Shown: positions 1 to 64,000 of the stretch, one piece after another
How positions within the stretch are numbered: the first letter of the stretch is position 1
Layout: each line of letters begins with the position of its first letter
Virus record (IMG/VR): IMGVR_UViG_3300021387_000796
Span: 32,001 to 96,000 of that record
Source of the DNA: a virus
Taxonomy: Duplodnaviria > Caudoviricetes
Direction: 5' to 3' (one strand)
Length of the DNA stretch: 64,000 nt
Notes under the pieces: generated by a model
Seen by the model: the letters and a program-made list of their open reading frames with translations, nothing else
What the model was told of the DNA's origin: nothing
Database searches by the model: none
Translations under genes and position numbers: made by a program

Positions 1-492
1 TATTCTTGGTATTGGATAAAAAATCAAGGTACGAATTTTTTTCATGCAAAACATATGCCTATAAGAAAAGTGGAAGAAATAGCAGTATTTAATGATTATT
101 TAACTTACAACGCCATCAAATCTAAAGGACACGAACCTACTAGGTCTGCTAAAAATTGTTCTAACGGAAAATGTTATTTTGGAAAAAATAAAAGAAATTA
201 TATAGGTGGTAGCACAGAAAGATTCCCAACCGATGTGTTAGAATTTAAATGTGTGAATAATTATGAAAGAAATCATCCTAATCAAAAACCTACAGACCTT
301 TTGGAATATTTGATAAAAACTTATACTTTTGAAAATGAAACAGTTTTGGACAATTGTATGGGAAGTGGTTCAACAGGAGTTGCTTGCATAAATACCAACC
401 GTAATTTCATTGGAATAGAAAAAGATGATACATATTTTGAGATTGCCAAAAATAGAATAGAAAAGGCGAAAGAAAGTTTGTTCGACATGTAG
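1..492 (+). CDS. N4/N6 DNA methyltransferase (beta class), 5' part outside the window
   Basis: HPNQKP...LLEYLIKTYT...VLDNCMGSGSTGVAC...FIGIEKD motifs. The frame is open from base 1 (YSWYWIKNQ...). Confidence 0.9.
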   Translation, partial: YSWYWIKNQGTNFFHAKHMPIRKVEEIAVFNDYLTYNAIKSKGHEPTRSAKNCSNGKCYFGKNKRNYIGGSTERFPTDVLEFKCVNNYERNHPNQKPTDLLEYLIKTYTFENETVLDNCMGSGSTGVACINTNRNFIGIEKDDTYFEIAKNRIEKAKESLFDM

Positions 493-503
493 GAGAATTT
501 TTC

Positions 504-532
504 TTGACATTTTCTATAAAATCTACTATATT
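504..532 (+). promoter_or_regulatory. Sigma70-type promoter TTGACA-N17-TATATT
   Basis: TTGACA 504-509 and TATATT 527-532, upstream of a structured leader and the 615 ORF. Confidence 0.75.
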
Positions 533-543
533 ATATGTAAGAA

Positions 544-623
544 GTAATCCGTAAGTTCCGCTAAAACCTATGGTGCATTTCTTAGCGGAACTTAGTGCAT
601 TGTAGGAGGAATTTATGGATTAT
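544..623 (+). promoter_or_regulatory. Bistable RNA leader that can sequester the RBS/start of the endonuclease gene
   Basis: 544-559 pairs with 608-623 (16 bp, 3 GU) and 567-579 pairs with 594-606. An alternative perfect 13-bp helix forms between 552-564 and 582-594. Confidence 0.65.
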
Positions 624-1823
624 ATCTCTGTTAAAAAACTTTCAGAAAAATACAAAATTGATTTCTATCAGTTTATTTCTTATCTTGAATTTTTGAACAT
701 TCCTATTGAAATCGAAAATAATGCTAAATGTGTTCTCATTGAGAATATTCCTATTATTGAAAAATTTGTTTCTACTTATACAACGAATCAGATAAAATAT
801 ATTAAATCACATAATATTAAAAATTTTTACGAAGGTACTCTTCTTTTAGATTTGCTTAAAAAATATAATCTAAATGAAAAACAATTTAGAATAAAATGCG
901 AACATGTTAATCTTGAATTCAAATATGTTTATTCTAATGAAGAATGTGAAAGATTTGATGAATTTATGAAAAGTATCTCAACGTTTAATCGTGCGGAATT
1001 AAGAGATTTGAAATATACTAAAGATGGTTGGATTCCATTAAGAAATATTATTGATAAACTTGGTAAAAAATATGATTTTTGTGAAAATACTGCGTTAGCG
1101 ATTCTTGAACATCTAGGAATTAAAGTTTATAAACCATCTCATCAATTTGCTTTCATTAATGAAGAGCAGAAAGAAAAATTTGAAGATTTTCTTAAAGGAT
1201 TTGGTTCGGCAAAAGAAAGAAAATTATTTTTTCAAGAACAAACTTGTATGAAAAAATATGGAGTTGATAATCCTTCTCGTTCTAATGAAGCGAGAAACAA
1301 GATTTCTGAAAAAGTAAAAGAATCTTGTACTGATGAAAGACAAAAGAAAATAGAAGAAACCAAATTAAAGAAATATGGTAAACGTTCAATTACTGATTCA
1401 GAAAAATCAATGAAAAGTAGAATTGAAAATCACGGAACTTTATCAGTAACGCATCAATATATGTTTGAGAAATTAGAATTTCATAGTTCATGGGAAGTTT
1501 ATTTTTATATTTATAATAAATATATTCTTAAAAATAATATAACTAAAGGCAAGATTTTTGAATATAAATATAATGGTAATATTCATCGTTATGAATGTGA
1601 TTTCTTAGTAAATGGTGAAAATATTGAAATTAAAGGTGGACAATTGTTAGATGAAGATGGAAATCTTAAACAAATGAAAAATCGTGAATGGGATATGTGT
1701 AAACAAAAATGTATGGAAGAAAATAATGTGAAACTCATTATAAAGAAAGATATAATTAAAATTATGAAAATTGTAGATGAAAAATATGGTAAAAATTATG
1801 TAGAACAGTTTAAAACAAGATGA
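615..1823 (+). CDS. Putative free-standing homing endonuclease (KYGVDNP-type repeats + C-terminal PD-(D/E)XK domain)
   Basis: TCMKKYGVDNPS repeat; C-terminal FHSSWE...YECDFLVNGENIEIKG. Confidence 0.65.
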   Translation: MDYISVKKLSEKYKIDFYQFISYLEFLNIPIEIENNAKCVLIENIPIIEKFVSTYTTNQIKYIKSHNIKNFYEGTLLLDLLKKYNLNEKQFRIKCEHVNLEFKYVYSNEECERFDEFMKSISTFNRAELRDLKYTKDGWIPLRNIIDKLGKKYDFCENTALAILEHLGIKVYKPSHQFAFINEEQKEKFEDFLKGFGSAKERKLFFQEQTCMKKYGVDNPSRSNEARNKISEKVKESCTDERQKKIEETKLKKYGKRSITDSEKSMKSRIENHGTLSVTHQYMFEKLEFHSSWEVYFYIYNKYILKNNITKGKIFEYKYNGNIHRYECDFLVNGENIEIKGGQLLDEDGNLKQMKNREWDMCKQKCMEENNVKLIIKKDIIKIMKIVDEKYGKNYVEQFKTR

Positions 1824-1826
1824 TTT

Positions 1827-3158
1827 ATGGAGAAATACATGAAAATATACAACGAAACCAATGTGTTTGAAGAATCTCAGAAACGGATAGAATTTCTATT
1901 CGACCGTTATCAGAATATAATTGTACCATTCAGTGGTGGTAAGGATTCAACTGTTTGTCTAAATCTTGTTGTTGATTATGCTAGGAAACATAATCTGATT
2001 GACCGAGTTTGTATTGTACATGAAGATTTTGAAGCACAGTATGATATGACTACGGAATTTGTTGATGAAACCTTCAAATCATTGTCTGATATAAAGCATA
2101 AATATTGGTTGTGTCTACCGTTCAAGGCTCAGAATTGTTGCTCGTTGGAATCGAAGGGGTTTTGGAGACCTTGGAATAAAGAACAGAGAGAAATTTGGGT
2201 AAGAGAATTACCGAACTATGATTATGTAGTTACGGAAGAAAATTGTCCGTTTAATTTTGATTATGAATGGTGGGATAAGGATTTGTTATCTGCATTTTCA
2301 AATTGGTTTTCTAGTAAATATGGAAAATCTGTGAATGCTTGTGGCATTCGAGCAGAAGAATCTTATGACCGTTACATGTTGGTTACAAGTGGTTCACATT
2401 CTTTTGACAATCACCGCATTGAAAGTGGCAACAGATGGATTGTGGAAAATGAACTTTCATCGATGTCATATCCGATTTATGATTGGATTGTAGAAGATGT
2501 ATGGGTGTACTTTGCGAAGAGTGGGAAGACATATAACAAGTTGTATGATTTGTATTATAAAGCAAGTCTTTCAGTAGACCAAATGCGTGTAGCAAGTCCA
2601 TTCAATAATCAAGCCAATGCAACATTAAAATTTTATAAGTGTATTAATCCTTCGATGTGGGGAAGAATGATTTCTCGTGTACAAGGTGCAAACTTTGTTT
2701 CCCTTTATGGTGATACAAAACTTATGGGATGGAGAGATTGTAAACTTCCGAAAAACTACACATGGAGAACTTACTGTGAATTTTTGCTGAACACTTGTAG
2801 CGAAGATGTGAAAAATCATTTTATAGAAAAGTTTACTACTAGTATAAGTTATTGGTGTAAGGGAAAAGGTGCATTCATTGACCCACAGAGCATCGATGAG
2901 ATACACGAATTTTATAAAGATATTGAAATTGAAGATTTGGGAGAAAGTTCTAGATATAAAAATAAACATCTTGTGAGGTTTAAGAATTATCCTGACGATT
3001 TAAGTTTGTGTAAGAAATGGATGGATTTACCGTCTTACAAGAGAATGTGTGTAACAATTTTGAAGAATGATTACATTTGTAAAACAATGGGATTTTCACC
3101 TAGCAAGACGGAATCAGAAAAAAGAAAAATAGCATTGGAAAAATTTAAGGAGTTGTAA
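1827..3158 (+). CDS. ibrA: PAPS-reductase-family / DUF3440 protein (IbrA-like)
   Basis: FSGGKDS PP-loop, GIRAEES, YPIYDWxxEDVW, QMRVASPF, PSYKRMCVTILKND; followed by a ParB-like partner. Confidence 0.85.
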   Translation: MEKYMKIYNETNVFEESQKRIEFLFDRYQNIIVPFSGGKDSTVCLNLVVDYARKHNLIDRVCIVHEDFEAQYDMTTEFVDETFKSLSDIKHKYWLCLPFKAQNCCSLESKGFWRPWNKEQREIWVRELPNYDYVVTEENCPFNFDYEWWDKDLLSAFSNWFSSKYGKSVNACGIRAEESYDRYMLVTSGSHSFDNHRIESGNRWIVENELSSMSYPIYDWIVEDVWVYFAKSGKTYNKLYDLYYKASLSVDQMRVASPFNNQANATLKFYKCINPSMWGRMISRVQGANFVSLYGDTKLMGWRDCKLPKNYTWRTYCEFLLNTCSEDVKNHFIEKFTTSISYWCKGKGAFIDPQSIDEIHEFYKDIEIEDLGESSRYKNKHLVRFKNYPDDLSLCKKWMDLPSYKRMCVTILKNDYICKTMGFSPSKTESEKRKIALEKFKEL

Positions 3159-3160
3159 TT

Positions 3161-3787
3161 ATGGAAAAGAAAATTACGGTGAATTATGAAAATACTCATA
3201 CTTTTGAAAGATGTTGGGATTTGACAGACGAAGAAATAGAACAGATGAATAACTCTGATTATGTTTCACCGATTTATGAAGTGAAGAAAATTCCGATAGA
3301 ATTGATTAAAGCAAATAATTATAATCCAAATGCTATGGATAAAAATATCTTTGAACTTCTTCATACTTCTATGATTGAAAGTGGTTGGACGCTTCCTTGT
3401 GTTGTAGCACCAAATAACGATGAAGATAAAGACAAGCATCCCTATGTGTTGGTTGATGGTTTTCACAGAGTTTTGATTATGTCACTCTACAAGGATATTT
3501 ATATTCGTGAAAAAGGTGTAGTTCCTTGCGTAGTGTTGAATAAAGACCAAAATCGATATGACCGTATGTTTGCTACAATTTTGCATAATAGATGTAAGGG
3601 AACTCACGATATCGATATTATGTCGAATATTATTACGGAACTTGTTTCAAGTGGTCTGTCTGATTATGAGATTCAGCGAAGATTGGGAATGGATAAAGAA
3701 GAATTATTAAGATTGAAACAGTTGACAGGTCTTGCTAGTTTATTTGCTGATAAAGAATTTTCAAAAAGTTGGAAGTTTGAAGAATAG
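3161..3787 (+). CDS. ibrB: ParB/Srx-like nuclease domain protein (IbrB-like)
   Basis: IKANNYNPNAM, LVDGFHR, ATILHNRCKGTH, LGMDKEELLRLKQLTGLASLF. Confidence 0.85.
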   Translation: MEKKITVNYENTHTFERCWDLTDEEIEQMNNSDYVSPIYEVKKIPIELIKANNYNPNAMDKNIFELLHTSMIESGWTLPCVVAPNNDEDKDKHPYVLVDGFHRVLIMSLYKDIYIREKGVVPCVVLNKDQNRYDRMFATILHNRCKGTHDIDIMSNIITELVSSGLSDYEIQRRLGMDKEELLRLKQLTGLASLFADKEFSKSWKFEE

Positions 3788-3796
3788 GAGAAAGTT

Positions 3797-4270
3797 ATGA
3801 ATGAAATTAATTACATTACATTGAAAAGACACGGTTGGACAGATAAATTGATTGAAAAATTTAATCTTCATCCAACATCATATGATATAAAAAGTCATAA
3901 ACCTAAATTCGATAATTCTATTGTTATGAAAATTGAATCTTCGCAAGAATTTAGAAATGAATTGATTAAAATTCAGAAAGAGAAAAATTTGAAGAAAACT
4001 GTTCCACAATTAAAGAAAATATTTCGAGAAATGCTTTTCGATAAGATTGAAAATGATAAATTTTTTGGATTAAAATGTCTTTACCATGACCCAAAAAGTG
4101 AAAATGAAAAGTATGCTAAAAATTATATTAAAGAAATGAACAAACACTTTGAATTGTTCCGTGTCGAATGGTGTACTAAAATAAAACAATGTGGAACTGT
4201 CGAAGAATTATCGTTGTTGGCAAAAGAAATGGATAATTTGTATGGAGAACATTTTTCAGATTATTTGTGA
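3797..4270 (+). CDS. Hypothetical protein
   Basis: ORF with AGGAG RBS continuing the operon. Confidence 0.6.
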   Translation: MNEINYITLKRHGWTDKLIEKFNLHPTSYDIKSHKPKFDNSIVMKIESSQEFRNELIKIQKEKNLKKTVPQLKKIFREMLFDKIENDKFFGLKCLYHDPKSENEKYAKNYIKEMNKHFELFRVEWCTKIKQCGTVEELSLLAKEMDNLYGEHFSDYL

Positions 4271-4346
4271 TTTGTTGACATTCCATTTAATTCTATCTTA
4301 CTTTGTTTATGATTTGTTTTGTCCTAATTTTGTTAATGATGAAAGT

Positions 4347-4378
4347 AAAAATACCCTAGAAAATCTAGGGTATTTTTT
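4347..4378. terminator. Bidirectional intrinsic terminator
   Basis: aaaaATACCCTAGA-aaa-TCTAGGGTATttttt between convergent genes. Confidence 0.8.
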
Positions 4379-4412
4379 ATCTATTTATATCTTGTTAGAT
4401 TTCAAGTTAGAC

Positions 4413-5966
4413 TTACGAATTTGCAGTGAGGTTTTCAAGAGTAACCACAGTAGCGAAGTGTTTGTTGTTAATTTTGCTATCAGCATAAACACCCAAGCCC
4501 ATCTGTGAATTAAAATTCTTAAGTTCAACTGGGTTTGTAGTGATACCTGTTCCGTAAGTTCCGATTGATACAGGTGCATCAACATTCTTGCTTTCTGTAC
4601 TCTTACCGAAGAGATAGAGTTTGCCTTCATTAGCACCGTTACCGATGATTGATTTAGGAGCCATATAAACTCCACGACCATCGATATCACCTACCTTGAA
4701 GATACCAACTTTGCTTGTAGGTTTAACACCAACAAACTTGTTGTGCTTTGTAAGGTAAGAATAAGATGTTGAATCACAAACGATGTTTGTTTCATCAGCA
4801 AGACGACCAATTGCATCATATGGGAGGTTTTCACCATTGATGATTGCAGAAATTACTGACTGTGCGTGAGCGTAAGAAGAGTCAGCACCAGCAGTTGCGA
4901 AGTCTGTATCAAATGTTACAGGAGCGTGCCATGTAGAAGCCTTGATACCCTTTGCAATACATCTTTCATCGAATGCTTTACGGAATTCGTCACCTGCACC
5001 TGCAATAAGCATATCTTTAGCAGAAAGTCCGAGTTTTGAATTCATCAAATCTTCAGAGAAACGTGTCCATTCTACTTCGAGTGGGTAAAGAATAGCAGAG
5101 AACTGATATTCAACCAAGTTCAAGAGAACAGAACCTGTTCTTGGGAAGAGGGCAGGGTCTTCGAAATCATAAGCGTACTGTACTGTAACTTCAGCACTAG
5201 CACCACCACTTACTGCACTTGCAAATACTACAGAAATAGCACCACTTGTGTAGTTTACAGTTGAAGGAGTTGATGTATCAAGAGTAGCACCAACAAGAAC
5301 ACCACTACCATTATCAGTTGCTACTTGTGTACCATCAAGGAATACAGATACCTTGAAAGGAATAAGTGGAGCATAAGAAAGTGTAGCAGTCCATGTTACA
5401 CCTGCATCAGCAGAAGTAAGTGTTTCTTGCTCGAATGTAGAAGGATAACGACCTTCGCCGTAGTTTTCATAAACTACATTGCCTTCTGTTGCACCACGAG
5501 CAGTTGAACCGTAAGTTGTTTCCAACTTGTAAAGGCTATCTTTCATTGATGACATACCCCAAACATCAAATACATCTTGTGCGATTGAGTTTGTGTAAGC
5601 AATACGAGAAATCTTTACGATATCGGTTGGCAACATGAGAGCCATTGTTCCACCAGTCTGCATTGCTTCTTTCATCTGACCTTCTGTCATTGATTTGATA
5701 GCCTGCTCTTGGAGAACATTCTGTGCGATTGTAGGATTTCTACGAGCCTGAATTTCAGAGTTCTCAAGGAACAAAATAAGATTTTCAGCCTTTTTAGCAT
5801 CCTTCTCGAACATCTCTTCAAGTTTACCCTTTCCGAGTGCGAGACCCTTTGATTTTGAATATTTTTCCTTCAGTTTAAGGATTTTATTCTCTCTTTCTGA
5901 GAGTTTTTCATTGTAAATTGAACGAGCCTTATCTTCGCTCATTCTCATAACTTTTCCGAAACCCAT
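4413..5966 (-). CDS. Major capsid protein (T4 gp23-like / jumbo-phage type) with an inserted beta-rich domain
   Basis: ~517 aa; charged N-terminal propeptide-like region; ...LEVEWTRFSEDLMNSKLGLSAKDMLIAGAGDEF... gp23-like segment; highly expressed codon usage. Start chosen at ATG 5966 after SD AAGGTG (track start 5987). Confidence 0.75.
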   Translation of the reverse strand: MGFGKVMRMSEDKARSIYNEKLSERENKILKLKEKYSKSKGLALGKGKLEEMFEKDAKKAENLILFLENSEIQARRNPTIAQNVLQEQAIKSMTEGQMKEAMQTGGTMALMLPTDIVKISRIAYTNSIAQDVFDVWGMSSMKDSLYKLETTYGSTARGATEGNVVYENYGEGRYPSTFEQETLTSADAGVTWTATLSYAPLIPFKVSVFLDGTQVATDNGSGVLVGATLDTSTPSTVNYTSGAISVVFASAVSGGASAEVTVQYAYDFEDPALFPRTGSVLLNLVEYQFSAILYPLEVEWTRFSEDLMNSKLGLSAKDMLIAGAGDEFRKAFDERCIAKGIKASTWHAPVTFDTDFATAGADSSYAHAQSVISAIINGENLPYDAIGRLADETNIVCDSTSYSYLTKHNKFVGVKPTSKVGIFKVGDIDGRGVYMAPKSIIGNGANEGKLYLFGKSTESKNVDAPVSIGTYGTGITTNPVELKNFNSQMGLGVYADSKINNKHFATVVTLENLTANS

Positions 5967-6242
5967 AGTTTTCACCTTTTGTTTCATCGATTGAGGTTTT
6001 TAGTTTGCTTTACACGAAAGAATTACTAAAATACCTATAAGATATATAGTTATCGGCATGAACAAAAGATTTCTAACAAATTCTAAAAAATCTCACTGAT
6101 ACATTTTTAAAAATCAAAGCATATAATTTCGACTTCGTATCAACCGCACCTCATATAAAAATCTTGACGGTTTATTGCCAATTAAACTTTTCTTTATAAT
6201 AAATAGTTAATATTTTTTATTAACATCCAACATAATAAATAG

Positions 6243-6551
6243 TTAATATTTTTTAACTTTTACATTTAAATTAGAAGCATCTTTAATTAAATTTAAAATA
6301 TATTGATAATCTTCATCAGTTCCATTGTCTATTTTAAATTCTATATAATCTCCGTTTTTATTTGATACTATAATTTCGATATCATCTTCATAGCCATCAA
6401 TAAAACCTATTTTAGAAAATGATAAAAATTTATCAGCAATTTCTAATGTATCAAGAAGAGCATTTTCGCCAAAAATTTCATAATTTTTTAAACCTCGCAT
6501 AAAAGGTTCTAAATCTCCGCCAAAACCCACACTTGTTATTTTAAATCTCAT
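6243..6551 (-). CDS. Hypothetical protein
   Basis: ORF with GAGG RBS and upstream TAACTAT motif. Confidence 0.55.
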   Translation of the reverse strand: MRFKITSVGFGGDLEPFMRGLKNYEIFGENALLDTLEIADKFLSFSKIGFIDGYEDDIEIIVSNKNGDYIEFKIDNGTDEDYQYILNLIKDASNLNVKVKKY

Positions 6552-6600
6552 AATGTACCTCTTTTAATAAAAATTAATTGTTTTATAAGATAGTTAAAAT

Positions 6601-6633
6601 AAAAAGACCTAGATGATTTTTATAGGTCTTTTT
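6601..6633. terminator. Intrinsic terminator-like hairpin
   Basis: AAAAAGACCTA...TAGGTCTTTTT. Confidence 0.6.
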
Positions 6634-6669
6634 ATTTTAATTTGGTTTGTATTTCACTTTAATTGTACC

Positions 6670-6847
6670 ACCTTATTTATATATTGAATAAAAAGAGATT
6701 TCATAAAAACGGATTTAGAAAAGACAAATTAAAAAAATACTTGATAAAGGAAAGATTAAAATATATTCTCATAATATGATTGAATTGGAAATATGCCGAC
6801 AGAACTGCGTTTACGATTGCGGTACTGTGAAAATGGAATATAAATAG
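6670..6847 (+). pseudogene. Frameshifted 3' remnant of a homing endonuclease gene related to 8254..10335
   Basis: Two frames give YILNKKRFHKNGFRKDKLKK and KKILDKGKIKIYSHNMIELEICRQNCVYDCGTVKMEYK*, aligning with YIVNGKRIHKSNFRKDKIKKMFERGGLEFYDSDKTEHEIMKKNKIYRIYDCGTMKVIYE. Confidence 0.75.
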
Positions 6848-6856
6848 GAGAATAAT

Positions 6857-8068
6857 ATGATTGAAATTAAAGGAAAATATAACAATGCTAAAGTTTTCGT
6901 AGATGATTATGACAAGTTGGAAGAAGCATGTTATAAACAGATTTTGAATTTGTTGAATCAGAAATTTTCAGAAGGTTCACAAATCAGAATTATGGAAGAT
7001 TGTCATGCAGGAAGTGGATGTGTAATTGGTTTTACTCAAACAATTGTTAATAAAATTGTTCCAAATTTGGTTGGAGTAGATATTGGTTGTGGAATGCAAG
7101 TTCTTAAAATATCTAAAGATTTTCATTTTGATTTAAAAAACTTGGATAAAGTATGGCGAGCGAACATTCCTATGGGAATGGCACACAGAAGTACAAAACA
7201 TAAATTCTGCGAAAATATAAATCTCGATAATATTATTACACCAATTAACAAAGAAAAAGAATTACTTGCTCTTGGCTCATTAGGTGGAGGAAATCATTTT
7301 GGCGAATTAGATATCGATAAAGAAGGGAATTATTATCTTGTAATTCATAGCGGTTCTCGACATTTAGGAATTGAAGTTTGTAAATATTGGCAGAATAAAG
7401 CAATTGAATATCATAAAAATCACATCAAGGAAAAAACTGAAATCATTGAACGACTTAAGAGAGAAGGTCGTGAAAAAGAAATTCAGTCTGAACTTGATAA
7501 ACTAGAATTTGAAAAAGTTCCAAATGAACTTGCATATCTTGAAGGTGAAGATTTGAAAGGATATTTACATGATATGGAAATTGCACAAAATTTTGCTTAT
7601 TGGTCAAGAAAGGCTATGCAAGATGAAATTTGTAAAGCATTGAATATTAAGAAGAAACATATTCTTGATGAATTCTGTACAGTTCATAATTATGTAGATA
7701 TTAAAAATAAGATTATTCGTAAAGGTTCTATCTCAGCATACAAAGATGAAATTGCAATTATTCCTATGAACATGGCTGACGGTTCTTTAATTGTAAAAGG
7801 TAAAGGAAACGAAGATAGAAATTGTTCTGCTCCTCATGGTGCAGGTCGTCTTATGTCACGTTCTATGGCTAAAGAATCTCTTAAAATGGAAGATTTCAAG
7901 AAGTCAATGAAAGATGTTTACACAACTTCTGTTTGTGTAGGAACTATAGATGAATCACCTATGGCTTACAAACCTATGGAACAGATTCTTGAAACTATTG
8001 GAGATACTTGTGAAGTTTTGAAAATTATAAAGCCGATTTGGAATGTAAAGGCGAACGATGGAGAATAA
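6857..8068 (+). CDS. rtcB: RtcB family RNA ligase
   Basis: DCHAGSGCVIG, VGVDIGCG, GSLGGGNHF, IHSGSR, HNY, RKG, SAPHGAGR, DESPMAYK. Confidence 0.95.
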   Translation: MIEIKGKYNNAKVFVDDYDKLEEACYKQILNLLNQKFSEGSQIRIMEDCHAGSGCVIGFTQTIVNKIVPNLVGVDIGCGMQVLKISKDFHFDLKNLDKVWRANIPMGMAHRSTKHKFCENINLDNIITPINKEKELLALGSLGGGNHFGELDIDKEGNYYLVIHSGSRHLGIEVCKYWQNKAIEYHKNHIKEKTEIIERLKREGREKEIQSELDKLEFEKVPNELAYLEGEDLKGYLHDMEIAQNFAYWSRKAMQDEICKALNIKKKHILDEFCTVHNYVDIKNKIIRKGSISAYKDEIAIIPMNMADGSLIVKGKGNEDRNCSAPHGAGRLMSRSMAKESLKMEDFKKSMKDVYTTSVCVGTIDESPMAYKPMEQILETIGDTCEVLKIIKPIWNVKANDGE

Positions 8069-8140
8069 ATTTTTAATTATTTCTCTTTAAATTTATGATT
8101 TTTTACTTGATTAAATATTTAGAATTTATTATATTTAATT

Positions 8141-8253
8141 GTGAGAGGACAGTATGCTACCAACATATTGATTTCATATTCCTTTATGAAATCTAACTCT
8201 TAACTATTTATGTTGTCATTGGTAGTGACATAAAAGTTAAAACATTTAAGGAA
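8141..8253 (+). ncRNA. Dual-loop structured RNA/leader cassette (element B)
   Basis: Promoter TTGATT-N17-TATATT (8107-8135). Loop CTACCAA (8157-8163) is complementary to downstream loop TTGGTAG (8219-8225). Loop TTCCTT (8179-8184) is complementary to AAGGAA (8248-8253). TAACTAT at 8201. Confidence 0.6.
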
Positions 8254-10335
8254 ATGAAACAAATGACTGAAATCAAAGATAATTTAAAATCGATATCGTG
8301 GATTCGTAAAAATATTAATGTAAAATTAAAAACGTTAAATAAAATAATAAAAATTCTAAATCTCAATCCCACAATTAGAACAAATAAATTTAACGAACAA
8401 ACGGAATATTATGATTTAGATAAAATAAAAGAATTTATAAATTCTCACGATGTTAATCGTATGTATAGTATTTCGCAAATTTCTAAAATAATAGGTGTTG
8501 GTCGTACATCAATAAATACAGTAATAAAATATTTAAATTTAGATAAATTTGAATTTTTATGCGATGAAGAATTGAATAAAATAAAACAATTTTATAAAGA
8601 GCATGAGAATGATTATAGATATTTTTTTCAAAACAAAACAAATCTTGAAAAATACGGTTCGTTGTGTCCGTTGGCAAATAAAGAAATTCAAAAGAAAGCA
8701 GAAGAAACTTGTTTGGAAAAATATGGTGTAAAAAATTATACCAAAACTGAAGAATTTAAAACAAAATTTAAACAAACTTCTTTAGAAAAATATGGTACAG
8801 AATTTCCTATGCAAAACGAAGATGTTAAAGAAAAAGGAAAGCAAACTTCATTAGAACGTTATGGTGTTGAATATGCATCTCAAAGTGAAGATTTTAGAAA
8901 AAGAGTTGAACGAACTAATTTAGAAAAATACAATACAAGATGTTCGCTTCATTCATATGAAGCAGAACAAAAAACTAAAGAAACTAACTTAAAATGTTAT
9001 GGTGTAGAAAATGTTTCACAATCAAATATCATTAAAGAAAAAGTTAAGAATACTAATTTAAAAAATTTCGGAGTTGAACATCCGATTCAAAATGAAAAAA
9101 TCAAAGAAAAGATTAAACAAACCAATCTCAAAAAGTTAGGAGTTGAATATCCTACACAAAATAAAGATATTATGAATAAAGTAAAACAAAGTAATCTTAA
9201 AAAATTTGGTGTAGAATGTTCTTTACAAAATAAAGAAATTAGAGATAAAGTGACACAAACTTATTTGAAAAAATTAGAACTTGCAAAATCTCAAAATTTA
9301 TATTGTGTTAAAGATTTAGCAATTATTTTTAATAAAAGCGAAAGTGCCATTACTATGGATTTGAAGCGTCTAAACATTGATGTTGTCAAATTTGAAAAAG
9401 ATTTTAGGTTGTATGTAAAACAATCTGATTTGAAAATTCTTGAAAATTATTTTATTGATACAGAATGTAGCGGAATATCTTATTCTGAAAAAGAAATAGT
9501 AGAATTTATAAAATCTATTTATTCAGACGAAATTATTGAAAATAGTAGAACTATTATTTCACCAAAAGAATTGGATATTTATATACCTCAAAAGAATTTA
9601 GCAATTGAATATGATGGATTGTATTGGCATGATGAAAATCATGTGGAAAATAAATATCATTTAAATAAAACAAAAGCATGTAATGAAAAAGGGATAGATT
9701 TGATTCATGTTTTTGAAGATGATTGGTTGTACAAAAAAGAAATTGTGAAATCTATGATTTCTAGCCGACTTGGTGTTTATAAAGAAAAGATTTTTGCTCG
9801 TAAATGTCAGATAAAGGAAATTGAAAAAGACCAAGCGAAAATATTTTTTGATGAGAATCATTTACAAGGGTTTGCGTACGGTGATTTGTATTTAGGACTT
9901 ATGTTTAACAATGAACTTGTTCAATGCATCTGTATGAATAAAAAAGGTTGGCATGATGGAAATGTAGAATTAACTCGCATGGCTACAAAATTGAATATTC
10001 AAGTAATTGGAGGATTCAGTAAATTGATGAAACATATTTCCGATTATATTGAATACAAATCAATCACAAGTTATGTGTATAAAGCATGGTTTAATGGAAA
10101 AGGATATATGGAAAGTGGATTCAAAGTAATCAAAGAAAATAATCCTTCTTATTTTTATATTGTAAATGGTAAACGAATTCATAAATCTAATTTTCGAAAA
10201 GACAAGATTAAGAAAATGTTCGAGAGAGGGGGATTAGAATTTTATGATTCAGATAAAACAGAACATGAAATTATGAAGAAAAACAAGATATATAGAATTT
10301 ATGATTGCGGAACTATGAAAGTAATTTACGAATAA
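8254..10335 (+). CDS. Free-standing homing endonuclease-like protein (about 9 TNLEKYGVE-type repeats + Hef-like PD-(D/E)XK domain)
   Basis: Tandem ~23-aa KYG repeats; ELDIYIPQKNLAIEYDGLYWH; IFARKC; IYDCG C-terminus. Confidence 0.75.
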   Translation: MKQMTEIKDNLKSISWIRKNINVKLKTLNKIIKILNLNPTIRTNKFNEQTEYYDLDKIKEFINSHDVNRMYSISQISKIIGVGRTSINTVIKYLNLDKFEFLCDEELNKIKQFYKEHENDYRYFFQNKTNLEKYGSLCPLANKEIQKKAEETCLEKYGVKNYTKTEEFKTKFKQTSLEKYGTEFPMQNEDVKEKGKQTSLERYGVEYASQSEDFRKRVERTNLEKYNTRCSLHSYEAEQKTKETNLKCYGVENVSQSNIIKEKVKNTNLKNFGVEHPIQNEKIKEKIKQTNLKKLGVEYPTQNKDIMNKVKQSNLKKFGVECSLQNKEIRDKVTQTYLKKLELAKSQNLYCVKDLAIIFNKSESAITMDLKRLNIDVVKFEKDFRLYVKQSDLKILENYFIDTECSGISYSEKEIVEFIKSIYSDEIIENSRTIISPKELDIYIPQKNLAIEYDGLYWHDENHVENKYHLNKTKACNEKGIDLIHVFEDDWLYKKEIVKSMISSRLGVYKEKIFARKCQIKEIEKDQAKIFFDENHLQGFAYGDLYLGLMFNNELVQCICMNKKGWHDGNVELTRMATKLNIQVIGGFSKLMKHISDYIEYKSITSYVYKAWFNGKGYMESGFKVIKENNPSYFYIVNGKRIHKSNFRKDKIKKMFERGGLEFYDSDKTEHEIMKKNKIYRIYDCGTMKVIYE

Positions 10336-10340
10336 TAAAT

Positions 10341-10371
10341 AAAAAACACCAAGAATAAACTTGGTGTTTTT
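10341..10371. terminator. Bidirectional intrinsic terminator
   Basis: AAAAAACACCAAG-aataaa-CTTGGTGTTTTT. Confidence 0.8.
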
Positions 10372-10387
10372 ATTTTAATTTATTATT

Positions 10388-12241
10388 TTATTTTGTCATT
10401 TCAACTTTAACATCGACCCCGCTCTTATAAATATTAAAATTGAGTAAAATGGTTCTGGAGAATTTTTTTGGTACAATTCCTACTGCAACAATCAATCTTT
10501 CTTGATTTCTTGTTTCGGCGGTATTGTTATCGGAATCACACCATACATAATAATCTTCAAGACGATTAGAATATGTTCCGAGAATTGAATTACAACCACT
10601 TCTTACAACAGAATAAGATGCTTCATCAATCATTTTACCAATTCGACTAGGGAGTACATTCTTTTCAATCTGTTCGATGAGAGTATCAACCAAAGAAGAA
10701 ATTGGAATATTTGACAAATCTGTTTTCTTTACTTGACGAGTTCTCCATCCACCAATCATAGCACCATAGTTGTAATCGTTGATTACCGCATTGAAGTTAA
10801 TATTATCAAGTGTTTCGAGAACATCTTCAGAGGTTGTGTCTTGCGTGAGTTTTACGATACTTGAACCAAGAATACCACCTACGCCGTTCTCATCAATATA
10901 AGCAGGAGCAGAGGTTGTATTTGCTTCATTATCCAAGTAATCTACGATTCTACCAGCAATTAAACCCATGTTAGAACATTTGAAATCGTTACCTTGATAA
11001 ATGTCTTTGTGGATACCCCAATTCAAACAATACTGATACATACCTCTGTTTGCAGTAATACCAAAGTTATAATCATTTGGATTTTCAACAATTGTGTTTC
11101 CATCAACATCAGCAGTACAATAAATAAATCTACAACGTTTCTGATAACTGTTTCTAAGATTTTCAAACTTAGCAATAACTTCAGCATAATTTGTTCCGTC
11201 AACACAGAATTTCAATTGGAACTTATTTGTATCAATTAATTGTTCATAAAGATTTGCAACATCAGCACCATCAACTTCTGTACCACGAGAACCACCACTA
11301 AGATTTACCATAGAATCATCATTCATGAATCCATCTACAATTGAAGTTACAACATGAGCATCAAATAAAGTCTGATTGTCTCCAAAAATATTATTGATGT
11401 AAATATTGTCGCCGTAACTATCTTTTGATGTTTCGGAAAGACCCACAATGAAAGGACTATTGGTTACTTCTGTGTATTCAAGATTGATAGGGTCATAACG
11501 AGCAACTACAATTTCAAAAGCATTTTCGACATCTTCAGATAAAGTTACTTGAACTTGCAAATCATCTTCTTGCATGTTTTTATCGAAAAGAACGAAATAA
11601 GTGTCAGACATATCCATGTCATAACCAATAGAAATCGTAGTTCCTGTAGAAGGTGCTTGTAAGAATGTCAAGTTTAATACACCTGTCTCGGTGTTTAAAG
11701 TACAACCTTCGTCTAAAAGATTGCCATCGTCAGACAAAGTTTCTATATTATCGTTGACACTAATCGATATATCATGTGCCACACCACCTATACTAAGTGT
11801 CAGTGTTTCAGGTTTATATTTTTCAATGTATTTGATTGTATAAGAATATGATAATGTTGTTCCATTTCCAATTCCTACATTATCTATAAAAGCAACGGAA
11901 TTATAGTCCGAAATTTCTTTATTCGATACTCCTTGATTAAAAGGAATTGTACCCATAGACTTTGTTACAAATACTCCACCGTAAGTACCACCTTTGTATG
12001 GACTAGCGACATACATTGTACATTTCTGTACAACATCAAGAGCATCTTGAATTGTTGGATAATCTTTTGAAGGATAACCAAATGTATTCAAAATACCTTG
12101 TGTATCACCTTTGTTAAATTTAGTAAAAGTTTTTGGTCCTTTAGGTGAAACGATTGCTATAGCACCAACAGTAGGTGTACTCACATTTGCTTTTTCTGTA
12201 TTATCTTGTTCAACTGTTTGTAATCTCCAAGATTGAGCCAT
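10388..12241 (-). CDS. Contractile tail sheath protein
   Basis: N-terminal GAIAIVSPKGP...FGYP; LSGGSRG; C-terminal YYVWCDSDNNTAETRNQERLIVAVGIVP, typical of sheath proteins. Confidence 0.9.
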   Translation of the reverse strand: MAQSWRLQTVEQDNTEKANVSTPTVGAIAIVSPKGPKTFTKFNKGDTQGILNTFGYPSKDYPTIQDALDVVQKCTMYVASPYKGGTYGGVFVTKSMGTIPFNQGVSNKEISDYNSVAFIDNVGIGNGTTLSYSYTIKYIEKYKPETLTLSIGGVAHDISISVNDNIETLSDDGNLLDEGCTLNTETGVLNLTFLQAPSTGTTISIGYDMDMSDTYFVLFDKNMQEDDLQVQVTLSEDVENAFEIVVARYDPINLEYTEVTNSPFIVGLSETSKDSYGDNIYINNIFGDNQTLFDAHVVTSIVDGFMNDDSMVNLSGGSRGTEVDGADVANLYEQLIDTNKFQLKFCVDGTNYAEVIAKFENLRNSYQKRCRFIYCTADVDGNTIVENPNDYNFGITANRGMYQYCLNWGIHKDIYQGNDFKCSNMGLIAGRIVDYLDNEANTTSAPAYIDENGVGGILGSSIVKLTQDTTSEDVLETLDNINFNAVINDYNYGAMIGGWRTRQVKKTDLSNIPISSLVDTLIEQIEKNVLPSRIGKMIDEASYSVVRSGCNSILGTYSNRLEDYYVWCDSDNNTAETRNQERLIVAVGIVPKKFSRTILLNFNIYKSGVDVKVEMTK

Positions 12242-12304
12242 AATTTTATTCTCCTATAATTAAAATTTTATTTACAATTTTATGTTTTAGATAGTTATAA
12301 AAAT

Positions 12305-13096
12305 TTAATTTGTTTCTCCAAAATATTCAGTTAAAAACATTTTCATTTGTTCGCTATCTTTATAATTTTCATAATTAAGTTTTTTAGCGGTAAAAAATTC
12401 AAGAAGTACACTTTTAGCCACATGTAAATTATCAGGATTTGTATCAAAATTTCCAATCATATAAGTTGTAATCGTAAAATCTATTCCGATGGTCCAAATT
12501 CTATTTTGTTCAAGCCAATCTGATTCTTGATAGGTCGGATTGTATTCTATGTCAAAATTCATGAGACCAGCGTTTGTTATAATATCTCCATCATTGGTTT
12601 CGACTTGAGGTTTAACAATGGTTTCATTTGAATTATCAAATAAAAGTTTGTTCATTGCATATTCGCAATCTTTATTTTGTGCAAAGAAAGCAGTTCCTTC
12701 ATAACTTATGGTTATAGGATAAATTCTCATTTTTCCACCCAATATTGATGTAAATTTATTTTCACGGTCAATTAATCCAAAACGATTAGAATAATCATTT
12801 TTCCAAGGTCTTTCGGCATCTTCAAATCCAATTCTATAATAATTCAAGAATGGTAAATTTAATTCACCAGCGTTAGTTCTAGTTCTTTCTCTAAAGCAGT
12901 ATTCATTTGAAGCGTATATTATTCTATCAAGTGGAAATTCAAGAACATCCGAAAAATGATTTTCTATAGCAATATCCGTAGCGTATGACATGGGTGTATT
13001 TGCCCAAGATTTCATTTGCTCACCATAATAAAATGGTTGAGGTTTTGTCATAAAATGAGGATTTGGATTTGTAGTAGACGTTGTATTTATATCCAT
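12305..13096 (-). CDS. Putative tail completion/terminator protein (T4 gp15-like)
   Basis: Adjacent to the sheath gene; LPFLNYYRIG and PITISYE-type motifs; apparently leaderless late transcript. Confidence 0.45.
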   Translation of the reverse strand: MDINTTSTTNPNPHFMTKPQPFYYGEQMKSWANTPMSYATDIAIENHFSDVLEFPLDRIIYASNEYCFRERTRTNAGELNLPFLNYYRIGFEDAERPWKNDYSNRFGLIDRENKFTSILGGKMRIYPITISYEGTAFFAQNKDCEYAMNKLLFDNSNETIVKPQVETNDGDIITNAGLMNFDIEYNPTYQESDWLEQNRIWTIGIDFTITTYMIGNFDTNPDNLHVAKSVLLEFFTAKKLNYENYKDSEQMKMFLTEYFGETN

Positions 13097-13262
13097 ATAT
13101 CAAATAGTTAAAATTAAATAACTATATTTACAAGCAACCTCTGTTTGTTTTGAAATTCAATTTAATTTCTTGCAAGAATCAATCAAGTTGCTTAATTTTT
13201 TAATAATTTTACTTGACAGATTACATTTAGTTGTGATATATTATGTGTAGGAGGAACGAATC

Positions 13263-13715
13263 ATGATTACTTTAAATTCTTTAACAATTGATTTACTTCG
13301 TATAATTGGTGAAGCAAATAAAATTTGTTCGAATTTATTGACGGAATCATTTCTCAATGAAGATATGAAAGTCGATGTTAAAACTTTTGTATCTTTATTA
13401 AATTCATATAGCAACACTCTTGAAAAAATTTTGGATAATAGAGAATTTTTATCAAATAACGGAATATTGGATAGGTCTTTACATGATGTTTCTATAACCA
13501 AAGAAAAGGCTTTGAAAGCATTGAACGGATTAAACCACATTTGTAATAATTGTAAAGATACAGTAAAACGAAACATCTTAATAAACGCTACAACACATTT
13601 CAAAGAAGTCGTAAATACTTATCTGTTTGCAATTAAAATATATCTTGAAGAAGTATTTCCTAATACAGATGAAAATACTATCTTAAAGAGATATGATTTA
13701 TATGAAATTGAATAG
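13263..13715 (+). CDS. Hypothetical protein
   Basis: GGAGG RBS and TTGACA promoter at 13213. Confidence 0.6.
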   Translation: MITLNSLTIDLLRIIGEANKICSNLLTESFLNEDMKVDVKTFVSLLNSYSNTLEKILDNREFLSNNGILDRSLHDVSITKEKALKALNGLNHICNNCKDTVKRNILINATTHFKEVVNTYLFAIKIYLEEVFPNTDENTILKRYDLYEIE

Positions 13716-13728
13716 GAGAAAATAAATT

Positions 13729-14394
13729 ATGGCAAGATTTGGATTGGAAAATATTGATAGAGATTTCTTTTGGGAATTAGTCGATGAAGGATATGTTTCT
13801 TATAGTATTATTGACGCTTATCTTTATATGCTTTCACAGAAGTTGAGCAAAGATACGGATATTCACTTTAGAGTAGAGAATGGTTATTTGTATAATGATG
13901 AAATTGGATTCAAGATTCCAACCTCTACAATTACTACTTATGATAATCTGCTGAAAGATATCGAAAAGTTTTTGTCAGAAAATGCTCAAGAGAATGAGTT
14001 TGGTGTAGATACCAATAAACTTGCTAATCAATGGGCATATACATTTTCTCATACAGAAATGTCTCCATACTATGAAGGTGATGGTCATTGGAAAGCATAT
14101 GATGATTATTCACAAAAACGTGTTTGGGAAGCACTATACTTTATGGTTTTTGGAAAATATCATGATAATATGGATTGGGCATTCGATACGGCTAGTGAAT
14201 ATTTAATAAAAGACGGTAATAACTATAATGAAAAATTCCATTTCAAAGGAACGGTTTCTGAATTAGATAATATATCTGTTACATTTGCTAAAAACGGTAA
14301 TATTTCTGTAAAAAATCCAAGTAAAGAATATCTTGAAAAATTGCAATTTTTCTATGATGTTTGCGACCCAAAGAATAAGAATCATGCTAGATAA
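13729..14394 (+). CDS. Hypothetical protein, paralog of 38939..39601
   Basis: Shared N-terminal ...KLS...IGFK... and C-terminal F.kNG.v.mK...w...C..K patterns. Confidence 0.6.
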   Translation: MARFGLENIDRDFFWELVDEGYVSYSIIDAYLYMLSQKLSKDTDIHFRVENGYLYNDEIGFKIPTSTITTYDNLLKDIEKFLSENAQENEFGVDTNKLANQWAYTFSHTEMSPYYEGDGHWKAYDDYSQKRVWEALYFMVFGKYHDNMDWAFDTASEYLIKDGNNYNEKFHFKGTVSELDNISVTFAKNGNISVKNPSKEYLEKLQFFYDVCDPKNKNHAR

Positions 14395-14422
14395 AATAAA
14401 TTAAATTTGATATTATTATTTT

Positions 14423-14611
14423 GATTGAAAGGAATGATAGGCGGTCAACCTATTGATAGAATATCCTAGTTCTGTCTAACCTTTCAATCTTTTTTAACTA
14501 TCTTATATAAACATTAACTATTTATATCAGTATTGCAGATATGATAATTATGTAAAAATTTTAGGTGAATATATTGTAGACCTAAACTTTGATAAATTAT
14601 ATTAATAGGAT
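14423..14611 (+). ncRNA. Dual-loop structured RNA/leader cassette (element D)
   Basis: Outer stem 14423-14432/14480-14489 followed by a U-tract. Loop ATCCTA (14463-14468) is complementary to SD TAGGAT (14606-14611). Tandem TAACTAT at 14495 and 14515. Confidence 0.55.
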
Positions 14612-14619
14612 GGTGAATT

Positions 14620-14904
14620 ATGAATAATTTAGAAATAGCACAAAGTAAATTAAAATATTCAGACCATGAATTTTTTATTAAAGACAATAATGAAGATTTT
14701 AAATATTGGAATCAGTTATATCTTTCTTTGACTCAACTAGATAATTTGGAAGATATTATTTTTACAGTAAGACGTGCTGATTGTGGAGGAGTTATTCAAA
14801 TTGATAAAAACAAACTCTCTATTAGAGTAGATGCTGATAAAGGTAAGTTGCCTTTGTTTTGGATAGAATATGATATAATTAATGATATTATAATTTTCTT
14901 TTAA
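14620..14904 (+). CDS. Hypothetical protein
   Basis: 94-aa ORF behind cassette D. Confidence 0.5.
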   Translation: MNNLEIAQSKLKYSDHEFFIKDNNEDFKYWNQLYLSLTQLDNLEDIIFTVRRADCGGVIQIDKNKLSIRVDADKGKLPLFWIEYDIINDIIIFF

Positions 14905-14957
14905 TGAATGGAAATTTTTCAATTTAGTATTGTTTTATTCTTTCCTTTAATGATATA

Positions 14958-15776
14958 TTGAAGGAAAGAATTTTTTATAAATGTAGGAATAATATGGGAA
15001 TTTTAAAACCGTTTTCAGAAGTAAAATGTGATAAATGCGATTCAAATGGATTCATCGTTGGTGAGAGTTCAGCAGTGAAATGTTCATGTAGAATGAAATA
15101 TGAATATGAACTCAAAGCGAGTAATATTCTTTCCAAAAGCGGATTACTTGATGAAAACTCTACTTATGAAGATTTCAAGAAACTGATTGATTTTGATTGG
15201 TCTGATTATCGTGGAAAAGATGAAAACGGAAATCTGAAAAAGTTACAGAAATATGTAGAAGAATTTGATTCAGATAAAAAACCTTTTAAGCATTTACACT
15301 GTTATGTATGGGGTGGGCAAGGTACACAAAAGTCATACACTACAAAAGGTGTTTTGACAAAGTTGGCAATCAAGGGAAAATCAGTTTATTACATTTTCGC
15401 TAAAGATTTGATTTCTTTACTTCATGATTCTGAACGAGATGAAGAATTGAAAAAGAAGTTAGATTACATTAAAAATGTTGATGTTTTGGTAATTGATGAA
15501 TTCGAGGAACAAAGATGTTGTTTATGGCAGAGCGGATACAAGGAACGTTTGCTTATTGTTTGGTTGAAAGAACGTCTTGAAGTTGTCAGAAAGTCAACAT
15601 GGTTTATTTCAAACGATTCTATGGAGGAACAGAAAGAAAGTAAATTTGGAGAATTATTTGGTGACATGCTTGACAGGGAGACGAAATTCGGAAGATTTGA
15701 ATTTAAAGACAAGTATTCAGATTATATCACCAAGGAAGAAATAGAAGAAACCATGAAAAATATTTGGGATGATTAA
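14958..15776 (+). CDS. DnaC/IstB-like AAA+ helicase loader
   Basis: N-terminal CxxC...CxC; variant Walker A GGQGTQKS; Walker B VLVIDE; FISN sensor 1. Start may be ATG 14994. Confidence 0.75.
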   Translation: MKERIFYKCRNNMGILKPFSEVKCDKCDSNGFIVGESSAVKCSCRMKYEYELKASNILSKSGLLDENSTYEDFKKLIDFDWSDYRGKDENGNLKKLQKYVEEFDSDKKPFKHLHCYVWGGQGTQKSYTTKGVLTKLAIKGKSVYYIFAKDLISLLHDSERDEELKKKLDYIKNVDVLVIDEFEEQRCCLWQSGYKERLLIVWLKERLEVVRKSTWFISNDSMEEQKESKFGELFGDMLDRETKFGRFEFKDKYSDYITKEEIEETMKNIWDD

Positions 15777-15788
15777 GAGGTTATAAAA

Positions 15789-16458
15789 ATGTCAGATATT
15801 AAATTATATAACGATGATTGTATTAAATTTATGGGGGGGGGTGAAGGATAAATCTATTGATTTTATTTGCACAGACATTCCTTATGATGAAGTTAATCGA
15901 AAATCGCAAGGGTTGAGAAAATTAGATAAAACAAATGCTGATGTTTGTACATTTGATTTAGATGAGTTTTTGATTCAATGTTATAGAGTGTGTAAAGGTA
16001 GCATTTGTATATTTTGTGGAATGAAACAATTTTCAAAAATATATGATTTCTTTTCACAAAAAGAAGGAACTGTTAGATGTATTGTTTGGAAAAAAACGAA
16101 TCCTTCTCCTATGAACGGTCAACATATTTATTTAAGCGGTGCAGAACTTTGTGTTTGGTTTAAGCCTAAAGGTTGGAAAACATTTAATGCATTTTGTAAA
16201 TCAAATGTTTTTGAATATCCTTGTGGTGGAAGTAAAGTACATCCTACACAAAAAAATTTAAAATTGATAACTGAATTAATTGAAAATAATACAAATAAAG
16301 GAGATTTAATTTTGGATACTTGTATGGGAAGTGGAACTTGTGGAATTGCTTGTGCGAATACAAATAGAAACTTTATTGGAGTTGAATTAGACGAAAATTA
16401 TTACAATATTGCTAAGAAACGAATAGAAGAAAGCAATACTAATTTGTTTGATTTGTAA
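15789..16458 (+). pseudogene. N4/N6 DNA methyltransferase interrupted by a G9 homopolymer frameshift (intact with G8)
   Basis: ATG 15789 after SD AGAGG reads MSDIKLYNDDCIKFMGGGEG*. Removing one G from 15833-15841 gives ...FMGGVKDKSIDFICTDIPY...HPTQK...ILDTCMGSGT. Confidence 0.85.
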
Positions 16459-16469
16459 AAGGAGAAAAT

Positions 16470-17249
16470 ATGGTATATCAAGGTAGTAAAGCGAAACTAA
16501 GAAAATACATTTTACCGATTTTGCAAAATTGTATAAATGAAAATCATATTGAAAATTATTATGAACCATTCTGCGGAGGTGCAAATATGATAGACCATAT
16601 CCAATGCAAAAATAGAATTGGTTCAGATATAAATTCAGAATTGATTGAACTCTTAAAATATATGAGAGATAATCCTAATCTCGATATCTTTCCTCAAGAT
16701 TGTTCTTTTGAACATTATTCTGATGTAAGAGAAAACAGAAAGAATAAAACAAATAAATATTCTATTCCTTATACAAGCGGAATTGGATATTTTGCTAGTT
16801 TTGGCGGAAGATATTTCGATGGTGGTTATGGAAAAGACCCTAGCGGTAAAAGAAATATTTATCATGAGAGATTAGAATACGCAAAAGAACAAGCATCCTT
16901 ATTGAAAGGAATAGAATTTGGTATACATTCTTTTGAAGATTATGACCCTAATTATTTTAATCAATGTTTGTTTTATTTAGACCCACCGTACAGAGATACA
17001 AAAATTTATAATGGTAAAGATGGATTTCCTTATGATTTATTTTATGATTGGTGTAAAAAATTAGGAAAGAACAACTATGTTTTTATTTCTGAATATTATA
17101 TGCCTTCCGACTTTAAATGTATTTGGAGTAAAGAAAGAAAAATAATGCAAAAATCAGATAGAGAAAAAGGTGAAGTTGCAGTTGAAAAATTATTCACAGT
17201 TGGAAAATCAAGTAACAATAATTTGGAAAAAGGTTTGTTTGACTTGTAA
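16470..17249 (+). CDS. D12-class (Dam-like) adenine methyltransferase
   Basis: YQGSKAK, YYEPFCGGAN, GSDIN, YLDPPY, FISEY. Confidence 0.9.
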   Translation: MVYQGSKAKLRKYILPILQNCINENHIENYYEPFCGGANMIDHIQCKNRIGSDINSELIELLKYMRDNPNLDIFPQDCSFEHYSDVRENRKNKTNKYSIPYTSGIGYFASFGGRYFDGGYGKDPSGKRNIYHERLEYAKEQASLLKGIEFGIHSFEDYDPNYFNQCLFYLDPPYRDTKIYNGKDGFPYDLFYDWCKKLGKNNYVFISEYYMPSDFKCIWSKERKIMQKSDREKGEVAVEKLFTVGKSSNNNLEKGLFDL

Positions 17250-17258
17250 GGAAATTGT

Positions 17259-17345
17259 ATGAATCACGATGTTTTGATTATTTTAATTTTATTATTGACT
17301 TCTTTCGGATTGGGTTATATTTTTGGTAAATCTAAAAAGAAATAG
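17259..17345 (+). CDS. Small single-TM protein
   Basis: MNHDVLIILILLLTSFGLGYIFGKSKKK with AAGGA RBS (below ORF-track cutoff). Confidence 0.5.
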   Translation: MNHDVLIILILLLTSFGLGYIFGKSKKK

Positions 17346-17369
17346 ATTATATTTATATGGAGGAAATAT

Positions 17370-17813
17370 ATGATTAAATTTCATGAAGTAATTGAACCTA
17401 TGCAGAAAGTTGAAGGAGAAACTTCTCTACCTAGACGTGCTACAAAAGGTAGCGGTGCGTATGACTTTTATGCAAAGACAAATTACACAGTAAAGCCAAA
17501 TGAAATTGTAAAGATTTGGACTGATGTTTGTGCTGAAATGGATGAAGATAAAGTGTTACTTATAAACATTCGTTCTTCCATGGGTTCGACTTGGAATCTT
17601 ATCAATGAGCAAGGTTGGGTGGATAGTGACTATATCAATGCCACAAACGGGGGCAATATAGGCATTTTCTTACAGAATAAAACTAATGAAGTTCAGACGA
17701 TTAATAAGGGTGATAGAATTGGACAAGGTATGTTTGTTTCTTATTTTACTACTGTTGATGATGAACCTATCAGCGAAGAACGTACTGGCGGATATGGAAG
17801 TACAGGAAAATAA
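17370..17813 (+). CDS. dut: Trimeric dUTPase
   Basis: AYDFY, RSS, GWVDSDY, GDRIGQG, RTGGYGSTG. Confidence 0.95.
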   Translation: MIKFHEVIEPMQKVEGETSLPRRATKGSGAYDFYAKTNYTVKPNEIVKIWTDVCAEMDEDKVLLINIRSSMGSTWNLINEQGWVDSDYINATNGGNIGIFLQNKTNEVQTINKGDRIGQGMFVSYFTTVDDEPISEERTGGYGSTGK

Positions 17814-17940
17814 TTAAAAATATTTTTAGATTTATGTTGACAAATTACATAAATCTATCTATATTAAGATTATAGGTCGTTGACCAAAGAATAAATTTAC
17901 CGTGAAGTGCTACATATGATTGTAGTCGAGGAGAAAAATT

Positions 17941-19323
17941 ATGGCAGAAATGACTGCGGAAGAAAAAGCAAAGGCTCGCTTGGCAAAGTTCCAAGAAGCA
18001 AAAAAGAAGGCTGAGGAAGCCAAACAACATGGGGATTTTCCAAAGGAAGATGTTCCTGATTTCAAAACATGTGTACTCAAAAAGGACCAAGCCAAAATCA
18101 TTAGATTGTTAGGCAATTCACCACTCATGCGTGAATCGGTTTATGACCCTCTTATTGTAAAACGTGCGTTCGTTAAAACTGATGATGATAAATGGACTAC
18201 AATTATCATGTCTGAGGACCGTGACCATCCTGTAAATAAGTTATGGCGAACAATTATTGGTAAGTATAAGTATGACAAAGAAAATAAGACAAAAAATTTC
18301 GAAAACAAAGGTAAACCTTCTTTTGAAAGATTTATCAGAAATGGTAAGAAAGTAGAAGATTGTTTGGCTTCAGAAAAAGGTATGATGACAGATACATTCT
18401 ATCTGTTTAATTGTTTGGACCGCACAGATTCATGGTGCGAGGAAAATAAGCATACCAAACTTCTCTGTTGGGATTCTACAACTAAAGAAGTTGATGGAAA
18501 GACTGTTGAATATCCAACATATGGAATCAAACCAAGTCTTTATAACAATATTTTCGATGAACAGTGTACTGCTCTTAATCGCATGTATGATGAATTTGAT
18601 GTAGTCGTAAAGCGTTTGAGCAAGAAACTTGGTGAATCTTGGATTCAGATTTTCTCACCTGAAGAAAAGTCAAAGATTTCACAGATTGGATTAGACCCAA
18701 ATAAAGTAACTATGAATTATCTCACAGAAGATGAGGAAAATTATGAGAAATATAAGTTGGAAGATATACCTTTTATTTCTCGTCCAACATCAGCATCTTA
18801 TGTAAACAAGGTGCTTGGTAAACTCATCAAGCAAGCAGATATTGATTTTGGTACTAATCTTCAGAGTGATTTTGCTGAATGGATTGAAAAAGAGAAGAAA
18901 GAATGGGAAGCCAAGAAAGCCGAAACAAAGGAAAGTGAACCAACAGAAGATGCTTCTACAGAAGTAGAATCAGAAGATGAAGAAGTTACAGAAGAAACAC
19001 CAAGTTTTGATTCTATGAAAACTGTTGAAACAGAATCTTCAGAAGACGATGAACTTCCGAGTGAGGTTGAAGAACCTACACCGACAGTAACAAAGAAAGT
19101 TGTAAAAACTGCAAAAACTGTTTTTGACCCACTTTCTCTCAAATCAGAATTTCCTTACATTGATAAATTGAGAGCCGAAGATTTAGCACTCATTACAGGT
19201 TATAATTCTGAAACTAGCGAACTGACATTTAAGGAAGGAACTGACCTCGCCGAATGTCCTTGCGGATGCACGATTGCTGACCCATTCCAGTCTTGCCCTA
19301 AATGTGGTGCGGTTTTTGGTTAA
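17941..19323 (+). CDS. Putative single-stranded DNA-binding protein (gp32-like) with acidic region and C-terminal Zn ribbon
   Basis: IIRLLG / YLFNCLDR / FDVVVKR pattern, long Glu/Asp-rich tail, own strong promoter (17837) and terminator. Confidence 0.55.
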   Translation: MAEMTAEEKAKARLAKFQEAKKKAEEAKQHGDFPKEDVPDFKTCVLKKDQAKIIRLLGNSPLMRESVYDPLIVKRAFVKTDDDKWTTIIMSEDRDHPVNKLWRTIIGKYKYDKENKTKNFENKGKPSFERFIRNGKKVEDCLASEKGMMTDTFYLFNCLDRTDSWCEENKHTKLLCWDSTTKEVDGKTVEYPTYGIKPSLYNNIFDEQCTALNRMYDEFDVVVKRLSKKLGESWIQIFSPEEKSKISQIGLDPNKVTMNYLTEDEENYEKYKLEDIPFISRPTSASYVNKVLGKLIKQADIDFGTNLQSDFAEWIEKEKKEWEAKKAETKESEPTEDASTEVESEDEEVTEETPSFDSMKTVETESSEDDELPSEVEEPTPTVTKKVVKTAKTVFDPLSLKSEFPYIDKLRAEDLALITGYNSETSELTFKEGTDLAECPCGCTIADPFQSCPKCGAVFG

Positions 19324-19345
19324 TAATAACTAATTATGAATAATT

Positions 19346-19377
19346 AAAGGAACGAGATTATTTCTCGTTCCTTTTTT
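19346..19377 (+). terminator. Intrinsic terminator
   Basis: AAAGGAACGAGA-ttatt-TCTCGTTCCTTTTTT. Confidence 0.85.
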
Positions 19378-19438
19378 ATTTCAATATTGATAAACAGAAC
19401 TATTTATTTTATATTTGTGTTGTATGGAGGAATTTTCT

Positions 19439-19780
19439 ATGGAATATCTTTTGCAGAACACTAAGGTGTTTGTGATTTTGTACATTGTTTCAATTGTATG
19501 TACAATTATGTTTTCAGAAATTGTGAAAAAGTTCGACAAAAATGATAAACTTAAAGGCTACAAAGTTTGGTTGCCTTTTATCTTTTCTTGCGGATTCTCA
19601 GTAGCACTTAAATTTGTTTTTAAAGTTGATTGGATGCTTATGATTTTCATCGAAGGAAGTATGTTTGGATTTTCTGTATTTGGATATGAAGTTATTTTGA
19701 AGTCTATTAATAAACTTATTTGTAAAGCATCAGAAAAGATTGAAAATATATTTGAAAACATATTTAAAAAATCTGAATAA
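19439..19780 (+). CDS. Small multi-TM protein, holin candidate
   Basis: Three hydrophobic segments and a charged C-terminus; GGAGG RBS; GAACTAT variant upstream. Confidence 0.45.
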   Translation: MEYLLQNTKVFVILYIVSIVCTIMFSEIVKKFDKNDKLKGYKVWLPFIFSCGFSVALKFVFKVDWMLMIFIEGSMFGFSVFGYEVILKSINKLICKASEKIENIFENIFKKSE

Positions 19781-19852
19781 AATAGGCGGTTTAAAATAAC
19801 TATTTACATCGTCTGCATAAGTAGACGATTTTAAATTTATGGAGATGGAATT

Positions 19853-20017
19853 ATGACAATAAAACTTACAAAACCTTATATACTAGAGGGTAGGAAATTC
19901 TGCGAGGGAACTGAATTGGTAATTGCTTCTGACGGTGAAACAGAAGAAGTAAATACAACTGCGGATGAACCTGAAAAAGAAACAGATTTCGGAATCGTGC
20001 CAAACGAAGAAAAATAA
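19853..20017 (+). CDS. Small acidic hypothetical protein
   Basis: MTIKLTKPYILEGRKF...; GGAG RBS; TAACTAT at 19797. Confidence 0.5.
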   Translation: MTIKLTKPYILEGRKFCEGTELVIASDGETEEVNTTADEPEKETDFGIVPNEEK

Positions 20018-20047
20018 ATACAATTTGGATTTATATGGAGGAATTAT

Positions 20048-20434
20048 ATGAAAGAATTACCAAAGACATTTTATAATGCTAAAAGAGAATTTGAGAAGTC
20101 CTTTAATTTTGCAATATCCAAAGCAAAAGATGAAAATAAAGATAAAGAACTTGAAAACTATGCCGTTTTATTTGCATTGATTCAAGAGTTTAATAATTTC
20201 TTATTCAAATACGAAGAAGAAGTTTCAGTTGCATTGAAAGACCGAATGGATGATTTGAAGAAATATAAAGTTTTTCTTTCAGATTTTGAGAAAAAGGTAC
20301 ATTATGATGATGAAGCGTCTTGGTTGTTTGTATCAGATATGAATTCAAAAGACTATGCAGAACTTACTAAAATACAAAATGATGAATTTTTGAGAAAAAG
20401 AGCAGAAAATAAAGTTTTGAACGGAGATTTTTAA
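20048..20434 (+). CDS. Hypothetical protein
   Basis: GGAGG RBS. Confidence 0.6.
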   Translation: MKELPKTFYNAKREFEKSFNFAISKAKDENKDKELENYAVLFALIQEFNNFLFKYEEEVSVALKDRMDDLKKYKVFLSDFEKKVHYDDEASWLFVSDMNSKDYAELTKIQNDEFLRKRAENKVLNGDF

Positions 20435-20522
20435 TAAAATCACTAGACAATTTTTATTTATTATGATAATGTAAAACTACAGATTTTCAAGGTCTGTAGT
20501 TTTTATTTATAAGGATAAATAT

Positions 20523-21944
20523 ATGAAAACAATCGAAGAACTAAAAGAACATTTTGAAGGTATTGAATTTTCAGACAAGTATATGGAAATTCTGAAATAT
20601 ATAAGGGAAGATGAGAATGCTAAACTCTCAATTCAAGGGAATGCTGGGTCAGGCAAGTCAACACTGCTTAAAATCATCAATTATATGTTTTCTGACGATG
20701 TTGAAAACAAGAGAATGAATGTTGCAATTGCTTCTTCCACAGGTGTCGCAAGTGCTTTGTTGAATAATGGAACAAATCTTGGTGCTACAACTATTCACTC
20801 GTTATTTCGCCTAAAACCAATTGACATTTTTGGTGCATTTACAAACTCTTCTTATTCACAGAAAGATTTGATTGGAAATATTGATTGCTTTATTTTTGAT
20901 GAAGTTTCTATGGTCAGTTGTGATATGTTCGATTATATAATGTCCATTATTCGTGTATGTCGAAGAGGAAAACCAACAAGAGTTATTTTGTTCGGGGACT
21001 GCTTGCAACTTCAATGTGTTGTTAAAATGGACGACCCTCAAGTAAAAGATTATTATATGACAAATTATAATGGAAATGTAGAATTCTTCTCATCGTTTGC
21101 ATTTAAGGATATGGGATTTGCTACGTTCTTGCTTACAAAAATATATCGTCAAAACGATACTGATGAAAAATTTAAAGATGTCTTGAATAGAATTCGTGTA
21201 TGTGAACAAACACAAGCCGACCTTGATTATTTGAATCAAAGGGTTATGAGTGAAGAAGATTATATTATGCAAAATGAATCTTTTTTGAGAATTGTGTCTA
21301 CAAACAAAGATGTGCAAAAATATAATCAGATTGCTTTGGACGCTATTGATGGAAAATTTATTTGTCTTACTGCTAAAATCAGCGGTAATTTCCGTGAAAC
21401 TTCAGAGTTTAAAAATGGTTTCTTTGCTGAAAAGATTTGGGTAAAAATCGGTTGTCCTGTTATGATTTTACGCAACGCATCTCCAAATGAAAATGGAATT
21501 CGTGATTATTATAACGGTAGTATGGGAACATTGATTTCTTGTAACGATGATTATGCTATTGTAGATTTGGGTGATAGAGAAGTAAAAGTTGAACGTTCAG
21601 TAACAAATAATTATGAATATGAACTTGTAGAAGAAAACGGACACACTGCCGTAAAAAGTAAAATAACAGGTTCTTATGATAATATCATGATTAAAGTTTG
21701 CAGTGCTTCAACTATTCATAAGACACAAGGACTTACACTTTCGAGAGCATATATAGACTATGGTAATTGGCTCCCAGATAATGGTTTGTATGTTGCTTTA
21801 AGTAGATTCCGTTCTATCAAGGATTTCGGGTTAGCAAAGCCTATAAAAATGCGAGATATTCACGCTACACAAGAAAGTCTAAATTATGTGAAAAATAATG
21901 AATTTTTTGAAAATGTGTATAATGAGATGTTTGGAAAAGATTAA
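20523..21944 (+). CDS. Pif1/RecD-like SF1B DNA helicase
   Basis: GNAGSGKST, TIHSLF, DEVSM, FGDCLQL, LTKIYRQ, TIHKTQGLT, YVALSR. Confidence 0.92.
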   Translation: MKTIEELKEHFEGIEFSDKYMEILKYIREDENAKLSIQGNAGSGKSTLLKIINYMFSDDVENKRMNVAIASSTGVASALLNNGTNLGATTIHSLFRLKPIDIFGAFTNSSYSQKDLIGNIDCFIFDEVSMVSCDMFDYIMSIIRVCRRGKPTRVILFGDCLQLQCVVKMDDPQVKDYYMTNYNGNVEFFSSFAFKDMGFATFLLTKIYRQNDTDEKFKDVLNRIRVCEQTQADLDYLNQRVMSEEDYIMQNESFLRIVSTNKDVQKYNQIALDAIDGKFICLTAKISGNFRETSEFKNGFFAEKIWVKIGCPVMILRNASPNENGIRDYYNGSMGTLISCNDDYAIVDLGDREVKVERSVTNNYEYELVEENGHTAVKSKITGSYDNIMIKVCSASTIHKTQGLTLSRAYIDYGNWLPDNGLYVALSRFRSIKDFGLAKPIKMRDIHATQESLNYVKNNEFFENVYNEMFGKD

Positions 21945-21991
21945 AATAAAACAATATTGATTTTAACAAAACATAACTATATTATTTAATT

Positions 21992-22158
21992 GATAAGCGA
22001 GATGTATTTCAAGTTGGTGCTTGAATTGACAGAATTCCTAATCTCATTTTGTCACATCTCGTTTATTTTTTTAACTATCTATTCTGAACATTAACTATTT
22101 TAATGTGAAAGTCGCACCAACGACTTTAAAGGTAAAATTATTTTATAGGAGATTAGGA
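21992..22158 (+). ncRNA. Dual-loop structured RNA/leader cassette (element C)
   Basis: Outer stem 21992-22005/22054-22067 plus U-tract. GTTGGTGC (22013-22020) is complementary to GCACCAAC (22114-22121). Loop TCCTAATCTC (22036-22045) is complementary to GAGATTAGGA (22149-22158). Tandem TAACTAT at 22072 and 22092. Confidence 0.7.
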
Positions 22159-22160
22159 TT

Positions 22161-23495
22161 ATGAATTCATTAACTCGAATGATGTCTTACGACAAGGCAA
22201 AAAGTAAAAATCAAGAACAGTGTAATTGTGTAGAATGTGTTTCTGTTGAAAATGCAGAATTAAAAAATCAAACGATTGAATACCCAAAATTATCGGAAGA
22301 AGAAATCGAACAAATTATTAATGAAATATATTCTTATAAAGATGAAAAGACAAAAACTTTTATTAGAAAAGCATTAAGAATTCATGGTAATAGATATGAT
22401 TATTCAAATGCTGTTTATGTGAATACTAAAATAAAAATTGAAATAATTTGTAAAATAAATAATCATAAAAATTTTTTGCAACGACCGAATGACCATTTGA
22501 AAGGTTGTGGATGTAAAGAATGTGCTAAAAAATATTTTGGTGCAAGTAAAAGATTAACATTGGAAGAATTTATAAAAAAATCAAACGAAATACAAGGTGA
22601 AGGGAGATATGATTATTCGAAAGTTGAATATAAAAATACGAATACTAAAGTATGTATAATTTGCAATAATCACGATGAACCTTATGAATTTTGGCAAACT
22701 CCTAGCAATCATTTAAACGGACACGGTTGCCCAAAATGTGCAAGAATTGAAAAATTAACCTTGAAAGAATTTATTGAAAAAGCGAACAGAGTTCATGGTG
22801 TAGGAACTTATGATTATTCTGAATCAAAATATATTAACACAATAACTCCTATTAAAATAATTTGTTTAATTCATGGTGGTTTTTGGCAGACACCCAATGT
22901 TCATTTAGGTGGAAGTGGATGTCCTAAATGTGCAAATGAACTTGTACATGAACGACAAAAATTAACCTTGAAAGAATTTATCGAAAAAGCAAATGAGGTA
23001 CAAGGGATTGGAAGATATGATTATTCAAAAGTAAAATATATAAATGCACATACTAAAGTAATTATAATTTGTCCGAAGCATGGTGAATTTTCTCAATTAC
23101 CTTATGCTCATTTAAAAGGACGAGGATGTATGTTATGTTGTGAAAAATCAAAAGGTGAAACAAAAATTAGAATATTTTTAATTAATAACAACATATCATT
23201 TGAACAAGAAAAACGATTTAAAGAATGTAGAGATAAAAATCCACTACCTTTCGATTTTTATTTACCGCAATATAATTTATGTATTGAATTTGACGGTGAA
23301 CAACATTTCAAACCATTCGCTTTTAATTCTAGGAAAGTAAGTGATGATATAAAATTAGAAAATCTCAAAAAGGTTCAAAAACATGACCAAATGAAAAATG
23401 ATTATTGTAAAAAGAACGGAATTACTCTTTTGAGAATTAACGATATTAGAAAAATTAATAAAATATTGAATGATTATTTTAAGATAAAAAATTAG
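22161..23495 (+). CDS. Free-standing endonuclease with four Zn-binding (DUF723-like) repeats and a C-terminal Vsr/DUF559-like nuclease
   Basis: Four YDYS..Y.N...K..IIC..HG.F.Q.P..HL.G.GC..C repeats; LPFDFYLPQYNLCIEFDGEQHF. Confidence 0.75.
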   Translation: MNSLTRMMSYDKAKSKNQEQCNCVECVSVENAELKNQTIEYPKLSEEEIEQIINEIYSYKDEKTKTFIRKALRIHGNRYDYSNAVYVNTKIKIEIICKINNHKNFLQRPNDHLKGCGCKECAKKYFGASKRLTLEEFIKKSNEIQGEGRYDYSKVEYKNTNTKVCIICNNHDEPYEFWQTPSNHLNGHGCPKCARIEKLTLKEFIEKANRVHGVGTYDYSESKYINTITPIKIICLIHGGFWQTPNVHLGGSGCPKCANELVHERQKLTLKEFIEKANEVQGIGRYDYSKVKYINAHTKVIIICPKHGEFSQLPYAHLKGRGCMLCCEKSKGETKIRIFLINNNISFEQEKRFKECRDKNPLPFDFYLPQYNLCIEFDGEQHFKPFAFNSRKVSDDIKLENLKKVQKHDQMKNDYCKKNGITLLRINDIRKINKILNDYFKIKN

Positions 23496-23511
23496 AGAAA
23501 TTAAAAAAAAC

Positions 23512-23540
23512 AAACCCTAGACTCAACATCTAGGGTTTTT
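23512..23540. terminator. Bidirectional terminator
   Basis: AAACCCTAGA...TCTAGGGTTTT between convergent genes. Confidence 0.75.
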
Positions 23541-23544
23541 CTAA

Positions 23545-24045
23545 TTATTCTACACTTCTTGTATAAATTGCTTTTATACTAACTGAACTTATTTCTTCAT
23601 TCAATGGAATTGTAAAAATCTGCGGATTATTAGTGTATTCAATTTCACCATAAACCCACTTCTCAAAAGTATAATTTACGGTAACTTCCTCATCCTCAAT
23701 TTCTTCTTTGAGTGAATAATTAGGTGTCTGCATATAAAGTGTGCTTCCTCTTGTACAACTCGGAACAGAAGTAGGATATGCTATGCAGTTTGGAACTTCG
23801 ATTTCTTCACCACTTTCTTCATCAATATGATATGATTTTATTTCAAACGCTACGGTTGTTTCTTCCGTAGGTTCTGTAAGAACATTATCGTGAATTTTTG
23901 AAATCATCATGGGTTCACTACCTTTTTCAGTAGTAATCATATTTACCGCTTTTTCCATAGAAGTAGCGTTTATATAAACATCTTCATTTTCAAATCTTGA
24001 ATTTGTGATTGGATAAATTGCTTTGTATTGATTGATTATTGCCAT
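23545..24045 (-). CDS. Hypothetical protein (possible virion component)
   Basis: GAGGAG RBS; beta-rich C-terminus; late-motif operon. Confidence 0.5.
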   Translation of the reverse strand: MAIINQYKAIYPITNSRFENEDVYINATSMEKAVNMITTEKGSEPMMISKIHDNVLTEPTEETTVAFEIKSYHIDEESGEEIEVPNCIAYPTSVPSCTRGSTLYMQTPNYSLKEEIEDEEVTVNYTFEKWVYGEIEYTNNPQIFTIPLNEEISSVSIKAIYTRSVE

Positions 24046-24448
24046 AATTTAACATCTCCTCATTAAAATTTTGCTGATATAATTTACTGTCTTTTCCAAA
24101 AAATCTTTCATAATTTGATTTTTGTTGTGGAATTGCGTTTATTGTTAATTCTTCGTGTATCATTTTTTTAATTGTAGCAGAATCTAATTCCCCAATATCT
24201 TCAAATTCTTCAATTCTCTTTTCTTTAGCATTAAAAAATATAGGTAAGTTTCTGTCTAATAGATAATTGGTTCGTATAAAATCATAACATTTCAATTGAA
24301 CCAATAATTGTCTTAAAGAATCTTTATCAATTACTGACATAGACTCCAAATTATCCAAAGCATACATATAATGACCTTGATAACAAGGTTTTGCAAAGAG
24401 AAATTCTACAGAATTAAAAAGTTCATTTGGTTGTTTTTCTGTTTCCAT
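23990..24448 (-). CDS. Hypothetical protein
   Basis: ORF 11 nt downstream of a TAACTAT motif. Confidence 0.55.
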   Translation of the reverse strand: METEKQPNELFNSVEFLFAKPCYQGHYMYALDNLESMSVIDKDSLRQLLVQLKCYDFIRTNYLLDRNLPIFFNAKEKRIEEFEDIGELDSATIKKMIHEELTINAIPQQKSNYERFFGKDSKLYQQNFNEEMLNYGNNQSIQSNLSNHKFKI

Positions 24449-24487
24449 AACTATTTAGAATAGTTATGATTGATATGGAGGAAATAT

Positions 24488-24997
24488 ATGTCAGATGAAT
24501 TTGAAGAAAACGAAGTTGAATCTATGAACTTATCTATCGCTGATACAAACACTTTAGTCGAAGAGAGTAAGGAACTTTTAAAAAGTCTTTACAATTTAGA
24601 TGAAAATAAAGTAACAAGAATTACAAGTCAAGATGATTTAAGAAATGATGTTTCATCTTTTATTTCTTCACAATTGAAAAACCTTGAAAATCAAAATACA
24701 CTAAAGAGTATTATTGAAGCAGAAATGGTGAAACGTGTTTTAACACATGATTTAAGTAATGATGAATTGAGAAGTTGGTATGCTACAATTTCTTCTGAAA
24801 AGTCAAAGAATGTTGATTCGTTGTTTAAGGTCTTTGTCCCGACCCAGACCACACCGAATACTATTCTTACTCCTGCGACAAAAGATGAAGAAAAAGAAAC
24901 AATTGATTTAAGTCCTTCACAAAGACAAGCAATTGAAAAACTTTCTCGTATTATTTCTGCAAGTAATCAAGGTGTAAATAATAATGAAGAAAAATAA
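24488..24997 (+). CDS. Hypothetical helical protein
   Basis: ATG 24488 after GGAGG RBS. Confidence 0.55.
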   Translation: MSDEFEENEVESMNLSIADTNTLVEESKELLKSLYNLDENKVTRITSQDDLRNDVSSFISSQLKNLENQNTLKSIIEAEMVKRVLTHDLSNDELRSWYATISSEKSKNVDSLFKVFVPTQTTPNTILTPATKDEEKETIDLSPSQRQAIEKLSRIISASNQGVNNNEEK

Positions 24998-25886
24998 ATC
25001 TATGTATTGGTGGCAAAGACTTGATGTTGAGCCATCTGAAAAAGATAATGTACATGATTTTATGGAAGAGAAAAACTTTTTGTGGAAAGTTTTAACCCTT
25101 CCGTGCTTTACTTGTGTAAATGGTGAATACATTGAAATTGACCGTAATAGAGTTGTCGCTAGAAGTGACGACATGAAGCCTATGTATGTTGTAAAGAAAC
25201 AATACAAATTGATGAACAATGAAGAATGTTTTCAAGTGATGAATTTGTTTAAACAAAAATATGAAAATAGTAAATTTGTATCGTGTGGTGATATATTAAA
25301 TCAAAAGAAATCTTATCTTACAATGCTTTTGAAAAAAGTAAAAATTTGTAATGATGATTTCTTGGTTTACATGACCACCGCTAACGGTTTTGATGGAAGA
25401 AATGCTATAAACTGTGCATTAAGTTTATTAAGAGAATCTGACCATGCGGTTTTTCAAATGGCTGATGAAACCCACAAACGTATTTGGACTATGGGAAGAT
25501 TGGATACAACTTCAAACTTTGACCAACTTTATAAAGAAATTGAAGAATATATAAAGTTTGCTCAAGATTTGGGTGAACAGTTAAATAAAAAAGAAATTGT
25601 GTTGAATGATATTTTAAAACCTTTATTTGAACTTGATTGGAAAAAGTCAAAATGTATAAATCTTCATATGGCTGAACAGAAAGAATATATTAGAGAAATA
25701 TATATAAAAAATGGCGGAAAATCTTTATACAATTTGTATATGGCTATAAGTTCTTATTACTGCAATTATCGTAATATTAGAAATGGAAAATTAGGAGATG
25801 ATTTAAGATTTGATTTTGCGATGATTGGATATTTTTACGAACTGTGTAATTACACTAACTATATAATTAAAAATCTTACTATATAA
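24984..25886 (+). CDS. DUF932/DUF945-like phage protein
   Basis: VVKKQYKLMNNEECF...SCGDI...YMTTANGFDG pattern. Confidence 0.55.
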   Translation: MKKNKSMYWWQRLDVEPSEKDNVHDFMEEKNFLWKVLTLPCFTCVNGEYIEIDRNRVVARSDDMKPMYVVKKQYKLMNNEECFQVMNLFKQKYENSKFVSCGDILNQKKSYLTMLLKKVKICNDDFLVYMTTANGFDGRNAINCALSLLRESDHAVFQMADETHKRIWTMGRLDTTSNFDQLYKEIEEYIKFAQDLGEQLNKKEIVLNDILKPLFELDWKKSKCINLHMAEQKEYIREIYIKNGGKSLYNLYMAISSYYCNYRNIRNGKLGDDLRFDFAMIGYFYELCNYTNYIIKNLTI

Positions 25887-25916
25887 TATTATATTTGACA
25901 ATTAGAGGTGATTTTA

Positions 25917-26332
25917 TGAATACATTGTCTGAACTTTCAAGTTATGTTTATCTTTTAGGAAATGATGCTCGCATTTTGCATTTATATACAGAAGGTGAGA
26001 ACTTTATGAGTATTCATGAACTTTTGCAAGATTTGTATGAAGTTTGTTTTGAATATTATGACACTTTTGCTGAAATGGCTATTGCTCATAATGAATCTAT
26101 TCCTAATCCTAGTGATATTGTTTTAAGCGAAGGAATTGATTGGAATCCTACACTTGGTGATGCTTTTGATACAAACTTCATTGTAAGTGAAGTAAAAGAA
26201 AAAGGAAATAAAGTTATTACTATAGGTGATACTCTTGAAGGATACGAAGGATTCGTAAAAAGTGAAATTGACGCTTTCAATGCTGAATTAGATTCAATTG
26301 TGAATTATAAATTTGGTCGGATTGGAAAATAA
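25917..26332 (+). CDS. Dps/ferritin-like protein
   Basis: LHLYTEGENFMSIHELLQDLYE...DTFAE resembles the Dps ferroxidase-centre signature. Confidence 0.65.
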
Positions 26333-26366
26333 GTTTGTTGTTTTTCAAATCCGAAAATATAGATTA

Positions 26367-26394
26367 GACCTACCAAAAGTAGGTCTTTTTTTTT
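26367..26394 (+). terminator. Intrinsic terminator
   Basis: AGACCTAC-caaaa-GTAGGTCT followed by a T run. Confidence 0.8.
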
Positions 26395-26405
26395 GTATAA
26401 ATTAC

Positions 26406-29343
26406 TTGACAAGCGCACTTGCTTATGTTATTATTCATGTGTACGGAGATAATATATATATGAATAAATTTATTATTAAAACAAGATTTTATAATTTTCT
26501 TTTTGCTAAAAGAATAATTAAATCTCCAAATTGGATTTTTGGAGGTGACTAATTTGTATAAGAATGATGTGTATTATTTAGGAATAAAAGATAAAAACGG
26601 AAAAGAACTATCTTCACAATCTTTAATAAATTTTGAGGAGCATATAGGTTCTATATTTTATTCCACAGACGATTGTCGTTTTAAAATAAAATGGGAAGAT
26701 GGATTCATACGAGATATCGATAAATCTTTTATAAAACAAGTAGAGGTTGTTTAATTATGGAACAGAAATATGATGTTAATTATTCACTCACAATAGAAGA
26801 AACTGATAAAATGTATGAGTGGCAGAAGAAGCATAATAAGAAGTTTCATAAGAAAGGATTTGGATATCAAGGAGTTAGTCCCGTTTCAAATTTTGAAGTA
26901 AGATTCGGTTCATGTTCTATTGGAACTTGGGCAGAATGTGTTTGTTTGAACTGTTTGAATAAAACAAATGTTAGTAATAAAAGCGTTGAAAAACTAAGAA
27001 AGTTAGCAACCTTTGAAATTCGAGAACTTAGATAAGGAGATATTTGCATGGTAAAGAATTATGTAAAAAGACCAATCCCAATTGAAGCAATTCAGTGGAA
27101 TGGTAAAAACTTTGATGAAATTAAAGCATTTTGTAAAGATGCTATGATTGCTTATGGCGGAGAATTGATTATTCCTACTTTGGAAGATGGAAAATTTATC
27201 AAGGCTAAACATGTCGCTACGGAAGGTGATTATGTAATTAAAGGTGTTCGTGGAGAATTTTATTTTTGTAAAGAAGATATTTTCAACGAAACTTATGAGG
27301 AGGTAGAATTTTGCAATTAGGTGGAATTAAATGTTTGAAATGTGGAGATATAATTTATTCTCGTTCAAGACATGATTTTCGTTGGTGTAGTTGTGAATCT
27401 TGTGCGGTTGATGGTGGATTTGATTATCTTAAAATCGTGGGAAATAAAGAGAATTGGGAATTTAAGAGAATTAATGTACTTGAAAACAAGACAGATGACG
27501 AAGTAAAGAAAATATTATTTGAAGATTGGAATAAAGGAAAAAATAAATACGGTGTATTAAAAGAAGGAAATAAATAAGATATAATTTGAATATGGAGGAA
27601 TAATATGGATGTAAATGTGTTTATTGAAGAAAACAAGAATAATATTAATGTTAAGGAAATTGCAGAAAAGTTTAATCTGTCTGTTCCCACAGTTTATCGG
27701 CATTTAAGAATGGTTGGTGTAAAGCCAAAGAAGAATCATTCTGATAAAAGACTTAATGATATTAATAAGTTGAGAAGTGAAGGAAAGACTTATCAAGAGA
27801 TTGGTAATATTTATGGAATTTCACGTCAGCGAGTGGAGCAGATTATTAATCAGCATAACTAATTTTAATTTTGTATTTTCAGACCATACAGATAAGAAAA
27901 CGATGGTCTAGGAGGATATATGAACAAATTTATTTATGATGGGTTTGCTTGTACAGAAGCAAATGAAGATGAGATTGTCTTCTCAAATGGTAGAGGAGAA
28001 GTTCGATTGGAATTAATGGAATTGGATTGTGTTCCTATGAAGAAGTACAAATTCACATTTGAAGAATGTGAAAACGGTGAATGGAAAGTTACTGCTTTTG
28101 AAAAAGACAAGTTTGACAAATTTTCGGTTTTCATGGTGAAAAGTCCAAAAGGTAAAGTTTGTGTTACAATGCATTTGGATTCTTATAAAAAAGAAGACAT
28201 GGAATATTTCAAACGTGGAACAAGATTCAATCTGAAAATTGAATAATTTCACTTGACAAAATTAAAAGAGTGTTGTAAAGTGTGAGTATGAATGAAATTA
28301 ATTTATCTACATTTTATCGACACTCTTCTTTTATGAAAGAAGTTCATGATGGTGAAAAGAAAATTATTGAATCTGAAAAAGAATTGGCTAGATTTCCAAA
28401 AGAAGAATCTTCTATTCAGATTGGTGATTTAATTTTCTCTAGTGGAAAAGGAACAAAGATTGAGAATATTCAAGGTAAAGTCTTGGATAAGTGGTACAAT
28501 GGAAAGTTTCTTGCTTTTAAGATTGATTGGGATTTTGCTACAAAAAAGAAAAATCATGAAATTACAATCGAAAGATTAAAAGATATAAAGGGGATGTAAA
28601 CAATGGCTGAGAATTGTAAAGTTTATAATCTCGAATCATTTACTGATGAAGAACGAGAGCGTGTTGAAGCGTTGATTAATCAGATTGAAGAAGAAAAGAA
28701 AAATAAAAAGAAATGGTGGATTATGCCCAATTTTGATATATTTGAGGAATATAATCCGTCTGTTGGATTAAATTATTTCATTGAAGAACAGAAAGATTCT
28801 TATTCAAGAAGTAGACCACCGTTGAAATCTGATTTTAATTCTAAGGAAGAAGCAGAAGAATGGTTGAAGAATTATTTGGAAGAAGAAAGTCTTTTTAAGT
28901 CGGCGAAGGATGAGATTGATAATCTTAATTGTAATCTCAGTTTGATTTATGATAAACTTCAAAAACATGAATTTGTTACGAGAGATGATTGGTGTAATTG
29001 TTTCAGATTATTTGATAACTCTCTAGGGAACGGTGCTTTATCTAAAGTGACGAAGGATAAATAATTTATGAATATGAATGTTGATAATTGGGAATTAAAA
29101 GATTCTTGTGATGATACACAATTTTATTATGAATCGAAATTAAATAACGATGAGGTTGCTTGTATAGTGATTCCACATAAAGGAAATCACTATCGATGGT
29201 TGTTGCGAATAGGGTTCAAATCTACATTTAATAAATGGGGTGATGTGGAATATGAAAACACTTTTGATACTTTTCAGTTACTTGCCGAATTTATGAGTGA
29301 TGAAAAACATTTAAAAGAAATTGAATTGATAAAAGGAGAATGA
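26406..29343 (+). other. Early-type operon of small hypothetical genes (incl. YopX-like 26539, KRPIPIEAIQW/PGDYG-like 27048, CxxC/DGG phage protein 27311, HTH protein 27605)
   Basis: Dense short ORFs with SD sites behind TTGACA-N17-TATTAT (26406) and TTGACA-N17-TAAAGT (28253). Confidence 0.65.
27605..27862 (+). CDS. Double HTH DNA-binding protein
   Basis: VKEIAEKFNLSVPTVYRHL and TYQEIGNIYGISRQRVEQII. Confidence 0.75.
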   Translation: MDVNVFIEENKNNINVKEIAEKFNLSVPTVYRHLRMVGVKPKKNHSDKRLNDINKLRSEGKTYQEIGNIYGISRQRVEQIINQHN

Positions 29344-29344
29344 T

Positions 29345-29803
29345 ATGAATTATGACAGTTTAAAAGATACACGAAAACATATAGCAAAAGTAAACGATTA
29401 TATTGGAAAATGTATAATCGAATTGGACGAGCGTGGCATAAATCACGATTCTGATAAAATCAATGATGAAGTTGAGAAAACTCTTTTTGATGAATATACT
29501 CCGAAATTGGCAAAATGTACATATGGAAGTGAAGAATACAAGTCATATCTGAATGGTTTGAAACCTGCGTTGGATAGACATTATTTAAATAACAGACACC
29601 ATCCAGAACATTTTGATAATGGAATTCAAGGAATGAACTTGATTGATGTATTGGAAATGATTTGTGATTGGAAAGCAAGTTCTGAACGTCACGAAAATGG
29701 TGATATTTATAAATCAATTGAAATTAATCAAAAACGATTTGGATATTCTGATGATTTAAAATCTATTCTTAAAAATACAGTTGATTTTTTAATGGAGGAT
29801 TAA
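29345..29803 (+). CDS. DUF5662-family (HD-like) protein
   Basis: HDSDK...HYLNNRHHPEHF...EMICDWKAS. Confidence 0.75.
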   Translation: MNYDSLKDTRKHIAKVNDYIGKCIIELDERGINHDSDKINDEVEKTLFDEYTPKLAKCTYGSEEYKSYLNGLKPALDRHYLNNRHHPEHFDNGIQGMNLIDVLEMICDWKASSERHENGDIYKSIEINQKRFGYSDDLKSILKNTVDFLMED

Positions 29804-29805
29804 AT

Positions 29806-30828
29806 ATGAGTGAAAATGTGAATCATGATTTAATTGTTGTAGGTGATATGCATCTTCAAAATAAAGAGCCGAAGAAAAGTCAGTGCTTGGATGTGTTAGA
29901 TTGGATATTTAATTCCGATTTTAATAATCCTAATAATACACTTTTGATGTTGGGGGATTTGTGTGAAATTAATTCACCATATGAGTTGTATGAGATATTC
30001 ATTGATTGTTTTGAAAACAGAAGTCGTTTTGCGAAAATTCTCATAATTGAAGGAAATCATGAATGTGCTAATCAGTCTACTGTTCTTTCATTGTTTAGAC
30101 CTTTGAAAAATGTAGAAGTAATTACAGAATGGAAAGCGTGGAAATATTATAATTGTACTCTCCTTTTCTTGCCGTTCTATAATCATGAAGGTACTGATAA
30201 AAAACCGATGGTAGAAGAATATAGCAATCTTGGTGGTAAAATTGCAACTTTTAATGGAGAAGGATTTTCTGATGAATTTGATTATGGCTTTGGACATATC
30301 GAAGATGATACAGAACATTTTTCTAAAAAGTTTTGTGATACATCAAAGTTAAAAGTAAAAACTTGGATGAACGGACATATTCATACTGCAAATATTCAGA
30401 ATGGTGGACATTACCTTGGTGCTTGTACACTTAACTCATCAACTGAAAGTGGTAGAACACCATATATTGCAAAAATTAATGGTGAAACAAAAGAATATGA
30501 ATTGATTGAAGTTCCAAAGTATCTCGAATATTACATAGTGGAATATCCGAACAAACTTGAAAAACCTAAAACAAAATATGCAATATTCACAGTAAAAAAC
30601 GCTCTTGATAAAAATGTGGCTCTTGAGGAATATTCCAAGCAAGCAAAAGAAATGGGATTTGAATTCTACACCAACAAGGTTCTCAAGCAGAGAGTTACAG
30701 AAGTTGAAATGAATGATGTAGAAAAATCGGAAAAACCGACTTTTGAAAAATTTTCAAAATCAGTAGGATTGTCAAATGAAGTGTTTGATATTTGCAATGA
30801 AGTTATTCGACTGAAAAGTGAGGAATAA
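29806..30828 (+). CDS. SbcD/Mre11-like nuclease (T4 gp47-like)
   Basis: GDMH, LGD, GNHE, GH, GHIH metallophosphoesterase motifs. Confidence 0.85.
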   Translation: MSENVNHDLIVVGDMHLQNKEPKKSQCLDVLDWIFNSDFNNPNNTLLMLGDLCEINSPYELYEIFIDCFENRSRFAKILIIEGNHECANQSTVLSLFRPLKNVEVITEWKAWKYYNCTLLFLPFYNHEGTDKKPMVEEYSNLGGKIATFNGEGFSDEFDYGFGHIEDDTEHFSKKFCDTSKLKVKTWMNGHIHTANIQNGGHYLGACTLNSSTESGRTPYIAKINGETKEYELIEVPKYLEYYIVEYPNKLEKPKTKYAIFTVKNALDKNVALEEYSKQAKEMGFEFYTNKVLKQRVTEVEMNDVEKSEKPTFEKFSKSVGLSNEVFDICNEVIRLKSEE

Positions 30829-31167
30829 ATGATATTATATGTTGGTGTTCAATCTTATATAGACAAACGAGAATTTTCAGCATCTTGGCGTCCAGTCATT
30901 GTGTTCAAAGATGAAAAATCGGCAATCTCATGGATGTATGCTGACGAAAATAATAGAAATTATTATCCATGTAATTATAAGGAGTAATTTATGAGTGAAA
31001 AATTTGATTATCTTCAGTTTATGCTTTCTGCCGAAAAGAATAAAAGAGAAAGTGATAAAATGAATAAACTAATTAAAGATTTATCTGATGAACAATTGGA
31101 AACATTGATTCAAATGACGGAATCTAAATCAGAGTCGAATATTATCTACGGAAGATAGGAGTAATTT

Positions 31168-31536
31168 ATGTCTTTATCAGAAGAACAAATAGAACAGATT
31201 TGCAAAATTGCAAACATTGATGATATTGGAGAATTATCGGACGGATTTCACACATTTAATTCTCTTTATTACCAACGAGCAATTTTATTTGCAACAATTG
31301 TAAACACATATAAAGAACTTGCTTGGAAATCAAAGAAACATGAAGACGGACAATTTTGTTTTGGTGGTGGTTGGTTTATAGTTGGAATCGATACACCAAA
31401 TGGTTCTTATACTTATCACTATGAAATGGAATATTGGGATTTGTTTGATTGCAAAGAACTTCCTAGAGCAAAACATTGGGATGGTCATACTGATGAAGAT
31501 GTTACAAGATTATTGAGTTTATGTTTTGAGGAATAA
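31168..31536 (+). CDS. WDGH-domain phage protein
   Basis: SDGFHTFNSLYYQR...WKSKKH...GWFIVGI...WDGHT. Confidence 0.7.
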   Translation: MSLSEEQIEQICKIANIDDIGELSDGFHTFNSLYYQRAILFATIVNTYKELAWKSKKHEDGQFCFGGGWFIVGIDTPNGSYTYHYEMEYWDLFDCKELPRAKHWDGHTDEDVTRLLSLCFEE

Positions 31537-31539
31537 TAT

Positions 31540-33357
31540 ATGAACAGAAAAGCCAAACGAAATAAATACAGAAATATACTTGCTTATAAAAATGTAGAAA
31601 TCAACACTCTTAAAAATGAAGTTCGTGGTTATACAAATGCATATTATGAAACATTATCTGATTTTCGAAAATGTTCTAGGAAACTAGAAGAACAAGAAGA
31701 AAAGACAGAAGAATATAAAAAGAAGTATTTCGACCAACTCAAAAAGGAATTTCTTGAAGGTAATAAAGAGTTAGTTACTTTATCTTTGGCAGTTCCAAAA
31801 GACCTTACATTATTAAATTCTCCTATTCCAACAGAAGAATTAGAAAAAGAACGAAAGAACGTTATTTGCTATGAACTTGCTAAAAGTTTGTATGATAATT
31901 TTGATGCTCTAAGACGAACGGAATATAAAACTAGCACAAGATTTGATTTGGTGTTGGTGAAATGGAATCAAAGTAACAGAAATATTGATGATTGGGATGA
32001 GTTCTGTAGATATGCAGATATTAATCCATATGCCATTGATAATCGTGGTTTTACTGCCGATGAACTTATGAAAGGGAGAACTAGAAGTAATAATTATATG
32101 TAATTTTGGGAGAGATTCTTAATGAAAGAAGAAAGAATTTTAAAATTAGATGTTGAAGATATTATTAAAATATTGGCTGAACATTTTGATGTTGATGAAA
32201 GTGATATAATATTAAAATTATATCATGATACGAATGATTTCGGTGACATTGATGAAGGAATTTTGTGTGAAATAAGGGTGTGATTATGGAACAAAAATCT
32301 TTTAAACTTGCAGAATCATTAAGAAAAGTAGCAGATTTATTAATGAAAGAAGATTATTTTAATAATCTAGAAGAAACAATTAAAACAAAGAATATCCTTA
32401 TTAAAGAACTTTTGAAAGTAATTGTTATGGCTTATAATAGAAATCGAGAATTTTGTGAAGTTTATTCTTTAGGAAGTGTAGAAGATGTAAAAGCATATAT
32501 CGATAGTGCTATATTACACTATGGCGAATGTTTGAAGATAAAAGGATATGAAGATATTAATGGTGTAGTTGAAACATTGTATAAAGATTTTGTAGGAGAT
32601 TAATTTATGGAATACGACTATTGTCCTTGCAGTTATCCGATAGTTGAATTTAAATGCAAAAATGTAACAGATTTAACAAAATTGTATTCCTTGAATGAAT
32701 ATCAAAAATCTTTTCATACACGTATTACATTTAATGTTGAATTGATTGATACTTTTAATATTAAAATTAATTATTGTATTCCGTCTGATGTTGCTTGGAT
32801 TATGAATTTTGATTTGAATAGTTTTAATGAAGAAATAAATGAAGCGTTATTGGGAAAACTAGCAGATTGTATAACTACACATTTAATTGTAATGCAGATT
32901 ATAATGGAAAAATTTAATTCCCATTTGATTGGTATTTGCTTGAATAAAGATGTGGAAGATATTATGATAAAACGAATAGAAAAGAAGAACGAGGTTGAGA
33001 TATATGAAAGAAGAAAGTAGAAAAATACTTGATGAATTGATAAGAGAACATTCTTGTAGATACGCAAGACTTGAAGGTTTAAGTAATGAAGAATATGAAT
33101 CAATAGACAAAAGTAATAATCACGAAGATAAAATTGAGAATTTTTTAAAATCGATTCCACAAATAGAATCTCGTTTATGTTTGGGTGGATATATTCAAGA
33201 TGAAAACGGAACACCTTGTTGTCATGGTGATAAAATTATTTATGATGAGAATTACGAAGGTATTTTAGAGTGGGATAAAAAGAACGCAAGATTTATAATC
33301 GCTAGTATTTATGGTGATTATGATTTTACAAAAATTAAATCTTTCGTAAAAATATAA
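31540..33357 (+). other. Cluster of small hypothetical genes
   Basis: ORFs 31540, 32280, 32607 and 32995 with SD sites. Confidence 0.55.
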
Positions 33358-33413
33358 TAAATAAACTTGACGAATTGAGATAAAAATTATATTATATTTT
33401 CTAGGAGAATAAT

Positions 33414-35648
33414 ATGCTTAAACTTATAAAACTTTCATTAAAAGGATTCGGTTGTTTTAAAGATGAAAAGATTTTCGAGTACGAGGATGGAATCAATGTA
33501 ATCCGTGCAGAGAACGGAAGTGGTAAAACTACGCAGATAAACGCAATTTCAATTCTTTTATTGTCTGAATATGAAGGTGGATTCGCAGACTATATGAATA
33601 GAGAATGCAATGAGTTTACAATCTCTTTGGAATTTATGCTTAACGGCAAACATCTTTTGGAAACATTAACTTGTAAAAAAGGAAAGAGTTATACTACAAC
33701 TAGAAACCTTAAAGATATTGATGGAAATGATGTTGCTAATGGCGAAGGTGTAAAAGAATGGCTTAATGAAAATGGAAATTTACCTGTTGCTACTTCTAAA
33801 TATGCCCTTTTTGTAAGACAGAATTCCGATATGGATATTATTCATTGCTCAGATAGTGAAAGACGAGATTTGTTCAAAAAAATTCAAGACCTCGACTATA
33901 CAAAAGAAATCAAGACTCTCATTGAACCAAAGATTGAACAGACTAAAGAGAAAATTATTGAAAATGACAAAGAAATTTTCGCATTAGAAAATAAAGTTTA
34001 TACTACAAAAGATTTTGTCGAACTTCCATTTACTGAAGATGAATACAAATTGAAGAAATCACAGATGGATAAACTTATTGCTGAAAAATCTTTGATTGAA
34101 GAAAAGAATAATCAGTTGAGTGATTTGAGAGAAAGAAAAAATAAACTTGAGTCAGAAATCAACTCCATTAAAGTTTCATCAGATTCAAAGAAGTCAAAAA
34201 TCGATGAATTGAAGTCGTTTGATTTTGATACTGAAAAAGAAAAGATTGAAAAAGAATTTGCCAATAAGAAACTTGAATCTGAAAATAAAATCAAGTCATT
34301 GGAAGAACAGAGAGAAAATCTTGATAAAGATATAAATGAAAAATCTCTTAATCTTGAATGTGAAATTAAAAAGATTGAAGATGAAGGGAATGAACTTGTA
34401 AAAGAAATTGATTCTATTCGTTTGATGAAGTTGATTAAGTTTGATGAATCTTCTCTTGTAAATGCTAGAAATACTTTATCTGAACTTAAAACAAAACATT
34501 CAATTTCAATGTCTAATGCAGAAAAATTAAAAAATGGTGTATGTCCCGTATGTGGTGGCTCATGTACAGATAAACACGCTCAATTTGAATCCGAAGCAAA
34601 AGAATTGGATAAACAGATTGCTGAATCTGAAAACACAATCAGCGACCTTTTGCAGAAGAAAGCGGACATTGAAGAGAAATCAAAAAAGAATGAAGAACTG
34701 AAAGAAAGAAAAAACAATCTTTCAAATGAACTTGTGAAGAAACAGTCTTTGATTGAAAACAAGCGGATGGAACAGAAATCTTTGAATTCTTCTCTCATGG
34801 AAAAGAAGCAAAATTATTCTAATCAGATTGAGAGTGAAAAGAGAATTCTTGAATCTATCGATTCTGAAAAAACTTCAAGATTAAATTCTATAAAAGAAAA
34901 AGCAGATTTATATGAATCACAGACCACCATTTTGGAAAAAGAAATTGAAGATTTGAAAATTCAGCATGATTCAAAGTTTAAGGAATTTGAGGAACTTTCC
35001 AAGAAAATTGAATCTTTCTCCGTAGGAACTTTTGATGAAAACAAAATTGTTGAAATTGAAACTGAACTTAAAAAATATGATTCTGTTGTTGCTGAAAATA
35101 AAGTTGTAAAGGAATATAACGAGCAACTTGAAGAAACAAAGAAAGCAGATAAGAAAGAACTTGAAAAGTTTAAGGAAAGGAAACAAAAGTTTGAGAAAGA
35201 AAAGTTTGATTTGGAAAACAGTAAGAAGATTCTCACAACTGATTATCCGTCTTGGGCAATATTGCAGAATTTGAAGAATATTGAAAATGATATAAATGAA
35301 TTTATCGACCAAGTTTATTATAAACCATTGAATATTAAGTTTGATATGACTCGTAGCGGAATTTCAATGAGATTTGGGGATGATATTAAAGTTGAACGCT
35401 TGAGTGGTGCGGAAAAGGCTATCACAAACATCGGATTCTGTGAGAGTTTTAATAAGAATTTGAATTTGAATATGATTTTGCTTGATGAGCCTGACGCTCC
35501 GTTGAGTGCGACTAGAAAAGAAATGTTTTACTCATCTTTGTTGGAAATGAAAGATGTATTTGAACAGATGATTGTCGTAACTCATTCGAAAGATATGGTT
35601 GCCTATATTCAAGCGAATGATACAGACTGTAATATAATTACTTTATAG
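33414..35648 (+). CDS. SbcC/Rad50-like ATPase (T4 gp46-like)
   Basis: ENGSGKTT Walker A, coiled coils with CPVC zinc hook, LSGAE signature, LLDEP, VVTH. Confidence 0.92.
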   Translation: MLKLIKLSLKGFGCFKDEKIFEYEDGINVIRAENGSGKTTQINAISILLLSEYEGGFADYMNRECNEFTISLEFMLNGKHLLETLTCKKGKSYTTTRNLKDIDGNDVANGEGVKEWLNENGNLPVATSKYALFVRQNSDMDIIHCSDSERRDLFKKIQDLDYTKEIKTLIEPKIEQTKEKIIENDKEIFALENKVYTTKDFVELPFTEDEYKLKKSQMDKLIAEKSLIEEKNNQLSDLRERKNKLESEINSIKVSSDSKKSKIDELKSFDFDTEKEKIEKEFANKKLESENKIKSLEEQRENLDKDINEKSLNLECEIKKIEDEGNELVKEIDSIRLMKLIKFDESSLVNARNTLSELKTKHSISMSNAEKLKNGVCPVCGGSCTDKHAQFESEAKELDKQIAESENTISDLLQKKADIEEKSKKNEELKERKNNLSNELVKKQSLIENKRMEQKSLNSSLMEKKQNYSNQIESEKRILESIDSEKTSRLNSIKEKADLYESQTTILEKEIEDLKIQHDSKFKEFEELSKKIESFSVGTFDENKIVEIETELKKYDSVVAENKVVKEYNEQLEETKKADKKELEKFKERKQKFEKEKFDLENSKKILTTDYPSWAILQNLKNIENDINEFIDQVYYKPLNIKFDMTRSGISMRFGDDIKVERLSGAEKAITNIGFCESFNKNLNLNMILLDEPDAPLSATRKEMFYSSLLEMKDVFEQMIVVTHSKDMVAYIQANDTDCNIITL

Positions 35649-35657
35649 GAGAAACGA

Positions 35658-36569
35658 ATGAGAGATAAAATTTCAGTTAAAAATTATTTGGAATATTTGG
35701 ATACAAGATATCCTATTTTTTCAGATATGAGAATGGAAGATGAATTTAGATTTTTCACATGTTTAATCAGAAAGATTATAGATTCGACTTCTGAAATATC
35801 CAAAGATGATAAAATTTTCGTTTATAAATATTTTGATGTTATCAGTAATGAATTTTGGAATAACTTGCAAGAAGAAAAATGTCCACCAAAACCAAAATAT
35901 TCTGCCGAACACGCTTTTGATGTAATCAGAACTTTGAATTGTTCTTTGGAAGATAAATTGAAAATTGCTGAGTTGTTTGAATATTCAGAATAATTAAAGT
36001 AAATGTACACACAATTGTATTTTGTGTGTATAATCACTTAGGAAGAATATTGAGGATATTAAATGAAAGTAACTGCATGGACGAATGAAGAATATGCTAG
36101 GAAACATTACATAGACCCTTTTGACGAACGTTTAAATTTAATGAATCCTAATAAGAAAATGATAATGCCAAACGAATTAAAAACTTTGGCAAAAGAAAAT
36201 AATTTATCATGTGATGAAATGTTTGAAAAATGGAAAACTGAAACTGAATATGATAAAATTCCTATGTGGTTAGATGAAGATAAAGTAAAAGAATATAATA
36301 GTCTTTTATCAGAAATGGAAACTTGCATAATAGAACATTGTAAAGAAAAAGGAATCAGATTTTCTGCCGATTATCATCAATATGGTGATTATGGTGTACC
36401 AATTATCGATTATAAATATATGTATTATACTTTTGCTAGAACGTGGGGTTGGATTATGGCAATGGCTGACAATGATAAATCAGATAATGGATATTTGAAA
36501 TACTATCTTCATGGAAACGAACATCCTATCAAATATCCAAACGAAGTAAATGGAGAAATTTGTATATGA
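35658..36569 (+). other. Two hypothetical genes (35658..35993, 36063..36569)
   Basis: ORFs with SD sites. Confidence 0.55.
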
Positions 36570-36864
36570 GTGATTTCTATATATTTCTTGAAGAAGATAA
36601 AGGTCTAAATAAAAATCAAATAGAAAGTTTATCAGATGAAGAATTAAATAAATATTATAAAGAATATGAAAAAAATATAGAATCTGAAAGAAAAGACTTG
36701 ATAGATGAAGAATAAATTGCAATAATGTAATTATGAAATTTGCTTTAATTTTAGTTTGTATTTATGAATATCTCATGTATTGCTATAATCCAATCAATCG
36801 ATTATTTTTTGAACCGTTATCTATAAAATTCGAAAATGTAAATGAAAAAAAGACAAGGAAAAAA

Positions 36865-37227
36865 ATGGTTGTCGCCGTTGATTTTGATGGCACTATTGCT
36901 AAAACGAATTTTCCGAAAATTATAAAACCGATTCCTCATGCGTTCGATGTTCTTCGAGTTCTTATGAATGACCCATACACAACTTTAATTCTATGGACAT
37001 GTAGAGAAGGTGAAACTCTTAAACAAGCGTTAGATTTTTGTGAATTGTATGGGATAAAATTTGATTATGTGAATGAAAACGATAAAGCACAAACAGAATA
37101 CTACGGTAATGATTCGAGAAAAATCGGAGCGGACTTGTATATAGATGATAAATTTGCTCAAAGTAATATAGAAAAATTATGGAAAGATTGGTGGGATTGG
37201 ATGAAGAAAAACGAATTCCTCAAATGA
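36865..37227 (+). CDS. HAD-superfamily phosphatase-like protein
   Basis: VAVDFDGTI, ILWTCREG, RKIGADLYIDD. Start chosen at ATG 36865 after AAGGA (track start 36733). Confidence 0.85.
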   Translation: MVVAVDFDGTIAKTNFPKIIKPIPHAFDVLRVLMNDPYTTLILWTCREGETLKQALDFCELYGIKFDYVNENDKAQTEYYGNDSRKIGADLYIDDKFAQSNIEKLWKDWWDWMKKNEFLK

Positions 37228-37454
37228 CAATTTTCCTTGACATTAAGAAAGAATAATGATATTATATTTCCATACGGAGGTATAATATGAAGAATTATGA
37301 AAATCGAAATGTAATCCATAAAAATTTCGGAAAAGGTAGAGTAATTTCATCTTATGAAAGTGATAATGGAAAAACTGTACTTGTAATCAAATTTGACGCT
37401 CTTGATTCAGAGCGTTCGATTTATGCTAATTTTCATGGTATGCGTGTATTCTAA

Positions 37455-37733
37455 ATGCTAAAATTGGAGTTGTGTATGAGTGTGACTAAAATTGTTTATA
37501 ATTTTTTGGACAATCTGCAAGATGGTTTTATCATAAGTGGATGGACGCTGACAAATGAAATCAATTCTCGAAGTGGTAGAAACACATATCCAAGTACATT
37601 GCTAGGGTATTGTAGAGAATATTGTGATATTGTTGGTGGCGATTGGGAATGTTTGGACAATCAAAAATCCATTTATAAATTTCATAAAGGTGCGGTTATT
37701 TTAGGTGATTGTGTCTTAGACGGAAAAGAATGA
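37455..37733 (+). CDS. Hypothetical protein
   Basis: ORF in small-gene operon behind the promoter at 37237. Confidence 0.5.
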   Translation: MLKLELCMSVTKIVYNFLDNLQDGFIISGWTLTNEINSRSGRNTYPSTLLGYCREYCDIVGGDWECLDNQKSIYKFHKGAVILGDCVLDGKE

Positions 37734-37948
37734 TAAAATACAATGATTGGTACTAAGGAGAAATAAAAAATGACAAAGTATGATGAATATATAAACAAAT
37801 CAAACGAATGTATCAAAAGATATAAAAAATACACAAACGATAATAAAGATGTTCACTTAGCAATGTTTTATAACAATGCGTCAATTGGCTTTAAAAGAAA
37901 AGCGGTAAATTCGTTGATTAATGCCGATAAAAATAACTAATGTTTTTA

Positions 37949-38407
37949 TCAAAGGGTTCTGAACATTTCTTGTAAGTCTTTAATTAATGTTTTAGGATTA
38001 CCGTTCCAATCTACATATTTTAAGATGATATTGTGTTTGGAACAGTAATCTTTTTTCATGTTATCTCGCTCTAGTCCTTCCTCAAAGTTTTGTTGAATTT
38101 CTTGTTCTGTCAAATGACCACCAAAATTGGTGGGTTTATAATGTTGTTCACCTTGGACTTCAAGAAGAAACCAAAAATCTTTGAAAAATATTTGGAAATC
38201 AAAGCGCAAAGGAAATTCTTTATTTTTATAATATAAATCAGAAAAAGATTTTTGTTCCTTGAATGCGAGGTTGTGTTTTCTCAAAAAATCTCTTGTAATC
38301 TGTTCACCTTTCGAACCTCGTTTTTTCTTAGACCTCCAAATAGCCAATTTGGATTCCATAGTATGAGAATGATTCTGCATTTTATTCACGTAATTTTGTA
38401 AACTCAT
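37949..38407 (-). CDS. Stand-alone Vsr/DUF559-like PD-(D/E)XK nuclease
   Basis: SKGEQITRDFL...LRFDFQI...LLEVQGEQHY...RDNMKKDYC; homologous to the C-terminal domain of 22161..23495. Confidence 0.75.
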   Translation of the reverse strand: MSLQNYVNKMQNHSHTMESKLAIWRSKKKRGSKGEQITRDFLRKHNLAFKEQKSFSDLYYKNKEFPLRFDFQIFFKDFWFLLEVQGEQHYKPTNFGGHLTEQEIQQNFEEGLERDNMKKDYCSKHNIILKYVDWNGNPKTLIKDLQEMFRTL

Positions 38408-38864
38408 ATAACAAAATAGTTGAATTATTTGATAATTTTACTTGACAAATTATTTTATATGTTGTATATTATGAGAGTAAGGAGATTGATGTTCATGATT
38501 AAAACATTAAAACTTTATAAAACAGATTGTGTTGTTTGTTCTCCACATGGTCGTAGAATTGTATACTATGAACCTACAACCGATACTACTTATATTAAAG
38601 TTCGAAATGATATTTGGTCACAATATGATTGTGGTAAATGTTGGAATTTTATAAAAGAAACCGACATTATTATAACACTTGGATATTGAGGAGGTAGAAT
38701 ATGGGTATTATGCATGTGTACACTTATTTGATTAAAACGAAAGATGATGAGTTTGTAGAGACTGTCAGACGAGAGTTCTGTTCAGACGCAGATGATTTCA
38801 TCGCAAAAAAATATCCTGATGCTGATATCGAGTGTATTGAGTATGAGGATGATGATTGGTAATC

Positions 38865-38899
38865 AAAAAAAACCGCTTAATTAATTTTGAGCGGTTTTT
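38865..38899 (+). terminator. Intrinsic terminator
   Basis: AAAAACCGCTTAA...TTGAGCGGTTTTT. Confidence 0.75.
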
Positions 38900-38938
38900 C
38901 TGTAACTATATATTTATCATATTATAGGAGAATAATTT

Positions 38939-39601
38939 ATGGTTGTTGATTATGATTTATTTGCTGAACTTGCTAAAGAATACGAATATCAATATAAAGT
39001 TGAAGATTTATATGGTGATATGATTGCTAATAAACTTTCAGAAGAATTTGGAATTTATATTGGATTCGATAATAAATATTTTACTTGTAGTTCTATCGGA
39101 TTTAAAGTTTATTTCAGAGATGTAAAAGACTTTAAACAGTTGCATGATATGATTGCAGATAAAATTGGTAATGGTGCGGATGACGCTAAACTGAATGATA
39201 AATTCCATTACTTTTTTAGTAATGTTTCGGTAGAATCAAAAATTGGTGAATTTCATAATTACGACCGTTATTCATTTAATTCCATGTCGTTCTTTGATTT
39301 GCTTTGGTATTTGAAAACAGACGAATTTATTCGTGACGGTTCAATTGGTCACAAACTTATGGATGTTGCACAAGATTACGCAGACAAATATCCAACAGAT
39401 AATGCAACATATTTCTATCCAAGAAGTGGATTGCAGTATCAGGTTCGTTATGGTGAATGGATTGATATGACAACCGTTGACCCTAAATTCAGTGGTTGGC
39501 AAATCAAGTTCTTCCAAAACGGTAAAGTACAGATGAAAGGTTTGTCTGTAGAAGATTGGGATAAAATTGTTCACCTTGATGAAATTTGTTCAAGAAAATA
39601 A
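38939..39601 (+). CDS. Hypothetical protein, paralog of 13729..14394
   Basis: See paralog; TAACTAT at 38903; AGGAG RBS. Confidence 0.6.
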   Translation: MVVDYDLFAELAKEYEYQYKVEDLYGDMIANKLSEEFGIYIGFDNKYFTCSSIGFKVYFRDVKDFKQLHDMIADKIGNGADDAKLNDKFHYFFSNVSVESKIGEFHNYDRYSFNSMSFFDLLWYLKTDEFIRDGSIGHKLMDVAQDYADKYPTDNATYFYPRSGLQYQVRYGEWIDMTTVDPKFSGWQIKFFQNGKVQMKGLSVEDWDKIVHLDEICSRK

Positions 39602-39726
39602 ATAGATGTGTGTTATTTTTCATATCGAAGTTGTATGTCATTTCGATATGAAAATGCTCGGATTTAAGTTCCAAGCATTTTTAATCCCCTAAGTTAATTC
39701 CTAGAGATATTTATTTTCTTTAGGGA

Positions 39727-40230
39727 TTAAATATTTATTTTCTTCAATTTACCGTTCATTCTATGATATACGTTTTGATTTGAACTACCTCGTAATTTCA
39801 AAGTTGTATCTCTTTTAGATTCATCATATAAGCCGTCAATAAAATAATCAATTTTACTCAATATATTTTTTATTCTTAAATCTTTCGATTTCTTTAATTC
39901 TTTGTATATAAATCCACTCCATAAATAAATTATAGTATTGGGAGATTTGTTTTTAATAAAATCAATTAAATCGGATACAATTTGTCTATTTTGTTCTAAT
40001 AAAGGTTCTCCACCCAAAATAGATAATCCCCTATTTATCTCATTTTTATGAAGTAATTCGAGAATAATTTCTTTATAATCTGAAGGTAATTCTTGTCCAC
40101 CATTTAAATCCCAAGTTTGAGGATTATGACAATGAGGACAATGAAACAAACAACCTTGACACCAAAACGACACATTGATTCCGCTGATGGAATCAACTAT
40201 GTCGTTTTCTATAATTCCTGCAAAACGCAT
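39727..40230 (-). CDS. nrdG: Anaerobic RNR activating enzyme
   Basis: QGCLFHCPHCHNP, LGGEP, IDGLY, LRGSSNQ; directly downstream of nrdD. Confidence 0.95.
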   Translation of the reverse strand: MRFAGIIENDIVDSISGINVSFWCQGCLFHCPHCHNPQTWDLNGGQELPSDYKEIILELLHKNEINRGLSILGGEPLLEQNRQIVSDLIDFIKNKSPNTIIYLWSGFIYKELKKSKDLRIKNILSKIDYFIDGLYDESKRDTTLKLRGSSNQNVYHRMNGKLKKINI

Positions 40231-41154
40231 TACTTTTTCACCCAATCGTTTAATTTATTTACATGAACGAATCTATCTTTAACTTCCATTTGCTTGCCTT
40301 TGTTAAAATGTTTGTAGTCTGTTGAAAGATAACCTGTTACACGAGCAAGATGCTCTATTTCGTTTTTATCTGCTCCACATTTAGGGCAAGGTTCTTCAAA
40401 TCCAATATTTTCATCACAACCGCATTTTTTGCAATGAGATAAAGGAAGATTCAATGCAAAATATGGTACATCTTTTTCTTTGGCATACAAAACAATATCT
40501 TCAAGAGCCTTCAAGTTGTTAGATGCGTTATCTCCAATTTCAACATATGTGATACAACCTGCTGATGAATAATTTGTCAATTGAGATTCAATATCAATTT
40601 TTTCAAAAGGAGAAACTTCCTTCCATACAGGAACATGAATAGAATTTGTGAAATATCCTCTAGGTTGAAGTTTTCCATTCTCATCTCTGTATGCAGTTAC
40701 ATTTTCAATGAGACCGTATTTTTTGACAAACTTATCGAATGAATTTTTTGACAATCCTTCTGCCGAAATTCTTTATATTTTCATATAAAGTCAGACTATA
40801 TTTTCATCTTTTATTTCTTTTACCAAAATAAAAGAGCCTCTCATTTCCAACATAAGTTGTACTCTACTCATTTATTCGCCTAAGTTTTTCTCTTAGGTTA
40901 TACTTTCGATAGTCGTTAGAGCCATCCATTTTTAGGACTTCCTACGGGGTTAGCCTGCTTATCAAGTTTAGCCTTTCTTATCAGATTATTACTCTTCGCC
41001 CGTTTAGAGAGGGATTTTCATTTACTGTCACCAGTAAAGCACCCACTTAAAATTTAGGTGTATAATAAACTCCAAAATTCAATCGATATGATTTCTTTTC
41101 CTTTAATTCCTCAAGTGCTTTTTCATACACCTCTTTTAATTTTTTTTCATCCAT
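40230..41154 (-). CDS. nrdD: NrdD C-terminal polypeptide (exon 1 41154-41056, exon 2 40763-40230; ~210 aa)
   Basis: AGGAGG-N7-ATG start; MDEKK...YRLNFGVYYTP^AEGLSK...YFTNSIH...CxxC..CPKC...RVTGYL (glycyl radical site). Confidence 0.85.
40764..41055 (-). mobile_element. ORF-less group I intron (IA2-like, 292 nt) in nrdD
   Basis: 5' exon ends ...CACCU pairing with GGGUG (U.G at the splice site); P2 TTTACTG-GTGA-CAGTAAA; P7 AACGACTA / ATATAGTCTG; terminal G. Removal restores the conserved YTP-AE motif in frame. Confidence 0.9.
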
Positions 41155-42007
41155 TTAATATCCTCCTGAAATTTTCTTTTATATTTTCTTTATTGTTATA
41201 CCAATCACTTTCTTTAACTCGAAAAAGATTTATACCTTTTTCTTTACAGATTTTATTTTTTAAATTATCTCTTCTTTTCATGTCAGGAAGAGAGTGCCAA
41301 TAATCCCCATCATATTCGATTGCGATTTTCAAATCGGGAATATAAATATCTAATTCTAATGGGAAAATTTGTTCTCTATCAGAATGAATAGAATTTTCTT
41401 TTAATTGTTTTATGAATAAATAAAGTTCATCCTCACCTTTCGATGTTTTATAATTTTTATTTACCAAAAATCCACAAGTCACATCATATTTTTCTATCAA
41501 AGTTTGTTTTCTTTTATTTATAACATCTATCAAAAACGCAGGATTTTCAACATTATATTTATCCAATAATGATTCTTTTATTTTATTCTTTCCGATTTCA
41601 GAACTAAAAATATTAGTAGAGCCATATTTTTCTAAACAAGTATTTTTCATCTTTTGTTGAATTTCCTCGCATTTGGCTGGATTATCAACTCCATATTTTT
41701 CTAAACAAGTTTGTTTTATTTTATTTCTTAAATCCTTATCATTTTGGGCGCATTTAGAACTACAATATTTTGCAAATTTTCGATGTTTTATTGTATTAAT
41801 TTCTTTTCCACAAATTTTACATTTTGGTTTTTCTGTCAAATCATTCAATAAACAAATTCCCATTTCTTTTAAAGAATAATGTTGAGGAAAATATTTTTTT
41901 AATTCCAAAAGCAAATTTAAATTTTTCTTATTATTTAATATCTTATGCCAACATCTAGGATTATCACAAATAATCTTTAAAATTTTATTTTTTATTTCGA
42001 CATCCAT
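41147..42007 (-). CDS. Free-standing homing endonuclease inserted within nrdD
   Basis: CxxC...C..C, KYGVDNP repeats, ELDIYIPDLKIAIEYDGDYWH; ATG 42007 after GGGAG. Confidence 0.8.
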   Translation of the reverse strand: MDVEIKNKILKIICDNPRCWHKILNNKKNLNLLLELKKYFPQHYSLKEMGICLLNDLTEKPKCKICGKEINTIKHRKFAKYCSSKCAQNDKDLRNKIKQTCLEKYGVDNPAKCEEIQQKMKNTCLEKYGSTNIFSSEIGKNKIKESLLDKYNVENPAFLIDVINKRKQTLIEKYDVTCGFLVNKNYKTSKGEDELYLFIKQLKENSIHSDREQIFPLELDIYIPDLKIAIEYDGDYWHSLPDMKRRDNLKNKICKEKGINLFRVKESDWYNNKENIKENFRRILNG

Positions 42008-42017
42008 AATCACTCCC

Positions 42018-44345
42018 TTAAAAACGATTTTGTTTTTTACAAAATTCGAAAATTTCTTCTTTGGAAAATTCAACATTTTCTTTTGTTAAATTTTCTATGA
42101 TTTTATCATAGATTTCTTCATTTGTGAATTTTGGACAATGCCATTCTTTTTTAAATTCAGCACATCTTTGCTTGAATAAAGATTCAATTTTTTTAGCAAG
42201 TTCCATTCCTTTATCAGTGCATTGGTCAGTTCCAATTAAAATCTGCAAAGTTTCAGCAAGACCTATCTGACCGATAGCCAAAGTTCCATGTTTCAATGCT
42301 GAACGAATGCCTTCATTTTCGTTATATCCATAGAATGTTCTGTTTTCATACATAAATGAAGCCGATTTAGGATTTTGAGAACAGATATAATTAAATCGTT
42401 CAATCAATTCATCTTTACAATCAGTTATAGCATCATCAAGATTTTTCATAAACAATTCAATTAATTTATCTTCATTAACTTCGTCTTTCATCTTCTTTTT
42501 TGATTCCATAGCAATTGTAGGCAAAACAATTGTAGCAGGTGCGATGTTTCCACGACCATCTTTGAGATGAGATAATTCTTCCGATTCGGCATTTATATCT
42601 GTACTACTATAAGTACGACAATTATGAGAAACAATTCCGCTTAAATCAAACATATCTGTTTCAGTAGTGAAATCATAAGTATTGCATTTTTCATCAGTTA
42701 CTTTTACTGAAATAATTTTATATCCATATCCGCTGACAGAATCATAAATTACATCACCTACTTTCAAATCAGTAGCAATAATTCTACCACGAGCGGTATG
42801 CAAAGGATGGTCTTCTGTGATATGAAGAATTTGATTTTCACCATTTTTATCAAATATAACTTCGTACAATTTTAATGGTGAAGATTCATCATTAAATTCG
42901 ATATTCAAAATATCAACCCATTTATTCTGACATTTAATCTGACAATTTTTTACTTGTTTATACTTTGTATATCCGATTTTATTAGATTTGTTGTTAATCC
43001 ATTCGATATTGGAAGTATAAGAATCTATTGTCTCAATTGCTTTTTTAATTGAAATGTTATTAAATTCCACACCGTTAATTTTGATTGATACAAATTCATC
43101 ACCACGAACTGCACCCATCGTACTAGGATAAGTTCTTGGGTCATCTTTATTATAACCTTGGTCGTTACTCCAATCACAGTTTACATAATTAGGATAAAGA
43201 CGTTTAGAAGTACACTCAATTGCTAACTTAAACAAATCATAATTAGGGTCATTTTCTTTAGCATTTACGCCATCCATTAATTGAAAAATTTGGCAAGGAA
43301 ATATCGAGGTGGCGTGATTACCAACACCATCAATAGTGCATTTCAAAATTTCTTTGATTAATAAGCGACCTTCTTCTAATGTACAAGTTCCGTAGTTTAT
43401 AGACGAAAACGGCAACTGGTTACCTGACCTGCTCTGCAATGAGTTTAAGTTGTGTAACAATCCTTCCACAGACTGATGAATTTCCTTTTTAATCATTTCA
43501 TAAGCATAATTTTGTACTTTTTTATTTTTATAAATTTTTCTATCTAATATTGAAATTGTTTCCACATTAGATAAAGTAATTGGTTTTTTATTTTTAATAA
43601 ATTTCAATCCTTCATTGTAATGCTTAAAAAATGATTTTCTAATATAAGGAATCATACTCCAATCAATATGCGTTACTGCAACACCACCAAACTGTTGTAA
43701 TGATTGCAATTGAATTGCAACGGCGACAAGTTGCATAGCGGTGGATAAACTATTCGCAGGTCTGATAAATACTTGTCTAGTTTTCATACCATTTTTAAGC
43801 AAATCGTCAATGGGTAGCGACAAGCAATTATGCATCCCTACAAAATATGAATCCAAATCGTGAATATAGATTCTATTATTATTATGATTTTTTGCAAACT
43901 TTGGAGAAATCAAATAATTTAATGCAAGTTCTTTCATTAAAACCGAATCGGCTTCACCTTTTCTTCCACCAAATGAAAATTCGTCTACATTTGCGTTCTG
44001 ATTTACTACATTTGTTGCATTTAATTTTTCAAAGATTTTTTTAGTGATATCAAGATTCTTAAATCTTTCAAGTTCACGACTTTTTCTATAATCGATGTAT
44101 GATTTTGCCACATCTTTATTTTCTTTCTTCAAATATTTTTCTACAAGGTCATGAATATCATCAACTTCAATTTCTTCTTTTCCTTCACTTTCGAGAGAAG
44201 ATTTTACAAAAGAAACTGTATTTTTAAGTTGTTCATCCGTAATTTTATTATCAGTTTTCATATTGTCGGATGCGAGTTTGATGGCATCCACAATTTTTGA
44301 TTCATTAAAATTTACTAATCTGCCGTCTCTTTTTCTTACTTTCAT
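42018..44345 (-). CDS. nrdD: NrdD N-terminal polypeptide (ATP cone + catalytic barrel), intein-containing
   Basis: VRKRDG ATP cone, QNANVD, IYIHDLD, HNC, RSGNQLPFSSINYG, IFPC, MG[intein]CRT, GRGN. Confidence 0.92.
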   Translation of the reverse strand: MKVRKRDGRLVNFNESKIVDAIKLASDNMKTDNKITDEQLKNTVSFVKSSLESEGKEEIEVDDIHDLVEKYLKKENKDVAKSYIDYRKSRELERFKNLDITKKIFEKLNATNVVNQNANVDEFSFGGRKGEADSVLMKELALNYLISPKFAKNHNNNRIYIHDLDSYFVGMHNCLSLPIDDLLKNGMKTRQVFIRPANSLSTAMQLVAVAIQLQSLQQFGGVAVTHIDWSMIPYIRKSFFKHYNEGLKFIKNKKPITLSNVETISILDRKIYKNKKVQNYAYEMIKKEIHQSVEGLLHNLNSLQSRSGNQLPFSSINYGTCTLEEGRLLIKEILKCTIDGVGNHATSIFPCQIFQLMDGVNAKENDPNYDLFKLAIECTSKRLYPNYVNCDWSNDQGYNKDDPRTYPSTMGAVRGDEFVSIKINGVEFNNISIKKAIETIDSYTSNIEWINNKSNKIGYTKYKQVKNCQIKCQNKWVDILNIEFNDESSPLKLYEVIFDKNGENQILHITEDHPLHTARGRIIATDLKVGDVIYDSVSGYGYKIISVKVTDEKCNTYDFTTETDMFDLSGIVSHNCRTYSSTDINAESEELSHLKDGRGNIAPATIVLPTIAMESKKKMKDEVNEDKLIELFMKNLDDAITDCKDELIERFNYICSQNPKSASFMYENRTFYGYNENEGIRSALKHGTLAIGQIGLAETLQILIGTDQCTDKGMELAKKIESLFKQRCAEFKKEWHCPKFTNEEIYDKIIENLTKENVEFSKEEIFEFCKKQNRF
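42621..43112 (-). mobile_element. Mini-intein (164 aa) at the MG/CR active-site Cys, beginning with Ala
   Basis: STMG|AVRGDEFV...HITEDHPL (block B TxxH)...TYDFTT...IVSHN|CRT; no endonuclease domain. Confidence 0.88.
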
Positions 44346-44365
44346 ATAGCATTACCTCTTTTAAT

Positions 44366-44456
44366 ATATATATTTAGTGTTGAATTAAAGATAGTTACAC
44401 TTTAAGCCACAATATTTAGTGGTTTAAAGTGTAATACATTTGAGAATATTTTTCAA
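44366..44456 (-). promoter_or_regulatory. nrdD promoter (TTGAAA-N17-TACACT) with tandem NrdR-like boxes
   Basis: CACAATATTTAGTG (44408-44421) and ATATATATTTAGTG (44366-44379), 42 bp apart; -35 at 44456-44451, -10 at 44433-44428. Confidence 0.7.
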
Positions 44457-44511
44457 TATTTTTTTATAAAATCAGTAAGAATAATTCCATCCCTTTAGAG
44501 CGGTGTGTAGT

Positions 44512-47370
44512 TTACAAATATAATGTATGACTTGTTACTGAAGATTTTTTATTATAATTATCAGCCAATAGTTTTGGAGTAACAAGTCTTGAACTAGTGG
44601 ATGTTCCAGCGGTGATTTCTGCTTGTGTTATCGTAGAATATGTGGTATTAGAATCATAGTTTAACCATATATAATATGTACCATCATAAGTAATTTCGCA
44701 TAACCTATTTGCTCTAAATTCTCCACTGTAAGCATATGTCATTTGTGTATAATTTTTATTATATAAATTAATGTCACCTGTTCCATTTATATTTAAAGAA
44801 ATATTTCCTGATGTTGGAGCGGAACCTGCGGTATCGGTGAATTTAACAATGATTTTACAACCTATTTCAAGTTCAAATGTAGGACAAGTTACTACTTTTG
44901 CATTTGTGGCTCTTGATGTAGAACAAGTTCCATAATATAAAGATGTTTGCTCAACTAAATTTGTTGTTTTTTCAATTAAATCTGTTGTTTTCTCTGACAG
45001 TTCAGTAATTCCTTTAAATGCAGAACCTAAATCATTCAAACTATTAAATGTTGAATATTTTATACCATCACTATTACTACTAACAGTACCAATTACCCAA
45101 ATTCCATTTGCATAATAAGGGGTGGAGTAACCAGCACTAGTTATGTTTGAATCACTCCATGTTTTTCCATCTGTTGAATATTTTACACCATTGCTATAAA
45201 CGCTAGTAATTACCCAAATTCCATTTGCGTAACAAGGCTTTTTGTAACCACCGCTAGTTATGTTTGAATCACTCCATGTTTTTCCATCTGTTGAATATTT
45301 TATACCACCACCACTAGTGCTACCAATTACCCAAATTCCATTTGCGTAATAAGGAGCATTATAACCACCGCTAGTTATGTTTGAATCACTCCATGTTTTT
45401 CCATCTGTTGAATATTTTATACCAGTGCCACCAATTACCCAAATTCCATTTGCGTAACAAGGCTTTTTGTAACCACCGCTAGTTATGTTTGAATCACTCC
45501 ATGTTTTTCCATCTGTTGAATATTTTATACCAGTAGTAGCAGTGCCACTAGCACCATCACTACCTATTACCCAAATTCCATTTGCGTAATAAGGGGTATC
45601 GTAACCATTGATAGTTATGTTTGAATTATACCAAGTTGTTCCATTGGTCGAATATTTTATACCATTAGCAATACCACCAATTACCCAAATTCCATTCGCA
45701 TAATGAGGAGTGTTGTACATAAGACTGCTCATGCTTGAACTAGTCCACCAAGTTTTTCCATCGGTTGAATATCTTATACCTGCACCTGAACCTTCATTGG
45801 TAGTAACACTTATTATCCAAATTCCGTTTGCGTAATAAGGGTCACTATAAGCAAAATAACCTGACAGTGAATTATACCAAGTTTTTCCATCAGTAGAATA
45901 TTTTATACCAGTAATACCACTAGCATTATTGATGATGGCAATTACCCAAATTCCATCCGCATAATAAGGAGCGGTATATTTACCGCTAGTTGTGTTTGAA
46001 TCATGCCAAACCATTCCCAATTCATCATCGGTCAATCCTAGATTGGCTTTTGTGATATTTACATCTCCATGCCTATAGGTCGTTTCCGCTTCACCTTTGA
46101 CACCTGTAACATCCCCACTGCCACTACTAATAAATTCATCGTATTGTGCAACTTTTTCGGAAGTTATTCCACTGTTAATCGCATATAATTGTTCAGAGGT
46201 AAAAGGTTCTTCGTTTACTTGATATTCTGCAATCCAACCGTTTTTCCCATCAGTTTCCCAATCACCTGTATATTTAAATCTCCAAGTTCCACTTAATGTT
46301 TCTAATGTATAATCAGAAGCGTCTTGTACAACCAAATAATCGTTTACTGTTGGAGTTGTGTTACCTGAATAATCTTGAGGATAATCTTCTGAGTTTGAAG
46401 GTACATCTGCCCAATCATCCCAATTTCCTCTAAAATTAGCGGTGTTTGTTTGGACTGTAGAATTTACGAATGATTTATCCGCTAATTGATTCGATGATGA
46501 TGCTTGATTTGGAATTAAATCATCAATCGAATCTATCCTATTTGACAAATTAGTATCAAAAAGATTTCTGTTATAAATTTCATTGTTCAAATTGATTTCA
46601 AATAACTCATCTTGCTCAGTTCTTTCTTGAATTTCAGAATTCAAATTTTCACGCAATAAATCGTCTGCTTCTGTTCTAGTTTGAGTTTCGGTGTTTATTT
46701 TTTCTAATAAAGTATTATCTCCATCGATTCTATTTTGTGTTTCTGTTTCTAAATCATCGATGACAACATCTAATTGATTAAGATTTGTTCCATTAGTGTT
46801 TGTATCAGATGTTTTGGAATGGGTTATTATTCCTTCCCACAAATCGGTTTCTTTATTATGAAGTAATTGGTTGTTGATATTTACATCGTGAGTCTCGTCT
46901 GTGGATGTATTTGCACCTAAAGCAATCCCCCCTTGTTCCGCATTTGAGTTTTTACCAATCGGTATGTTTTCTTCATCTTGAAAGGCTAGTTTTGCTTTTC
47001 CAACATATGAATCTGAATAATCTTCTTGAGTCGATGTATTGATTAATTTGGCATAACCAACATCATTATACAATTGAGAAAGTTTTGTAGGAACATCTAT
47101 ACTTATGTTTTTTTCACTATCAGGATAAAATTTTTGTCCACCATTAATAGATATTGTTTCTACTTTATTTTCTTGAGCATTTACTTCAACAGAATTTAAT
47201 TTGAGTTTGTCCGAATCAGTAAAATCGTTAGAACTTAATCCTTTTCCTTTTTCTTTGAGAACATATTTACTCAACAATATTGATATTTGACCATATCCGT
47301 ACAAATCAACATTTCCTTCTGAATTAGTTTTATCGAATTCTACAGTTTGTATTTCCCAATGATTATTCAT
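44512..47370 (-). CDS. Fibre/receptor-binding protein with coiled-coil stalk and 8 Asp-box-like (YSTDGKTW) propeller repeats
   Basis: GKGLSSNDFTD, E..R coiled-coil repeats, VTGVKGEAETTYRHGDVNIT fibre motif, tandem PYYANGIWVIG...GIKYSTDGKTW repeats. Confidence 0.75.
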   Translation of the reverse strand: MNNHWEIQTVEFDKTNSEGNVDLYGYGQISILLSKYVLKEKGKGLSSNDFTDSDKLKLNSVEVNAQENKVETISINGGQKFYPDSEKNISIDVPTKLSQLYNDVGYAKLINTSTQEDYSDSYVGKAKLAFQDEENIPIGKNSNAEQGGIALGANTSTDETHDVNINNQLLHNKETDLWEGIITHSKTSDTNTNGTNLNQLDVVIDDLETETQNRIDGDNTLLEKINTETQTRTEADDLLRENLNSEIQERTEQDELFEINLNNEIYNRNLFDTNLSNRIDSIDDLIPNQASSSNQLADKSFVNSTVQTNTANFRGNWDDWADVPSNSEDYPQDYSGNTTPTVNDYLVVQDASDYTLETLSGTWRFKYTGDWETDGKNGWIAEYQVNEEPFTSEQLYAINSGITSEKVAQYDEFISSGSGDVTGVKGEAETTYRHGDVNITKANLGLTDDELGMVWHDSNTTSGKYTAPYYADGIWVIAIINNASGITGIKYSTDGKTWYNSLSGYFAYSDPYYANGIWIISVTTNEGSGAGIRYSTDGKTWWTSSSMSSLMYNTPHYANGIWVIGGIANGIKYSTNGTTWYNSNITINGYDTPYYANGIWVIGSDGASGTATTGIKYSTDGKTWSDSNITSGGYKKPCYANGIWVIGGTGIKYSTDGKTWSDSNITSGGYNAPYYANGIWVIGSTSGGGIKYSTDGKTWSDSNITSGGYKKPCYANGIWVITSVYSNGVKYSTDGKTWSDSNITSAGYSTPYYANGIWVIGTVSSNSDGIKYSTFNSLNDLGSAFKGITELSEKTTDLIEKTTNLVEQTSLYYGTCSTSRATNAKVVTCPTFELEIGCKIIVKFTDTAGSAPTSGNISLNINGTGDINLYNKNYTQMTYAYSGEFRANRLCEITYDGTYYIWLNYDSNTTYSTITQAEITAGTSTSSRLVTPKLLADNYNKKSSVTSHTLYL
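45045..46010 (-). repeat. Eight tandem ~110-135 bp coding repeats
   Basis: Near-identical GAATCACTCCATGTTTTTCCATCTGTTGAATATTTTA and ATTACCCAAATTCCATTTGCGTAA blocks separated by variable segments. Confidence 0.9.
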
Positions 47371-47490
47371 ATAATTAAAACCTCATTATCATAGTTATTA
47401 AAATAGTTATTCTCTCTCAATAATAATTTTTTCTTGACAATGTTTTTAATATTATATATAATTTGTTATAATTAAAAAAGGAGTTAATAA

Positions 47491-48171
47491 ATGATATACG
47501 GCTACATTCGAGTTTCTACAGAGGAACAAAATCTTGAAAATCAAAAGAAGGCTATTTTAGAACGATATAAAGTTCGAAAATGGATTGAAGAAAAGAAAAG
47601 TGGAACAATTGATTATCATAAACGAAATTTAGGTAATTTGATAAATCAATTGAAAGAAAATGATGTTTTGGTCGTTACTGAAATTTCAAGATTAGGTCGA
47701 AGTCTGAATATGATATTCAATATAATATCAGAATTAAAAAATAAAGGTGTTAGAGTAATAGCAATTAAAAATAATTTTGATTTGAATCCACAAAAGAAAA
47801 ACGATATAACATCTCAAGTCTTGATGTTTGCCTTTGGTTTATCAGCACAAATTGAGCGAGATTTAATTTCTGAAAGAACAAAACAAGGTTTAGCAGTAGC
47901 AAAATCTAAAGGTAAAAGAATAGGAAGACAAGTTGGTGAAAAAATATATAATGTAAAATTAAGAAGGTATGAAAAACAAATAATGCGAGATTATAAAAAT
48001 AATAAAAGTATAAATTCTATAGCGACAAAATACAATGTGAATTGGATAACGGTAAAAAGATTCATTGATGTATATTCAAAGATGGAAAAACCTGCTCCAC
48101 TTACAGAAAAACCAAAGAAACATGGACATCCTACATATGCTGAATTAGAATACTTTAGGACACATCCATAA
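47491..48171 (+). CDS. Serine recombinase (resolvase/invertase, Mpi-like)
   Basis: MIYGYIRVST..Q..ENQ, EISRLGRS, FAFGLSAQIERDLISERTK, C-terminal HTH; consensus promoter TTGACA-N17-TATAAT at 47434-47462. Confidence 0.9.
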   Translation: MIYGYIRVSTEEQNLENQKKAILERYKVRKWIEEKKSGTIDYHKRNLGNLINQLKENDVLVVTEISRLGRSLNMIFNIISELKNKGVRVIAIKNNFDLNPQKKNDITSQVLMFAFGLSAQIERDLISERTKQGLAVAKSKGKRIGRQVGEKIYNVKLRRYEKQIMRDYKNNKSINSIATKYNVNWITVKRFIDVYSKMEKPAPLTEKPKKHGHPTYAELEYFRTHP

Positions 48172-48232
48172 GTTAAACTATCAAGGAATATTAAAAAATA
48201 ACTATTTTATTGAATAAAATAGGAGAATGTGT

Positions 48233-48452
48233 TATGAGAAATATAAATATTCCAGATAGCAAAGAACATTATGGTAGTTTCGTTTTAACAGAAGTTGCAG
48301 GTAATCACAAAACATTCATGGGTTTAAGTTCTGATGTTGCCCTTCTTCCTAATGAAATGGAAAATACAATTACAGGTTCATCTGCCTTTTGTGTAGATAC
48401 AGGGGAACTTTATCTCTATGAAGAAACTAGCAAAACTTGGTATCAAGTTTGA
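48233..48452 (+). CDS. Small virion-associated hypothetical protein
   Basis: GSSAFCVDTGELYLY...W motif; AGGAG RBS; TAACTAT at 48199. Confidence 0.5.
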
Positions 48453-48478
48453 TTTTAAGATTAATGGAGATTTAATTT

Positions 48479-49684
48479 ATGCTTGATATAATTACTTTAG
48501 CGGTTGCAGAAAAATATACAAAAGATACGGCTATTGCTTTAGGTGCGGTTAAAGGTGCGCCGTGTACAATTTCTAAAGTTGAAACTGTCGAAGATGGTAC
48601 AGAAATTACATTCAAATGGACAGGTGACGATGGAAGTACAAATACTAGAAAAATCAAAGTAATGGACGGTATTTCTGTTGTAAGTGGAACTATAGATGAA
48701 AACAAACATTTGATTTTAACATTAAGTGATGGAGCGGAGGTTGATTGTGGTGAACTTCCGTTAGTTGATGATGCTGAAGATGTAGCATACACACAACCTA
48801 AAGAACCAAGTGTTGAGAATGTTAAAGACGCTTTAGATTATTTTTTCGATAAACAAATTACTTCTGATGAAGTAGAATATACAAATTCTCAAACTCCTAC
48901 TATAGAAACCGTTAAAGACGCATTGGATTATGCAATTTCCAAAGGTGCTATTTTGGAACAATCTTTAACAGTAACTAACGCTATAGGTTCTGCAACTAGC
49001 GGAAAAACATACGCTAAAGGAACTTCTTTAGAATCAATAATAAGAAATATGTTGATTAAAGAAGTTGCTCCTAGTTTGTCACTTGCGATTGTACCTAGTA
49101 CAACATTATATGATGTTGTTGATACTTTGATTTCAACAATTCAAATGAAAGCAACTTGTACAAAGAACACTTATGATTTGAATAAAGTTGAATTTTATTT
49201 AAATGACGTATTAAAAAATTCGCAAAATATTACATCTAGTGGAATATATACTTATGATTTAAATTTTGATACACCAACAAATACTGATTTTACCGTAAAA
49301 GCAATTGTGTATGATAAAAAAAGTGGTACACCAATGAGTGCGAGCAAATCAATTACTGTAAAGTTTGTAGGTAAGAGTTATTATGGTACAGTAAGTGCTG
49401 ATGTTGGTGAGCCTACAGAAGCAATTATTAAGGCATTGCAAAATAATGTTCTGAAAGATACAAAGAATTTGACTTATAGTGGAATTACAATGGATTATGG
49501 TAAAGTTGTTTATGCTTATCCTAGTAGTTTTCAAAATCTCTCTAGTATCAAGGATTTAGTAAATAACCTCAATTATACCTCGTCATTTACAAAAACAACA
49601 GTCAGTGTGGATGGAATTTCTTATAATTGTTATACACAAAACGACCCTAGTGCTTCAACCGATGTACAATTGACTTTTGCTTAA
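48479..49684 (+). CDS. Putative virion fibre/appendage protein
   Basis: V.Y....NVKDALD repeats and beta-rich C-terminus paralogous to that of the next gene. Confidence 0.55.
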   Translation: MLDIITLAVAEKYTKDTAIALGAVKGAPCTISKVETVEDGTEITFKWTGDDGSTNTRKIKVMDGISVVSGTIDENKHLILTLSDGAEVDCGELPLVDDAEDVAYTQPKEPSVENVKDALDYFFDKQITSDEVEYTNSQTPTIETVKDALDYAISKGAILEQSLTVTNAIGSATSGKTYAKGTSLESIIRNMLIKEVAPSLSLAIVPSTTLYDVVDTLISTIQMKATCTKNTYDLNKVEFYLNDVLKNSQNITSSGIYTYDLNFDTPTNTDFTVKAIVYDKKSGTPMSASKSITVKFVGKSYYGTVSADVGEPTEAIIKALQNNVLKDTKNLTYSGITMDYGKVVYAYPSSFQNLSSIKDLVNNLNYTSSFTKTTVSVDGISYNCYTQNDPSASTDVQLTFA

Positions 49685-49702
49685 TAAATAGGAGAATTTT
49701 TT

Positions 49703-51829
49703 ATGATTTCAATTTTGGACCAATTCGACCTTCGTGCTAAAAAACAGAATTTTCAAAGAGATGCTTTTGAAACAATAGCAGACATGAAGGCATATTCTGA
49801 AAATTATCTACCCCCAATGTTCGATGCGTATTGTTATGAAGACGGTAAAAAATATAGATATAACGCTAGTAATGAAATTCTTGAAGATACAGGAAAATGG
49901 CGTGCAATCGGTGAAGGTGAAGGTGGTGGAGACCTTTCTTCATACTATACAAAAACTCAAATCAATAATCTTCTTGATGAAAAAGTTGATAAAGTTAGCG
50001 GAAAGGATTTATCGACTAATGATTTTACTGACGCTTATAAACAACAAATTGATGATAACGAAAGTGCAATAGAAACTCTCAATGGTGATTCCACTGTTGT
50101 AGGTTCAGTTGATTCTAAAGTTGCCACTGCATATTCAAATGCAACGAGTTATACTGACACGGAATGTACAAAGAAAGTGGACAAGGTGAGTGGAAAAGGA
50201 CTTTCAACAAATGACTTTACCGATGAACTCAAAACCAAGTTGGATAATCTTGAAAATTATGACGCCACTGCCTTGAGCAACAGAGTTACCGCAAATGAAA
50301 ACGCAATAACCGTTCTTAATGGCGATAGCACTGTAAATGGAAGTGTTGATAAAAAAGTTGCTAGTTGTTTATCTGACAGTAAAGATTATACAGATGTAAG
50401 TATACAAAATGCAATTAGACAAACAGCAATAGTTTGTGATGCAAAGCCTACGATAAGCGGAACTACAATTACTTATTATCAAGGTGGAGTTGAAAAAACA
50501 ATAACTTCTGATAATAAAACCAAATTTTATTATACAACTAGTAATGTAAATTATTCTACAATTTGGATTGAAGGAACTGAATTTACAGATACTCTTGCAA
50601 GTGTAGATTTTTCTGATTATGTTTCAAAGACAAATGATGTGACTTCCACATATACAGGAAGTGACGCTGATAAAACAAAAATACCAAATATCGGTGCTAT
50701 GGACGCATTGAAAACTTTGGTTGATACAGAATTAGATGAAAAAGTAAATATTTCGGATGTTGAATCTAGTGTATCATCTTCAAGCGATAATCCTGTTAAA
50801 TCATCTGTATTGTATACAGAATTTGCAAAGAAAGTTAATATTGACCAAGGCTCGGCAAACGAGGGAAAGATTCTTCAAGTTAATTCTAGCGGAAACCTCG
50901 GATTGGTAGACCCACAATCTACCGTAGATTTGTCAGATTATGTTTCAAAGACAAATGATGTAGTTTCTACATACAGTGGTCAAGAAGTCGATAAATCAAA
51001 GATAGGTGATTTAAATGCATTAGATGATTTAAAAGATTTGGTTGATACTGATTTGGCAACCAAAGTTGATATTTCTCAAGGAAGCGCAAACGAAGGAAAA
51101 ATATTACAAGTAAATGCTAGTGGTGATTTGGAGTTGGTAGACCCTAGCGCTTCTATGGGAAGTGATGCTAGTGATATAAGTTATACAAATAGTGATTTTT
51201 CTACATTAAATAATGTTAAAAAGGCTTTGGATAATTTGTTTAATAAAGTTTATTATGTTTCTCCATCGATTTCTTCATTTACTATGTCACCGAGTACAAC
51301 GGTTTATGAAACAGGAAGCACAGTTTCGGAACTTGTATTCAATTGGTCTTATAATAAAGATATTTCTGAACAGACTTTAACTGATTGTAGTTTAGCGGAT
51401 GAAACTGTAAGAACGGCGACCTATTCTACTCCATTCAGCACAAACAAAACATTTACACTTAATGCAACAGATGGCGAAAATAGCGTTTCTAAAAGTTTAT
51501 CAATACAATTTCAAAATAAAATTTATTGGGGAAGTGCAGAAACACCACAAGACTATAACAGTGCTTTCATACTTGGACTTTCTAGTTCTAAATTTGCGAC
51601 TTCATATAAAGGAAGTTATACAATTACCGCAGGTTCAGGACAATACGCTTATATTTGTTGTCCTAAATCTTGGAACATTCCTTCTGTATGTAAAATTTCG
51701 GGATTCTCCACAGAATTAGTAAAAGAAAACTCGATTAGTTTTACCAATAGTTCTGGTGGAGTCGTTGTTTACGATATATTAAGAACTACACATACAGGAT
51801 TAGGTTCAATTACGATGGTATTTGAGTAA
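49703..51829 (+). CDS. Putative head/tail fibre protein with internal duplications
   Basis: KVDKVSGKxLSTNDFTD x2, LNGDSTV.GSVD x2, DYVSKTNDV x2, QGSANEGKILQVN x2. Confidence 0.65.
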   Translation: MISILDQFDLRAKKQNFQRDAFETIADMKAYSENYLPPMFDAYCYEDGKKYRYNASNEILEDTGKWRAIGEGEGGGDLSSYYTKTQINNLLDEKVDKVSGKDLSTNDFTDAYKQQIDDNESAIETLNGDSTVVGSVDSKVATAYSNATSYTDTECTKKVDKVSGKGLSTNDFTDELKTKLDNLENYDATALSNRVTANENAITVLNGDSTVNGSVDKKVASCLSDSKDYTDVSIQNAIRQTAIVCDAKPTISGTTITYYQGGVEKTITSDNKTKFYYTTSNVNYSTIWIEGTEFTDTLASVDFSDYVSKTNDVTSTYTGSDADKTKIPNIGAMDALKTLVDTELDEKVNISDVESSVSSSSDNPVKSSVLYTEFAKKVNIDQGSANEGKILQVNSSGNLGLVDPQSTVDLSDYVSKTNDVVSTYSGQEVDKSKIGDLNALDDLKDLVDTDLATKVDISQGSANEGKILQVNASGDLELVDPSASMGSDASDISYTNSDFSTLNNVKKALDNLFNKVYYVSPSISSFTMSPSTTVYETGSTVSELVFNWSYNKDISEQTLTDCSLADETVRTATYSTPFSTNKTFTLNATDGENSVSKSLSIQFQNKIYWGSAETPQDYNSAFILGLSSSKFATSYKGSYTITAGSGQYAYICCPKSWNIPSVCKISGFSTELVKENSISFTNSSGGVVVYDILRTTHTGLGSITMVFE

Positions 51830-51852
51830 TTTGTTATAATCTGATTTTAATT

Positions 51853-51888
51853 AAAAAAACGACACTTTTTATCGGTGTCGTTTTTTTT
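51853..51888 (+). terminator. Intrinsic terminator
   Basis: AAAAAACGACAC...GTGTCGTTTTTTTT. Confidence 0.8.
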
Positions 51889-52027
51889 GTAACTATCTAT
51901 ATTAGTGTTGCGGTATGCAATGAAAAAAGGTCAGAACTGCGAATTCCAACCTTTTTGAAATACCAAACGATAAAGAGGTTATCGAATGATAAGATAAGTA
52001 TATAGTTATCTTGTCAGAAAAGCAAAC

Positions 52028-53152
52028 ATGGGATTAATTACAAAAGAAGTTGAAATTAAAGTTAGCGGAACATCTTCATATTATGAAAAATTAGGGTATG
52101 ATGTACCAAAGCATAAAGTTAAAATATCAAAAGAACATCCGAATGGATATGCTTTCACTTTAGGAGAAAAATTTACAGTTAAAATTGAAGATTTACCTAA
52201 GTATTCTATTGCAAAAGTTAAAGTTATTTGTGATTGTTGTGGAAAAACAAAAGAAATAGAATATGGTAAATATATGCAAAGTAAATCAGCAAAAGAAAAT
52301 AAATATTATTGTGGAAATTGCGTATCAAAAGTTTATCTGTACGGTAAACATAACAAACGATATTCTTCTTTCAAAGAAGGAAGGTTTAATTTAGAATATA
52401 GAATGATGAAAAGAAATGTATTATCGAGGGATAATTATAAATGTGTTTGTTGTAGAAAAGATTATAAATTAGAAGTTCATCACTTGAACGGATATGATAA
52501 ATTTGAAGATGAAAGATATGATGTTAATAATGCGGTAACTTTATGTAAAAATTGTCATGATAATTTTCATGCTCGTTATGGTAAAGGAAATAATACTAGA
52601 GAACAATTTGAAGAATGGTTTGGTTCTGTCAAAGATATTGTGTCCAAAGAAAGTGTAAATTTAAATCGAGCAAGAGAAATATATTGTTTTGAAACTGATA
52701 AAATTTATGATGGAACATCTGATGTAATATTAAAATTCAGACCTTTAATATCAAAAACTGATAAAAAAGAAATATTAGATATGTGTAATCTCAAGAATAA
52801 TACTTTTTCAGTTAAAGGTTATCATTTTTTATGGAAAGATATTGCAGAAAAATTAACAAAAGATGAAATTGAACAATATATTTTAAATAATTTTAATAAT
52901 CCTAGACGACCTTTCGTTTTAGATTTATCTACATATTTTATTTTTTATAGCGGAATGGATAGAGATAAATATTTCAAAATACCTTTGAAAAGAACAAATT
53001 ATTATACTGCTCGTTACAATACATTTGAAAAAATAATGAATCATGATAAACAATGTGTAATTTATAATACTTTTTTAAATTTTACAAAAGAGCAACAAGA
53101 AACATTATTAAACGGAAACACACCTCGTTTGTATAATAAACTTATATCATAA
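52028..53152 (+). CDS. HNH homing endonuclease
   Basis: RDNYKCVCC...LEVHHL...NAVTLCKNCHDNFH; N-terminal CxxC pair; NUMOD-like C-terminus. Confidence 0.85.
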   Translation: MGLITKEVEIKVSGTSSYYEKLGYDVPKHKVKISKEHPNGYAFTLGEKFTVKIEDLPKYSIAKVKVICDCCGKTKEIEYGKYMQSKSAKENKYYCGNCVSKVYLYGKHNKRYSSFKEGRFNLEYRMMKRNVLSRDNYKCVCCRKDYKLEVHHLNGYDKFEDERYDVNNAVTLCKNCHDNFHARYGKGNNTREQFEEWFGSVKDIVSKESVNLNRAREIYCFETDKIYDGTSDVILKFRPLISKTDKKEILDMCNLKNNTFSVKGYHFLWKDIAEKLTKDEIEQYILNNFNNPRRPFVLDLSTYFIFYSGMDRDKYFKIPLKRTNYYTARYNTFEKIMNHDKQCVIYNTFLNFTKEQQETLLNGNTPRLYNKLIS

Positions 53153-53217
53153 CTATCTACATAAGATATATTTATGATTTGTTTTAATTTTTTGAATATT
53201 GATAGGAGAATATAAAT

Positions 53218-54741
53218 ATGGCAGTAAGAATTGCAGATAGTCTTAAACAACAAAATGACTTAACTTCTTTCCCTGTAGCATATGGTTCAGATATATGGTT
53301 GGATAAAAATAAAGGGAGTGGAACTCCAAATTACGATTCAATTCAAAATATGTTGAATAATGACGAATTAGGCGGAGGAGGTTCTTCCATTCAAGTTGAA
53401 GAATTATCAATCGCATCATCTGAAGAAAGTGGTAAAATTTATCAATACATTGGAGTTAGCGGAACATACACAAAAGGATTTTTCTACGAATGTATGAATT
53501 ATGGTTATTATTGTTGGACTATCGATAATGACCGTTATTATACGAAAAGTACAGAAACTAAGGCGGATAAAAATGTATATGTAAAAAATGGCGACCTTTA
53601 TGAAGAAGTTGGTGTTATAGTTGAGGTATTTAATGACACTTTAACATTCGAAGACGATAATGAAAATGAAATAACTTTAGGTCGTTATTCAGATGGTGAT
53701 ATAACAAATGTTGGTTATGAATGGACAAGTATAAATGTTGAAGATGGTACAAGTGTTGTTGATGAGGTTGCTAGAGAAAGAGCATATGAAGCCATAGAGT
53801 TAGCAGAAACTAAATTAAGCAGAGTTACAACAATGCCTACAGACATTCAATATACGACTACGGTACTTTATGTCGGAGAAACTACGAGTAAATATACAAA
53901 AGGTCATATATATCAATGTACTCCTTATGAAAAGACATATTTAACAAGCAAAACTACATCTTCATCAATGAGTTTTGATTTAGATACTTTAGAAGAAATA
54001 AATTTTGACAAGATATTAATAAGTGAAGAATCTTATGATATAAGTGGTTTTACTTGTGATGGTAATGCAGTAAATTTATCTCGTGTTTATTTTAATGAGG
54101 GTGATGAACTTTCAACTATAGTTGCGTCTTATAGTGGTACAAGTTCATTAAAATACATCACTTCAATAGATTGGGAAAATAAAACTTTAGTTTTAGGTTC
54201 TTCAGTTACTTATACTTCTTTTGGCGGTTTCGGTTCAAACAATTTCATGAGTACCTATACGGTATTTGAATGGGTAGATATTTCACCGACTACTACAGTA
54301 GACCAAAGTTATAGTGCTACAAGTACAAATGCACAAAGTGGTGTAGCAGTAGCATCAGCGATATCAAGTGCAACAGAAGATTGTGTCAAGACTAGTGGTG
54401 AGCAAGAAATTGACGGGGATAAAACGTTTAATGATGGAATTTATACCGAACACATTCGTTCTCAAGGTGAGGGATTTAGTGGTGAAGTTAATCTCAGTAC
54501 AGGTTCGAATATAGGACATGTTGAACTTCTAGCGCCTGGTGCCAATACAGATGCCACAATCAAGGCTCAAGGTGGTAATAATAGTGAATCTTATGTAAAC
54601 ATGACTGCTGATTTAGTCAAAGCCAACAATAAGAATGTAGTTACATCTGTAAATAGCACACAAGCCGATAATAGTGGTAATGTAACGCTTTCAATTCCTA
54701 CAATAACGGTTGATGGTAATACGGCAACAATTATCTACTAA
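53218..54741 (+). CDS. Putative tail fibre/appendage protein
   Basis: Repeated Y.G.....YTKG..Y.C motif, TVDQSYSATSTNAQSGVAV, QEIDGDKTF, VTSVN...GNVTL. Confidence 0.65.
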   Translation: MAVRIADSLKQQNDLTSFPVAYGSDIWLDKNKGSGTPNYDSIQNMLNNDELGGGGSSIQVEELSIASSEESGKIYQYIGVSGTYTKGFFYECMNYGYYCWTIDNDRYYTKSTETKADKNVYVKNGDLYEEVGVIVEVFNDTLTFEDDNENEITLGRYSDGDITNVGYEWTSINVEDGTSVVDEVARERAYEAIELAETKLSRVTTMPTDIQYTTTVLYVGETTSKYTKGHIYQCTPYEKTYLTSKTTSSSMSFDLDTLEEINFDKILISEESYDISGFTCDGNAVNLSRVYFNEGDELSTIVASYSGTSSLKYITSIDWENKTLVLGSSVTYTSFGGFGSNNFMSTYTVFEWVDISPTTTVDQSYSATSTNAQSGVAVASAISSATEDCVKTSGEQEIDGDKTFNDGIYTEHIRSQGEGFSGEVNLSTGSNIGHVELLAPGANTDATIKAQGGNNSESYVNMTADLVKANNKNVVTSVNSTQADNSGNVTLSIPTITVDGNTATIIY

Positions 54742-54791
54742 AAGTATTGATTTTATAAATAAATTGATGTATTTTTTTATAAGAGGATTAT

Positions 54792-55427
54792 ATGGGAACT
54801 TTAAATTTGACAACTGCGGATAATTATCTTACTGTTATCGTTAATGGTACTACAATCAAACAATTGTGGGCAAAACAAGGTAATGATGGAACACCTGTAA
54901 AAGTGTATCAAAAATGGAAAACAACTCATGTTACACAATACACAAATACTTTAGGAAACACTTATCGAGGTGGTGGTTGGGGAGTTAATTACAAATATGA
55001 AAGTGGAAGAAGCAGTTATTGTATTTATCGTTTGAAAACAACATTGAGTGTATCAACTTCTCGTTCAATAAGAGGTCGTGCATATATCGCAGGATACTTT
55101 AATGGAAGTCTGAAACGCACTAGTCCTTATTGGTATGGTGGGGGGAATCAATTGGAATACCTCGATGATTGTGAAACGGCATATGCATCGTACGATAGCA
55201 GTTATGATGAAAGAGCCTATGCTTGTTATTGGAGATTATACACATCAAGTGGTAGTAGCACTAGCGCAAGTTATGGTCCTGATATGTATACTACAACCAA
55301 TACTGTGCTTACACCTTATCACTCAGAATCTAGTACAGGTGCTATAGCAGGGTCTAGTACCTATGTTAATAGGGATTCATATGAAGGTTTAGATACATCT
55401 TATGATGTTAGAGAAGAAGATAATTAG
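54792..55427 (+). CDS. Tyr/Ser/Thr/Gly-rich fibre-associated protein
   Basis: N-terminal V.VNG..IK.LW...KVY.K motif typical of fibre tip proteins; composition. Confidence 0.5.
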   Translation: MGTLNLTTADNYLTVIVNGTTIKQLWAKQGNDGTPVKVYQKWKTTHVTQYTNTLGNTYRGGGWGVNYKYESGRSSYCIYRLKTTLSVSTSRSIRGRAYIAGYFNGSLKRTSPYWYGGGNQLEYLDDCETAYASYDSSYDERAYACYWRLYTSSGSSTSASYGPDMYTTTNTVLTPYHSESSTGAIAGSSTYVNRDSYEGLDTSYDVREEDN

Positions 55428-55436
55428 GAGAAAATT

Positions 55437-56909
55437 ATGGCAAAATGTGATTGGTTTTATTATATTCATCCTTCAATTTGGAATGAAATGAAATTTCATT
55501 TATATCGTGGAATGAATTTGGTTTATAATGGTGAATTACCACAGTATGTGATTGATTTTTGTAATAAAACCGATGTTAATTTGATTCCTTTTTCAGAAAA
55601 GGATATTTATAATTATGAAGAAAGATTTTATAAATTAAAAAAAGAATGGTTACATGACGATGTTGAAAACAACAATTATTCTTTTGAAGTAAATCTCGAT
55701 GATTTATGGAATGAAAGTTGGGATGATATTATAGATGAAAAAACATTATATATCGAATGTAATGTCGATAATATTTGTACAACTTTGTATAACATGAGAG
55801 AATACAAATTTCGTTCTATTCAAAGAGGATGGCTTGAATTAGGTTATAAAATTATCCCTTTGTTTTGGAAAGAATTCATCCCATCACTCAATGAAAGTCA
55901 AATACATTTGGTTGAAAAATTTGATAATATTGCGTTGGCATCAGCATTTGATGTAGATAAATTCGTATGTAGAATTTCTTTATTTCCGAATTCTGTAGAT
56001 GAAATTACGGAAAGAAAATATATACACATTACATCTTCAGATGGTGGAAGACCATTACCATATTATCGTAGGTATTTTTTAAACGACAAACTTAATAAAA
56101 AATGGGGTGATGATTTAGCAACAAACGCTTTCTTGGGGGTAAATACTTCAAAATTGTGTGTAGTTTCACATCCTTCTAATTATATTCCACAATCAGAAAA
56201 AATTTTTTATGATAGAAGTGATAATTGGAAAGGTAGTGGTATGGATAAAGATAGTGAGGATTATATTTTAGAAAAGGCTGATTATATCACATGTTCTTCT
56301 AAGTGGTTGTATAACGATACCTTGAAATATCTTAAAGAAAATAGACCGAACGATGATGTAAAAGTTAAATATATTCCTAATGGTAATGTCATGTTTGATT
56401 ACCCTACTAATGTAGAAAAATTTGAAAAGCCTACGGCTATTTATGTTGGTGCTAGAATAAAGAAAACGGATTTACAATTAATTTATTTGCTTTGTGAAAT
56501 GAATCCTAATTGGAATTTTATGCTTTATGGTGAAGGTGCTAGTGATTTACTTTCAATACCGAGCAATTTATTTGTTCATGAAACTGTTCCAATTGAAGAA
56601 TTGTTTCCGATTATCTGCAAATGTCATGTTGGTCTTATAACATTAAAAGAAAATGAATGGACTGTTGGAATGTTACCTAACAAAGTATTCAATTACATTA
56701 ATGCAAGAATTCCTATTATTTATAGTGGTATCCCTGATATTAACATGGAAGATTATAAAGAATTTTCATATAACATTTCGGACATTTCATCTCTTGATGA
56801 AGTTCTCGAAAATAAGACTACTGCTGAAACATTTGATTCTTATAAAAGAGATTGGTCTACAGTTTGTGATGAAATCATTTCTTGTATAGATGAATTGGAG
56901 AATAATTAA
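55437..56909 (+). CDS. GT-B glycosyltransferase (GT4/TuaH-like C-terminal part)
   Basis: FYDRSDNW, ADYITCSS..L, YIPNG, IYVG, CHVGLI, PNKVFNYINARIPII. Confidence 0.75.
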   Translation: MAKCDWFYYIHPSIWNEMKFHLYRGMNLVYNGELPQYVIDFCNKTDVNLIPFSEKDIYNYEERFYKLKKEWLHDDVENNNYSFEVNLDDLWNESWDDIIDEKTLYIECNVDNICTTLYNMREYKFRSIQRGWLELGYKIIPLFWKEFIPSLNESQIHLVEKFDNIALASAFDVDKFVCRISLFPNSVDEITERKYIHITSSDGGRPLPYYRRYFLNDKLNKKWGDDLATNAFLGVNTSKLCVVSHPSNYIPQSEKIFYDRSDNWKGSGMDKDSEDYILEKADYITCSSKWLYNDTLKYLKENRPNDDVKVKYIPNGNVMFDYPTNVEKFEKPTAIYVGARIKKTDLQLIYLLCEMNPNWNFMLYGEGASDLLSIPSNLFVHETVPIEELFPIICKCHVGLITLKENEWTVGMLPNKVFNYINARIPIIYSGIPDINMEDYKEFSYNISDISSLDEVLENKTTAETFDSYKRDWSTVCDEIISCIDELENN

Positions 56910-57928
56910 TGGGTTTTGTGGATAATATGAATGAACAAAAAATCCCATTCATTGGAGATAAATACAAATATGTTTATACTGGAACAGAATTGAATATCAA
57001 TCGCATTCGTCTCGCTTGGCACATAACAGATTGGTGTAACTATTCTTGTCCGTATTGTATTCAAAGTGTGAATCATCATTATGCTAAAGAACCTAAAGAA
57101 ACTCAAGAATATGTCGAATCTATGGCAAAATTATTAAGACCTAAGTTACACAAACAGAAAGTAACATTGACGCTTTACGGGGGAGAAATATCCACATATT
57201 ATAATCTGAGAAGAATTGTTGAAATTTTATTCAAAGATAATGAATCGGATGCCACAGTAACGTTACTTACTAATTTGTCCGCACCTCTTGAAAAATATAA
57301 AGATTTTATGAATTGTTCTGATAAAAACTTACACATTCGTATTATACCATCTTATCAATGGTCAAATGTTGATGAATTTATAAATAAATGCGTTTTTATA
57401 CGAAAATTTTTAGGAAATGCATTTCAATGTTCATGTGTTGTATTTGATAAGACGACTCTTGAACATCTCAAAGAGGTTGCTGAAAAATTTAGAAAAGCAA
57501 ATATCCCAATTCGTTTTACTCATGGAAGAATGCCAAAAAGTAATAACACATTTTATACTTTACAAGAAGGGGTATCTGATTTTATAATTAATTGGAATAA
57601 AAATGTATTTGAAAAAATAACATGTCATATTACTTATGCTGATGGTACAGAAAAGCCGTGTTTTGCTCGCTCTGATATACTTAAAGAAGTTGCTGATTAC
57701 CAAGGATTTAATGGTGCTTATTTTAAGGATATGATGTGTTTTACAGGACTTAATTTGACACCAAACGGTAATCTCCGTGCAGGAAGTTGTCCTGATAGAA
57801 GTAAATTATATATTGCTAACATTTTTGAAGATAAAGATTTTACATTGAAACCTTATAAGTCGAAATGTGAAGGAAAGGGTTTTTGTAACCTTTGTAATTC
57901 AATTTTAATTTGGAATGGGAAATATTAA
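56909..57928 (+). CDS. Radical SAM protein 1
   Basis: CNYSCPYC, GGE, TNLS, C-terminal Cys cluster. Confidence 0.9.
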   Translation: MGFVDNMNEQKIPFIGDKYKYVYTGTELNINRIRLAWHITDWCNYSCPYCIQSVNHHYAKEPKETQEYVESMAKLLRPKLHKQKVTLTLYGGEISTYYNLRRIVEILFKDNESDATVTLLTNLSAPLEKYKDFMNCSDKNLHIRIIPSYQWSNVDEFINKCVFIRKFLGNAFQCSCVVFDKTTLEHLKEVAEKFRKANIPIRFTHGRMPKSNNTFYTLQEGVSDFIINWNKNVFEKITCHITYADGTEKPCFARSDILKEVADYQGFNGAYFKDMMCFTGLNLTPNGNLRAGSCPDRSKLYIANIFEDKDFTLKPYKSKCEGKGFCNLCNSILIWNGKY

Positions 57929-58817
57929 TATGCAAATCAAATGGAGATTGTTCAATAATTGTAATTTTCACTGTTCGTATTGTTGTAATAGTGTAATGAA
58001 TAAAGTTCAAAATCCTATTAATTTCGATAGACTTTTACGCATCGCTAAATCTATTCACAATTTGATTGAAAAAGATGAAGATGATGTTTTTGAAGTGAAT
58101 TTGATTGGTGGTGAAATAACTATGTTGCCACTTGAACAAATGAAAGAAATCATTAATACTATTTATTCAAAGAAAATTACTAAATTCCATATTACAAGTA
58201 ATATGTCTGCCAAAGTTGATTATTACATAGCAATAAATGAATTGTGTAATAAATTGAATGTTACATTAAAAATCGTAGGCTCGTTTCATGAAGAGATGAT
58301 GAATTATGATGTTTTTATAAAAAAGGCTAGGATGTTATCTGATAATTTGAAATTATTTATTGCCGAATTTGTGGTTACATCTGAAAATAAAGAAATTTAT
58401 GAAAAAATACAAGAGGATTGTAAAAAATATAATATTGCTTTGATGGTGGATTATAATAGAAAAGAAAAATGGGAAACGAATGATATTGATTATGATAATC
58501 GTAGTATTAAAAATTATCTTCGTATAATATTGAATCCTCAAGGATGCATTTGTAGTAATTCAAAATATATGATAAATGTTTTACCGCATGGCGAAGTTTA
58601 TGGTACAGTTTGTCATAACAGAAAACTTTTAGGTATGATTAACATGATAAAATCATTTCCACATGAAGAATTTATTTGTAAACAAAAAATATGTTCTTTT
58701 TGTGGTAAAATTGAAATAAAAACCCCTCAACAAGAAATTCTTTACTCTAATATAAATAATATCATTGTAAATGAAGATTTGATTAAAAAGCATAATGAGG
58801 AAATAAATGTTATATAA
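57915..58817 (+). CDS. Radical SAM protein 2
   Basis: CNFHCSYC, GGE, TSNMS, SFH, C-terminal Cys cluster. Confidence 0.9.
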   Translation: MGNINMQIKWRLFNNCNFHCSYCCNSVMNKVQNPINFDRLLRIAKSIHNLIEKDEDDVFEVNLIGGEITMLPLEQMKEIINTIYSKKITKFHITSNMSAKVDYYIAINELCNKLNVTLKIVGSFHEEMMNYDVFIKKARMLSDNLKLFIAEFVVTSENKEIYEKIQEDCKKYNIALMVDYNRKEKWETNDIDYDNRSIKNYLRIILNPQGCICSNSKYMINVLPHGEVYGTVCHNRKLLGMINMIKSFPHEEFICKQKICSFCGKIEIKTPQQEILYSNINNIIVNEDLIKKHNEEINVI

Positions 58818-59769
58818 ATATGTTCATCCTAGTAGTAACCCACAAATTAATTGTTGGTATATTGATTGGCACATAACAGATTGGTGTAACTATTCTTGTC
58901 CGTATTGTATTCAGACGATAGACCATCATTATGCGAGTCAACCATATGAATCACAAGAATTGGTTGAAAAATATGCAAAATGTATTCGAGAAAAAATTAA
59001 AGGTAGATATATTCATTTGTCATTACATGGTGGAGAAATATCGCAATATGATTTGTTATCCGTTTGTGAAATACTTTTTAAAAATAATAATGTTGTTGGA
59101 ACAGTAAATCTTACAACTAATTTATCAGCACCAATCGAAAAATATATTTCTTTTTGTGAACAAAATTATGGTGATAAAATTAAATTCAAAATAGTGTCAA
59201 GTTATCATTGGACAGATTTGCAAAAATATATTGATAAAGCAAAAATTCTCGCTAAAAATTATAAATCGTTTATGGTTGTTTCAGTAGTTCATGATAAAAT
59301 AACATTAGAACAGATGAAAGTCGTGGCTGAAACTTTTAAGGAAAATAAAATTCCATTTAAATTTACACACGGAAGAATACCAAACGCAAACGGAAAACTT
59401 TATAAAATATCGGACGAATGTTTGGAATATCTTGAAAAAATTAATTCCGAATTTAAAATCGATAATGCTAAATTGATTTATAGCGATGGTACAACGAAAG
59501 TATTTAAAAGTAGGAGTAATTTGTTAAATCAAGTAGCAACTGATTTGAATTTAGATGGTGCTAATTTCAAAGGAATGTATTGTTTTAGCGGTACAATAAT
59601 ATATCCTAGCGGAAAAGTATATTGTGGTAGTTGCCCTGATAGAAAGAAGATGTATAAAGGTTTGATTACTGACGAAAATGTATCTTTATCTCCTACCAAA
59701 GAAATTTGTGGTGGTAAAGGTTTTTGTAATCTTTGCGATTGTATGTTAATTTGGAGTGGCAAATATTGA
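58807..59769 (+). CDS. Radical SAM protein 3 (paralog of protein 1)
   Basis: CNYSCPYC, GGE, TTNLS, GSCPD...C..KGFCNLC. Confidence 0.9.
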   Translation: MLYKYVHPSSNPQINCWYIDWHITDWCNYSCPYCIQTIDHHYASQPYESQELVEKYAKCIREKIKGRYIHLSLHGGEISQYDLLSVCEILFKNNNVVGTVNLTTNLSAPIEKYISFCEQNYGDKIKFKIVSSYHWTDLQKYIDKAKILAKNYKSFMVVSVVHDKITLEQMKVVAETFKENKIPFKFTHGRIPNANGKLYKISDECLEYLEKINSEFKIDNAKLIYSDGTTKVFKSRSNLLNQVATDLNLDGANFKGMYCFSGTIIYPSGKVYCGSCPDRKKMYKGLITDENVSLSPTKEICGGKGFCNLCDCMLIWSGKY

Positions 59770-60404
59770 TTGTCTTTACAGTAAACCCCTATAACGATGA
59801 TGTTATAAACAGTCCTATACCACAATTCTGTATGAACAGTTGGAAAAAATTAGGATATGAAATTAAAGTATTTGATTATAACAGTGAAGAAGTAAAATAC
59901 GTCAAAGCGGACTGTCATGAACATTTTCAAGGTAAATCAATTTCAATTAAAACAGACGCTATAAGAATGTATATTCTTTCACAATACTCTAATCATTTGT
60001 ATCTTGATTGGGATGTTTATGTTCATAAACCTTTTGAATTAAAAGAAAAATTGATACGACCGTATTTTTGGTCTATTTATAATGCTGACGAATTAAATTA
60101 TTTTAAGGTATTGTATGAACGGTATAAATTAGGATTATTAAAAGATATGTATGACGCAGAAGTGTCTAAAATATTGAATATAAAGGATAATGGTGCTATT
60201 AATGAATTGAATCATCTTTATTCTGCTGATAGACCTTATTATTTGTTTTCGAACAATCAAGACACCGCTACAAAATATGCTCATTCTAAAGTATGTGTAA
60301 TTAATAATGGCGAAAATATTTTACGCAATGCTATAAATATTAAAGGTGATAAAGAATTGTTTGATTTTCTATCATCGTTAAAAAGGATACATGTATATGA
60401 ATAA
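59766..60404 (+). CDS. DxD glycosyltransferase-like protein (GT32/capsule-synthesis-like)
   Basis: CMNSWKK..YEI...KTDAIRMYIL...LYLDWDV; probable TTG start overlapping the upstream stop. Confidence 0.7.
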   Translation: MIVFTVNPYNDDVINSPIPQFCMNSWKKLGYEIKVFDYNSEEVKYVKADCHEHFQGKSISIKTDAIRMYILSQYSNHLYLDWDVYVHKPFELKEKLIRPYFWSIYNADELNYFKVLYERYKLGLLKDMYDAEVSKILNIKDNGAINELNHLYSADRPYYLFSNNQDTATKYAHSKVCVINNGENILRNAINIKGDKELFDFLSSLKRIHVYE

Positions 60405-61512
60405 TACACAATTAATTTCGATGAATGATATTATGGCGATTGAACGACCATATGATAAAAGACCAATATTCAAAATCTCTTGGAAAATGACAGATTTTTG
60501 TCCTTATAGTTGTTCATATTGTTATATGGCTAATGCCGTAGAAAAAGCAAAGAAATGTCAAAATAATCCTACACAGTTTGATGTGGAAGAAATATCAAGC
60601 CGTATTGATGAATTGTTTGAATGTTTAGGAAATAAAAAAGATAGTATTCAGTTACATTTGATTGGTGGAGAACCGTCTATATTTAATCTGATTAAAGTTA
60701 TTGATAAAATCAAAACGCCTAATCTTAAATATTTGAATCTTGCGACAAATCTTTATCGAAATGTGGATTATTATAAAGAATTAAAAAGGTACTGTAACTC
60801 TCGTGGAATCGAATATGGTTCGTCTGCATCATTTCATATAACACAATGTAATCCACAAGAATATGTTGATAAAGTATTGGAGTTAGGCGTTCAGACAAAA
60901 ATAGTTGTCAATAATGAAAACTTAAAATTATATAAGCCTTATCTCGAAATGTTTATGAATAATAATATTTCAATTGAATTAACTGTAGAAAGAAACAGTA
61001 AAAATGAATGTGTGCAATTAACTGATGATAATTTGGATTTTGTTCAAAAAGTAAGAGAATATCAATTCAATCGTAAAATGCAACACAAATCGTATTTACC
61101 ATATTATACAGTTACATTAAGAAATGGTCAGAAGATAAATTACAGTTCAAACATCGCAATGATTAATTCAATCAAAGAAGGTGCGTTGGATACGACTGGA
61201 TTTTACTGTACCGCAGGTCTACACAATGTACGCATTGAAAAAAATGGAAATCTTAAAAGAAGTGCTTGCCGATTGTGTTCTATGTATTTTAAAATGGGTA
61301 ATATTCTAAAAGGCGATTATGAAAAACCAAATGGGGAAATAATCTGTAAGTGTGAAGAAAAAGGTAAAGATGGTATCTTGCAAGAAAAATATTGCACGGC
61401 ATTCAACAATACATCGATGTACAGATTGGGATATAATAGAATTAATGGTATTTATAATGAAAATCATGGAATAAAAATACCAAACTATTGGGAAGAAACC
61501 TACGGACAATAA
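60391..61512 (+). CDS. Radical SAM protein 4
   Basis: CPYSCSYC, GGEPS, ATNL, SASFH, C-terminal Cys cluster. Confidence 0.9.
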   Translation: MYMNNTQLISMNDIMAIERPYDKRPIFKISWKMTDFCPYSCSYCYMANAVEKAKKCQNNPTQFDVEEISSRIDELFECLGNKKDSIQLHLIGGEPSIFNLIKVIDKIKTPNLKYLNLATNLYRNVDYYKELKRYCNSRGIEYGSSASFHITQCNPQEYVDKVLELGVQTKIVVNNENLKLYKPYLEMFMNNNISIELTVERNSKNECVQLTDDNLDFVQKVREYQFNRKMQHKSYLPYYTVTLRNGQKINYSSNIAMINSIKEGALDTTGFYCTAGLHNVRIEKNGNLKRSACRLCSMYFKMGNILKGDYEKPNGEIICKCEEKGKDGILQEKYCTAFNNTSMYRLGYNRINGIYNENHGIKIPNYWEETYGQ

Positions 61513-61720
61513 AAAAAAACAATTTGTTTTCCTTGACATTCTTTTAAATTTAATGTATTATAATGTATATTAAATTTATATGAGGTATTTAATGGTATTG
61601 GCTAATTATATTTTTGATGCAATCTGTGGAATTTTAATTGTCGGAATTCTAGGATTGGTTATTGTCGGTGAATTTTTTCTTATAAAAGAAACTTGGAAAA
61701 AATAAAAAGAGGGGTAAAAA

Positions 61721-63427
61721 TTGAAAGAACTTAGATTGATTGAAGGTTGTATTAAATTTCCAAAAGAATTACCTTATATTGATGAGTATTATACTAACTC
61801 TAACAAATTGAATCTTTCTTATAGAGCGATAAAATGGTTGTTTATGTGGTCAACGTTGGCTGATAAATACAAGAAAGATAAAGTTTATCAGAAAAACTTT
61901 TATACTTCTCTGAAAACCGAACTCAATAAAGAACAGAGAAATTTCAAATTTCCAATTGATTTTGAAAATACACTTAATGAAATGTATCTCATCAAGCAGA
62001 AATACGCAGAAGAAAAGAAAGAGTATAACAAAGAACATCGTAAAGAGATTGCAGAAGAAAATAAAAAATGGAAAGAAGAATACGGCTATGCTTTTGTGGA
62101 TGGTGAAAAGGTAGAAATCGGAAACAGTCTTATCGAAAGTAGTCGTATATTTATTGGTCGTGGAGATTGTTCTTGGAGAGGATTCATTGTAGAAGATGTT
62201 ATGGCTGAAGACATTTCAATCAATTCCTCTTATCCTTTCCCTTGTAATTATCCTACTCATAATTGGAAAGAAGTGTCATTTAAGGATACGATGTCCATTG
62301 CTACATACACAGAACATCTCGTGGGAAATAAAGATGTTACAATTCAAAAGGCTATTTGGTTTTCTAATAAATCATCATTCAAGGCTGATTCTGATGAAGA
62401 AAAATTTGAAAATGCTAGATTGTTGCAAGTAAACATTAAAAAAGTTACTAAAGCAATCAAAGACGCTTTTCTATCTAATGATATTAAAACACGACAGATT
62501 GGTTGTTGTGCCTATATTATAAGTAAATTTGGAATCCGTGCAGGTAACGAAGATAAACGCAACAACGGTGTGGTCGGTGCATCCACTCTTAAAGTAGAAA
62601 ATATTGAATTGTATGTTGACAAACTACAAGTGCATTTGAAGTTTTTGGGTAAAGATTCAATGATGTATGATAATACTCTAAAAGTTGATGCTGATGTTTT
62701 ACTTCCATTGTGGAAATGTATGGACGGTAAGAACTGTAAGGAAAAACTTTTTGATAGAATCACAAGTCATGAAGTAAATGAATTCTTGGGTTCAATTTGC
62801 AAAGATATTCCTCACTTGTCAAACAAGACATTTCGTACATTTTTTGGCACAAGTTTACTTGCAGAAGAAATTCAAAAAAGAGATTGGGATAATTTGACAG
62901 ATAAACAGTTCAAGAATCAATACATGGATTGTGCCAAAGTTGTAACAATTAAACTTAATCACAAGAAAACTCTTACAAAAGAGCAGAATGAAAAGATTAA
63001 TGAATCTACAAAGAAGAAAATCAAATCAGCAAAAGATTCATTTGAAAAGACAAAATCATCTGTAGAAAAGAAATTGAGTAAACTTGAAGGACTTGAATCA
63101 GATTACAAATCTTGTCTTGAGGGAAAGATTCTTAAAAATAAACTTGCAGAAATCAAGGAACAGAAAAACCAACTTAAAGAAAAGTTGAATAATGCTGAAC
63201 AGAAATTTAAAGATACAAAGAAATTAGCAAAGGCTAATTCTGAAAATCGAGAAATTGCCTTGACAACTGCCATGACTAATTACTCTTCACCAAGAGTAGC
63301 GTATTCACTTTGTAAAGAAACAAACCATGAACCTACAACAATCTATTCTAAAGCATTAGTTGAAAGATTTAATGTATGGGCAAGTGATACACCTACTGAT
63401 TATTGGAGAAAGTATCCAAATGTATAA
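61721..63427 (+). CDS. DNA topoisomerase IB, long (eukaryote/Thaumarchaeota-like) form
   Basis: Catalytic pentad RAGNE, GKDS, FRT, NH, NYSSPR; N-terminal core (KNF...EYGYAFVDG...IFIGRG...EDISIN...HNWKEV) and coiled-coil linker. Confidence 0.9.
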   Translation: MKELRLIEGCIKFPKELPYIDEYYTNSNKLNLSYRAIKWLFMWSTLADKYKKDKVYQKNFYTSLKTELNKEQRNFKFPIDFENTLNEMYLIKQKYAEEKKEYNKEHRKEIAEENKKWKEEYGYAFVDGEKVEIGNSLIESSRIFIGRGDCSWRGFIVEDVMAEDISINSSYPFPCNYPTHNWKEVSFKDTMSIATYTEHLVGNKDVTIQKAIWFSNKSSFKADSDEEKFENARLLQVNIKKVTKAIKDAFLSNDIKTRQIGCCAYIISKFGIRAGNEDKRNNGVVGASTLKVENIELYVDKLQVHLKFLGKDSMMYDNTLKVDADVLLPLWKCMDGKNCKEKLFDRITSHEVNEFLGSICKDIPHLSNKTFRTFFGTSLLAEEIQKRDWDNLTDKQFKNQYMDCAKVVTIKLNHKKTLTKEQNEKINESTKKKIKSAKDSFEKTKSSVEKKLSKLEGLESDYKSCLEGKILKNKLAEIKEQKNQLKEKLNNAEQKFKDTKKLAKANSENREIALTTAMTNYSSPRVAYSLCKETNHEPTTIYSKALVERFNVWASDTPTDYWRKYPNV

Positions 63428-63637
63428 ATATGTGGTGATGTGTTTTAATGAAACGAATAAAGCGTTTCATTTTTTAGTAGAATCGGCTGATGGATATTGT
63501 GCTGAAATAGAAGTCAGAAAAAGATTTCCGAATTATAAAATAAGTCAAGTTATCAGACTTGAAGAACTGAAATAATTATCTGAACATATACACAAAATAT
63601 ATTCAGATAAAAAATATAAAATTTGGAGGAATAAAAT

Positions 63638-64000
63638 ATGATTAAATTAAGAATTGGAAAAGAAGAAGTTGTTTATTCGGATGACGATTTGTTGGTAATG
63701 ACAAGAGACCAACTTAAACAGTTGAAACAAGATTTACAGTGTAATATGGAAGAAGTTTCTGCTAAAAGAGCAAGATATCAAGCAGAAAACAACGAAAAGT
63801 ATAATTCAAAAGAATACTTTACACAGATTGCCAAGTATAAAACCGTTATGGCAAATCTTAAACGAGCAATTGCTAAAGTAAATACTTATGAAATCGATGT
63901 TAAAGAAAATGATTTGAAAGACCGAGAACATTGGCTATGGTCATTTTATGTTAATGTAAAACATAATATTGACAAAAATGAATTTGAAAAACTTGTGAAT
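63638..64000 (+). CDS. Hypothetical coiled-coil protein, runs off the window end
   Basis: GGAGG RBS, open frame to base 64000. Confidence 0.55.
   Translation, partial: MIKLRIGKEEVVYSDDDLLVMTRDQLKQLKQDLQCNMEEVSAKRARYQAENNEKYNSKEYFTQIAKYKTVMANLKRAIAKVNTYEIDVKENDLKDREHWLWSFYVNVKHNIDKNEFEKLVN

Follow-up and report, generated by a model that had tools for sequence, protein, structure and literature searches.

A candidate C4-like antisense repressor, a same-strand three-way-junction RNA encoded ahead of phage homing endonuclease genes

What is the function of the structured regions that precede endonuclease genes in a large phage genome? The question arises from a 64,000-nucleotide stretch (the window) of a 218-kb genome of 29% GC, in which a preliminary description had noted three intergenic regions of common architecture, each with a hairpin loop complementary to the Shine-Dalgarno sequence of the next gene and two of them with another loop complementary to a downstream hairpin. 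We call these cassettes A, B and C. The genome contains two more beyond the window, D (at 14030) and E (on the minus strand at 199460). With those of related contigs from IMG/VR and metagenomes, about 15 in number, we count 20 distinct cassettes. The order of elements is a −10-type promoter sequence, a three-way-junction (3WJ) RNA of 61-76 nt on the same strand as the downstream gene, one or two copies of TAACTAT[TC]T, a hairpin (H3), the Shine-Dalgarno (SD) sequence and the ATG. The features of cassette C are as follows.

21956-21985, plus strand: promoter-like sequence, TTGATT with TATATT (16-nt spacer) or TATTAT (18-nt spacer); contains TAACTATATT at 21974-21983
21992-22072, plus strand: 3WJ RNA of subtype I with T-run (−27.9 kcal/mol, z −5.74; covariance model R1, E 3.5e-13)
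22014-22019, plus strand: arm-1 loop (L1), TTGGTG
22036-22045, plus strand: arm-2 loop (L2), TCCTAATCTC
22072-22100, plus strand: tandem promoter-like motifs, TAACTATCT (22072-22080) and TAACTATTT (22092-22100)
22108-22127, plus strand: H3, with loop CACCAA (22115-22120) complementary to L1, over 8 nt with the closing pair
22149-22158, plus strand: GAGATTAGGA, the SD and flank, a 10-nt perfect complement of L2 ending 2 nt before the ATG
22161-23495, plus strand: gene for a 444-aa endonuclease with DUF4379 zinc-finger repeats and a DUF2726-like C-terminus (PHROG 559/681/9084)
23515-23540, plus strand: hairpin CCCTAG-N9-CTAGGG and T-run at the far end of the unit, from comparison with relative L083

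The minimum free energy (MFE) fold of cassettes A, B and C is a closing stem with two hairpins, and 0 of 200 shuffled sequences folded as well (z −3.85, −4.93 and −5.74, respectively). The shared architecture is thus borne out. The same 3WJ is the MFE fold of all five genome copies (z −3.9 to −6.2) and of all 20 distinct cassettes. RNAalifold also retrieves it, with compensatory changes in 11 of 15 pairs, and in a variant of cassette C (L025) changes in the arm-2 stem are compensated. The stems contain G-U pairs, at which the opposite strand would have A-C mismatches; the structure therefore belongs to the sense-strand RNA. The regions had been described as unrelated in sequence, but they can be aligned and are matched by one covariance model, and are homologous rather than convergent. 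On this basis the 20 cassettes constitute a single RNA family with three subtypes. A leader at 544-623, earlier taken to be a relative, gave no match to the covariance model and has a different fold, and was rejected as a member; it is predicted to be a distinct, self-masking structure, and we do not take it as an example of the mechanism considered here.

The corresponding features of cassette A are these.

8107-8135, plus strand: promoter-like TTGATT-17-TATATT, a 9/12 match of a kind common in such AT-rich DNA, ending 6 nt before the first paired base of the RNA
8142-8202, plus strand: 3WJ RNA of subtype III (MFE −14.5 kcal/mol, z −3.85; model R1, 31.6 bits, E 2e-4)
8157-8163, plus strand: L1, CTACCAA
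8179-8184, plus strand: L2, TTCCTT
8201-8209, plus strand: promoter-like motif TAACTATTT
8214-8230, plus strand: H3, TGTCA-TTGGTAG-TGACA, with loop 8219-8225 perfectly complementary to L1
8248-8253, plus strand: AAGGAA, the complement of L2, adjoining ATG 8254 and 9 nt before ATG 8263
8254-10335, plus strand: gene for a 693-aa protein with a family match to DUF7487 / PHROG 3339 'homing endonuclease'

By the SD rule, ATG 8263 is more likely to be the start of this gene than ATG 8254. In both A and C the two loops have the partners claimed for them, L1 in H3 and L2 at the SD.

Is the pairing maintained as the sequences diverge? The further copies, in this genome and in related contigs, carry L1-H3 pairs of their own. 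In 15 of 16 representatives L1 is perfectly complementary to the H3 loop over 6-9 nt, and the changes are double and compensatory in seven of seven pairs, with none one-sided. In the L1-H3 register 95.2% of cells are paired; when the register is slid, 32-45% are. None of 500 shuffles reached the observed covariation. Cognate matches have a mean length of 7.0 nt and non-cognate ones 3.8 nt (the observed sum was reached by 0 of 20000 permutations), with pairing energies of −10.9 and −5.0 kcal/mol, respectively. The loops are the fastest-evolving columns: their pairwise identity is 0.43-0.44, whereas that of all columns is 0.66 and that of the arm-1 stem 0.79. The L1 loops of 15 cassettes comprise 14 different 7-mers. 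Sequences clearly change while complementarity is kept, as had been proposed, and the original observation is confirmed in a stronger form than was reported. A further generalization, that one partner loop always begins UUNR, holds in only about 8 of 15 family members by hand count.

Covariation also links L2 to the SD and the adjoining bases, with double changes in seven of eight pairs. Its targets differ among copies (GAGATTAGGA in C, GAGATTAAAA in L001, GGAGATTG in L039, GAGGTCGAA in L037 and AAAGGAGA in L030), and in 13 of 16 the target ends 0-8 nt before the ATG. The observed sum of L2 matches was reached by 0 of 20000 permutations; some members (L019, L028 and L021) have weak matches of 5-6 nt, and within a subtype non-cognate L2 matches can equal cognate ones in length. 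The leader on its own leaves the SD unmasked (z −0.6 to +0.1), with H3 formed and the SD open. Since the two loops match H3 and the ribosome-binding site of their own gene, the RNA most likely silences translation of that gene alone.

Cassette B has the following features.

14408-14416, plus strand: extended −10-like TGATATTAT, 6 nt before the RNA, read by eye
14423-14495, plus strand: 3WJ RNA of subtype II with T-run (−24.2 kcal/mol, z −4.93; model R1, E 2e-9; type-I-only model R2, E 0.02)
14442-14448, plus strand: L1, CGGTCAA
14463-14468, plus strand: L2, ATCCTA
14495-14523, plus strand: tandem promoter-like motifs, TAACTATCT (14495-14503) and TAACTATTT (14515-14523)
14606-14611, plus strand: TAGGAT beside the SD of a 94-aa ORF, a 6-nt complement of L2, a length that the best non-cognate matches also reach
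14620-14904, plus strand: the 94-aa ORF, not an endonuclease

The L2 complementarity stands, but within cassette B no partner was found for L1, the longest match being 4 nt, and a family search with the 94-aa ORF gave no match. Cassette B is an orphan copy, with neither an L1 partner nor an endonuclease, and is not an example of the mechanism; an endonuclease gene thus follows only two of the three cassettes in the window. Relative G002 has an identical copy of the RNA, and in L019 and L028 this subtype stands before an endonuclease of the C/D/E family. A second orphan, L101, likewise has an intact 3WJ without cognate H3 or endonuclease. Something other than the pairing can thus preserve the fold, which might for instance terminate transcription of the gene upstream.

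Paralogues of the 444-aa endonuclease lie behind cassettes D and E, and in copy D a 16-nt deletion has removed the SD. L083 lacks the entire unit of cassette C, indicating that the cassette is portable. Homology with L083 restarts about 13 nt past the CCCTAG hairpin (at about 23553), which places that hairpin just inside the presence/absence unit. Together with the loop covariation, this bears out the idea of a portable module of endonuclease and cognate small RNA with private loop pairing. Several endonuclease-like genes of the genome have no cassette. The cassette is inherited together with the nuclease gene.

Sigma70-like matches are barely enriched in this AT-rich genome (114 found, 86 expected), and the promoters are consensus-level calls. 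The motif TAACTAT[TC]T occurs 64 times; 61 of these sites are intergenic, and 52 lie no more than 150 nt from the start of a gene that reads in the same direction. It is a genome-wide promoter-like motif rather than one specific to the cassettes. H3 starts 5-12 nt (mostly 5-9) after its last copy; in cassette C the distance is 7 nt, and H3 is thus probably the 5′-terminal hairpin of the mRNA. The motif is also found before the nrdD, baseplate and tail-sheath genes, and in most type-I members it lies 5-8 nt before the 5′ end of the small RNA itself. The proposed temporal separation, with an early small RNA acting on a late mRNA, is therefore unsupported.

How might the RNA act? We consider it probable, from the pattern of pairing, that the 3WJ RNA is a C4-like two-site antisense repressor, silencing the free-standing homing endonuclease gene behind it on the same strand. 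The small RNA, we infer, would be transcribed from a −10-type promoter of its own, with its 5′ end at the foot of the closing stem, and in most copies would end at the T-run right behind that stem. Such a T-run is present in four of the five genome cassettes and in 18 of the 20 distinct ones (read from the printed sequences), and termination there would be expected to give a discrete small RNA. The endonuclease mRNA would begin a few nucleotides past TAACTATTT, with H3, a conserved A-rich spacer and the SD at its 5′ end. The 7-nt loop L1 would form a kissing helix with the H3 loop, acting as the specificity code, and L2 would then pair with the SD and its gene-specific neighbours up to the start codon, keeping the ribosome off. 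The RNA may act in trans on mRNAs from the internal promoter, and in cis wherever transcription continues past the terminator. In cassette A the closing stem is followed by no T-run, and its 3′ strand overlaps TAACTATTT; as this cassette lacks a terminator, its RNA must continue into the mRNA, and there action in cis would be obligatory. The outcome would be that a potentially toxic nuclease is made late or at a low level. Near-unique L1 loops would be expected where copies must avoid cross-talk, and hence only if the RNA acts in trans. The earlier interpretation is partly supported overall, its C4-like two-loop logic gaining support along with the portable module.

The main alternative is masking in cis alone, as in T4. 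The 3WJ and T-run would then be mainly a terminator and insulator of a mobile cassette, the pairings would silence read-through only, TAACTATTT mRNAs without the 3WJ would be freely translated, and there would be no RNA acting in trans. A promoter placed between mask and SD is also found at I-TevI, segB and Aeh1 mobE (PMC2988022). Cassette A is necessarily read through, each 3WJ lies 29-74 nt past the stop codon of the preceding gene, a place that calls for a terminator, and the orphans B and L101 are retained without a target. However, this gives no purpose to the −10-like hexamer that is conserved 5-10 nt 5′ of every family member, and the near-unique barcodes (14 of 15) are unexplained without action in trans. 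A strong terminator would leave few masked transcripts, whereas selection on the pairing is strict. Moreover, stable stems with 7-nt loops and two-step kissing are typical of bimolecular antisense RNAs, whereas the T4-type cis masks are plain local hairpins. We therefore regard masking in cis alone as a serious proposal, but an unlikely one.

The pairing could also be real and mainly affect how stable the RNA is or how it is processed: a duplex of L1 with H3, or of L2 with the SD, might form a site for a double-strand-specific RNase or remove a protective 5′ hairpin. Stem-loops at the 5′ end guard mRNAs from 5′-end-dependent decay, and H3 lies at the predicted 5′ end; the duplexes between loops and targets, at 7-10 bp, are also in keeping with such a role. 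In most copies, however, L2 occupies the SD as far as the start codon, enough to block initiation; the two effects are compatible, and there is little chance that stability is the main one. Slighter still is the chance that a protein recognizes the fold and complementary boxes, or that they act as DNA (endonuclease autoregulation at the leader or promoter, as with the I-TevI operator, or a recombination or homing-site signal), with RNA-RNA pairing incidental: T4 intron endonucleases autorepress via an operator overlapping the late promoter (PMC2988022) and the cassette is co-inherited with its nuclease gene, but strict Watson-Crick covariation of loops 90-110 nt apart, with sequences nearly all different, is unlike a protein site, the stem G-U pairs fix the structure to one RNA strand, and the same RNA subtypes stand before different nuclease families (A versus L030 and L035).

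How does the putative two-site repressor compare with known systems? In T-even phages the translation of homing endonucleases is also limited by RNA pairing to the SD, and at I-TevI, I-TevII, I-TevIII, segB and Aeh1 mobE a promoter between the masking sequence and the SD gives unmasked transcripts (PMC2988022). Each of those masks is one local hairpin and works in cis alone, whereas here the SD-proximal leader by itself is unstructured; masking would fall to a separate 3WJ domain, which lies 90-110 nt upstream, beyond a putative terminator, and is joined by a second covarying recognition helix.

In the plasmid systems R1 CopA/CopT, ColE1 RNAI/RNAII and pAD1 par RNA I/RNA II, recognition begins between short loops on stable stems. 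The loops are determinants of specificity and incompatibility that diverge by compensated changes, and the outcome is a block to translation initiation. Those RNAs are encoded on the opposite strand or share repeats with the target, whereas the RNA here comes from a same-strand upstream gene and has two short complementary patches.

The orphan candidate small RNA int-alpA (RF02996) has a consensus closing stem around two hairpins, with a pyrimidine-rich, anti-SD-like second loop. It gave no match at E ≤ 10 in the genome or in ten related loci; in Klebsiella phage VLCpiS13e a sub-threshold match (26.2 bits, cut-off 35.8) lies about 35 nt 5′ of a homologous endonuclease gene. The cassettes have longer arms, a T-run and promoter motif between RNA and targets, and a dedicated H3; these last elements are not known from the Rfam motif.

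In P1 and P7, loop b′ of C4 blocks the ribosome-binding site and loop a′ sets specificity at an upstream site (PMC5320573). C4 (RF01695) is similarly a small RNA of about 77 nt with a basal stem and two hairpins, encoded upstream of its target on the same strand, and where P1 and P7 differ in a loop, the target differs to match (PMC5320573). A covariance-model search with Rfam C4 gave no match, even at E ≤ 10. C4 is cut by RNase P from an operon transcript, whereas the cassettes appear to have their own promoter and intrinsic terminator; the upstream target here is itself a hairpin loop, giving a loop-loop kiss; the targets are homing endonucleases of a large AT-rich phage rather than the icd/ant immunity operon of a temperate coliphage; and there are several orthogonal copies per genome. 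The system had been put forward as undescribed, which stands in so far as no Rfam family was matched. By analogy, however, the type of mechanism would be one already known from P1/P7 C4, with a topology like that of the orphan int-alpA motif.

The fold assigned in the preliminary description to three intergenic regions, a closing stem bearing arm 1 and arm 2, is present in cassettes A, B and C (z = −3.85, −4.93 and −5.74 respectively), and the loop complementarities that it quoted were all found in place. The observation extends to further copies and to relatives. A descriptor scan together with a covariance model (CM) pooled from the whole three-way-junction (3WJ) family, termed R1, gave exactly five copies in the 218-kb genome.

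Window 8142-8202: cassette A
Window 14423-14495: cassette B
Window 21992-22072: cassette C
Genome 14030-14096, plus strand: 3WJ of cassette D, preceding a paralogue of gene C
Genome 199460-199389, minus strand: 3WJ of cassette E, preceding a paralogue of gene C

The genes behind D and E are 53-58% identical to gene C. Searches with the endonuclease alignment added some 20 genes with their upstream regions, and the same cassette lies upstream of every retrieved gene that begins at residue 1. All the distinct cassette versions (20/20) fold by minimum free energy (MFE) into the 3WJ. The cassettes had been thought to be unrelated in sequence. On alignment and cross-detection by CM they are evidently homologous, falling into three subtypes.

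Subtype I, closing stem AGAGGTG: C, D, E and most relatives
Subtype II, closing stem GATTGAAAGG: B and the related loci L019 and L028
Subtype III, closing stem GAGAGGACAG: A and the related loci L030 and L035

A CM built from subtype I alone (R2) finds subtype II (E = 6e-4 to 0.02), and arm 1 is almost identical between subtypes II and III. Downstream of the 3WJ all cassettes conserve a TAACTATTT motif, the stem of a further hairpin (H3; mostly AGTCA/TGACT) and an A-rich spacer. The family seems to be confined to this phage clade, since R1 gave no match in 35 loci of more distantly related endonuclease homologues, Salmonella, Klebsiella and Vibrio phages among them. The exact tandem-motif pattern had no match in IMG/VR.

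The window covers bases 32001-96000 of one contig (218,066 bp, 29% GC) that is catalogued as viral, and encodes a tail sheath, a baseplate wedge, NrdD, RtcB, helicases and several DNA methyltransferases; no tRNA or tmRNA was found there. Cultured phages gave no match to 6000-23500 by megablast, nor to the tail sheath by tblastn, and the relatives are contigs from IMG/VR and metagenomes. The H3-plus-spacer signature is also carried by a 3.4-kb contig (CACYDA010000021.1) of the rumen metagenome-assembled genome RUG11835, Lachnospiraceae. Its binning is a hint of where the phage clade lives and perhaps of its host, but could be an artefact.

Two other structured elements were set apart from the family. 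The leader at 544-623 had been proposed to contain a related kissing pair, CCGCTAA/TTAGCGG, but these sequences form the stem of one hairpin, with neither a 3WJ nor a CM match. At 536-640 (plus strand) the MFE structure is an alternative, long-range fold (−35.5 kcal/mol, z = −5.6) that buries the SD and AUG of a 402-aa gene (615-1823) by pairing with upstream sequence, and is mutually exclusive with a 12-bp hairpin AAGTTCCGCTAA/TTAGCGGAACTT. This leader is unrelated to the 3WJ family, and as modeled may be a translational switch acting in cis. Outside the window, a palindromic three-way structure of ∼98 nt with perfect arms (G000:C1:175442-175539; −35 kcal/mol on either strand) is unrelated to the cassettes. 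It lies between divergent genes, adjoins the baseplate gene, and could act as a terminator in both directions or as an origin-like element.

Covariation was measured for the pairing of the loops of arm 1 (L1) and arm 2 (L2) with their targets. In the cassette alignment the L1-H3 helix exhibits changes on both sides in 7/7 pairs and one-sided changes in none. Of all cells 95% are paired, compared with 32-45% in registers where the partner is shifted by 1-3 columns, and the observed level of covariation was reached in 0/500 shuffles. For example, L1/H3 is TTTTCGC/GCGAAAA in cassette D and TTGGACG/CGTCCAA in cassette E. In a matrix of 16 representatives, the longest perfect complement of L1 averages 7.0 nt for cognate and 3.8 nt for non-cognate partners; it measures 6-9 nt in 15/16, and the observed sum was not reached in any of 20000 permutations. 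The target of L2 is the SD with a gene-specific flank, ending 0-8 nt before the ATG in 13/16. These targets shift in a compensated manner between subtypes (GAGATTAGGA, GAGATTAAAA, GGAGATTG, GAGGTCGAA, AAAGGAGA, GGAGAA, GGATTGTG and AAGGAA; in cassette E, L2/SD is CACAATCC/GGATTGTG), and within one subtype L2 is less private than L1. Calculated duplex energies for cognate versus non-cognate pairs are −10.9 versus −5.0 kcal mol-1 for L1 and −11.3 versus −7.1 kcal mol-1 for L2. Conservation across the columns of the cassette is lowest in the two kissing loops (pairwise identity 0.43-0.44, against 0.66 overall), and 15 cassettes contain 14 distinct L1 7-mers.

We also examined the signals flanking the RNA. 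A -10-like hexamer lies 5-10 nt ahead of the first paired base in every 3WJ, and the closing stem is followed by a T-run in 18/20 cassettes, as read by eye from the sequences. B, C, D, E and most relatives have the form of an intrinsic terminator, with a closing stem of 7-14 bp and then 5-8 T; this combination of stem and T-run was not found in cassette A. The simple terminator scanner that we used recognizes unbranched hairpins only. Between the 3WJ and the gene, H3 starts 5-12 nt (mostly 5-9) past the last motif, and would thus be the 5′-terminal hairpin of the mRNA. The leader alone, taken from the motif to ATG+20, folds no better than shuffled sequences and leaves the SD open, so that any masking must come from the 3WJ.

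TAACTAT is not a box specific to the cassettes, as its genome-wide occurrence rules this out. Of the 64 genomic copies of TAACTAT[TC]T, 61 are intergenic, and 52 have the same orientation as a gene that starts ≤150 nt away, the commonest distance to the ATG being about 30 nt. The motif stands ahead of nrdD, of a baseplate gene and of the tail-sheath operon. Further copies in the window include, for example:

6201-6209, minus strand
6237-6245, minus strand
6588-6596, minus strand
13102-13110, minus strand
19797-19805, plus strand
24448-24456, plus strand

Because the motif is genome-wide, intergenic, associated with gene starts and placed before metabolic and structural genes alike, its distribution suggests a -10-only promoter element that this phage uses generally. 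Searches for a phage sigma factor or RNA polymerase (Pfam Sigma70_r2, T7-type, Rpb1-type) gave no match, where the T7-type control also failed to match anywhere. Three contig sets from metatranscriptomes of the same sample gave only spurious matches of ∼20 nt to 7900-23600, and are uninformative on expression.

On the minus strand at 5988-6250, two identical 23-nt repeats (AAAAAATATTAACTATTTATTAT), 36 nt apart, stand at the head of a leader of ∼200 nt, without evident SD, belonging to a 524-aa gene (4413-5987).

The best-supported reading is that the 3WJ is a two-site antisense repressor, in which L1 would kiss the loop of H3 as the recognition step and L2 would next occupy the SD as far as the start codon. 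The preliminary interpretation is partly supported, in its two-site antisense logic but not in its scheme of an early sRNA acting on a late mRNA, because the -10-like element preceding the subtype I sRNA is often the same TAACTATNT motif. Four features lead us to infer action in trans: a promoter element belonging to the RNA itself, a terminator that separates the regulator from its target, loops displayed on stems, and diversification in the manner of barcodes. A serious rival is a T4-like model in which the RNA acts in cis only. In T-even phages, endonuclease genes rely on local hairpins at the RBS, with a late promoter placed internally (PMC2988022). The present cassettes share with those leaders the logic of promoter placement, with a promoter-like motif between mask and SD; unlike a T4-type RBS-sequestering leader, they have no stable local hairpin holding the SD. 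Cassette A, which lacks a T-run, must act in cis. An unlikely extension of repression in trans is that the L1/H3 barcode constitutes an incompatibility or immunity code, whereby the free sRNA of a resident would silence an incoming endonuclease of the same barcode from a co-infecting phage, with escape by compensated barcode changes; if true, it would define orthogonal "RNA immunity groups" of homing endonucleases, a level of conflict between phage genomes and mobile elements that has so far gone undescribed.

Among the mobile elements of large phages, homing endonucleases predominate. The genes downstream of the cassettes are predicted endonucleases by PHROG and Pfam assignment, and the predicted nuclease gene of unit C has the distribution of a free-standing homing endonuclease gene, being present or absent between conserved neighbors. 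In L083, a related contig with a 92% identical helicase, the entire stretch is missing that begins directly after the stop codon of the helicase gene and ends shortly before the convergent gene downstream, and with it the promoter, RNA, leader, endonuclease and terminator hairpin of unit C. RNA subtypes are not tied to nuclease families: subtype III accompanies a DUF7487 nuclease in A, and a nuclease of the C/D/E type in L030 and L035.

Three cassettes are degenerate. Cassette B, with an identical copy in the related contig G002, has kept the 3WJ but lacks an H3 partner, and the 94-aa ORF behind it has no family match; elsewhere in the genome the L1 of B has only chance matches in coding regions. 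At the same locus in L019, behind the same upstream gene end, there is a full cassette with an endonuclease. The related contig L101 (IMGVR_UViG_3300028886_001681, 51446-51515, minus strand) has an orphan subtype I 3WJ with T-run and TAACTATTT, lacking H3 and followed by an unrelated gene, and is probably what remains of an endonuclease cassette that was lost. Copy D (L014:460-482, genome 14159-14181) is missing 16 nt, ATAGGAGATTAAAATT, between AAAATTAT repeats, relative to the related loci L001:1470-1503 and L031. In the relatives these 16 nt carry the SD and the L2 target; the 442-aa ORF of D is still open. The genome also contains nuclease-like genes without a cassette, among them three homing/HNH-endonuclease-like genes:

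41147-42076, minus strand: overlaps the nrdD 3′ end, to which it looks translationally coupled
37949-38407, minus strand
52028-53152, plus strand: behind a plain hairpin terminator and TAACTATCT

Elsewhere in the window (1827-3787, plus strand) a PAPS-reductase/DUF3440 protein is followed by a ParB-N-like protein, a pair that we take to resemble IbrA/IbrB; several DNA methyltransferase genes (1-492, 15814-17249) flank it.

To our knowledge, the means described so far by which endonucleases are controlled are those of T-even phages, namely local RBS hairpins, the choice of promoter and autorepression, and a full-text literature search found no paper linking homing endonucleases with kissing antisense RNAs. 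What is new here is a dedicated, portable, sequence-coded small RNA for each nuclease gene, with unusually clean covariation in two intermolecular helices. This would carry two-site antisense control of the C4 type to a new class of genes and to phages of low-GC hosts, and would supply a testable function for the 3WJ topology that it shares with the orphan Rfam motif int-alpA. At least 14 orthogonal kissing-loop/anti-SD regulator pairs occur naturally in these cassettes and could serve as synthetic parts for translational control. The element is not in Rfam, the type of regulator is already known, and the covariation is strong enough to warrant bench tests.

Searching the window with Rfam at gathering score gave nothing. 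The int-alpA (RF02996) CM had no match at E ≤ 10 in the genome or related loci, and neither R2 (E ≤ 1) nor pooled R1 matched at a Klebsiella int-alpA-like locus (L109). The likeness to int-alpA is one of topology only, a closing stem around two hairpins directly upstream of a variable phage gene; a sub-threshold int-alpA copy precedes a homologous endonuclease in a Klebsiella phage. The C4-like character proposed at the outset is likewise not reflected in the C4 (RF01695) CM, which gave no match at gathering score in the window, and none at E ≤ 10 in L014 (the copy-D locus) and L015, ten related loci or the whole genome. By analogy of function, C4 of P1/P7 is nevertheless the closest known system. 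There, loop a′ sets specificity and loop b′ acts on the RBS, the RNA being encoded upstream on the same strand (PMC5320573). Both systems have two exposed loops complementary to two sites in the downstream mRNA, the second overlapping the RBS, and here these covary. The target of C4 is the icd/ant (antirepressor) operon in an immunity region, whereas the genes downstream here are predicted endonucleases. Moreover, the 5′ end of C4 is cut by RNase P from an operon transcript, whereas a predicted -10 element 5-10 nt upstream suggests that the RNAs described here have a promoter of their own.

Follow-up and report, generated by a model that had tools for sequence, protein, structure and literature searches.

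Organization of the Cassette C Locus

The stretch of DNA analyzed here, referred to below as the window, spans 64,000 nucleotides and corresponds to bases 32001-96000 of a 218,066-bp IMG/VR virus record with a completeness estimate of 92%. The window presents a G+C content of approximately 29% and strong Shine-Dalgarno (SD) sequences. The region considered, termed cassette C, is intergenic, lying between a gene encoding a PIF1/AAA_30 helicase (20523-21944) and a 444-codon gene (22161-23495). When positions 20500-23600 were compared by megablast with 50,697 phage records, no match was obtained. The features assigned to the locus, numbered according to the window, are as follows.

21939-23543, + strand: insertion unit, delimited by the flanks of relatives, comprising the putative promoter, predicted small RNA, candidate TAACTAT promoters, leader, nuclease gene and terminator
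21957-21985, + strand: sigma70-like promoter, from reading of the sequence, with -35 TTGATT (21957-21962), a 17-nt spacer and -10 TATTAT (21980-21985)
21992-22072, + strand: predicted small RNA of ~77-81 nt forming a three-way junction, from folding, a covariance model and covarying stems
22013-22020, + strand: loop 1 or 'barcode', namely the UUGGUG loop with its closing G and C, a perfect complement of leader loop positions 22114-22121
22036-22045, + strand: loop 2 or anti-SD, the entire loop of hairpin 2, a perfect complement of 22149-22158
22072-22098, + strand: tandem TAACTAT (22072-22078 and 22092-22098), candidate promoters of the nuclease mRNA, from motif enrichment and position
22108-22127, + strand: leader hairpin of the nuclease mRNA, from folding, with stem AAAGUCG/CGACUUU and loop CACCAA at 22115-22120
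22147-22163, + strand: translation initiation region, with SD AGGAG (22147-22151), anti-SD target (22149-22158) and ATG (22161-22163)
22161-23495, + strand: gene for a homing-endonuclease-like protein of 444 aa, which combines a treble-clef zinc finger with a CapR-like domain and, C-terminally, a nuclease-like domain
23512-23538, no strand assigned: bidirectional terminator-like hairpin closing the unit, from a terminator scan

The product of the 444-codon gene matches Pfam DUF4379 (E 6.9e-9), as well as PHROGs 559 ('HNH endonuclease', 2.2e-84), 681 ('endonuclease'), 9084 ('homing endonuclease') and 7140 ('intron encoded nuclease'). All three full-length paralogues of this nuclease in the genome are accompanied by a cassette.

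In three related contigs (L077, L078, and L079), each encoding a helicase protein 92% identical to that of the window, the 1.6-kb unit is missing. Identity of the flanking DNA amounts to 94-99% for L077 and to 73-86% for L078 and L079, with the interval between the equivalents of window positions 21938 and 23544 being occupied by a 324-bp segment in L077 and by a methylase gene in L078 and L079. Because the relatives differ in the whole stretch between conserved flanks, the cassette C unit was gained or lost as one piece. As such, the gene shows the behavior of a free-standing homing endonuclease, i.e., a nuclease gene inserted between other genes and found in only some of a set of close relatives, with cleavage and homing being predicted activities. 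The loop words of the predicted small RNA were sought in the empty-site alleles of these relatives and were not found.

The site past the helicase gene appears as an indel hot spot, presenting three different occupants in close relatives, namely, the nuclease cassette, a small ORF and a DNA methylase (window 21938-23544 as compared with L077:5417-5740 and L078:5417-6192). Elsewhere, at L077:479-2864, that contig contains ~2.4 kb of extra DNA relative to window positions 19120-19387, found between segments that are 91-94% identical.

A Predicted Small RNA Bordered by Promoter- and Terminator-Like Signals

In the predicted structure, a 14-bp outer stem is formed by pairing of 21992-22005 with 22054-22067, with two of the 14 pairs being G.U, and a T-rich tract extends over 22061-22072. 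Hairpin 1 (22008-22025) presents the loop UUGGUG, while hairpin 2 (22028-22053) presents the 10-nt loop UCCUAAUCUC. A 91-nt RNA containing these elements was calculated to fold with an energy of -28.3 kcal/mol (z = -5.96), a stability reached by none of 200 shuffled sequences. When cassette C was scored with a covariance model of the cassette family (R1), the + strand yielded 84.8 bits, as opposed to 19.9 bits for the - strand. Together with the G.U pairs, this asymmetry assigns the structure to a + strand transcript.

The putative sigma70-like promoter is the best hexamer pair within 70 nt upstream and matches nine of 12 hexamer positions. Position 21957, from which cassette C was counted in the first-pass annotation, is where its -35 hexamer starts. 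Six nt separate its -10 element from the predicted transcription start, G21992, with which the outer stem begins. The arrangement in cassette C conforms to sigma70-type geometry, in which the hexamers lie 16-18 nt apart and the -10 element ends ~7 nt before the start. Indeed, the best sigma70-like pair ends 5-8 nt ahead of the first stem base in eight of the 10 cassettes described below, and the sigma70-like promoter of one of these, cassette B, was picked up by the promoter scan itself.

At the other end of the predicted RNA, T5 follows the last position of the 14-bp stem (22067), providing the G+C-containing stem directly before a U-tract that is expected of an intrinsic (Rho-independent) terminator. 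Since the terminator scan employed allows only for loops of 3-8 nt, the cassette C stem and U-tract are not listed in its output. It is not common for a terminator to enclose a 60-nt three-way junction, and such a terminator may be leaky. Still, the geometry of the promoter and terminator is consistent with a discrete RNA of ~80 nt with predicted ends, as had been proposed in the first-pass annotation on the basis of the outer stem and U-tract; the stem, T tract and flanking signals, as modeled here, all agree with that proposal.

When the whole window was searched against Rfam at the gathering score, no family was reached. A search of positions 21900-22200 at E values up to 10 likewise revealed nothing relevant, as did ARAGORN. 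The cassette RNA is, as such, an RNA family missing from Rfam.

TAACTAT Motifs as Candidate Phage Promoters

Both copies of TAACTAT in cassette C fall between the small RNA and its two targets in the leader, such that the latter lie downstream of the tandem motif, as stated earlier in the first-pass annotation. The motif occurs 32 times in the window, as compared to 15.4 expected occurrences, with none of 100 shuffles reaching 32. Across the genome, 49 SD-led ORFs present TAACTAT no more than 110 nt upstream of the start codon. The motif is found ahead of several nuclease genes, of a baseplate wedge gene and of the gene for the tail sheath (window 12297, minus strand). No regular -35 partner accompanies TAACTAT. 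Judging from position alone, TAACTAT is consistent with a phage-specific class of promoter that is probably late. The putative assignment of the nuclease mRNA as 'late' finds indirect support in the same motif preceding the tail sheath and baseplate wedge genes.

The extended form TAACTAT(T/C)T is strongly over-represented 20-60 nt upstream of SD-led genes, often directly past a terminator, with examples in the window at 12297 (-), 6596 (-), 38903 (+) and 51890 (+). At four sites, TGTCAAG is found ~19 nt upstream of TAACTAT.

Two Points of Complementarity between the Small RNA and the Nuclease Leader

The first-pass annotation had also described two perfect complements, of 8 and 10 nt, linking the small RNA to the nuclease leader. 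Both proved to be exact. In the first, GTTGGTGC (22013-22020) is perfectly complementary to GCACCAAC (22114-22121), a match that corresponds to two 6-nt hairpin loops (UUGGUG and CACCAA) and the G-C pairs that close them. The leader hairpin presenting the second of these loops forms in both a 236-nt and a 101-nt context, and its stem and loop covary among cassettes. In the second, TCCTAATCTC (22036-22045) is perfectly complementary to GAGATTAGGA (22149-22158), a target that begins inside the SD and stops 3 nt ahead of the ATG.

Considering the loops only, the duplex of loop 2 with the SD region was calculated at -15.6 kcal/mol. For loop 1, the cognate duplex was the strongest both for cassette C (-14.1 kcal/mol vs. 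-5.3 kcal/mol or weaker for non-cognate partners) and for cassette D, a second copy in the genome (-11.9 kcal/mol vs. -7.5 kcal/mol or weaker). In these comparisons, loop-only duplexes and exact-complement matrices were used instead of a full-length RNAduplex matrix, which ignores internal structure and proved to be non-discriminating.

In dinucleotide-preserving shuffles of the leader, the probability of obtaining the 8-mer was 0.007 and that of obtaining the 10-mer was 0.006, with both appearing at once in none of 20,000 shuffles. A lone 10-nt complement in the same geometry can be found at ~1% of window positions, and so weight is given to the paired matches and to their covariation, rather than to either match alone. 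Across the whole 218-kb genome, both target words occur together solely at the cognate leader.

Whether the leader was folded by itself or within the full intergenic RNA, the SD was not engaged with any upstream strand in a stable local hairpin. The complement of the SD is instead positioned ~110 nt away, inside a loop.

A Family of Two-Loop Cassettes

Ten cassettes of the same two-loop design were identified in this genome and in five related phage contigs. In this genome, these correspond to A (genome position 14030), B (window 14423), C, and D (genome position 199460, minus strand). A structure scan of both genome strands, seeking a stem of at least 7 bp around exactly two hairpins followed by a U-tract, blindly returned exactly A-D and two weak others. 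Copies E, F, G, and H, located in related contigs, were found with the covariance model, which was built from A-D, and orthologues of A were located by protein-guided searches. In each of A-D, one TAACTAT appears at once after the RNA, followed by a spacer of 13 or 16 nt (16 nt in A) and a second TAACTAT. More generally, cassettes with a U-tract also bear TAACTAT directly behind that tract.

Besides cassette C, two members of the family are found in the window.

8142-8262, + strand: cassette I, of the two-loop design, before a gene (8263-10335) of another homing-endonuclease family (PHROG 3339/559)
14423-14495, + strand: cassette B (whole cassette to 14622), an orphan junction RNA whose loop 2 (AUCCUA) matches the SD (UAGGAU)

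In cassette I, loop 1 (CUACCAA) matches the leader loop (UUGGUAG) and loop 2 (UUCCUU) matches the SD (AAGGAA). The gene downstream probably begins at the ATG at 8263 and not at 8254. A sigma70-like promoter (TTGATT, 17 nt, TATATT) is present, the 3' arm of the outer stem shares bases with TAACTAT, and no U-tract follows the junction (8142-8201). As no U-tract is found, the junction in this instance would be co-transcribed with the leader or processed, and this cassette better fits action in cis.

In cassette B, the RNA, the promoter and the tandem TAACTAT are intact, while the match to the leader loop has been lost and the ORF that follows (94 aa) shows no family match and is not a nuclease. 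A relative (L020) bears an RNA identical to that of cassette B, whereas in another (L087), a B-type RNA, cassette H, precedes a nuclease gene and displays a perfect 7-nt loop match. These observations bear on the earlier claim that the polarity of the loops in cassette C is swapped relative to that in cassette B. A swap is seen most clearly relative to the cassette at 8142-8253, where CUACCAA is carried by the RNA and UUGGUAG by the leader; for B, no matching leader loop exists in this genome.

Targets unlinked to the orphan RNAs were also sought. For B, TTGACCG was found in a hairpin loop in its own genome only at its own reverse complement, while for cassette G, GTAACGA appeared at chance level in G002 and G001 and never in a hairpin loop. 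With no hairpin-loop target away from B or G, nothing speaks for action at a distance.

Upstream regions of more distant nuclease homologues (L066-L076, 32-45% identity) contained no junction, as judged by the structure scan or by R1. A scan of IMG/VR for the tandem-promoter pattern yielded 59 loci, nearly all chance occurrences in AT-rich viruses, with L020 and L025 being the only relatives. In a scan of IMG/VR for the outer-stem pattern, the loci among the matches listed were unrelated and R1 found nothing real.

The constant adjacency of the RNA and a nuclease gene raises the possibility that the RNA serves as a guide or cofactor that binds the nuclease and directs or licenses DNA cleavage. 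Such adjacency is the sole support for this idea, which the first-pass annotation had also judged to be unsupported. A guide would be expected to match the nuclease-free alleles, these being the expected substrates of a homing enzyme; the loops instead match the element's own leader, and the loop words are absent from the empty-site alleles, as noted above. Moreover, one of the loops corresponds to an anti-SD, and the design is found ahead of two nuclease families that are unrelated, as well as in orphans with no nuclease. A guide role is accordingly deemed extremely improbable.

Two changes affecting nuclease genes of the family were also noted. In cassette A (L002:1470-1621, equivalent to G000:C1:14030-14181), the SD has been lost through a deletion of ~16 nt between direct repeats (TTAAAATTAT), relative to L064 and L065. 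These orthologues retain AGGAGA and an 11-nt anti-SD match, and the nuclease ORF of cassette A is still open. The 529-aa nuclease of cassette D, encoded outside the window (G000:C1:197712-199301, minus strand), contains an internally duplicated zinc-finger repeat region, with query residues 64-270 matching twice.

Covariation of the Loops and Their Targets

Loop 1 differs from cassette to cassette, the sequences found among A, C, D, E, F, H, and I being UUUUCGC, UUGGUG(C), UUGGACG, UUAGUAC, UCGUCAC, UUGCUAG, and CUACCAA. In each case, loop 1 is the exact reverse complement of the loop of the cassette's own leader hairpin. Because the RNA and its target are encoded on the same strand, such matches must be maintained by selection, rendering the covariation informative.

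Six whole cassettes were aligned with MAFFT, which is blind to structure, and the loops fell into register. In these six cassettes, 100% of the cells of the 7-bp kissing helix are paired, with both sides having changed in six of the seven pairs. Pairing extended to 90.9% of the cells when all 41 pairs were considered (outer stem, both hairpins, kiss, anti-SD and leader hairpin), as compared to 76.1% in shuffled controls (with none of 500 reaching the observed value) and 35-47% when the partners were slid by one to three columns. An alignment generated by the model (A3) was left out of these counts, as it mixes true copies with antisense and chance matches.

The anti-SD contact likewise covaries. 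In the orthologues of A, AUUUUAAUCUC faces GAGAUUAAAAU, while in C, UCCUAAUCUC faces GAGAUUAGGA, corresponding to a compensatory difference of CC/GG to UU/AA, with the orthologues keeping an 11-nt match. Loop 2 is nearly the same in C, E, F, and G, which have CUAAUCUC in common. With loop 1 being variable and loop 2 being common to these four cassettes, loop 1 can be considered as the barcode and loop 2 as a largely generic blocker of the SD. As such, the two-point contact put forward in the first-pass annotation, i.e., a kiss and an anti-SD pairing, is strongly supported, given that both contacts are maintained by compensatory changes across independent cassettes.

These findings were weighed against two explanations that do not call for a regulatory RNA. 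In the first, the stem and U-tract past the end of the helicase gene, the usual place for a terminator, simply end the helicase operon ahead of an ordinary promoter, and the complementarities reflect chance, a lone 10-nt complement occurring at ~1% of positions in this AT-rich window, or are by-products of cassette duplication. Duplication would copy rather than co-vary, and six different loop 1 sequences match their own leaders; chance is countered by the joint appearance of both matches in 0 of 20,000 shuffles, and relatives with the same helicase lack the whole element. It is hence hardly conceivable that nothing more than a terminator and a promoter are present.

In the second, the element acts at the level of DNA, with the 8-bp inverted repeats around TAACTAT serving as operator half-sites, for instance for a nuclease autorepressor, or as recombination or homing sites. 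The two words are indeed inverted repeats found on either side of putative promoters, a pair of sites bound by one protein would likewise remain the same from copy to copy, and I-TevI is able to repress its own late promoter via an operator (PMC2988022). Yet, the words always appear at the apex of local hairpins with independently covarying stems, while the G.U pairs and the strand asymmetry of the model scores are indicative of RNA. Furthermore, the second complement hits the SD, which would be meaningless in DNA, and the loop words are missing from empty-site alleles, arguing against homing-site mimicry. A DNA-level element is thus considered to be very unlikely. Together, a DNA operator, a plain terminator and a guide RNA leave these alternatives with only a small share of the overall probability.

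Proposed Mode of Action

Given how the matched design recurs with other barcodes, the cassette C RNA is very probably a real and uncatalogued RNA switch that restrains the nuclease. In the reading that we favor, at a probability of roughly 0.6, it is a same-strand antisense RNA resembling P1 c4 that blocks translation of the adjacent nuclease gene. The structure, the two complementarities with their covariation, and the association with the nuclease gene and with an insertion unit are shown, whereas promoter and terminator function, action in trans, repression and timing are what we infer.

According to this reading, transcription would begin at ~21992 from the sigma70-like, host-type promoter, and the transcript would fold as a three-way junction and end at the outer stem and U-tract, giving rise to a free RNA of ~80 nt. 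The nuclease mRNA would start separately, at either of the downstream TAACTAT promoters, and would carry a leader with the hairpin and the SD. The loop of hairpin 1 would dock first on the leader hairpin loop in a loop-loop kiss, after which the 10-nt loop of hairpin 2 would cover the SD region and keep the ribosome off. The nuclease would thereby be made late or only above a threshold. Transcripts reading through the terminator would carry both partners and be silenced in cis via the same contacts. Loop 1 would act as a per-cassette barcode against cross-talk between paralogous cassettes, with loop 2 being partly generic, since the SD must be matched.

The main rival to an antisense RNA acting in trans is a silencer that acts only in cis, akin to those of T4. 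Here, the junction would never be free, and its loops would fold back on the leader hairpin and SD of read-through transcripts entering from the helicase operon or from the sigma70-like promoter, making these untranslatable. Transcripts started at TAACTAT, which do not contain the junction, would be translated, confining the nuclease to the time at which that promoter class is active. This view gains from the placement of TAACTAT exactly between the anti-SD and the SD, as for I-TevI, segB, mobE, e and soc (PMC2988022, PMC3014915), from the presence of TAACTAT upstream of virion genes as well, from cassette I with no U-tract, and from the RNA always adjoining its target, no unlinked target having been found for orphans B and G. 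On the other hand, a dedicated promoter 5-8 nt before the junction, as seen in eight of the 10 cassettes, would generate the very read-through to be neutralized, and the U-tract stem of most cassettes makes little sense for such neutralization. In addition, known cases employ a simple local hairpin, with no kissing loop and no loop-borne anti-SD ~100 nt away, while folding within one molecule needs no barcoded loop. Action solely in cis is hence held to be unlikely. The dedicated promoter and terminator argue for action of the antisense RNA in trans, with cassette I and the absence of unlinked targets fitting action in cis equally well.

A broader proposal, which is offered tentatively and at somewhat less than an even chance, is that the RNA and its leader together constitute a barcoded and orthogonal silencer module belonging to the mobile endonuclease cassette. 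Silencer RNA made from the early, host-type promoter would fill the cell and would have to be out-produced by transcription from the late phage promoter, providing each nuclease with its own timer or threshold. Diversification of the barcode would allow several paralogous nuclease cassettes to share one genome without cross-silencing.

Comparison with Known RNA-Based Control Systems

The C4 RNA of phages P1 and P7 pairs with its message at two places, covering a ribosome binding site at one of them, and heteroimmunity of these phages results from matched changes in the RNA and its target. The cassette C RNA resembles C4 (Rfam RF01695) in being a structured RNA of ~77 nt encoded upstream of its target on the same strand, in offering two short exposed segments that pair with two sites in the message, one over the ribosome binding site, as is found in cassette C, and in differing in specificity between relatives through matched RNA and target changes. 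The systems differ in several respects. C4 targets the icd/ant antirepressor operon (immI) of a temperate phage, whereas cassette C targets a homing-endonuclease-like gene in a 218-kb record that presents no evidence of lysogeny or immunity control. C4 is cut from the same transcript as its target, whereas the cassette C RNA has an apparent promoter and terminator of its own, as well as a separate promoter for the target. Finally, unlike in C4, the first contact in cassette C is a true kiss between two hairpin loops. Searches with the Rfam C4 model (RF01695, gathering score 45 bits) at E values up to 10 yielded no match in positions 21900-22200 or in the whole 218-kb genome, and membership in this family was rejected for lack of sequence or structure homology. 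In function, the c4 RNA of P1/P7 is the system that comes closest, and it serves as an antisense precedent (Citron and Schuster, 1990, as cited in PMC8198154).

Occlusion of the ribosome binding site typically keeps phage homing-endonuclease genes silent until late (PMC2988022, PMC3014915). In the RBS hairpins of T4-type systems (I-TevI, I-TevII, I-TevIII, segB, and Aeh1 mobE, as well as T4 e, soc, and 49), the gene class is the same as in cassette C and the SD is occluded by RNA pairing, as is proposed for the latter. In both, moreover, the inhibitory strand is separated from the SD by a phage-specific promoter, whose transcripts escape control (PMC2988022, PMC3014915); in cassette C, that promoter would be the candidate TAACTAT. 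The T4-type elements each consist of one local hairpin that acts in cis on transcripts reading through, and one stem-loop containing the SD was not found in cassette C. There, the inhibitory strand is instead located in the loop of a separate three-way-junction RNA ~100 nt upstream, accompanied by promoter-like and terminator-like signals of its own, a second (kissing) contact and a copy-specific barcode.

With the antisense RNAs that control plasmid copy number, the likeness lies in the kissing-loop start. CopA/CopT of R1 and RNAI/RNAII of ColE1 begin with a loop-loop contact, followed by a block of translation or a structural change. Such RNAs are read from the strand opposite the target, such that complementarity comes free, whereas the cassette C RNA and its target are encoded on the same strand. 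In type I toxin-antitoxin systems, a labile antisense RNA is combined with a stable toxin message, leading to post-segregational killing, and in RalR/RalA, the small RNA limits translation of a DNA-cutting toxin. Cassette C resembles the latter in that a small RNA would limit translation of a potentially harmful DNA-cutting enzyme, yet differs in being part of a phage genome, in involving a homing-type enzyme and in showing no sign of addiction or of differential stability. In the case of RNAII of plasmid pMV158, also a copy-control RNA, recognition begins with a 6-7-nt loop-loop contact (PMC4485353).

Known restraints on phage homing endonucleases are simple cis hairpins and autorepression, and a cassette-borne small RNA would represent a new layer of control. 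In a full-text literature search of incomplete coverage, no report of a small RNA controlling a homing endonuclease was found; if the silencer module proposal is true, the cassette RNA would be the first known trans-acting small RNA over such enzymes. Pairing of a host-type promoter for the RNA with a phage-type promoter for the mRNA would yield an RNA timer or threshold, a reading in agreement with the late-only translation habit of phage homing-endonuclease genes (PMC2988022, PMC3014915). The cassettes would also amount to a natural set of orthogonal RNA repressor/target pairs, with six or more natural compensatory barcode pairs offering a ready-made experiment on kissing-loop specificity, and orthogonal RNA/leader pairs could become compact translational switches. 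Three-way-junction 'terminators' that precede nuclease genes in large gut/rumen-type phage contigs merit annotation as regulatory RNAs.

A simpler arrangement was noted elsewhere in the genome, outside the window, at a PHROG 3339 homing-endonuclease-like gene (G000:C1:193429-193660, minus strand). At this position, CATCAATATA is found on both sides of a TAACTAT motif, while its complement, TATATTGATG, abuts the SD, an arrangement that looks like a T4-type cis hairpin.

Follow-up and report, generated by a model that had tools for sequence, protein, structure and literature searches.

On the minus strand of the window, the 64-kb stretch of phage DNA analysed here, nrdD of a 218-kb phage is laid out as two separately translated genes with an endonuclease gene between them, in the operon order part A, endonuclease, part B (exon 1, intron, exon 2) and nrdG. 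With the ORF list, Pfam and homologues, every element listed in an earlier sequence-only reading of this DNA was found where that reading had placed it. The part A ORF (42018..44345; like all features below, on the minus strand) matches the Pfam families ATP-cone and NRDD and the PDB NrdD structures 8p23, 9d3x and 1h78. Its 775-aa precursor, intein and tail included, carries an ATP cone at aa 1-91 and ends at a stop codon at 42018-42020. Within it lie a 164-aa mini-intein (42621..43112; aa 412-575) that is without counterpart in unsplit relatives and a 39-aa C-terminal tail (42021..42137) that is foreign to unsplit NrdD when the relatives' junctions are compared. Next comes a free-standing gene for a 286-aa Hef-like homing endonuclease (41147..42007; Pfam, PHROG and tblastn), whose last codons contain the translation signals of part B: an SD sequence AGGAGG, a 7-nt spacer and an ATG (41152..41167). 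Exon 1 of part B (41056..41154) encodes a 22-aa leader (41154-41089) and the core strand YRLNFGVYYTP (41088-41056). It is followed by a 292-nt group I intron without an ORF (40764..41055) and by exon 2 (40230..40763; 177 aa and stop), which matches NRDD positions 415-562 and Gly_radical and encodes the final barrel elements together with the Zn site and the glycyl-radical domain. The activase gene nrdG (39727..40230; 167 aa; Pfam Fer4_12 and Radical_SAM, with gene calls in near-identical contigs) starts at ATG 40230, in a TAATG overlap with the part B stop.

The matches to NRDD, ATP-cone and Gly_radical, together with nrdG directly downstream, identify the enzyme as a class III NrdD, and the columns that are invariant among 25 relatives are kept. 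The motifs are distributed over the halves as the sequence-only reading had proposed. Part A holds both catalytic cysteines, one in HNC and one in MG|C at the intein +1 position, and part B holds the CxxC...CxxC Zn site and the RVTGY glycyl-radical loop.

That nrdD is broken by a free-standing endonuclease gene is borne out at both edges of the insertion, with the part A stop at 42018-42020, the endonuclease at 42007-41147 and the part B ATG at 41154. The core of part A ends in EFKKEWH, and its W and H correspond in position to the Y-K of unsplit relatives; the added tail is therefore exactly 39 aa (42137..42021), close to the approximately 40 aa first estimated, and part A then stops. Judging from 78 unsplit relatives, the break falls in a two-residue turn that leads from a helix to a barrel strand, between helix 550-574 and strand 577-582 in a structure model of an unsplit relative. 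One relative (L034) has a natural 9-aa in-frame insertion in the same helix-strand loop, and the modelled split site appears to be permissive. The best endonuclease start is ATG 42007, 10 nt past the part A stop and behind a ribosome-binding site, GGGAG, at 42013-42017. Its product combines DUF7487 repeats (PF24308, 1.9e-16) with a C-terminal PD-(D/E)xK nuclease of the MTES_1575/DUF2726 type (PF18741, 4.4e-11), belongs to PHROG 3339 'homing endonuclease' (2.6e-37), and matches annotated Hef-like homing endonucleases of T4-like phages by tblastn. These features point to a free-standing, Hef-like PD-(D/E)xK homing endonuclease, and two regions paralogous to it occur elsewhere in the same genome.

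Eight further lineages carry the same module of tail, endonuclease, leader and intron at the identical nrdD site, making nine with the window. All eight endonuclease relatives that were looked up, drawn from a protein collection and ranging from 99% to 45% identity in different genome neighbourhoods, show the order part A with tail, endonuclease, short ORF, gap of ~300 nt and NrdD C-terminus, and sequences like them number several hundred in public data. One additional split lineage was found via IMG/VR, where a search for close relatives with the endonuclease gave distant matches only. The window's own split version recurs in five further assemblies, and megablast of the locus against phage genomes returned zero matches. 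Wherever the contig extends far enough, split lineages also retain nrdG.

Translation of part B was said to restart from AGGAGG-N7-ATG over the endonuclease stop, and each component of that signal is present. The ATG (41154-41152) stands behind AGGAGG (41167-41162) and overlaps the endonuclease TGA (ATGGATGA), giving an 8-nt overlap with the endonuclease stop, and an in-frame TAA lies directly upstream of it. The pattern AGGAGG-N5-9-ATG occurs 4 times in the 64 kb, against ~1 expected. Of the seven lineages inspected, six clearly have an SD sequence and an ATG that overlaps or directly adjoins the endonuclease stop; in L103/L104 no SD is obvious. The predicted leader of about 22 aa is indeed 22 aa long and runs into YRLNFGVYYTP, and the first 33 codons of part B are readable from its own ATG only. 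Since an in-frame stop lies upstream and LNFGVYYTP is unchanged across all lineages while its codons differ synonymously, the strand must be translated from the part B ATG. Thus the endonuclease ORF lies between two halves that each have their own stop or start signals, and a tail and a leader are present in all split lineages and at the junction of no unsplit relative.

We also considered whether the endonuclease segment might instead be spliced out, either as a second, larger group I intron or with tail and leader acting as the halves of a split intein (Dassa et al., 2009). RNR genes are known in which split inteins flank a free-standing endonuclease gene (PMC2677866), the window tail starts with Cys, and the tail-coding RNA folds better than shuffled sequences (z = -3.0). 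However, inspection of the sequence at the endonuclease junction revealed no intron core, no split-intein blocks and no other features of RNA or protein splicing. The sequence outside the endonuclease ORF amounts to only ~140 nt upstream and 58 nt downstream, has 22-26% G+C, evolves like coding sequence and changes length in multiples of three, whereas the genuine neighbouring intron is 89% conserved with covariation. By inspection, the canonical reading could not be restored with any pairing of a U-ending 5' exon and a G-ending intron. As for a split intein, the first tail residue varies by lineage (C, I, K, L, Y, S or L), no leader has a terminal HN with C, S or T as the next residue, including before YRLNFG, and tail and leader together (~61 aa) are too short for a HINT fold. 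With residue 1 unconserved and neither HN nor a +1 nucleophile present, the 'fractured gene' arrangement of Dassa et al. (2009) was rejected, and we regard removal of the endonuclease segment by any kind of splicing as very unlikely.

Part B is itself interrupted by the intron, which sits 11 codons after the split. In its P1, CACCU pairs with GGGUG and puts U.G at the 5' splice site; like all five aligned copies, the intron terminates in G, and ligation of the exons restores the frame and yields YYTP|AEGLS, as unsplit relatives read. The five copies are 89% identical, with compensatory changes in 13 of 82 predicted pairs, and the core matches sequences that interrupt split nrdD and nrdA genes of cultured phages. 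Rfam (RF00028/Intron_gpI) gave no match at the gathering score or at E <= 10 and nothing credible in 40600-42300, so that the call rests on structure, covariation and homologues. Self-splicing group I introns are likewise found in phage nrdD in T4 (sunY, with I-TevII) and in rV5-like coliphages, and coliphage vB_EcoM_TH18 has a homologous intron core at the same YGTP|AES site. The T4 nrdD intron, in contrast, encodes a GIY-YIG endonuclease and lies elsewhere, after AYE near the SRSG region; identity with the T4 insertion site was accordingly rejected.

The intein begins AVRGD and ends VSHN, and its +1 residue is the conserved MG-C-R cysteine of NrdD; relatives without the intein read STMG|CRTY. 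An in-frame insertion with a block B TEDH, a VSHN|C end and a HINT fold, it matches Pfam PT-HINT (28.7 bits) and gives an AF2 model with pLDDT 82, for which all 36 PDB matches found by Foldseek at an E-value <= 0.001 are inteins or intein-like HINT domains. Homologous inteins with 82% and 58% identity occupy the same site in L008/L009 and L013. In all of these and in the window, position 1 is Ala rather than the Cys, Ser or Thr of class 1 inteins, and the class 3 signature, a Cys at block F position 4, is absent because block F reads YDF. Lacking an N-terminal nucleophile, the intein therefore probably uses a class 2-like, KlbA-type route, with direct attack of the +1 Cys on the upstream junction; it could also be slow or inactive. 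Mja KlbA-type (class 2) inteins likewise combine Ala1, a C-terminal HN followed by Cys and a mini-intein HINT fold, and the structural matches include the KlbA intein (2jmz). The window intein shares <=20% sequence identity with any solved intein, so the route is read from the end residues only, and unlike in KlbA-type inteins, NrdD's conserved MG-C-R cysteine serves as its +1 residue. In P0003, a 95% identical relative, the intein is missing while the identical tail and the endonuclease are kept, and L008/L009, the closest IMG/VR relatives, have the intein and lack the endonuclease and intron here. These comparisons uphold the sequence-only reading's view that intein, group I intron and endonuclease gene are all real insertions in nrdD, and show them to be mutually independent.

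Might the gene simply be dead, with a recent endonuclease insertion having destroyed nrdD, the pieces decaying, and the tail being read-through into inserted DNA? Some phage RNR genes invaded by mobile elements are thought to be degenerating, according to one survey (PMC3653736). None of 80 IMG/VR relatives found via exon 2 has this split, the sister contigs L008/L009 being unsplit here; since the closest of these relatives (85-92% identical) are unsplit, the insertion may be young in the window lineage. The 218-kb record is ~92% complete, and a second RNR could therefore lie on the missing part. Nonetheless, both ORFs remain open in all nine lineages, across which endonuclease identity falls to 45%, and none of them has lost the strand, the Zn site or the glycyl-radical motif. 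Moreover, an open tail of 39-50 codons at ~22% G+C stands against an estimated stop about every 11 codons. Substitution patterns are equally difficult to reconcile with decay. Comparison of two split genomes, L098 and L099, gives pN/pS values of 0.03-0.06 for both part A and part B. Between the window and L109-L111, the nrdD exons differ by 13 synonymous changes and 1 non-synonymous change (part A alone: 10 of 11 synonymous, binomial p = 7e-7), although this within-lineage signal consists of 14 substitutions that are possibly recombination-borne. On these patterns both halves are judged to be under purifying selection, and we consider a dead gene very unlikely. Indeed, because the split recurs in at least eight other lineages under purifying selection, the two-piece enzyme very probably works.

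If so, what do the tail and leader contribute? One view is that the two-piece enzyme works and that both extensions are passive scars of insertion, the native barrel interface alone holding the halves together. In Aeh1, the NrdA-a/NrdA-b heterodimer forms without need of its tails (PMC3045599), and the tails of split nrdD are poorly conserved, their pN/pS being near 1 in distant pairs. Seven other lineages have homologous tails, of 41-50 aa, and an eighth (L102) likewise runs on beyond the core; identity between lineages is mostly 14-30%, so that the constraint may be loose. On the other hand, the Aeh1 report describes its tails as essential for activity and higher-order assembly. In addition, all lineages share a tail of 39-50 aa with the pattern helix, S/T-x-E-E turn, helix; the leaders retain an M-D/E start and an amphipathic pattern; and in the closest informative pair, the window and L097, pN/pS is 0.44 for the tail and 0.47 for the leader. 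We therefore consider passive scars an unlikely account of the extensions, albeit one to be taken seriously. The tail matched no Pfam or PHROG family, and an origin from ATP-cone helices was dismissed, the resemblance being weak (hhalign probability <4%). A relic of an exon junction at the tail end is seen in L097 and is absent from other lineages. The leader may, tentatively, be a duplicate of the preceding core helix; its summed local score against that helix has z = 3.3 relative to shuffles, with inconsistent alignment registers. It is conceivable that tail and leader dock on each other; complex prediction for helix and tail against leader and strand, from 8-row alignments, scored 0.23 (mark, 0.32), neither for nor against docking.

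Taken together, the split architecture and the selection on it fit a working two-chain enzyme that also requires removal of its intein and intron. We consider it likely that this nrdD is a genes-in-pieces class III RNR, made as two chains and assembled in trans with the aid of the extensions; trans assembly, as in Aeh1 NrdA, is the best explanation. In such a scheme, the intron would self-splice and join YYTP to AEGLS, and the intein would excise, probably by the KlbA-type attack of its +1 Cys. The resulting 611-aa part A and part B of ~210 aa would assemble non-covalently into the barrel, helped by tail and leader much as by the Aeh1 NrdA tails. NrdG would then make the glycyl radical on part B, and this radical would have to oxidise a cysteine on part A.

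The distribution of differences along the locus suggests how the module travels. Per 100 nt, L098 and L099 have 8-17 differences upstream of the split and 0-3 across tail, endonuclease and leader, and the window is identical to L109-L111 from the intein to exon 2 while both flanks differ. A module far more alike between relatives than its flanks is as expected for homing, and the best explanation of these sequences is that homing spreads tail, endonuclease, leader and intron together as a single mobile unit, which would leave the host enzyme usable. It is tempting to speculate further, if only tentatively and with less than even confidence, that this mobile unit brings its own repair kit and is widespread in animal-gut phages. 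Homing into an intact nrdD would cut the chain and yet provide a stop codon, a coupled restart and a pair of peptide extensions for reassembly. The adjacent intron, for its part, would disrupt the endonuclease target, and would therefore protect the carrier, as in collaborative homing. If true, selfish elements would have a third strategy for residing in essential genes, alongside splicing of RNA and of protein, and the module would be no single oddity but widespread in the phages of animal guts. The recurrent module itself makes a general question testable: can a selfish element neutralise its own damage via assembly tags, and not by splicing activity? For such work the locus offers a natural two-piece glycyl-radical enzyme, a set of co-evolved tail/leader pairs, an Ala1 intein with a catalytic +1 cysteine and a candidate collaborative-homing pair.

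The Aeh1 genes-in-pieces class Ia RNR was reportedly described by Friedrich et al. in 2007, and to our knowledge Aeh1 is the single case of a characterised RNR that works after being split by a free-standing homing endonuclease gene. The sequence-only reading had drawn this parallel and knew of no characterised class III case. Literature searches agree on the latter point, although genome surveys have described fragmented phage nrdD (PMC3653736; PMC12880540). The parallel itself is apt: nrdA-a/mobE/nrdA-b encodes an active enzyme with essential tails, and mobE overlaps nrdA-b (Crona et al., 2011; PMC3045599). Both systems have a catalytic RNR subunit interrupted within its alpha/beta barrel by a free-standing gene for a homing endonuclease. 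In both, the catalytic residues lie partly on one polypeptide and partly on the other, the endonuclease gene and the downstream half overlap, and the inserted DNA is low in G+C. The differences are equally instructive. The window enzyme is a glycyl-radical enzyme of class III and not of class Ia, which places radical site and cysteines on different chains, so that radical transfer has to run from a glycine in one polypeptide to a cysteine in its partner. Its endonuclease is Hef-like PD-(D/E)xK, unlike the HNH MobE of Aeh1. Whereas Aeh1 is a single case, the split nrdD recurs in nine lineages, always with an ORF-less intron 11 codons downstream.

A second comparison concerns collaborative homing, as described for F-CphI and the psbA intron of cyanophage S-PM2 (PMC6083498) and for T4 MobE and the nrdB intron (PMC2790892). 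There, as here, a free-standing endonuclease gene lies beside an ORF-less group I intron and the two are co-inherited; unlike in those pairs, the window endonuclease gene lies inside the same coding sequence and breaks it. Lastly, fragmentation of phage nrdD as such is already known. In descriptive accounts, jumbo gut 'Jug' phages have fragmented nrdD, with no RNA splicing at one junction in metatranscriptomes (PMC12880540), and a survey of split phage RNR genes includes fragmented nrdD (PMC3653736), the genes being likewise broken by introns, inteins and stand-alone endonucleases. The available parts of both contain no conserved tail-endonuclease-leader-intron module at this site and no selection analysis of the halves. 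What appears to be new here, from the sequence comparisons, is that one such module is shared at the same nrdD site by eight further lineages, with signatures of both homing and purifying selection.

The source record, which spans 218,066 bases and is approximately 92% complete, contains a single nrdD gene, located in a region with a G+C content of 22-35%, and we confirmed that this gene is split and carries both an intein and an intron. Part A (44345..42018, minus strand) encodes 775 aa that include an ATP cone and cover the NRDD profile up to about position 400, and its core ends in ...EFKKEWH, at a point where unsplit relatives read ...EFK-x-E-Y-K-LNFGVYYTP-AEGLS... Because these relatives have Y-K in the corresponding positions, W and H are the final core residues, and the 39 residues that follow before a TAA constitute the tail of about 40 aa described in the sequence-only reading. 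The conserved core is indeed interrupted by a free-standing endonuclease ORF of 286 aa (42007..41147, minus strand), which begins 10 bases after the part A stop with GGGAG ahead of it. The proposed restart of part B is also present: an AGGAGG sits within the final endonuclease codons and is followed, 7 bases on, by an ATG (41154) that overlaps the endonuclease TGA and is immediately preceded by an in-frame TAA. The arrangement AGGAGG-N5-9-ATG occurs only four times in the 64-kb window. From this ATG, a leader of 22 aa, the length previously estimated, precedes YRLNFGVYYTP, a 292-nt intervening sequence, AEGLS..., the Zn site, the RVTGY glycyl-radical loop, and a stop (40232-40230) that overlaps the start of nrdG (TAATG). 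The division of catalytic elements is as first noted, with both the HNC and MG-C-R cysteines on part A, and one barrel strand, the Zn site, and the radical glycine on part B.

The endonuclease contains DUF7487 repeats and a PD-(D/E)xK nuclease domain (MTES_1575/DUF2726) by Pfam, and it matches both PHROG 3339 'homing endonuclease' and annotated Hef-like homing endonucleases from T4-like phages. Two other regions of the whole record (G000:C1:40650-41753 and 192776-193183) match its repeat and nuclease region at 36-41% identity, each within a longer open frame (712 and 404 aa). Inspection by eye showed no TAACTAT motif ahead of the copy borne by nrdD. The tail-coding RNA just 5' of the endonuclease ribosome binding site (41995-42150, minus strand) has a predicted folding energy of -30.9 kcal/mol, versus -21.1 for shuffled sequences (z = -3.0), and the predicted pairing takes in the GGGAG/ATG region of the endonuclease. 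This fold may gate or influence translation of the endonuclease; L097, another split locus, does not retain the hairpins.

Could the endonuclease junction be removed by splicing instead? We found nothing in the sequence to suggest so. The non-ORF sequence flanking the endonuclease amounts to ~140 nt and 58 nt, is very low in G+C, and evolves in the manner of coding sequence. The canonical reading at this junction is not restored by any combination of a 5' exon ending in U and an intron ending in G. Neither the tail nor the leader has split-intein blocks, and they are too short to form a HINT fold. In our reading, it is the relatives that decide this question. While all 80 IMG/VR loci retrieved via exon 2 are unsplit at the endonuclease junction, a search of a large protein collection with the endonuclease recovered a clade of 283-310-aa relatives, eight of which were looked up (99, 69, 58, 59, 48, 49, 45, and 46% identical). 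The same gene order was found in all eight, namely NrdD part A, the endonuclease, an ORF of 32-44 aa that abuts or overlaps the endonuclease stop, a gap of ~300 nt, and the NrdD C-terminus; nrdG comes next in most, and the surrounding genomes differ. A ninth split lineage was found by scanning IMG/VR for the intron core. The residue preceding the break is the same in each lineage read, the tails are 39-50 aa and the leaders 19-31 aa long, and a clear Shine-Dalgarno sequence and ATG for part B are present in 6 of the 7 lineages inspected, the exception being L103/L104, which has no obvious Shine-Dalgarno sequence. The tails can be aligned, showing a common arrangement of two helices joined by an S/T-x-E-E turn, and M-D/E at the start and an amphipathic pattern are common to the leaders.

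In L097 (4960-4990), the tail of part A ends, past its helices and ahead of the start of the endonuclease, in a 25-nt copy (21/25 nt) of the spliced window-type exon junction (...YTP-AEG-W-S), which is absent from the other lineages and may be a scar of the origin of the module, that is, the tail, endonuclease, leader, and ORF-less intron at one nrdD site. In the closest IMG/VR relatives, L008 (2080-4700) and L009, nrdD is split elsewhere, in a variable loop behind residue 253 of part A, by a larger Hef-like endonuclease ORF with its own ~21-aa tail and a restart ATG near the endonuclease stop; a gap of ~250 nt comes next, at SRSG/NQLPF, close to where T4 has its intron. The arrangement resembles another genes-in-pieces event within this gene family, independent of the one in the window.

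Because an Rfam search returned no match to the intron (41055..40764, minus strand; 292 nt), the case for it rests on other evidence, which supports its original assignment to group I. P1 is formed by CACCU, at the end of the 5' exon, and GGGUG, which lies 10 nt downstream, with a U.G at the splice site; the final intron base is G, and exon ligation yields YYTP/AEG, the same reading as in unsplit genes. The introns of the split lineages are all homologous (65-91% identity), five copies being 89% identical despite saturated synonymous sites in the neighbouring exons, and compensatory changes occur in 13 of 82 predicted pairs. The core also has matches in cultured phages, namely rV5-like coliphages, a Vibrio phage, and Fusobacterium phage phiKSUM, where it corresponds to intervening sequences without annotation in split nrdD or nrdA genes; the homologous intron of coliphage TH18 is at the identical site, YGTP/AES. 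Three loci without the endonuclease (L026, L028, and L078) have 1.0-1.1-kb insertions at the exact intron site, two of which contain a long ORF (268 and 297 residues). The T4 nrdD intron, in contrast, lies at another site. In rV5-like Escherichia phage vB_EcoM_TH18 (L001:1700-2830), nrdD is annotated as three CDSs, one gap being that at YGTP/AES and the other, at SMG/CRSF, corresponding to the intein site of the window. The nrdD of phiKSUM (L004, 600-5140) is likewise annotated in three pieces, with two non-coding gaps, one of which matches the intron core, and at a different site it carries a large intein that contains a LAGLIDADG-like insert.

The intein called in the sequence-only reading was upheld as an in-frame insert of 164 residues at STMG/CRTY, delimited by relatives without it, that starts with AVRGD and ends with VSHN before Cys. 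Homologous inteins occupy the same site in L008/L009 (82% identical) and L013 (58%), and these also have Ala1. Scanned by itself, the intein scores above the Pfam cut-off for PT-HINT, and every one of the 36 PDB matches to its AF2 model (pLDDT 82) at a Foldseek E-value <= 0.001 is either an intein or an intein-like HINT domain, including the Ala1 KlbA intein. Together, Ala1, a block F Asp rather than Cys, and Cys at +1 make a class 2-like splicing route likely. In P0003, a 95%-identical relative, the intein is absent, the tail is identical, and the endonuclease is present; therefore, the intein, intron, and endonuclease are independent of one another.

Between the split loci L098 and L099, the nrdD exons have a pS of 0.1-0.4 and a pN/pS of 0.03-0.06; strong purifying selection has therefore acted on both halves since they were split. 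In the lineage of the window itself (L109-L111), synonymous changes account for 13 of the 14 in the nrdD exons. The tail and leader have pN/pS values of 0.44 and 0.47 (window versus L097), with saturation in more distant pairs. Differences between L098 and L099 per 100 nt number 8-17 5' of the split, 0-3 across tail, endonuclease, and leader, and 1-5 downstream. This is what homing with co-conversion would be expected to produce, and it shows that the tail- and leader-coding DNA moves together with the endonuclease gene. Similarly, when the window is compared with L109-L111 (39727-44345), the 2.9 kb extending from the intein to the end of exon 2 are identical, but part A has 11 differences in its initial 1.2 kb and nrdG has 12-17; the stretch with the mobile elements looks recently homogenised among circulating variants. 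The intron is present in 9/9 endonuclease-bearing lineages versus 3/78 loci without the endonuclease, a co-occurrence that shows linkage because the two are 100 bp apart. We hypothesize collaborative homing of the endonuclease and intron.

In an AF2 model of the unsplit relative L011 (25-row alignment, pLDDT 74), the break falls in a two-residue turn that links helix 550-574 to strand 577-582, and the intron site is in a loop ahead of helix 586-600. Another unsplit relative (L034:5900-6000) has a natural 9-aa in-frame insertion exactly in the break loop, showing that this loop can tolerate extra residues.

A literature search turned up no biochemical work on a class III enzyme that is split, in agreement with the earlier statement that no characterised case was known. 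A survey of split phage RNR genes includes nrdD among them (PMC3653736), and a report on Jug phages describes fragmented nrdD in 95 of 104 genomes and the absence of RNA splicing at one junction (PMC12880540). The genes-in-pieces interpretation, with two-chain activity and tail docking as its predictions, is supported by the comparisons presented here. The precedent cited in the sequence-only reading also holds, in that the class Ia NrdA of phage Aeh1, split by mobE, is reported to be active, with essential tails (PMC3045599). The feature in the window is apparently a variant of this Aeh1 solution, differing from it in that the enzyme is class III, is split in multiple lineages, and carries an intein and an intron in addition.

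What the first reader, a model, noticed from the sequence alone, without database searches (positions are those of the whole stretch)
61721..63427. Eukaryote/Thaumarchaeota-type long topoisomerase IB in a bacteriophage
Seen: 568 aa with all five catalytic residues, the N-terminal cap/core region (EYGYAFVDGEKVEIGNSLIE...FIGRG...EDISIN...HNWKEV, cf. human [29 protein letters not shown]...EDIIIN...HKWKEV) and a long coiled-coil linker before the NY..PR tyrosine. Established: typical bacterial and poxviral TopIB are short and lack these parts; the long form is characteristic of eukaryotes and some archaea. Here it sits behind a bacterial TTGACA promoter and SD with phage-like composition. Inference: inter-domain transfer or a deep viral lineage relevant to TopIB origins; the Asn before the catalytic Tyr suggests testing camptothecin sensitivity.
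Basis: partly seen in the sequence, partly recalled or inferred. Interest (0 to 1): 0.8.

Follow-up and report, generated by a model that had tools for sequence, protein, structure and literature searches.

The report
Eukaryote-type topoisomerase IB in jumbo phage
A 218-kb tailed phage from animal guts carries an intact, full-length "eukaryote-type" DNA-relaxing enzyme (topoisomerase IB); it belongs to a large phage-only branch of that family that I could not find described, which bears on where the eukaryotic enzyme came from.

Summary
Window 61721-63427 (+) is an intact 568-aa long-form type IB topoisomerase. It has the Topoisom_I_N cap, the catalytic core, a two-helix linker and the Topo_C_assoc domain, with pentad R273/K311/R372/H414/Y521. 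An AlphaFold model (pLDDT 91.6) overlays whole human TOP1 at TM 0.82.

The contig is not chimeric. Contigs from other studies bridge both gene junctions, and an unrelated 109-kb scaffold keeps at least 14 kb of synteny. dN/dS is 0.11.

The genome is an IMG/VR virus record of 218 kb with a tail sheath, a T4-like baseplate wedge, GroEL and DnaB. No type IA or IIA topoisomerase was detected. A bacterial host is likely but not shown.

In trees the protein sits in a deep clade known only from metagenomes and viral contigs (100/100). The contexts I checked are jumbo or huge phages. With a second phage clade it forms a third lineage beside eukaryotes+NCLDV and archaea+bacteria, nested in neither. The root is unresolved.

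The long form also occurs in many archaeal phyla and in bacteria. Asn before the catalytic Tyr does not predict camptothecin sensitivity.

The known jumbo-phage TopIB (PaBG type) lacks the cap. I found no paper describing this clade. The scan has flagged a similar gene in one other phage genome.

The parts
61533..61561 (+). Sigma-70-like promoter element (TTGACA, 17 nt, TATTAT, overlapping TATAAT) upstream of the TopIB gene
   Evidence: An 11/12 consensus match. The element is kept almost unchanged in relative L025 while the rest of the leader has diverged. Function is not shown: overall promoter-like counts in this AT-rich region equal the shuffled expectation.
61707..61714 (+). Shine-Dalgarno sequence AAGAGGGG, 6 nt before the TTG start
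   Evidence: Read from the sequence. The start position is conserved in relatives: TTG in L025, ATG in L002.
61721..63427 (+). Long-form DNA topoisomerase IB gene (568 aa, P0001)
   Evidence: Three Pfam domains over cut-off. Human TOP1 E 1e-49 over residues 17-558. AF2 pLDDT 91.6. Foldseek 1k4t_A TM 0.82/0.83. dN/dS 0.106 against an 86%-identical relative.
61793..62329 (+). Cap (Topoisom_I_N; core subdomains I-II), residues 25-203
   Evidence: PF02919 at 2.2e-25. It aligns with the human cap including the FxGRG (F144, G146, R147) and HxWKEV motifs.
62372..63058 (+). Catalytic core (Topoisom_I), residues 218-446, with R273 (62537-62539), K311 (62651-62653), R372 (62834-62836) and H414 (62960-62962)
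   Evidence: PF01028 at 4.5e-47. Codons checked. Invariant in 105 sequences.
62978..63244 (+). Linker: two long helices (420-465 and 468-508), antiparallel as in the human linker
   Evidence: DSSP on the AF2 model. Whole-chain superposition on human TOP1 70 kDa. 106 residues lie between H414 and Y521, within the range of other long forms.
63200..63403 (+). C-terminal domain (Topo_C_assoc), residues 494-561, with the active-site Tyr521 (63281-63283) preceded by Asn520
   Evidence: PF14370 at 3e-13. The codon is TAC. It aligns to human N722-Y723.
63447..63471 (+). Terminator-like hairpin followed by a T-run, 20 nt after the stop codon
   Evidence: Pattern scan only. It overlaps a small downstream ORF, so its function is uncertain.

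Best explanation
The gene encodes an active long-form (TOP1-like) type IB topoisomerase of a tailed jumbo phage from animal-gut communities. By homology it should work as follows. The cap and catalytic modules clamp duplex DNA. Tyr521 nicks one strand and forms a 3'-phosphotyrosyl link, assisted by R273, K311, R372 and H414. The DNA swivels under control of the clamp and linker, and the nick is resealed. Both positive and negative supercoils are relaxed without ATP or Mg2+. Shown here: the architecture, the catalytic residues, the fold, purifying selection, the phage genome context and the contiguity of the contig. Also shown: the gene belongs to a large, deep, metagenome-only clade whose examined contexts are jumbo or huge phages. 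Inferred: its role is that of the phage's own swivelase for replication and transcription of a 218-kb genome. That inference rests on two facts. The record holds no detectable type IA or IIA topoisomerase, and the gene sits in a same-strand DNA and nucleotide-metabolism region (ThyX and ClpP downstream, NrdD, helicases and SbcCD nearby). Evolutionarily, the phage enzymes are a third primary lineage of long TopIB beside eukaryotes+NCLDV and archaea+bacteria. They are not a recent capture from either.
For: Domains and residues. Fold: AF2 pLDDT 91.6 and pTM 0.78; the top Foldseek hit is human TOP1 1k4t_A, TM 0.82/0.83 over 584 columns. Selection: dN/dS 0.106 overall and 0.07-0.2 per domain against L025. 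Phage context: tail sheath, NrdD, Dda-like helicase, SbcC-like and homing endonucleases in the window; T4-like baseplate wedge (8.6e-41), GroEL and DnaB-like helicase elsewhere; IMG/VR virus record with CheckV completeness 92%; 5 tRNAs. Contiguity: contigs from other studies span 58884-64000, 60681-62305 and 60327-62892; the ENA 109-kb scaffold L025 is colinear over at least 14 kb. No PF00521, PF00204 or PF01131 match in the record. Clade: 42-row clade A 100/100, clade B 98/90, A+B 97/91 (99/93 in the 51-row set), Euk+NCLDV 100/100, archaea+bacteria side 95/92 to 100/98. The AU test rejects phages+Thaumarchaeota as one clade, p 1.5e-9. Contexts of other clade members are phage-like: dUTPase, PDDEXK, bS21; NrdD, clamp loader; LigA, RNase H. 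In two close relatives a homing-endonuclease ORF splits the gene.
Against: No biochemical or expression data were obtained. Terminase, portal and major capsid genes were not identified in the searches run. The host is unknown: no Amidase_2 or Phage_lysozyme domain was found, and the phage GroEL is equidistant (41-44%) from many bacterial phyla. The record is 92% complete, so a second topoisomerase could be missing or too diverged to detect. The swivelase role is inference; a packaged or anti-defence role is not excluded. Both phage clades are AT-rich, so composition may inflate their union.
Confidence: 0.8

Rival explanations
1. A recent inter-domain capture: the phage picked up the gene lately from a gut eukaryote (ciliate, fungus), an NCLDV or an archaeon.
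For: The architecture is identical to TOP1. The habitat holds eukaryotes and archaea.
Against: Best identity to any archaeal or eukaryotic-type sequence is about 29-33%. The gene sits in a 42-row clade with internal identities down to about 32%, which indicates long evolution inside phages. Eukaryotes+NCLDV (100/100) and every archaeal or bacterial group exclude the phage sequences. GC and codon make-up equal the genome's. An ANCIENT transfer in either direction cannot be excluded, because the root is unresolved.
Confidence: 0.05
2. The enzyme is a virion-packaged or injected protein, as in poxviruses, acting on the incoming genome or on early transcription rather than as a replication swivelase.
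For: Vaccinia packages its TopIB (established knowledge; cited in PMC4824112). Earlier notes of this scan describe short TopIB domains fused to portal or head proteins in huge phages (not checked here).
Against: Here the gene stands alone, with no head-protein fusion. It lies among DNA and nucleotide-metabolism genes behind a sigma-70-like promoter, not in the structural module at about 176-215 kb of the record.
Confidence: 0.12
3. The virus infects an archaeon (for example a low-GC gut methanogen), so this is an archaeal-virus gene and not a bacteriophage gene.
For: The host is not shown. Long TopIB is common in archaea. No peptidoglycan hydrolase domain was found in two searches.
Against: The record holds bacterial-type genes: group I chaperonin GroEL, whose nearest named homologues are all bacterial, a DnaB-like helicase and ClpP just downstream. 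It has a T4-like baseplate wedge. A -35/-10 promoter element is conserved. Clade relatives carry NAD-dependent LigA and ribosomal protein bS21.
Confidence: 0.08
4. An assembly chimera or contamination: a cellular TOP1 gene misjoined into a phage contig.
For: None beyond the prior surprise.
Against: Contigs from four other runs (different studies) cover the region and bridge both junctions. An independent 108,937-bp scaffold has the same gene order, from radical-SAM x4 through TopIB to ThyX and ClpP. IMG/VR relatives L002 and L003 keep the downstream genes.
Confidence: 0.01

Closest known systems
Human nuclear TOP1 (PDB 1K4T, 1A36)
   Same: Same four-part architecture (cap, catalytic core, coiled-coil linker, C-terminal Tyr domain), same pentad, and the camptothecin-contact equivalents R147, D312 and N520. 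The whole chain superposes at TM 0.82, rmsd 3.5 A.
   Different: About 27% identity. There is no long disordered N-terminal extension: about 12 residues precede the cap against more than 200 in human. It branches outside the eukaryote+NCLDV clade.
Thaumarchaeal/aigarchaeal TopIB (Caldiarchaeum CsTOP1, PDB 6Z01; PMC4824112, PMC8748870)
   Same: A prokaryote-sized long form (about 540-570 aa) without the eukaryotic N-terminal tail. E 2.6e-46.
   Different: A separate clade. The AU test rejects phages+Thaumarchaeota as one group, p 1.5e-9. The CsTOP1 linker is about 57 aa (PMC8748870) against about 89 aa here. CsTOP1 is camptothecin-resistant, so sensitivity cannot be read from conserved residues.
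NCLDV TOP1 (Dasosvirus, Marseillevirus LCMAC; GVMAG contigs L009-L018)
   Same: Virus-encoded full-length TOP1 fold (BFVD TM 0.72-0.76).
   Different: The NCLDV proteins nest inside the eukaryote-like clade (100/100). They carry N-terminal extensions of about 120-160 aa and a short His-Tyr spacing of about 67. The phage proteins do not share these features.
Phage-specific topoisomerase I of jumbo phages PaBG, Lu11, phiRSL1 and Motura (Iyer et al. 2021, PMC7824862)
   Same: A jumbo-phage-encoded TopIB of about 560 aa with the tyrosine-recombinase-fold catalytic domain.
   Different: The PaBG protein matches only Pfam Topoisom_I (res 309-485, 5e-15). It has no Topoisom_I_N and no Topo_C_assoc. 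BLASTP against P0001 gives E 0.05. Foldseek gives TM 0.42 at 12% identity. tblastn of P0001 found nothing in 50,697 GenBank phage records.
Short poxvirus/bacterial TopIB (vaccinia, variola, Deinococcus; PDB 1A41, 2H7G, 2F4Q)
   Same: Shared catalytic core and chemistry.
   Different: Only residues 256-363 align (E about 1e-5), and TM is 0.24-0.32. These enzymes have a different small N-terminal domain and no linker. Short Chloroflexota TopIBs sit on a branch of 3.6 changes per column (1.82 on each side of the root) from all long forms.
Heterodimeric TopIB of kinetoplastids (Leishmania, PDB 2B9S)
   Same: Relevant to relatives, not to the window gene. In a complete 300,878-bp phage the enzyme is encoded as two separate ORFs far apart. 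In L002 and L003 it is split by an endonuclease ORF.
   Different: The split points differ: after about residue 297 or about 363 here, whereas in kinetoplastids the cut lies between the core and the Tyr domain. The window gene itself is unsplit.

Membership tests
Type IB topoisomerase, long (TOP1) form | Catalytic pentad Arg-Lys-Arg-His-Tyr | tested here: met
   R273, K311, R372, H414 and Y521 align to human R488, K532, R590, H632 and Y723. They are invariant in 25 and in 105 sequences. Codons verified.
Type IB topoisomerase, long (TOP1) form | Eukaryote-type cap (Topoisom_I_N, core subdomains I-II) | tested here: met
   PF02919 at 89.9 bits against a cut-off of 25. The cap superposes on human TOP1 in the whole-chain match.
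Type IB topoisomerase, long (TOP1) form | Coiled-coil linker between the catalytic His and the Tyr domain | tested here: met
   Helices 420-465 and 468-508, with pLDDT mostly above 88. 106 residues lie between H414 and Y521.
Type IB topoisomerase, long (TOP1) form | C-terminal Topo_C_assoc domain carrying the Tyr | tested here: met
   PF14370 at 49.9 bits against a cut-off of 25.1.
Type IB topoisomerase, long (TOP1) form | Mg2+- and ATP-independent relaxation of positive and negative supercoils through a 3'-phosphotyrosyl intermediate | not testable with these tools
   Needs the purified protein.
Eukaryotic TOP1 clade or thaumarchaeal TopIB clade (phylogenetic membership) | Branches inside that clade | tested here: not met
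   Eukaryotes+NCLDV 100/100 and Thaumarchaeota 100/99 both exclude it. It lies in phage clade A, 100/100.
Short poxvirus/bacterial TopIB | Small N-terminal domain (Top1B_N_bact or pox type), about 310-350 aa, no linker | tested here: not met
   No such Pfam hit. Only the core aligns.
PaBG-type phage-specific TopIB (PMC7824862) | Sequence relationship beyond the shared catalytic core | tested here: not met
   BLASTP E 0.05. PaBG lacks PF02919 and PF14370.
Tailed phage (Caudoviricetes) genome | Tail and baseplate genes | tested here: met
   Tail sheath phrog_23 at 1.7e-13. Baseplate wedge phrog_219 at 8.6e-41, with distant T4-like tblastn hits.
Tailed phage (Caudoviricetes) genome | Terminase, portal and HK97-fold capsid | tested here: inconclusive
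   Not found among the 30 large ORFs scanned. Most ORFs have no family.
Bacteriophage in the strict sense | Bacterial host | tested here: inconclusive
   Bacterial-type GroEL, DnaB and ClpP and a conserved sigma-70-like promoter favour it. No host link or endolysin was found.

The most novel reading that the evidence does not exclude
The phage long-form TopIBs (clades A and B) are an ancient viral lineage that is the sister, or the source, of eukaryotic TOP1. This would parallel the proposed viral origin of eukaryotic type IIA topoisomerases. In the unrooted trees the phage lineage and the eukaryote+NCLDV lineage leave the archaeal/bacterial part at the same internode, next to Thaumarchaeota. 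If the root lies among archaea, the phages and eukaryotes are sister groups.
Probability: 0.15. Interest if true: 0.85.

Novelty: new member of a known kind. Interest (0 to 1): 0.6.

Why it matters
Long-form TopIB has been treated as a eukaryotic signature protein shared only with Thaumarchaeota (PMC2621148, PMC4824112) and has been used in arguments about the archaeal ancestry of eukaryotes.

This finding adds a large, deep, phage-restricted lineage of the complete enzyme. The lineage is abundant in animal-gut metagenomes: one 90%-identity cluster has 416 member sequences and another 556.

That adds a third party to the debate over TOP1 origins, and any rooted TOP1 phylogeny would need to include it. 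It also shows a replication strategy that differs from T4-like phages: an ATP-independent swivelase in place of a type II enzyme.

The compact, tail-less enzymes (about 565 aa) and their naturally split variants could serve as models for TOP1 clamp and linker mechanics and for inhibitor studies.

Tried and rejected
- The only PHROGs hit of P0001 was a tape-measure family (3e-08). I read it as a low-complexity, coiled-coil match of the linker.
No GTDB genome was therefore searched specifically for clade A, and no host clue came from prophages.
- An Rfam scan of the insert in L002 found no group I intron at E<=0.1. Intron versus free-standing endonuclease stays open.
- The listing of cluster members gave no organism names for any clade A or B cluster.
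- The AU test on the 104-row set did not finish. It was rerun on 51 rows.
- A second AU constraint (eukaryotes+Thaumarchaeota held together) was rejected. That result is uninformative, because the constraint mainly breaks the strong archaeal grouping.
- Rooting with five short Chloroflexota TopIBs gave an unresolved four-way base on a very long outgroup branch. No root is claimed.
- Endolysin searches (PF01510, PF00959) found nothing.
- The GroEL search gave no host signal.
- The tail sheath has no tblastn match in GenBank phages.
Nothing can be said on expression.
- NCLDV capsid PF04451 rang in none of three IMG/VR records and in no control, so that search is uninformative.
- A 37-codon ORF between the promoter and TopIB is not conserved in L025 and is probably not a gene.
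Full report
**1. Observation**

The frame at window 61721-63427 (+) is open for 568 codons from a TTG start. An AAGAGGGG Shine-Dalgarno sequence lies 6 nt upstream.

Pfam finds all three domains of eukaryotic TOP1 above the curated cut-offs:
- Topoisom_I_N, res 25-203, 2.2e-25
- Topoisom_I, res 218-446, 4.5e-47
- Topo_C_assoc, res 494-561, 3e-13

phmmer against PDB aligns residues 17-558 end to end with human TOP1 (E about 1e-49) and matches Caldiarchaeum TOP1 6z01 at 2.6e-46. The short variola and vaccinia enzymes match only residues 256-363 (E about 1e-5).

The pentad is R273, K311, R372, H414 and Y521, with codons checked in the DNA. All five are invariant in 25 close and 105 diverse long TopIBs.

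An AlphaFold2 model built on 25 relatives has mean pLDDT 91.6 and pTM 0.78. It shows two long helices, 420-465 and 468-508, as the linker. Foldseek puts human TOP1 70 kDa (1k4t_A) first, with TM 0.82/0.83 and rmsd 3.5 A over 584 columns. The whole clamp is therefore reproduced, not only the catalytic core. Short pox and bacterial enzymes reach TM 0.24-0.32.

**2. Is the gene real, and is it part of this genome?**

Gene GC is 0.31 against 0.30 for the window.

Logan contigs from four runs of other studies (sheep gut, bioreactor, gut, bovine gut) cover the region. Single contigs span 58884-64000, 60681-62305 and 60327-62892, so both junctions are bridged.

An unrelated ENA scaffold of 108,937 bp (L025; TopIB 86% identical) has the same gene order across at least 14 kb: two ORFs, four radical-SAM ORFs with one interspersed ORF, TopIB, two small ORFs, ThyX, ClpP.

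dN/dS between the two TopIB genes is 0.106, and 0.07-0.20 in each domain.

The -35/-10 element at 61533-61561 is retained in L025, although the leader between it and the start codon has diverged. That includes loss of a 37-codon ORF seen in the window.

A chimera or a decaying gene is excluded.

**3. What genome is it?**

The window is bases 32001-96000 of an IMG/VR virus record of 218,066 bp. The record is linear, with CheckV completeness 92%, 29% GC and five tRNAs.

PHROGs and Pfam identify these genes:
- a tail sheath and a T4 gp6-like baseplate wedge (8.6e-41)
- GroEL
- DnaB-like and Dda-like helicases
- NrdD
- SbcC-like and Metallophos proteins
- RtcB
- a serine recombinase
- many homing endonucleases

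The baseplate wedge has only distant (22-26%) T4-like relatives among 50,697 GenBank phages. The sheath has none. This is a contractile-tailed jumbo phage with no cultured relatives.

No terminase, portal or capsid family was recognised among the ORFs I scanned. No peptidoglycan hydrolase was found.

The phage GroEL has about 50 metagenomic relatives. It is then 41-44% identical to GroELs of many bacterial phyla. It is bacterial in type but gives no host clue.

A bacterial host is therefore probable but unproven. The evidence for it is:
- GroEL, DnaB and ClpP in the record
- the conserved sigma-70-like element
- LigA and bS21 in clade relatives

**4. Topoisomerase complement**

Pfam models for GyrA/ParC/gp52 (PF00521), GyrB (PF00204) and type IA (PF01131) find nothing in the record, although they ring in 12-14 of the 14 control genomes. 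The long TopIB is the only detectable topoisomerase.

Together with its place in a same-strand DNA-metabolism block, this is the basis for inferring a replication and transcription swivelase role.

**5. Relatives**

The 5.8-billion-protein search returns about 30 full-length relatives, from 94% down to 32% identity. All have the three domains, and all come from ENA, Logan or JGI metagenome assemblies. The exhaustive representative search gives 1324 hits. None of the clade's clusters carries an NCBI or UniRef organism name.

Contexts of three deeper members are phage-like:
- contigs of 442, 110 and 72 kb
- mostly family-less small ORFs
- among them dUTPase, PDDEXK nuclease, helicase, bS21, NrdD, clamp loader, LigA and RNase H

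IMG/VR holds 23 loci. Two records of a second phage group carry a T4-like baseplate wedge.

tblastn of P0001 against all GenBank phage records finds nothing.

**6. Phylogeny**

Labelled references came from three sources:
- a Thermoproteota scan, in which 122 of 301 genomes carry the cap domain. The top group is ammonia-oxidising Thaumarchaeota, since 4 of 5 genomes hold archaeal AmoA.
- GVMAG giant-virus contigs

A careful IQ-TREE run (LG+C20 PMSF, 104 rows x 538 columns) gives these supports, as ultrafast bootstrap / SH-aLRT:

| Grouping | Support |
|---|---|
| Phage clade A (42 rows, with the query) | 100/100 |
| Phage clade B (7 rows) | 98/90 |
| A+B on one side of a branch | 97/91 |
| Eukaryote-like + NCLDV | 100/100 |
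| Thaumarchaeota | 100/99 |
| Long bacterial forms (sister to Heimdallarchaeota) | 100/100 |
| Archaeal/bacterial side separated from phages+eukaryotes | 91/77 to 100/98 |

A 51-row subset gives A+B 99/93 and the archaeal/bacterial side 95/92. The AU test rejects joining the phages with Thaumarchaeota (p 1.5e-9).

With three monophyletic groups the unrooted topology is fixed. Whether phages are sister to eukaryotes depends entirely on the root. Rooting with short Chloroflexota TopIBs left a four-way unresolved base.

The safe statement is this. Phage long TopIBs are one or two deep lineages, nested in no sampled cellular or NCLDV group. They join the tree at the same internode as eukaryotes, next to Thaumarchaeota.

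Compositional bias could inflate the A+B union, because both phage clades are AT-rich.

**7. Comparison with what is known**

Papers I could search state that among prokaryotes the long form is confined to Thaumarchaeota or the 'BAT' archaea (PMC2621148, PMC4824112, PMC8748870). Later papers mention Asgard. None describes it in tailed phages.

Iyer et al. 2021 (PMC7824862) report a 'phage-specific version of topoisomerase I' in jumbo phages PaBG, Lu11, phiRSL1 and Motura. I fetched the PaBG protein (562 aa) and compared it:
- It matches only the catalytic-core model (res 309-485, 5e-15) and has no cap or C-terminal domain match.
- BLASTP against P0001 gives E 0.05.
- Foldseek gives TM 0.42 at 12% identity.

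TopIB in jumbo phages is thus known. The complete eukaryote-type enzyme in phages appears not to be.

Earlier notes of this scan flagged one more phage genome with a long form, and a bacterial KSB1/Anaerolineae clade next to Asgard. My tree reproduces the bacterial clade next to Heimdallarchaeota.

**8. Camptothecin**

The contact residues are conserved: R147 = R364, D312 = D533, N520 = N722, T516 = T718.

CsTOP1, in which the key DNA-binding residues and the catalytic tyrosine align with the human enzyme, is nonetheless resistant. Sensitivity was partly restored only by swapping in the human linker and C-terminal domains (PMC4824112, PMC8748870).

Within phage clade A the residue before the Tyr is N, S or A.

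The test is worth doing, but the Asn is not a prediction.

**9. Verdict**

The enzyme is an ordinary TOP1 in its architecture and in its presumed mechanism. What is new is its carrier and its phylogenetic position: a large phage-specific lineage that is independent of the eukaryotic and archaeal clades.

I class it as a new member of a known kind, with fairly high evolutionary interest.

Noticed in passing
L002 10001-12786 (IMG/VR 160-kb contig; L003 shows the same): In the 77%-identical relatives the TopIB gene is interrupted after about residue 363, just before catalytic R372, by a 314-aa GIY-YIG-type endonuclease ORF (11178-12122). The N piece (397 aa) and the C piece (262 aa) are separate ORFs. 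No Rfam intron was found, so this is either a split gene with a free-standing homing endonuclease or an unrecognised intron.
   Followed up: partly
G008 (record of L021; 300,878 bp, direct terminal repeats, CheckV 100%): 42871-43101 and 291042-291470 (L156): A trans-split TopIB. One 305-aa ORF carries the cap plus Pfam core positions 9-84. A separate 267-aa ORF carries core positions 85-226. The two lie about 53 kb (or 248 kb) apart, which recalls the heterodimeric kinetoplastid enzyme. N-part-only ORFs also occur in L020 and L022-L024.
   Followed up: partly
window 55437-61512 (+): Immediately upstream of TopIB lies a tight cluster of four paralogous radical-SAM ORFs (56909-57928, 57915-58817, 58807-59769, 60391-61512). 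It also holds a 223-aa and a 490-aa ORF of unknown family. The cluster is conserved at 86-96% aa identity in L025, in most genes above TopIB's own 86-87%. Its function is unknown.
   Followed up: no
L076, L079-L081, L083, L086, L088, L089, L096, L100-L102, L107, L111 (GTDB genomes): Full-length long TopIB is present in many bacterial MAGs (Chloroflexota/Anaerolineae, KSB1 and others). They form one clade (100/100) that is sister to Heimdallarchaeota. This contradicts the textbook 'eukaryotes plus some archaea' distribution.
   Followed up: partly
L015, L019 (IMG/VR records of 156 kb 'provirus' and 58 kb): Two viral-contig TopIBs of about 510-525 aa form a long-branched pair (100/100) that attaches inside the archaeal part of the tree, not with the phage clades. 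They may come from archaeal viruses or proviruses.
   Followed up: no
window 61592-61705 (+): A 37-codon hydrophobic ORF with its own GAGG ribosome-binding site lies between the promoter-like element and TopIB. It is not conserved in the 83%-nt-identical relative L025, so it is probably not a gene.
   Followed up: yes
whole record G000 (218,066 bp): No type IIA (PF00521, PF00204) or type IA (PF01131) topoisomerase was detected. That is unusual for a phage with a T4-like baseplate, since such phages usually encode topo II.
   Followed up: yes
window 1827-3158, 6857-8068, 47491-48171, 42018-44345: Other annotated genes in the window are a PAPS-reductase/DUF3440 protein, an RtcB RNA ligase, a serine recombinase (Resolvase), and an NrdD that matches its PHROG in two stretches. 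An earlier first-reader note says the NrdD is split by an endonuclease; I did not check that.
   Followed up: no
L114 21482-21698 (442-kb contig carrying clade-A TopIB P0029): A ribosomal protein bS21 gene lies 10 kb from the TopIB gene on a 442-kb phage-like contig. The contig is probably from a huge phage.
   Followed up: no
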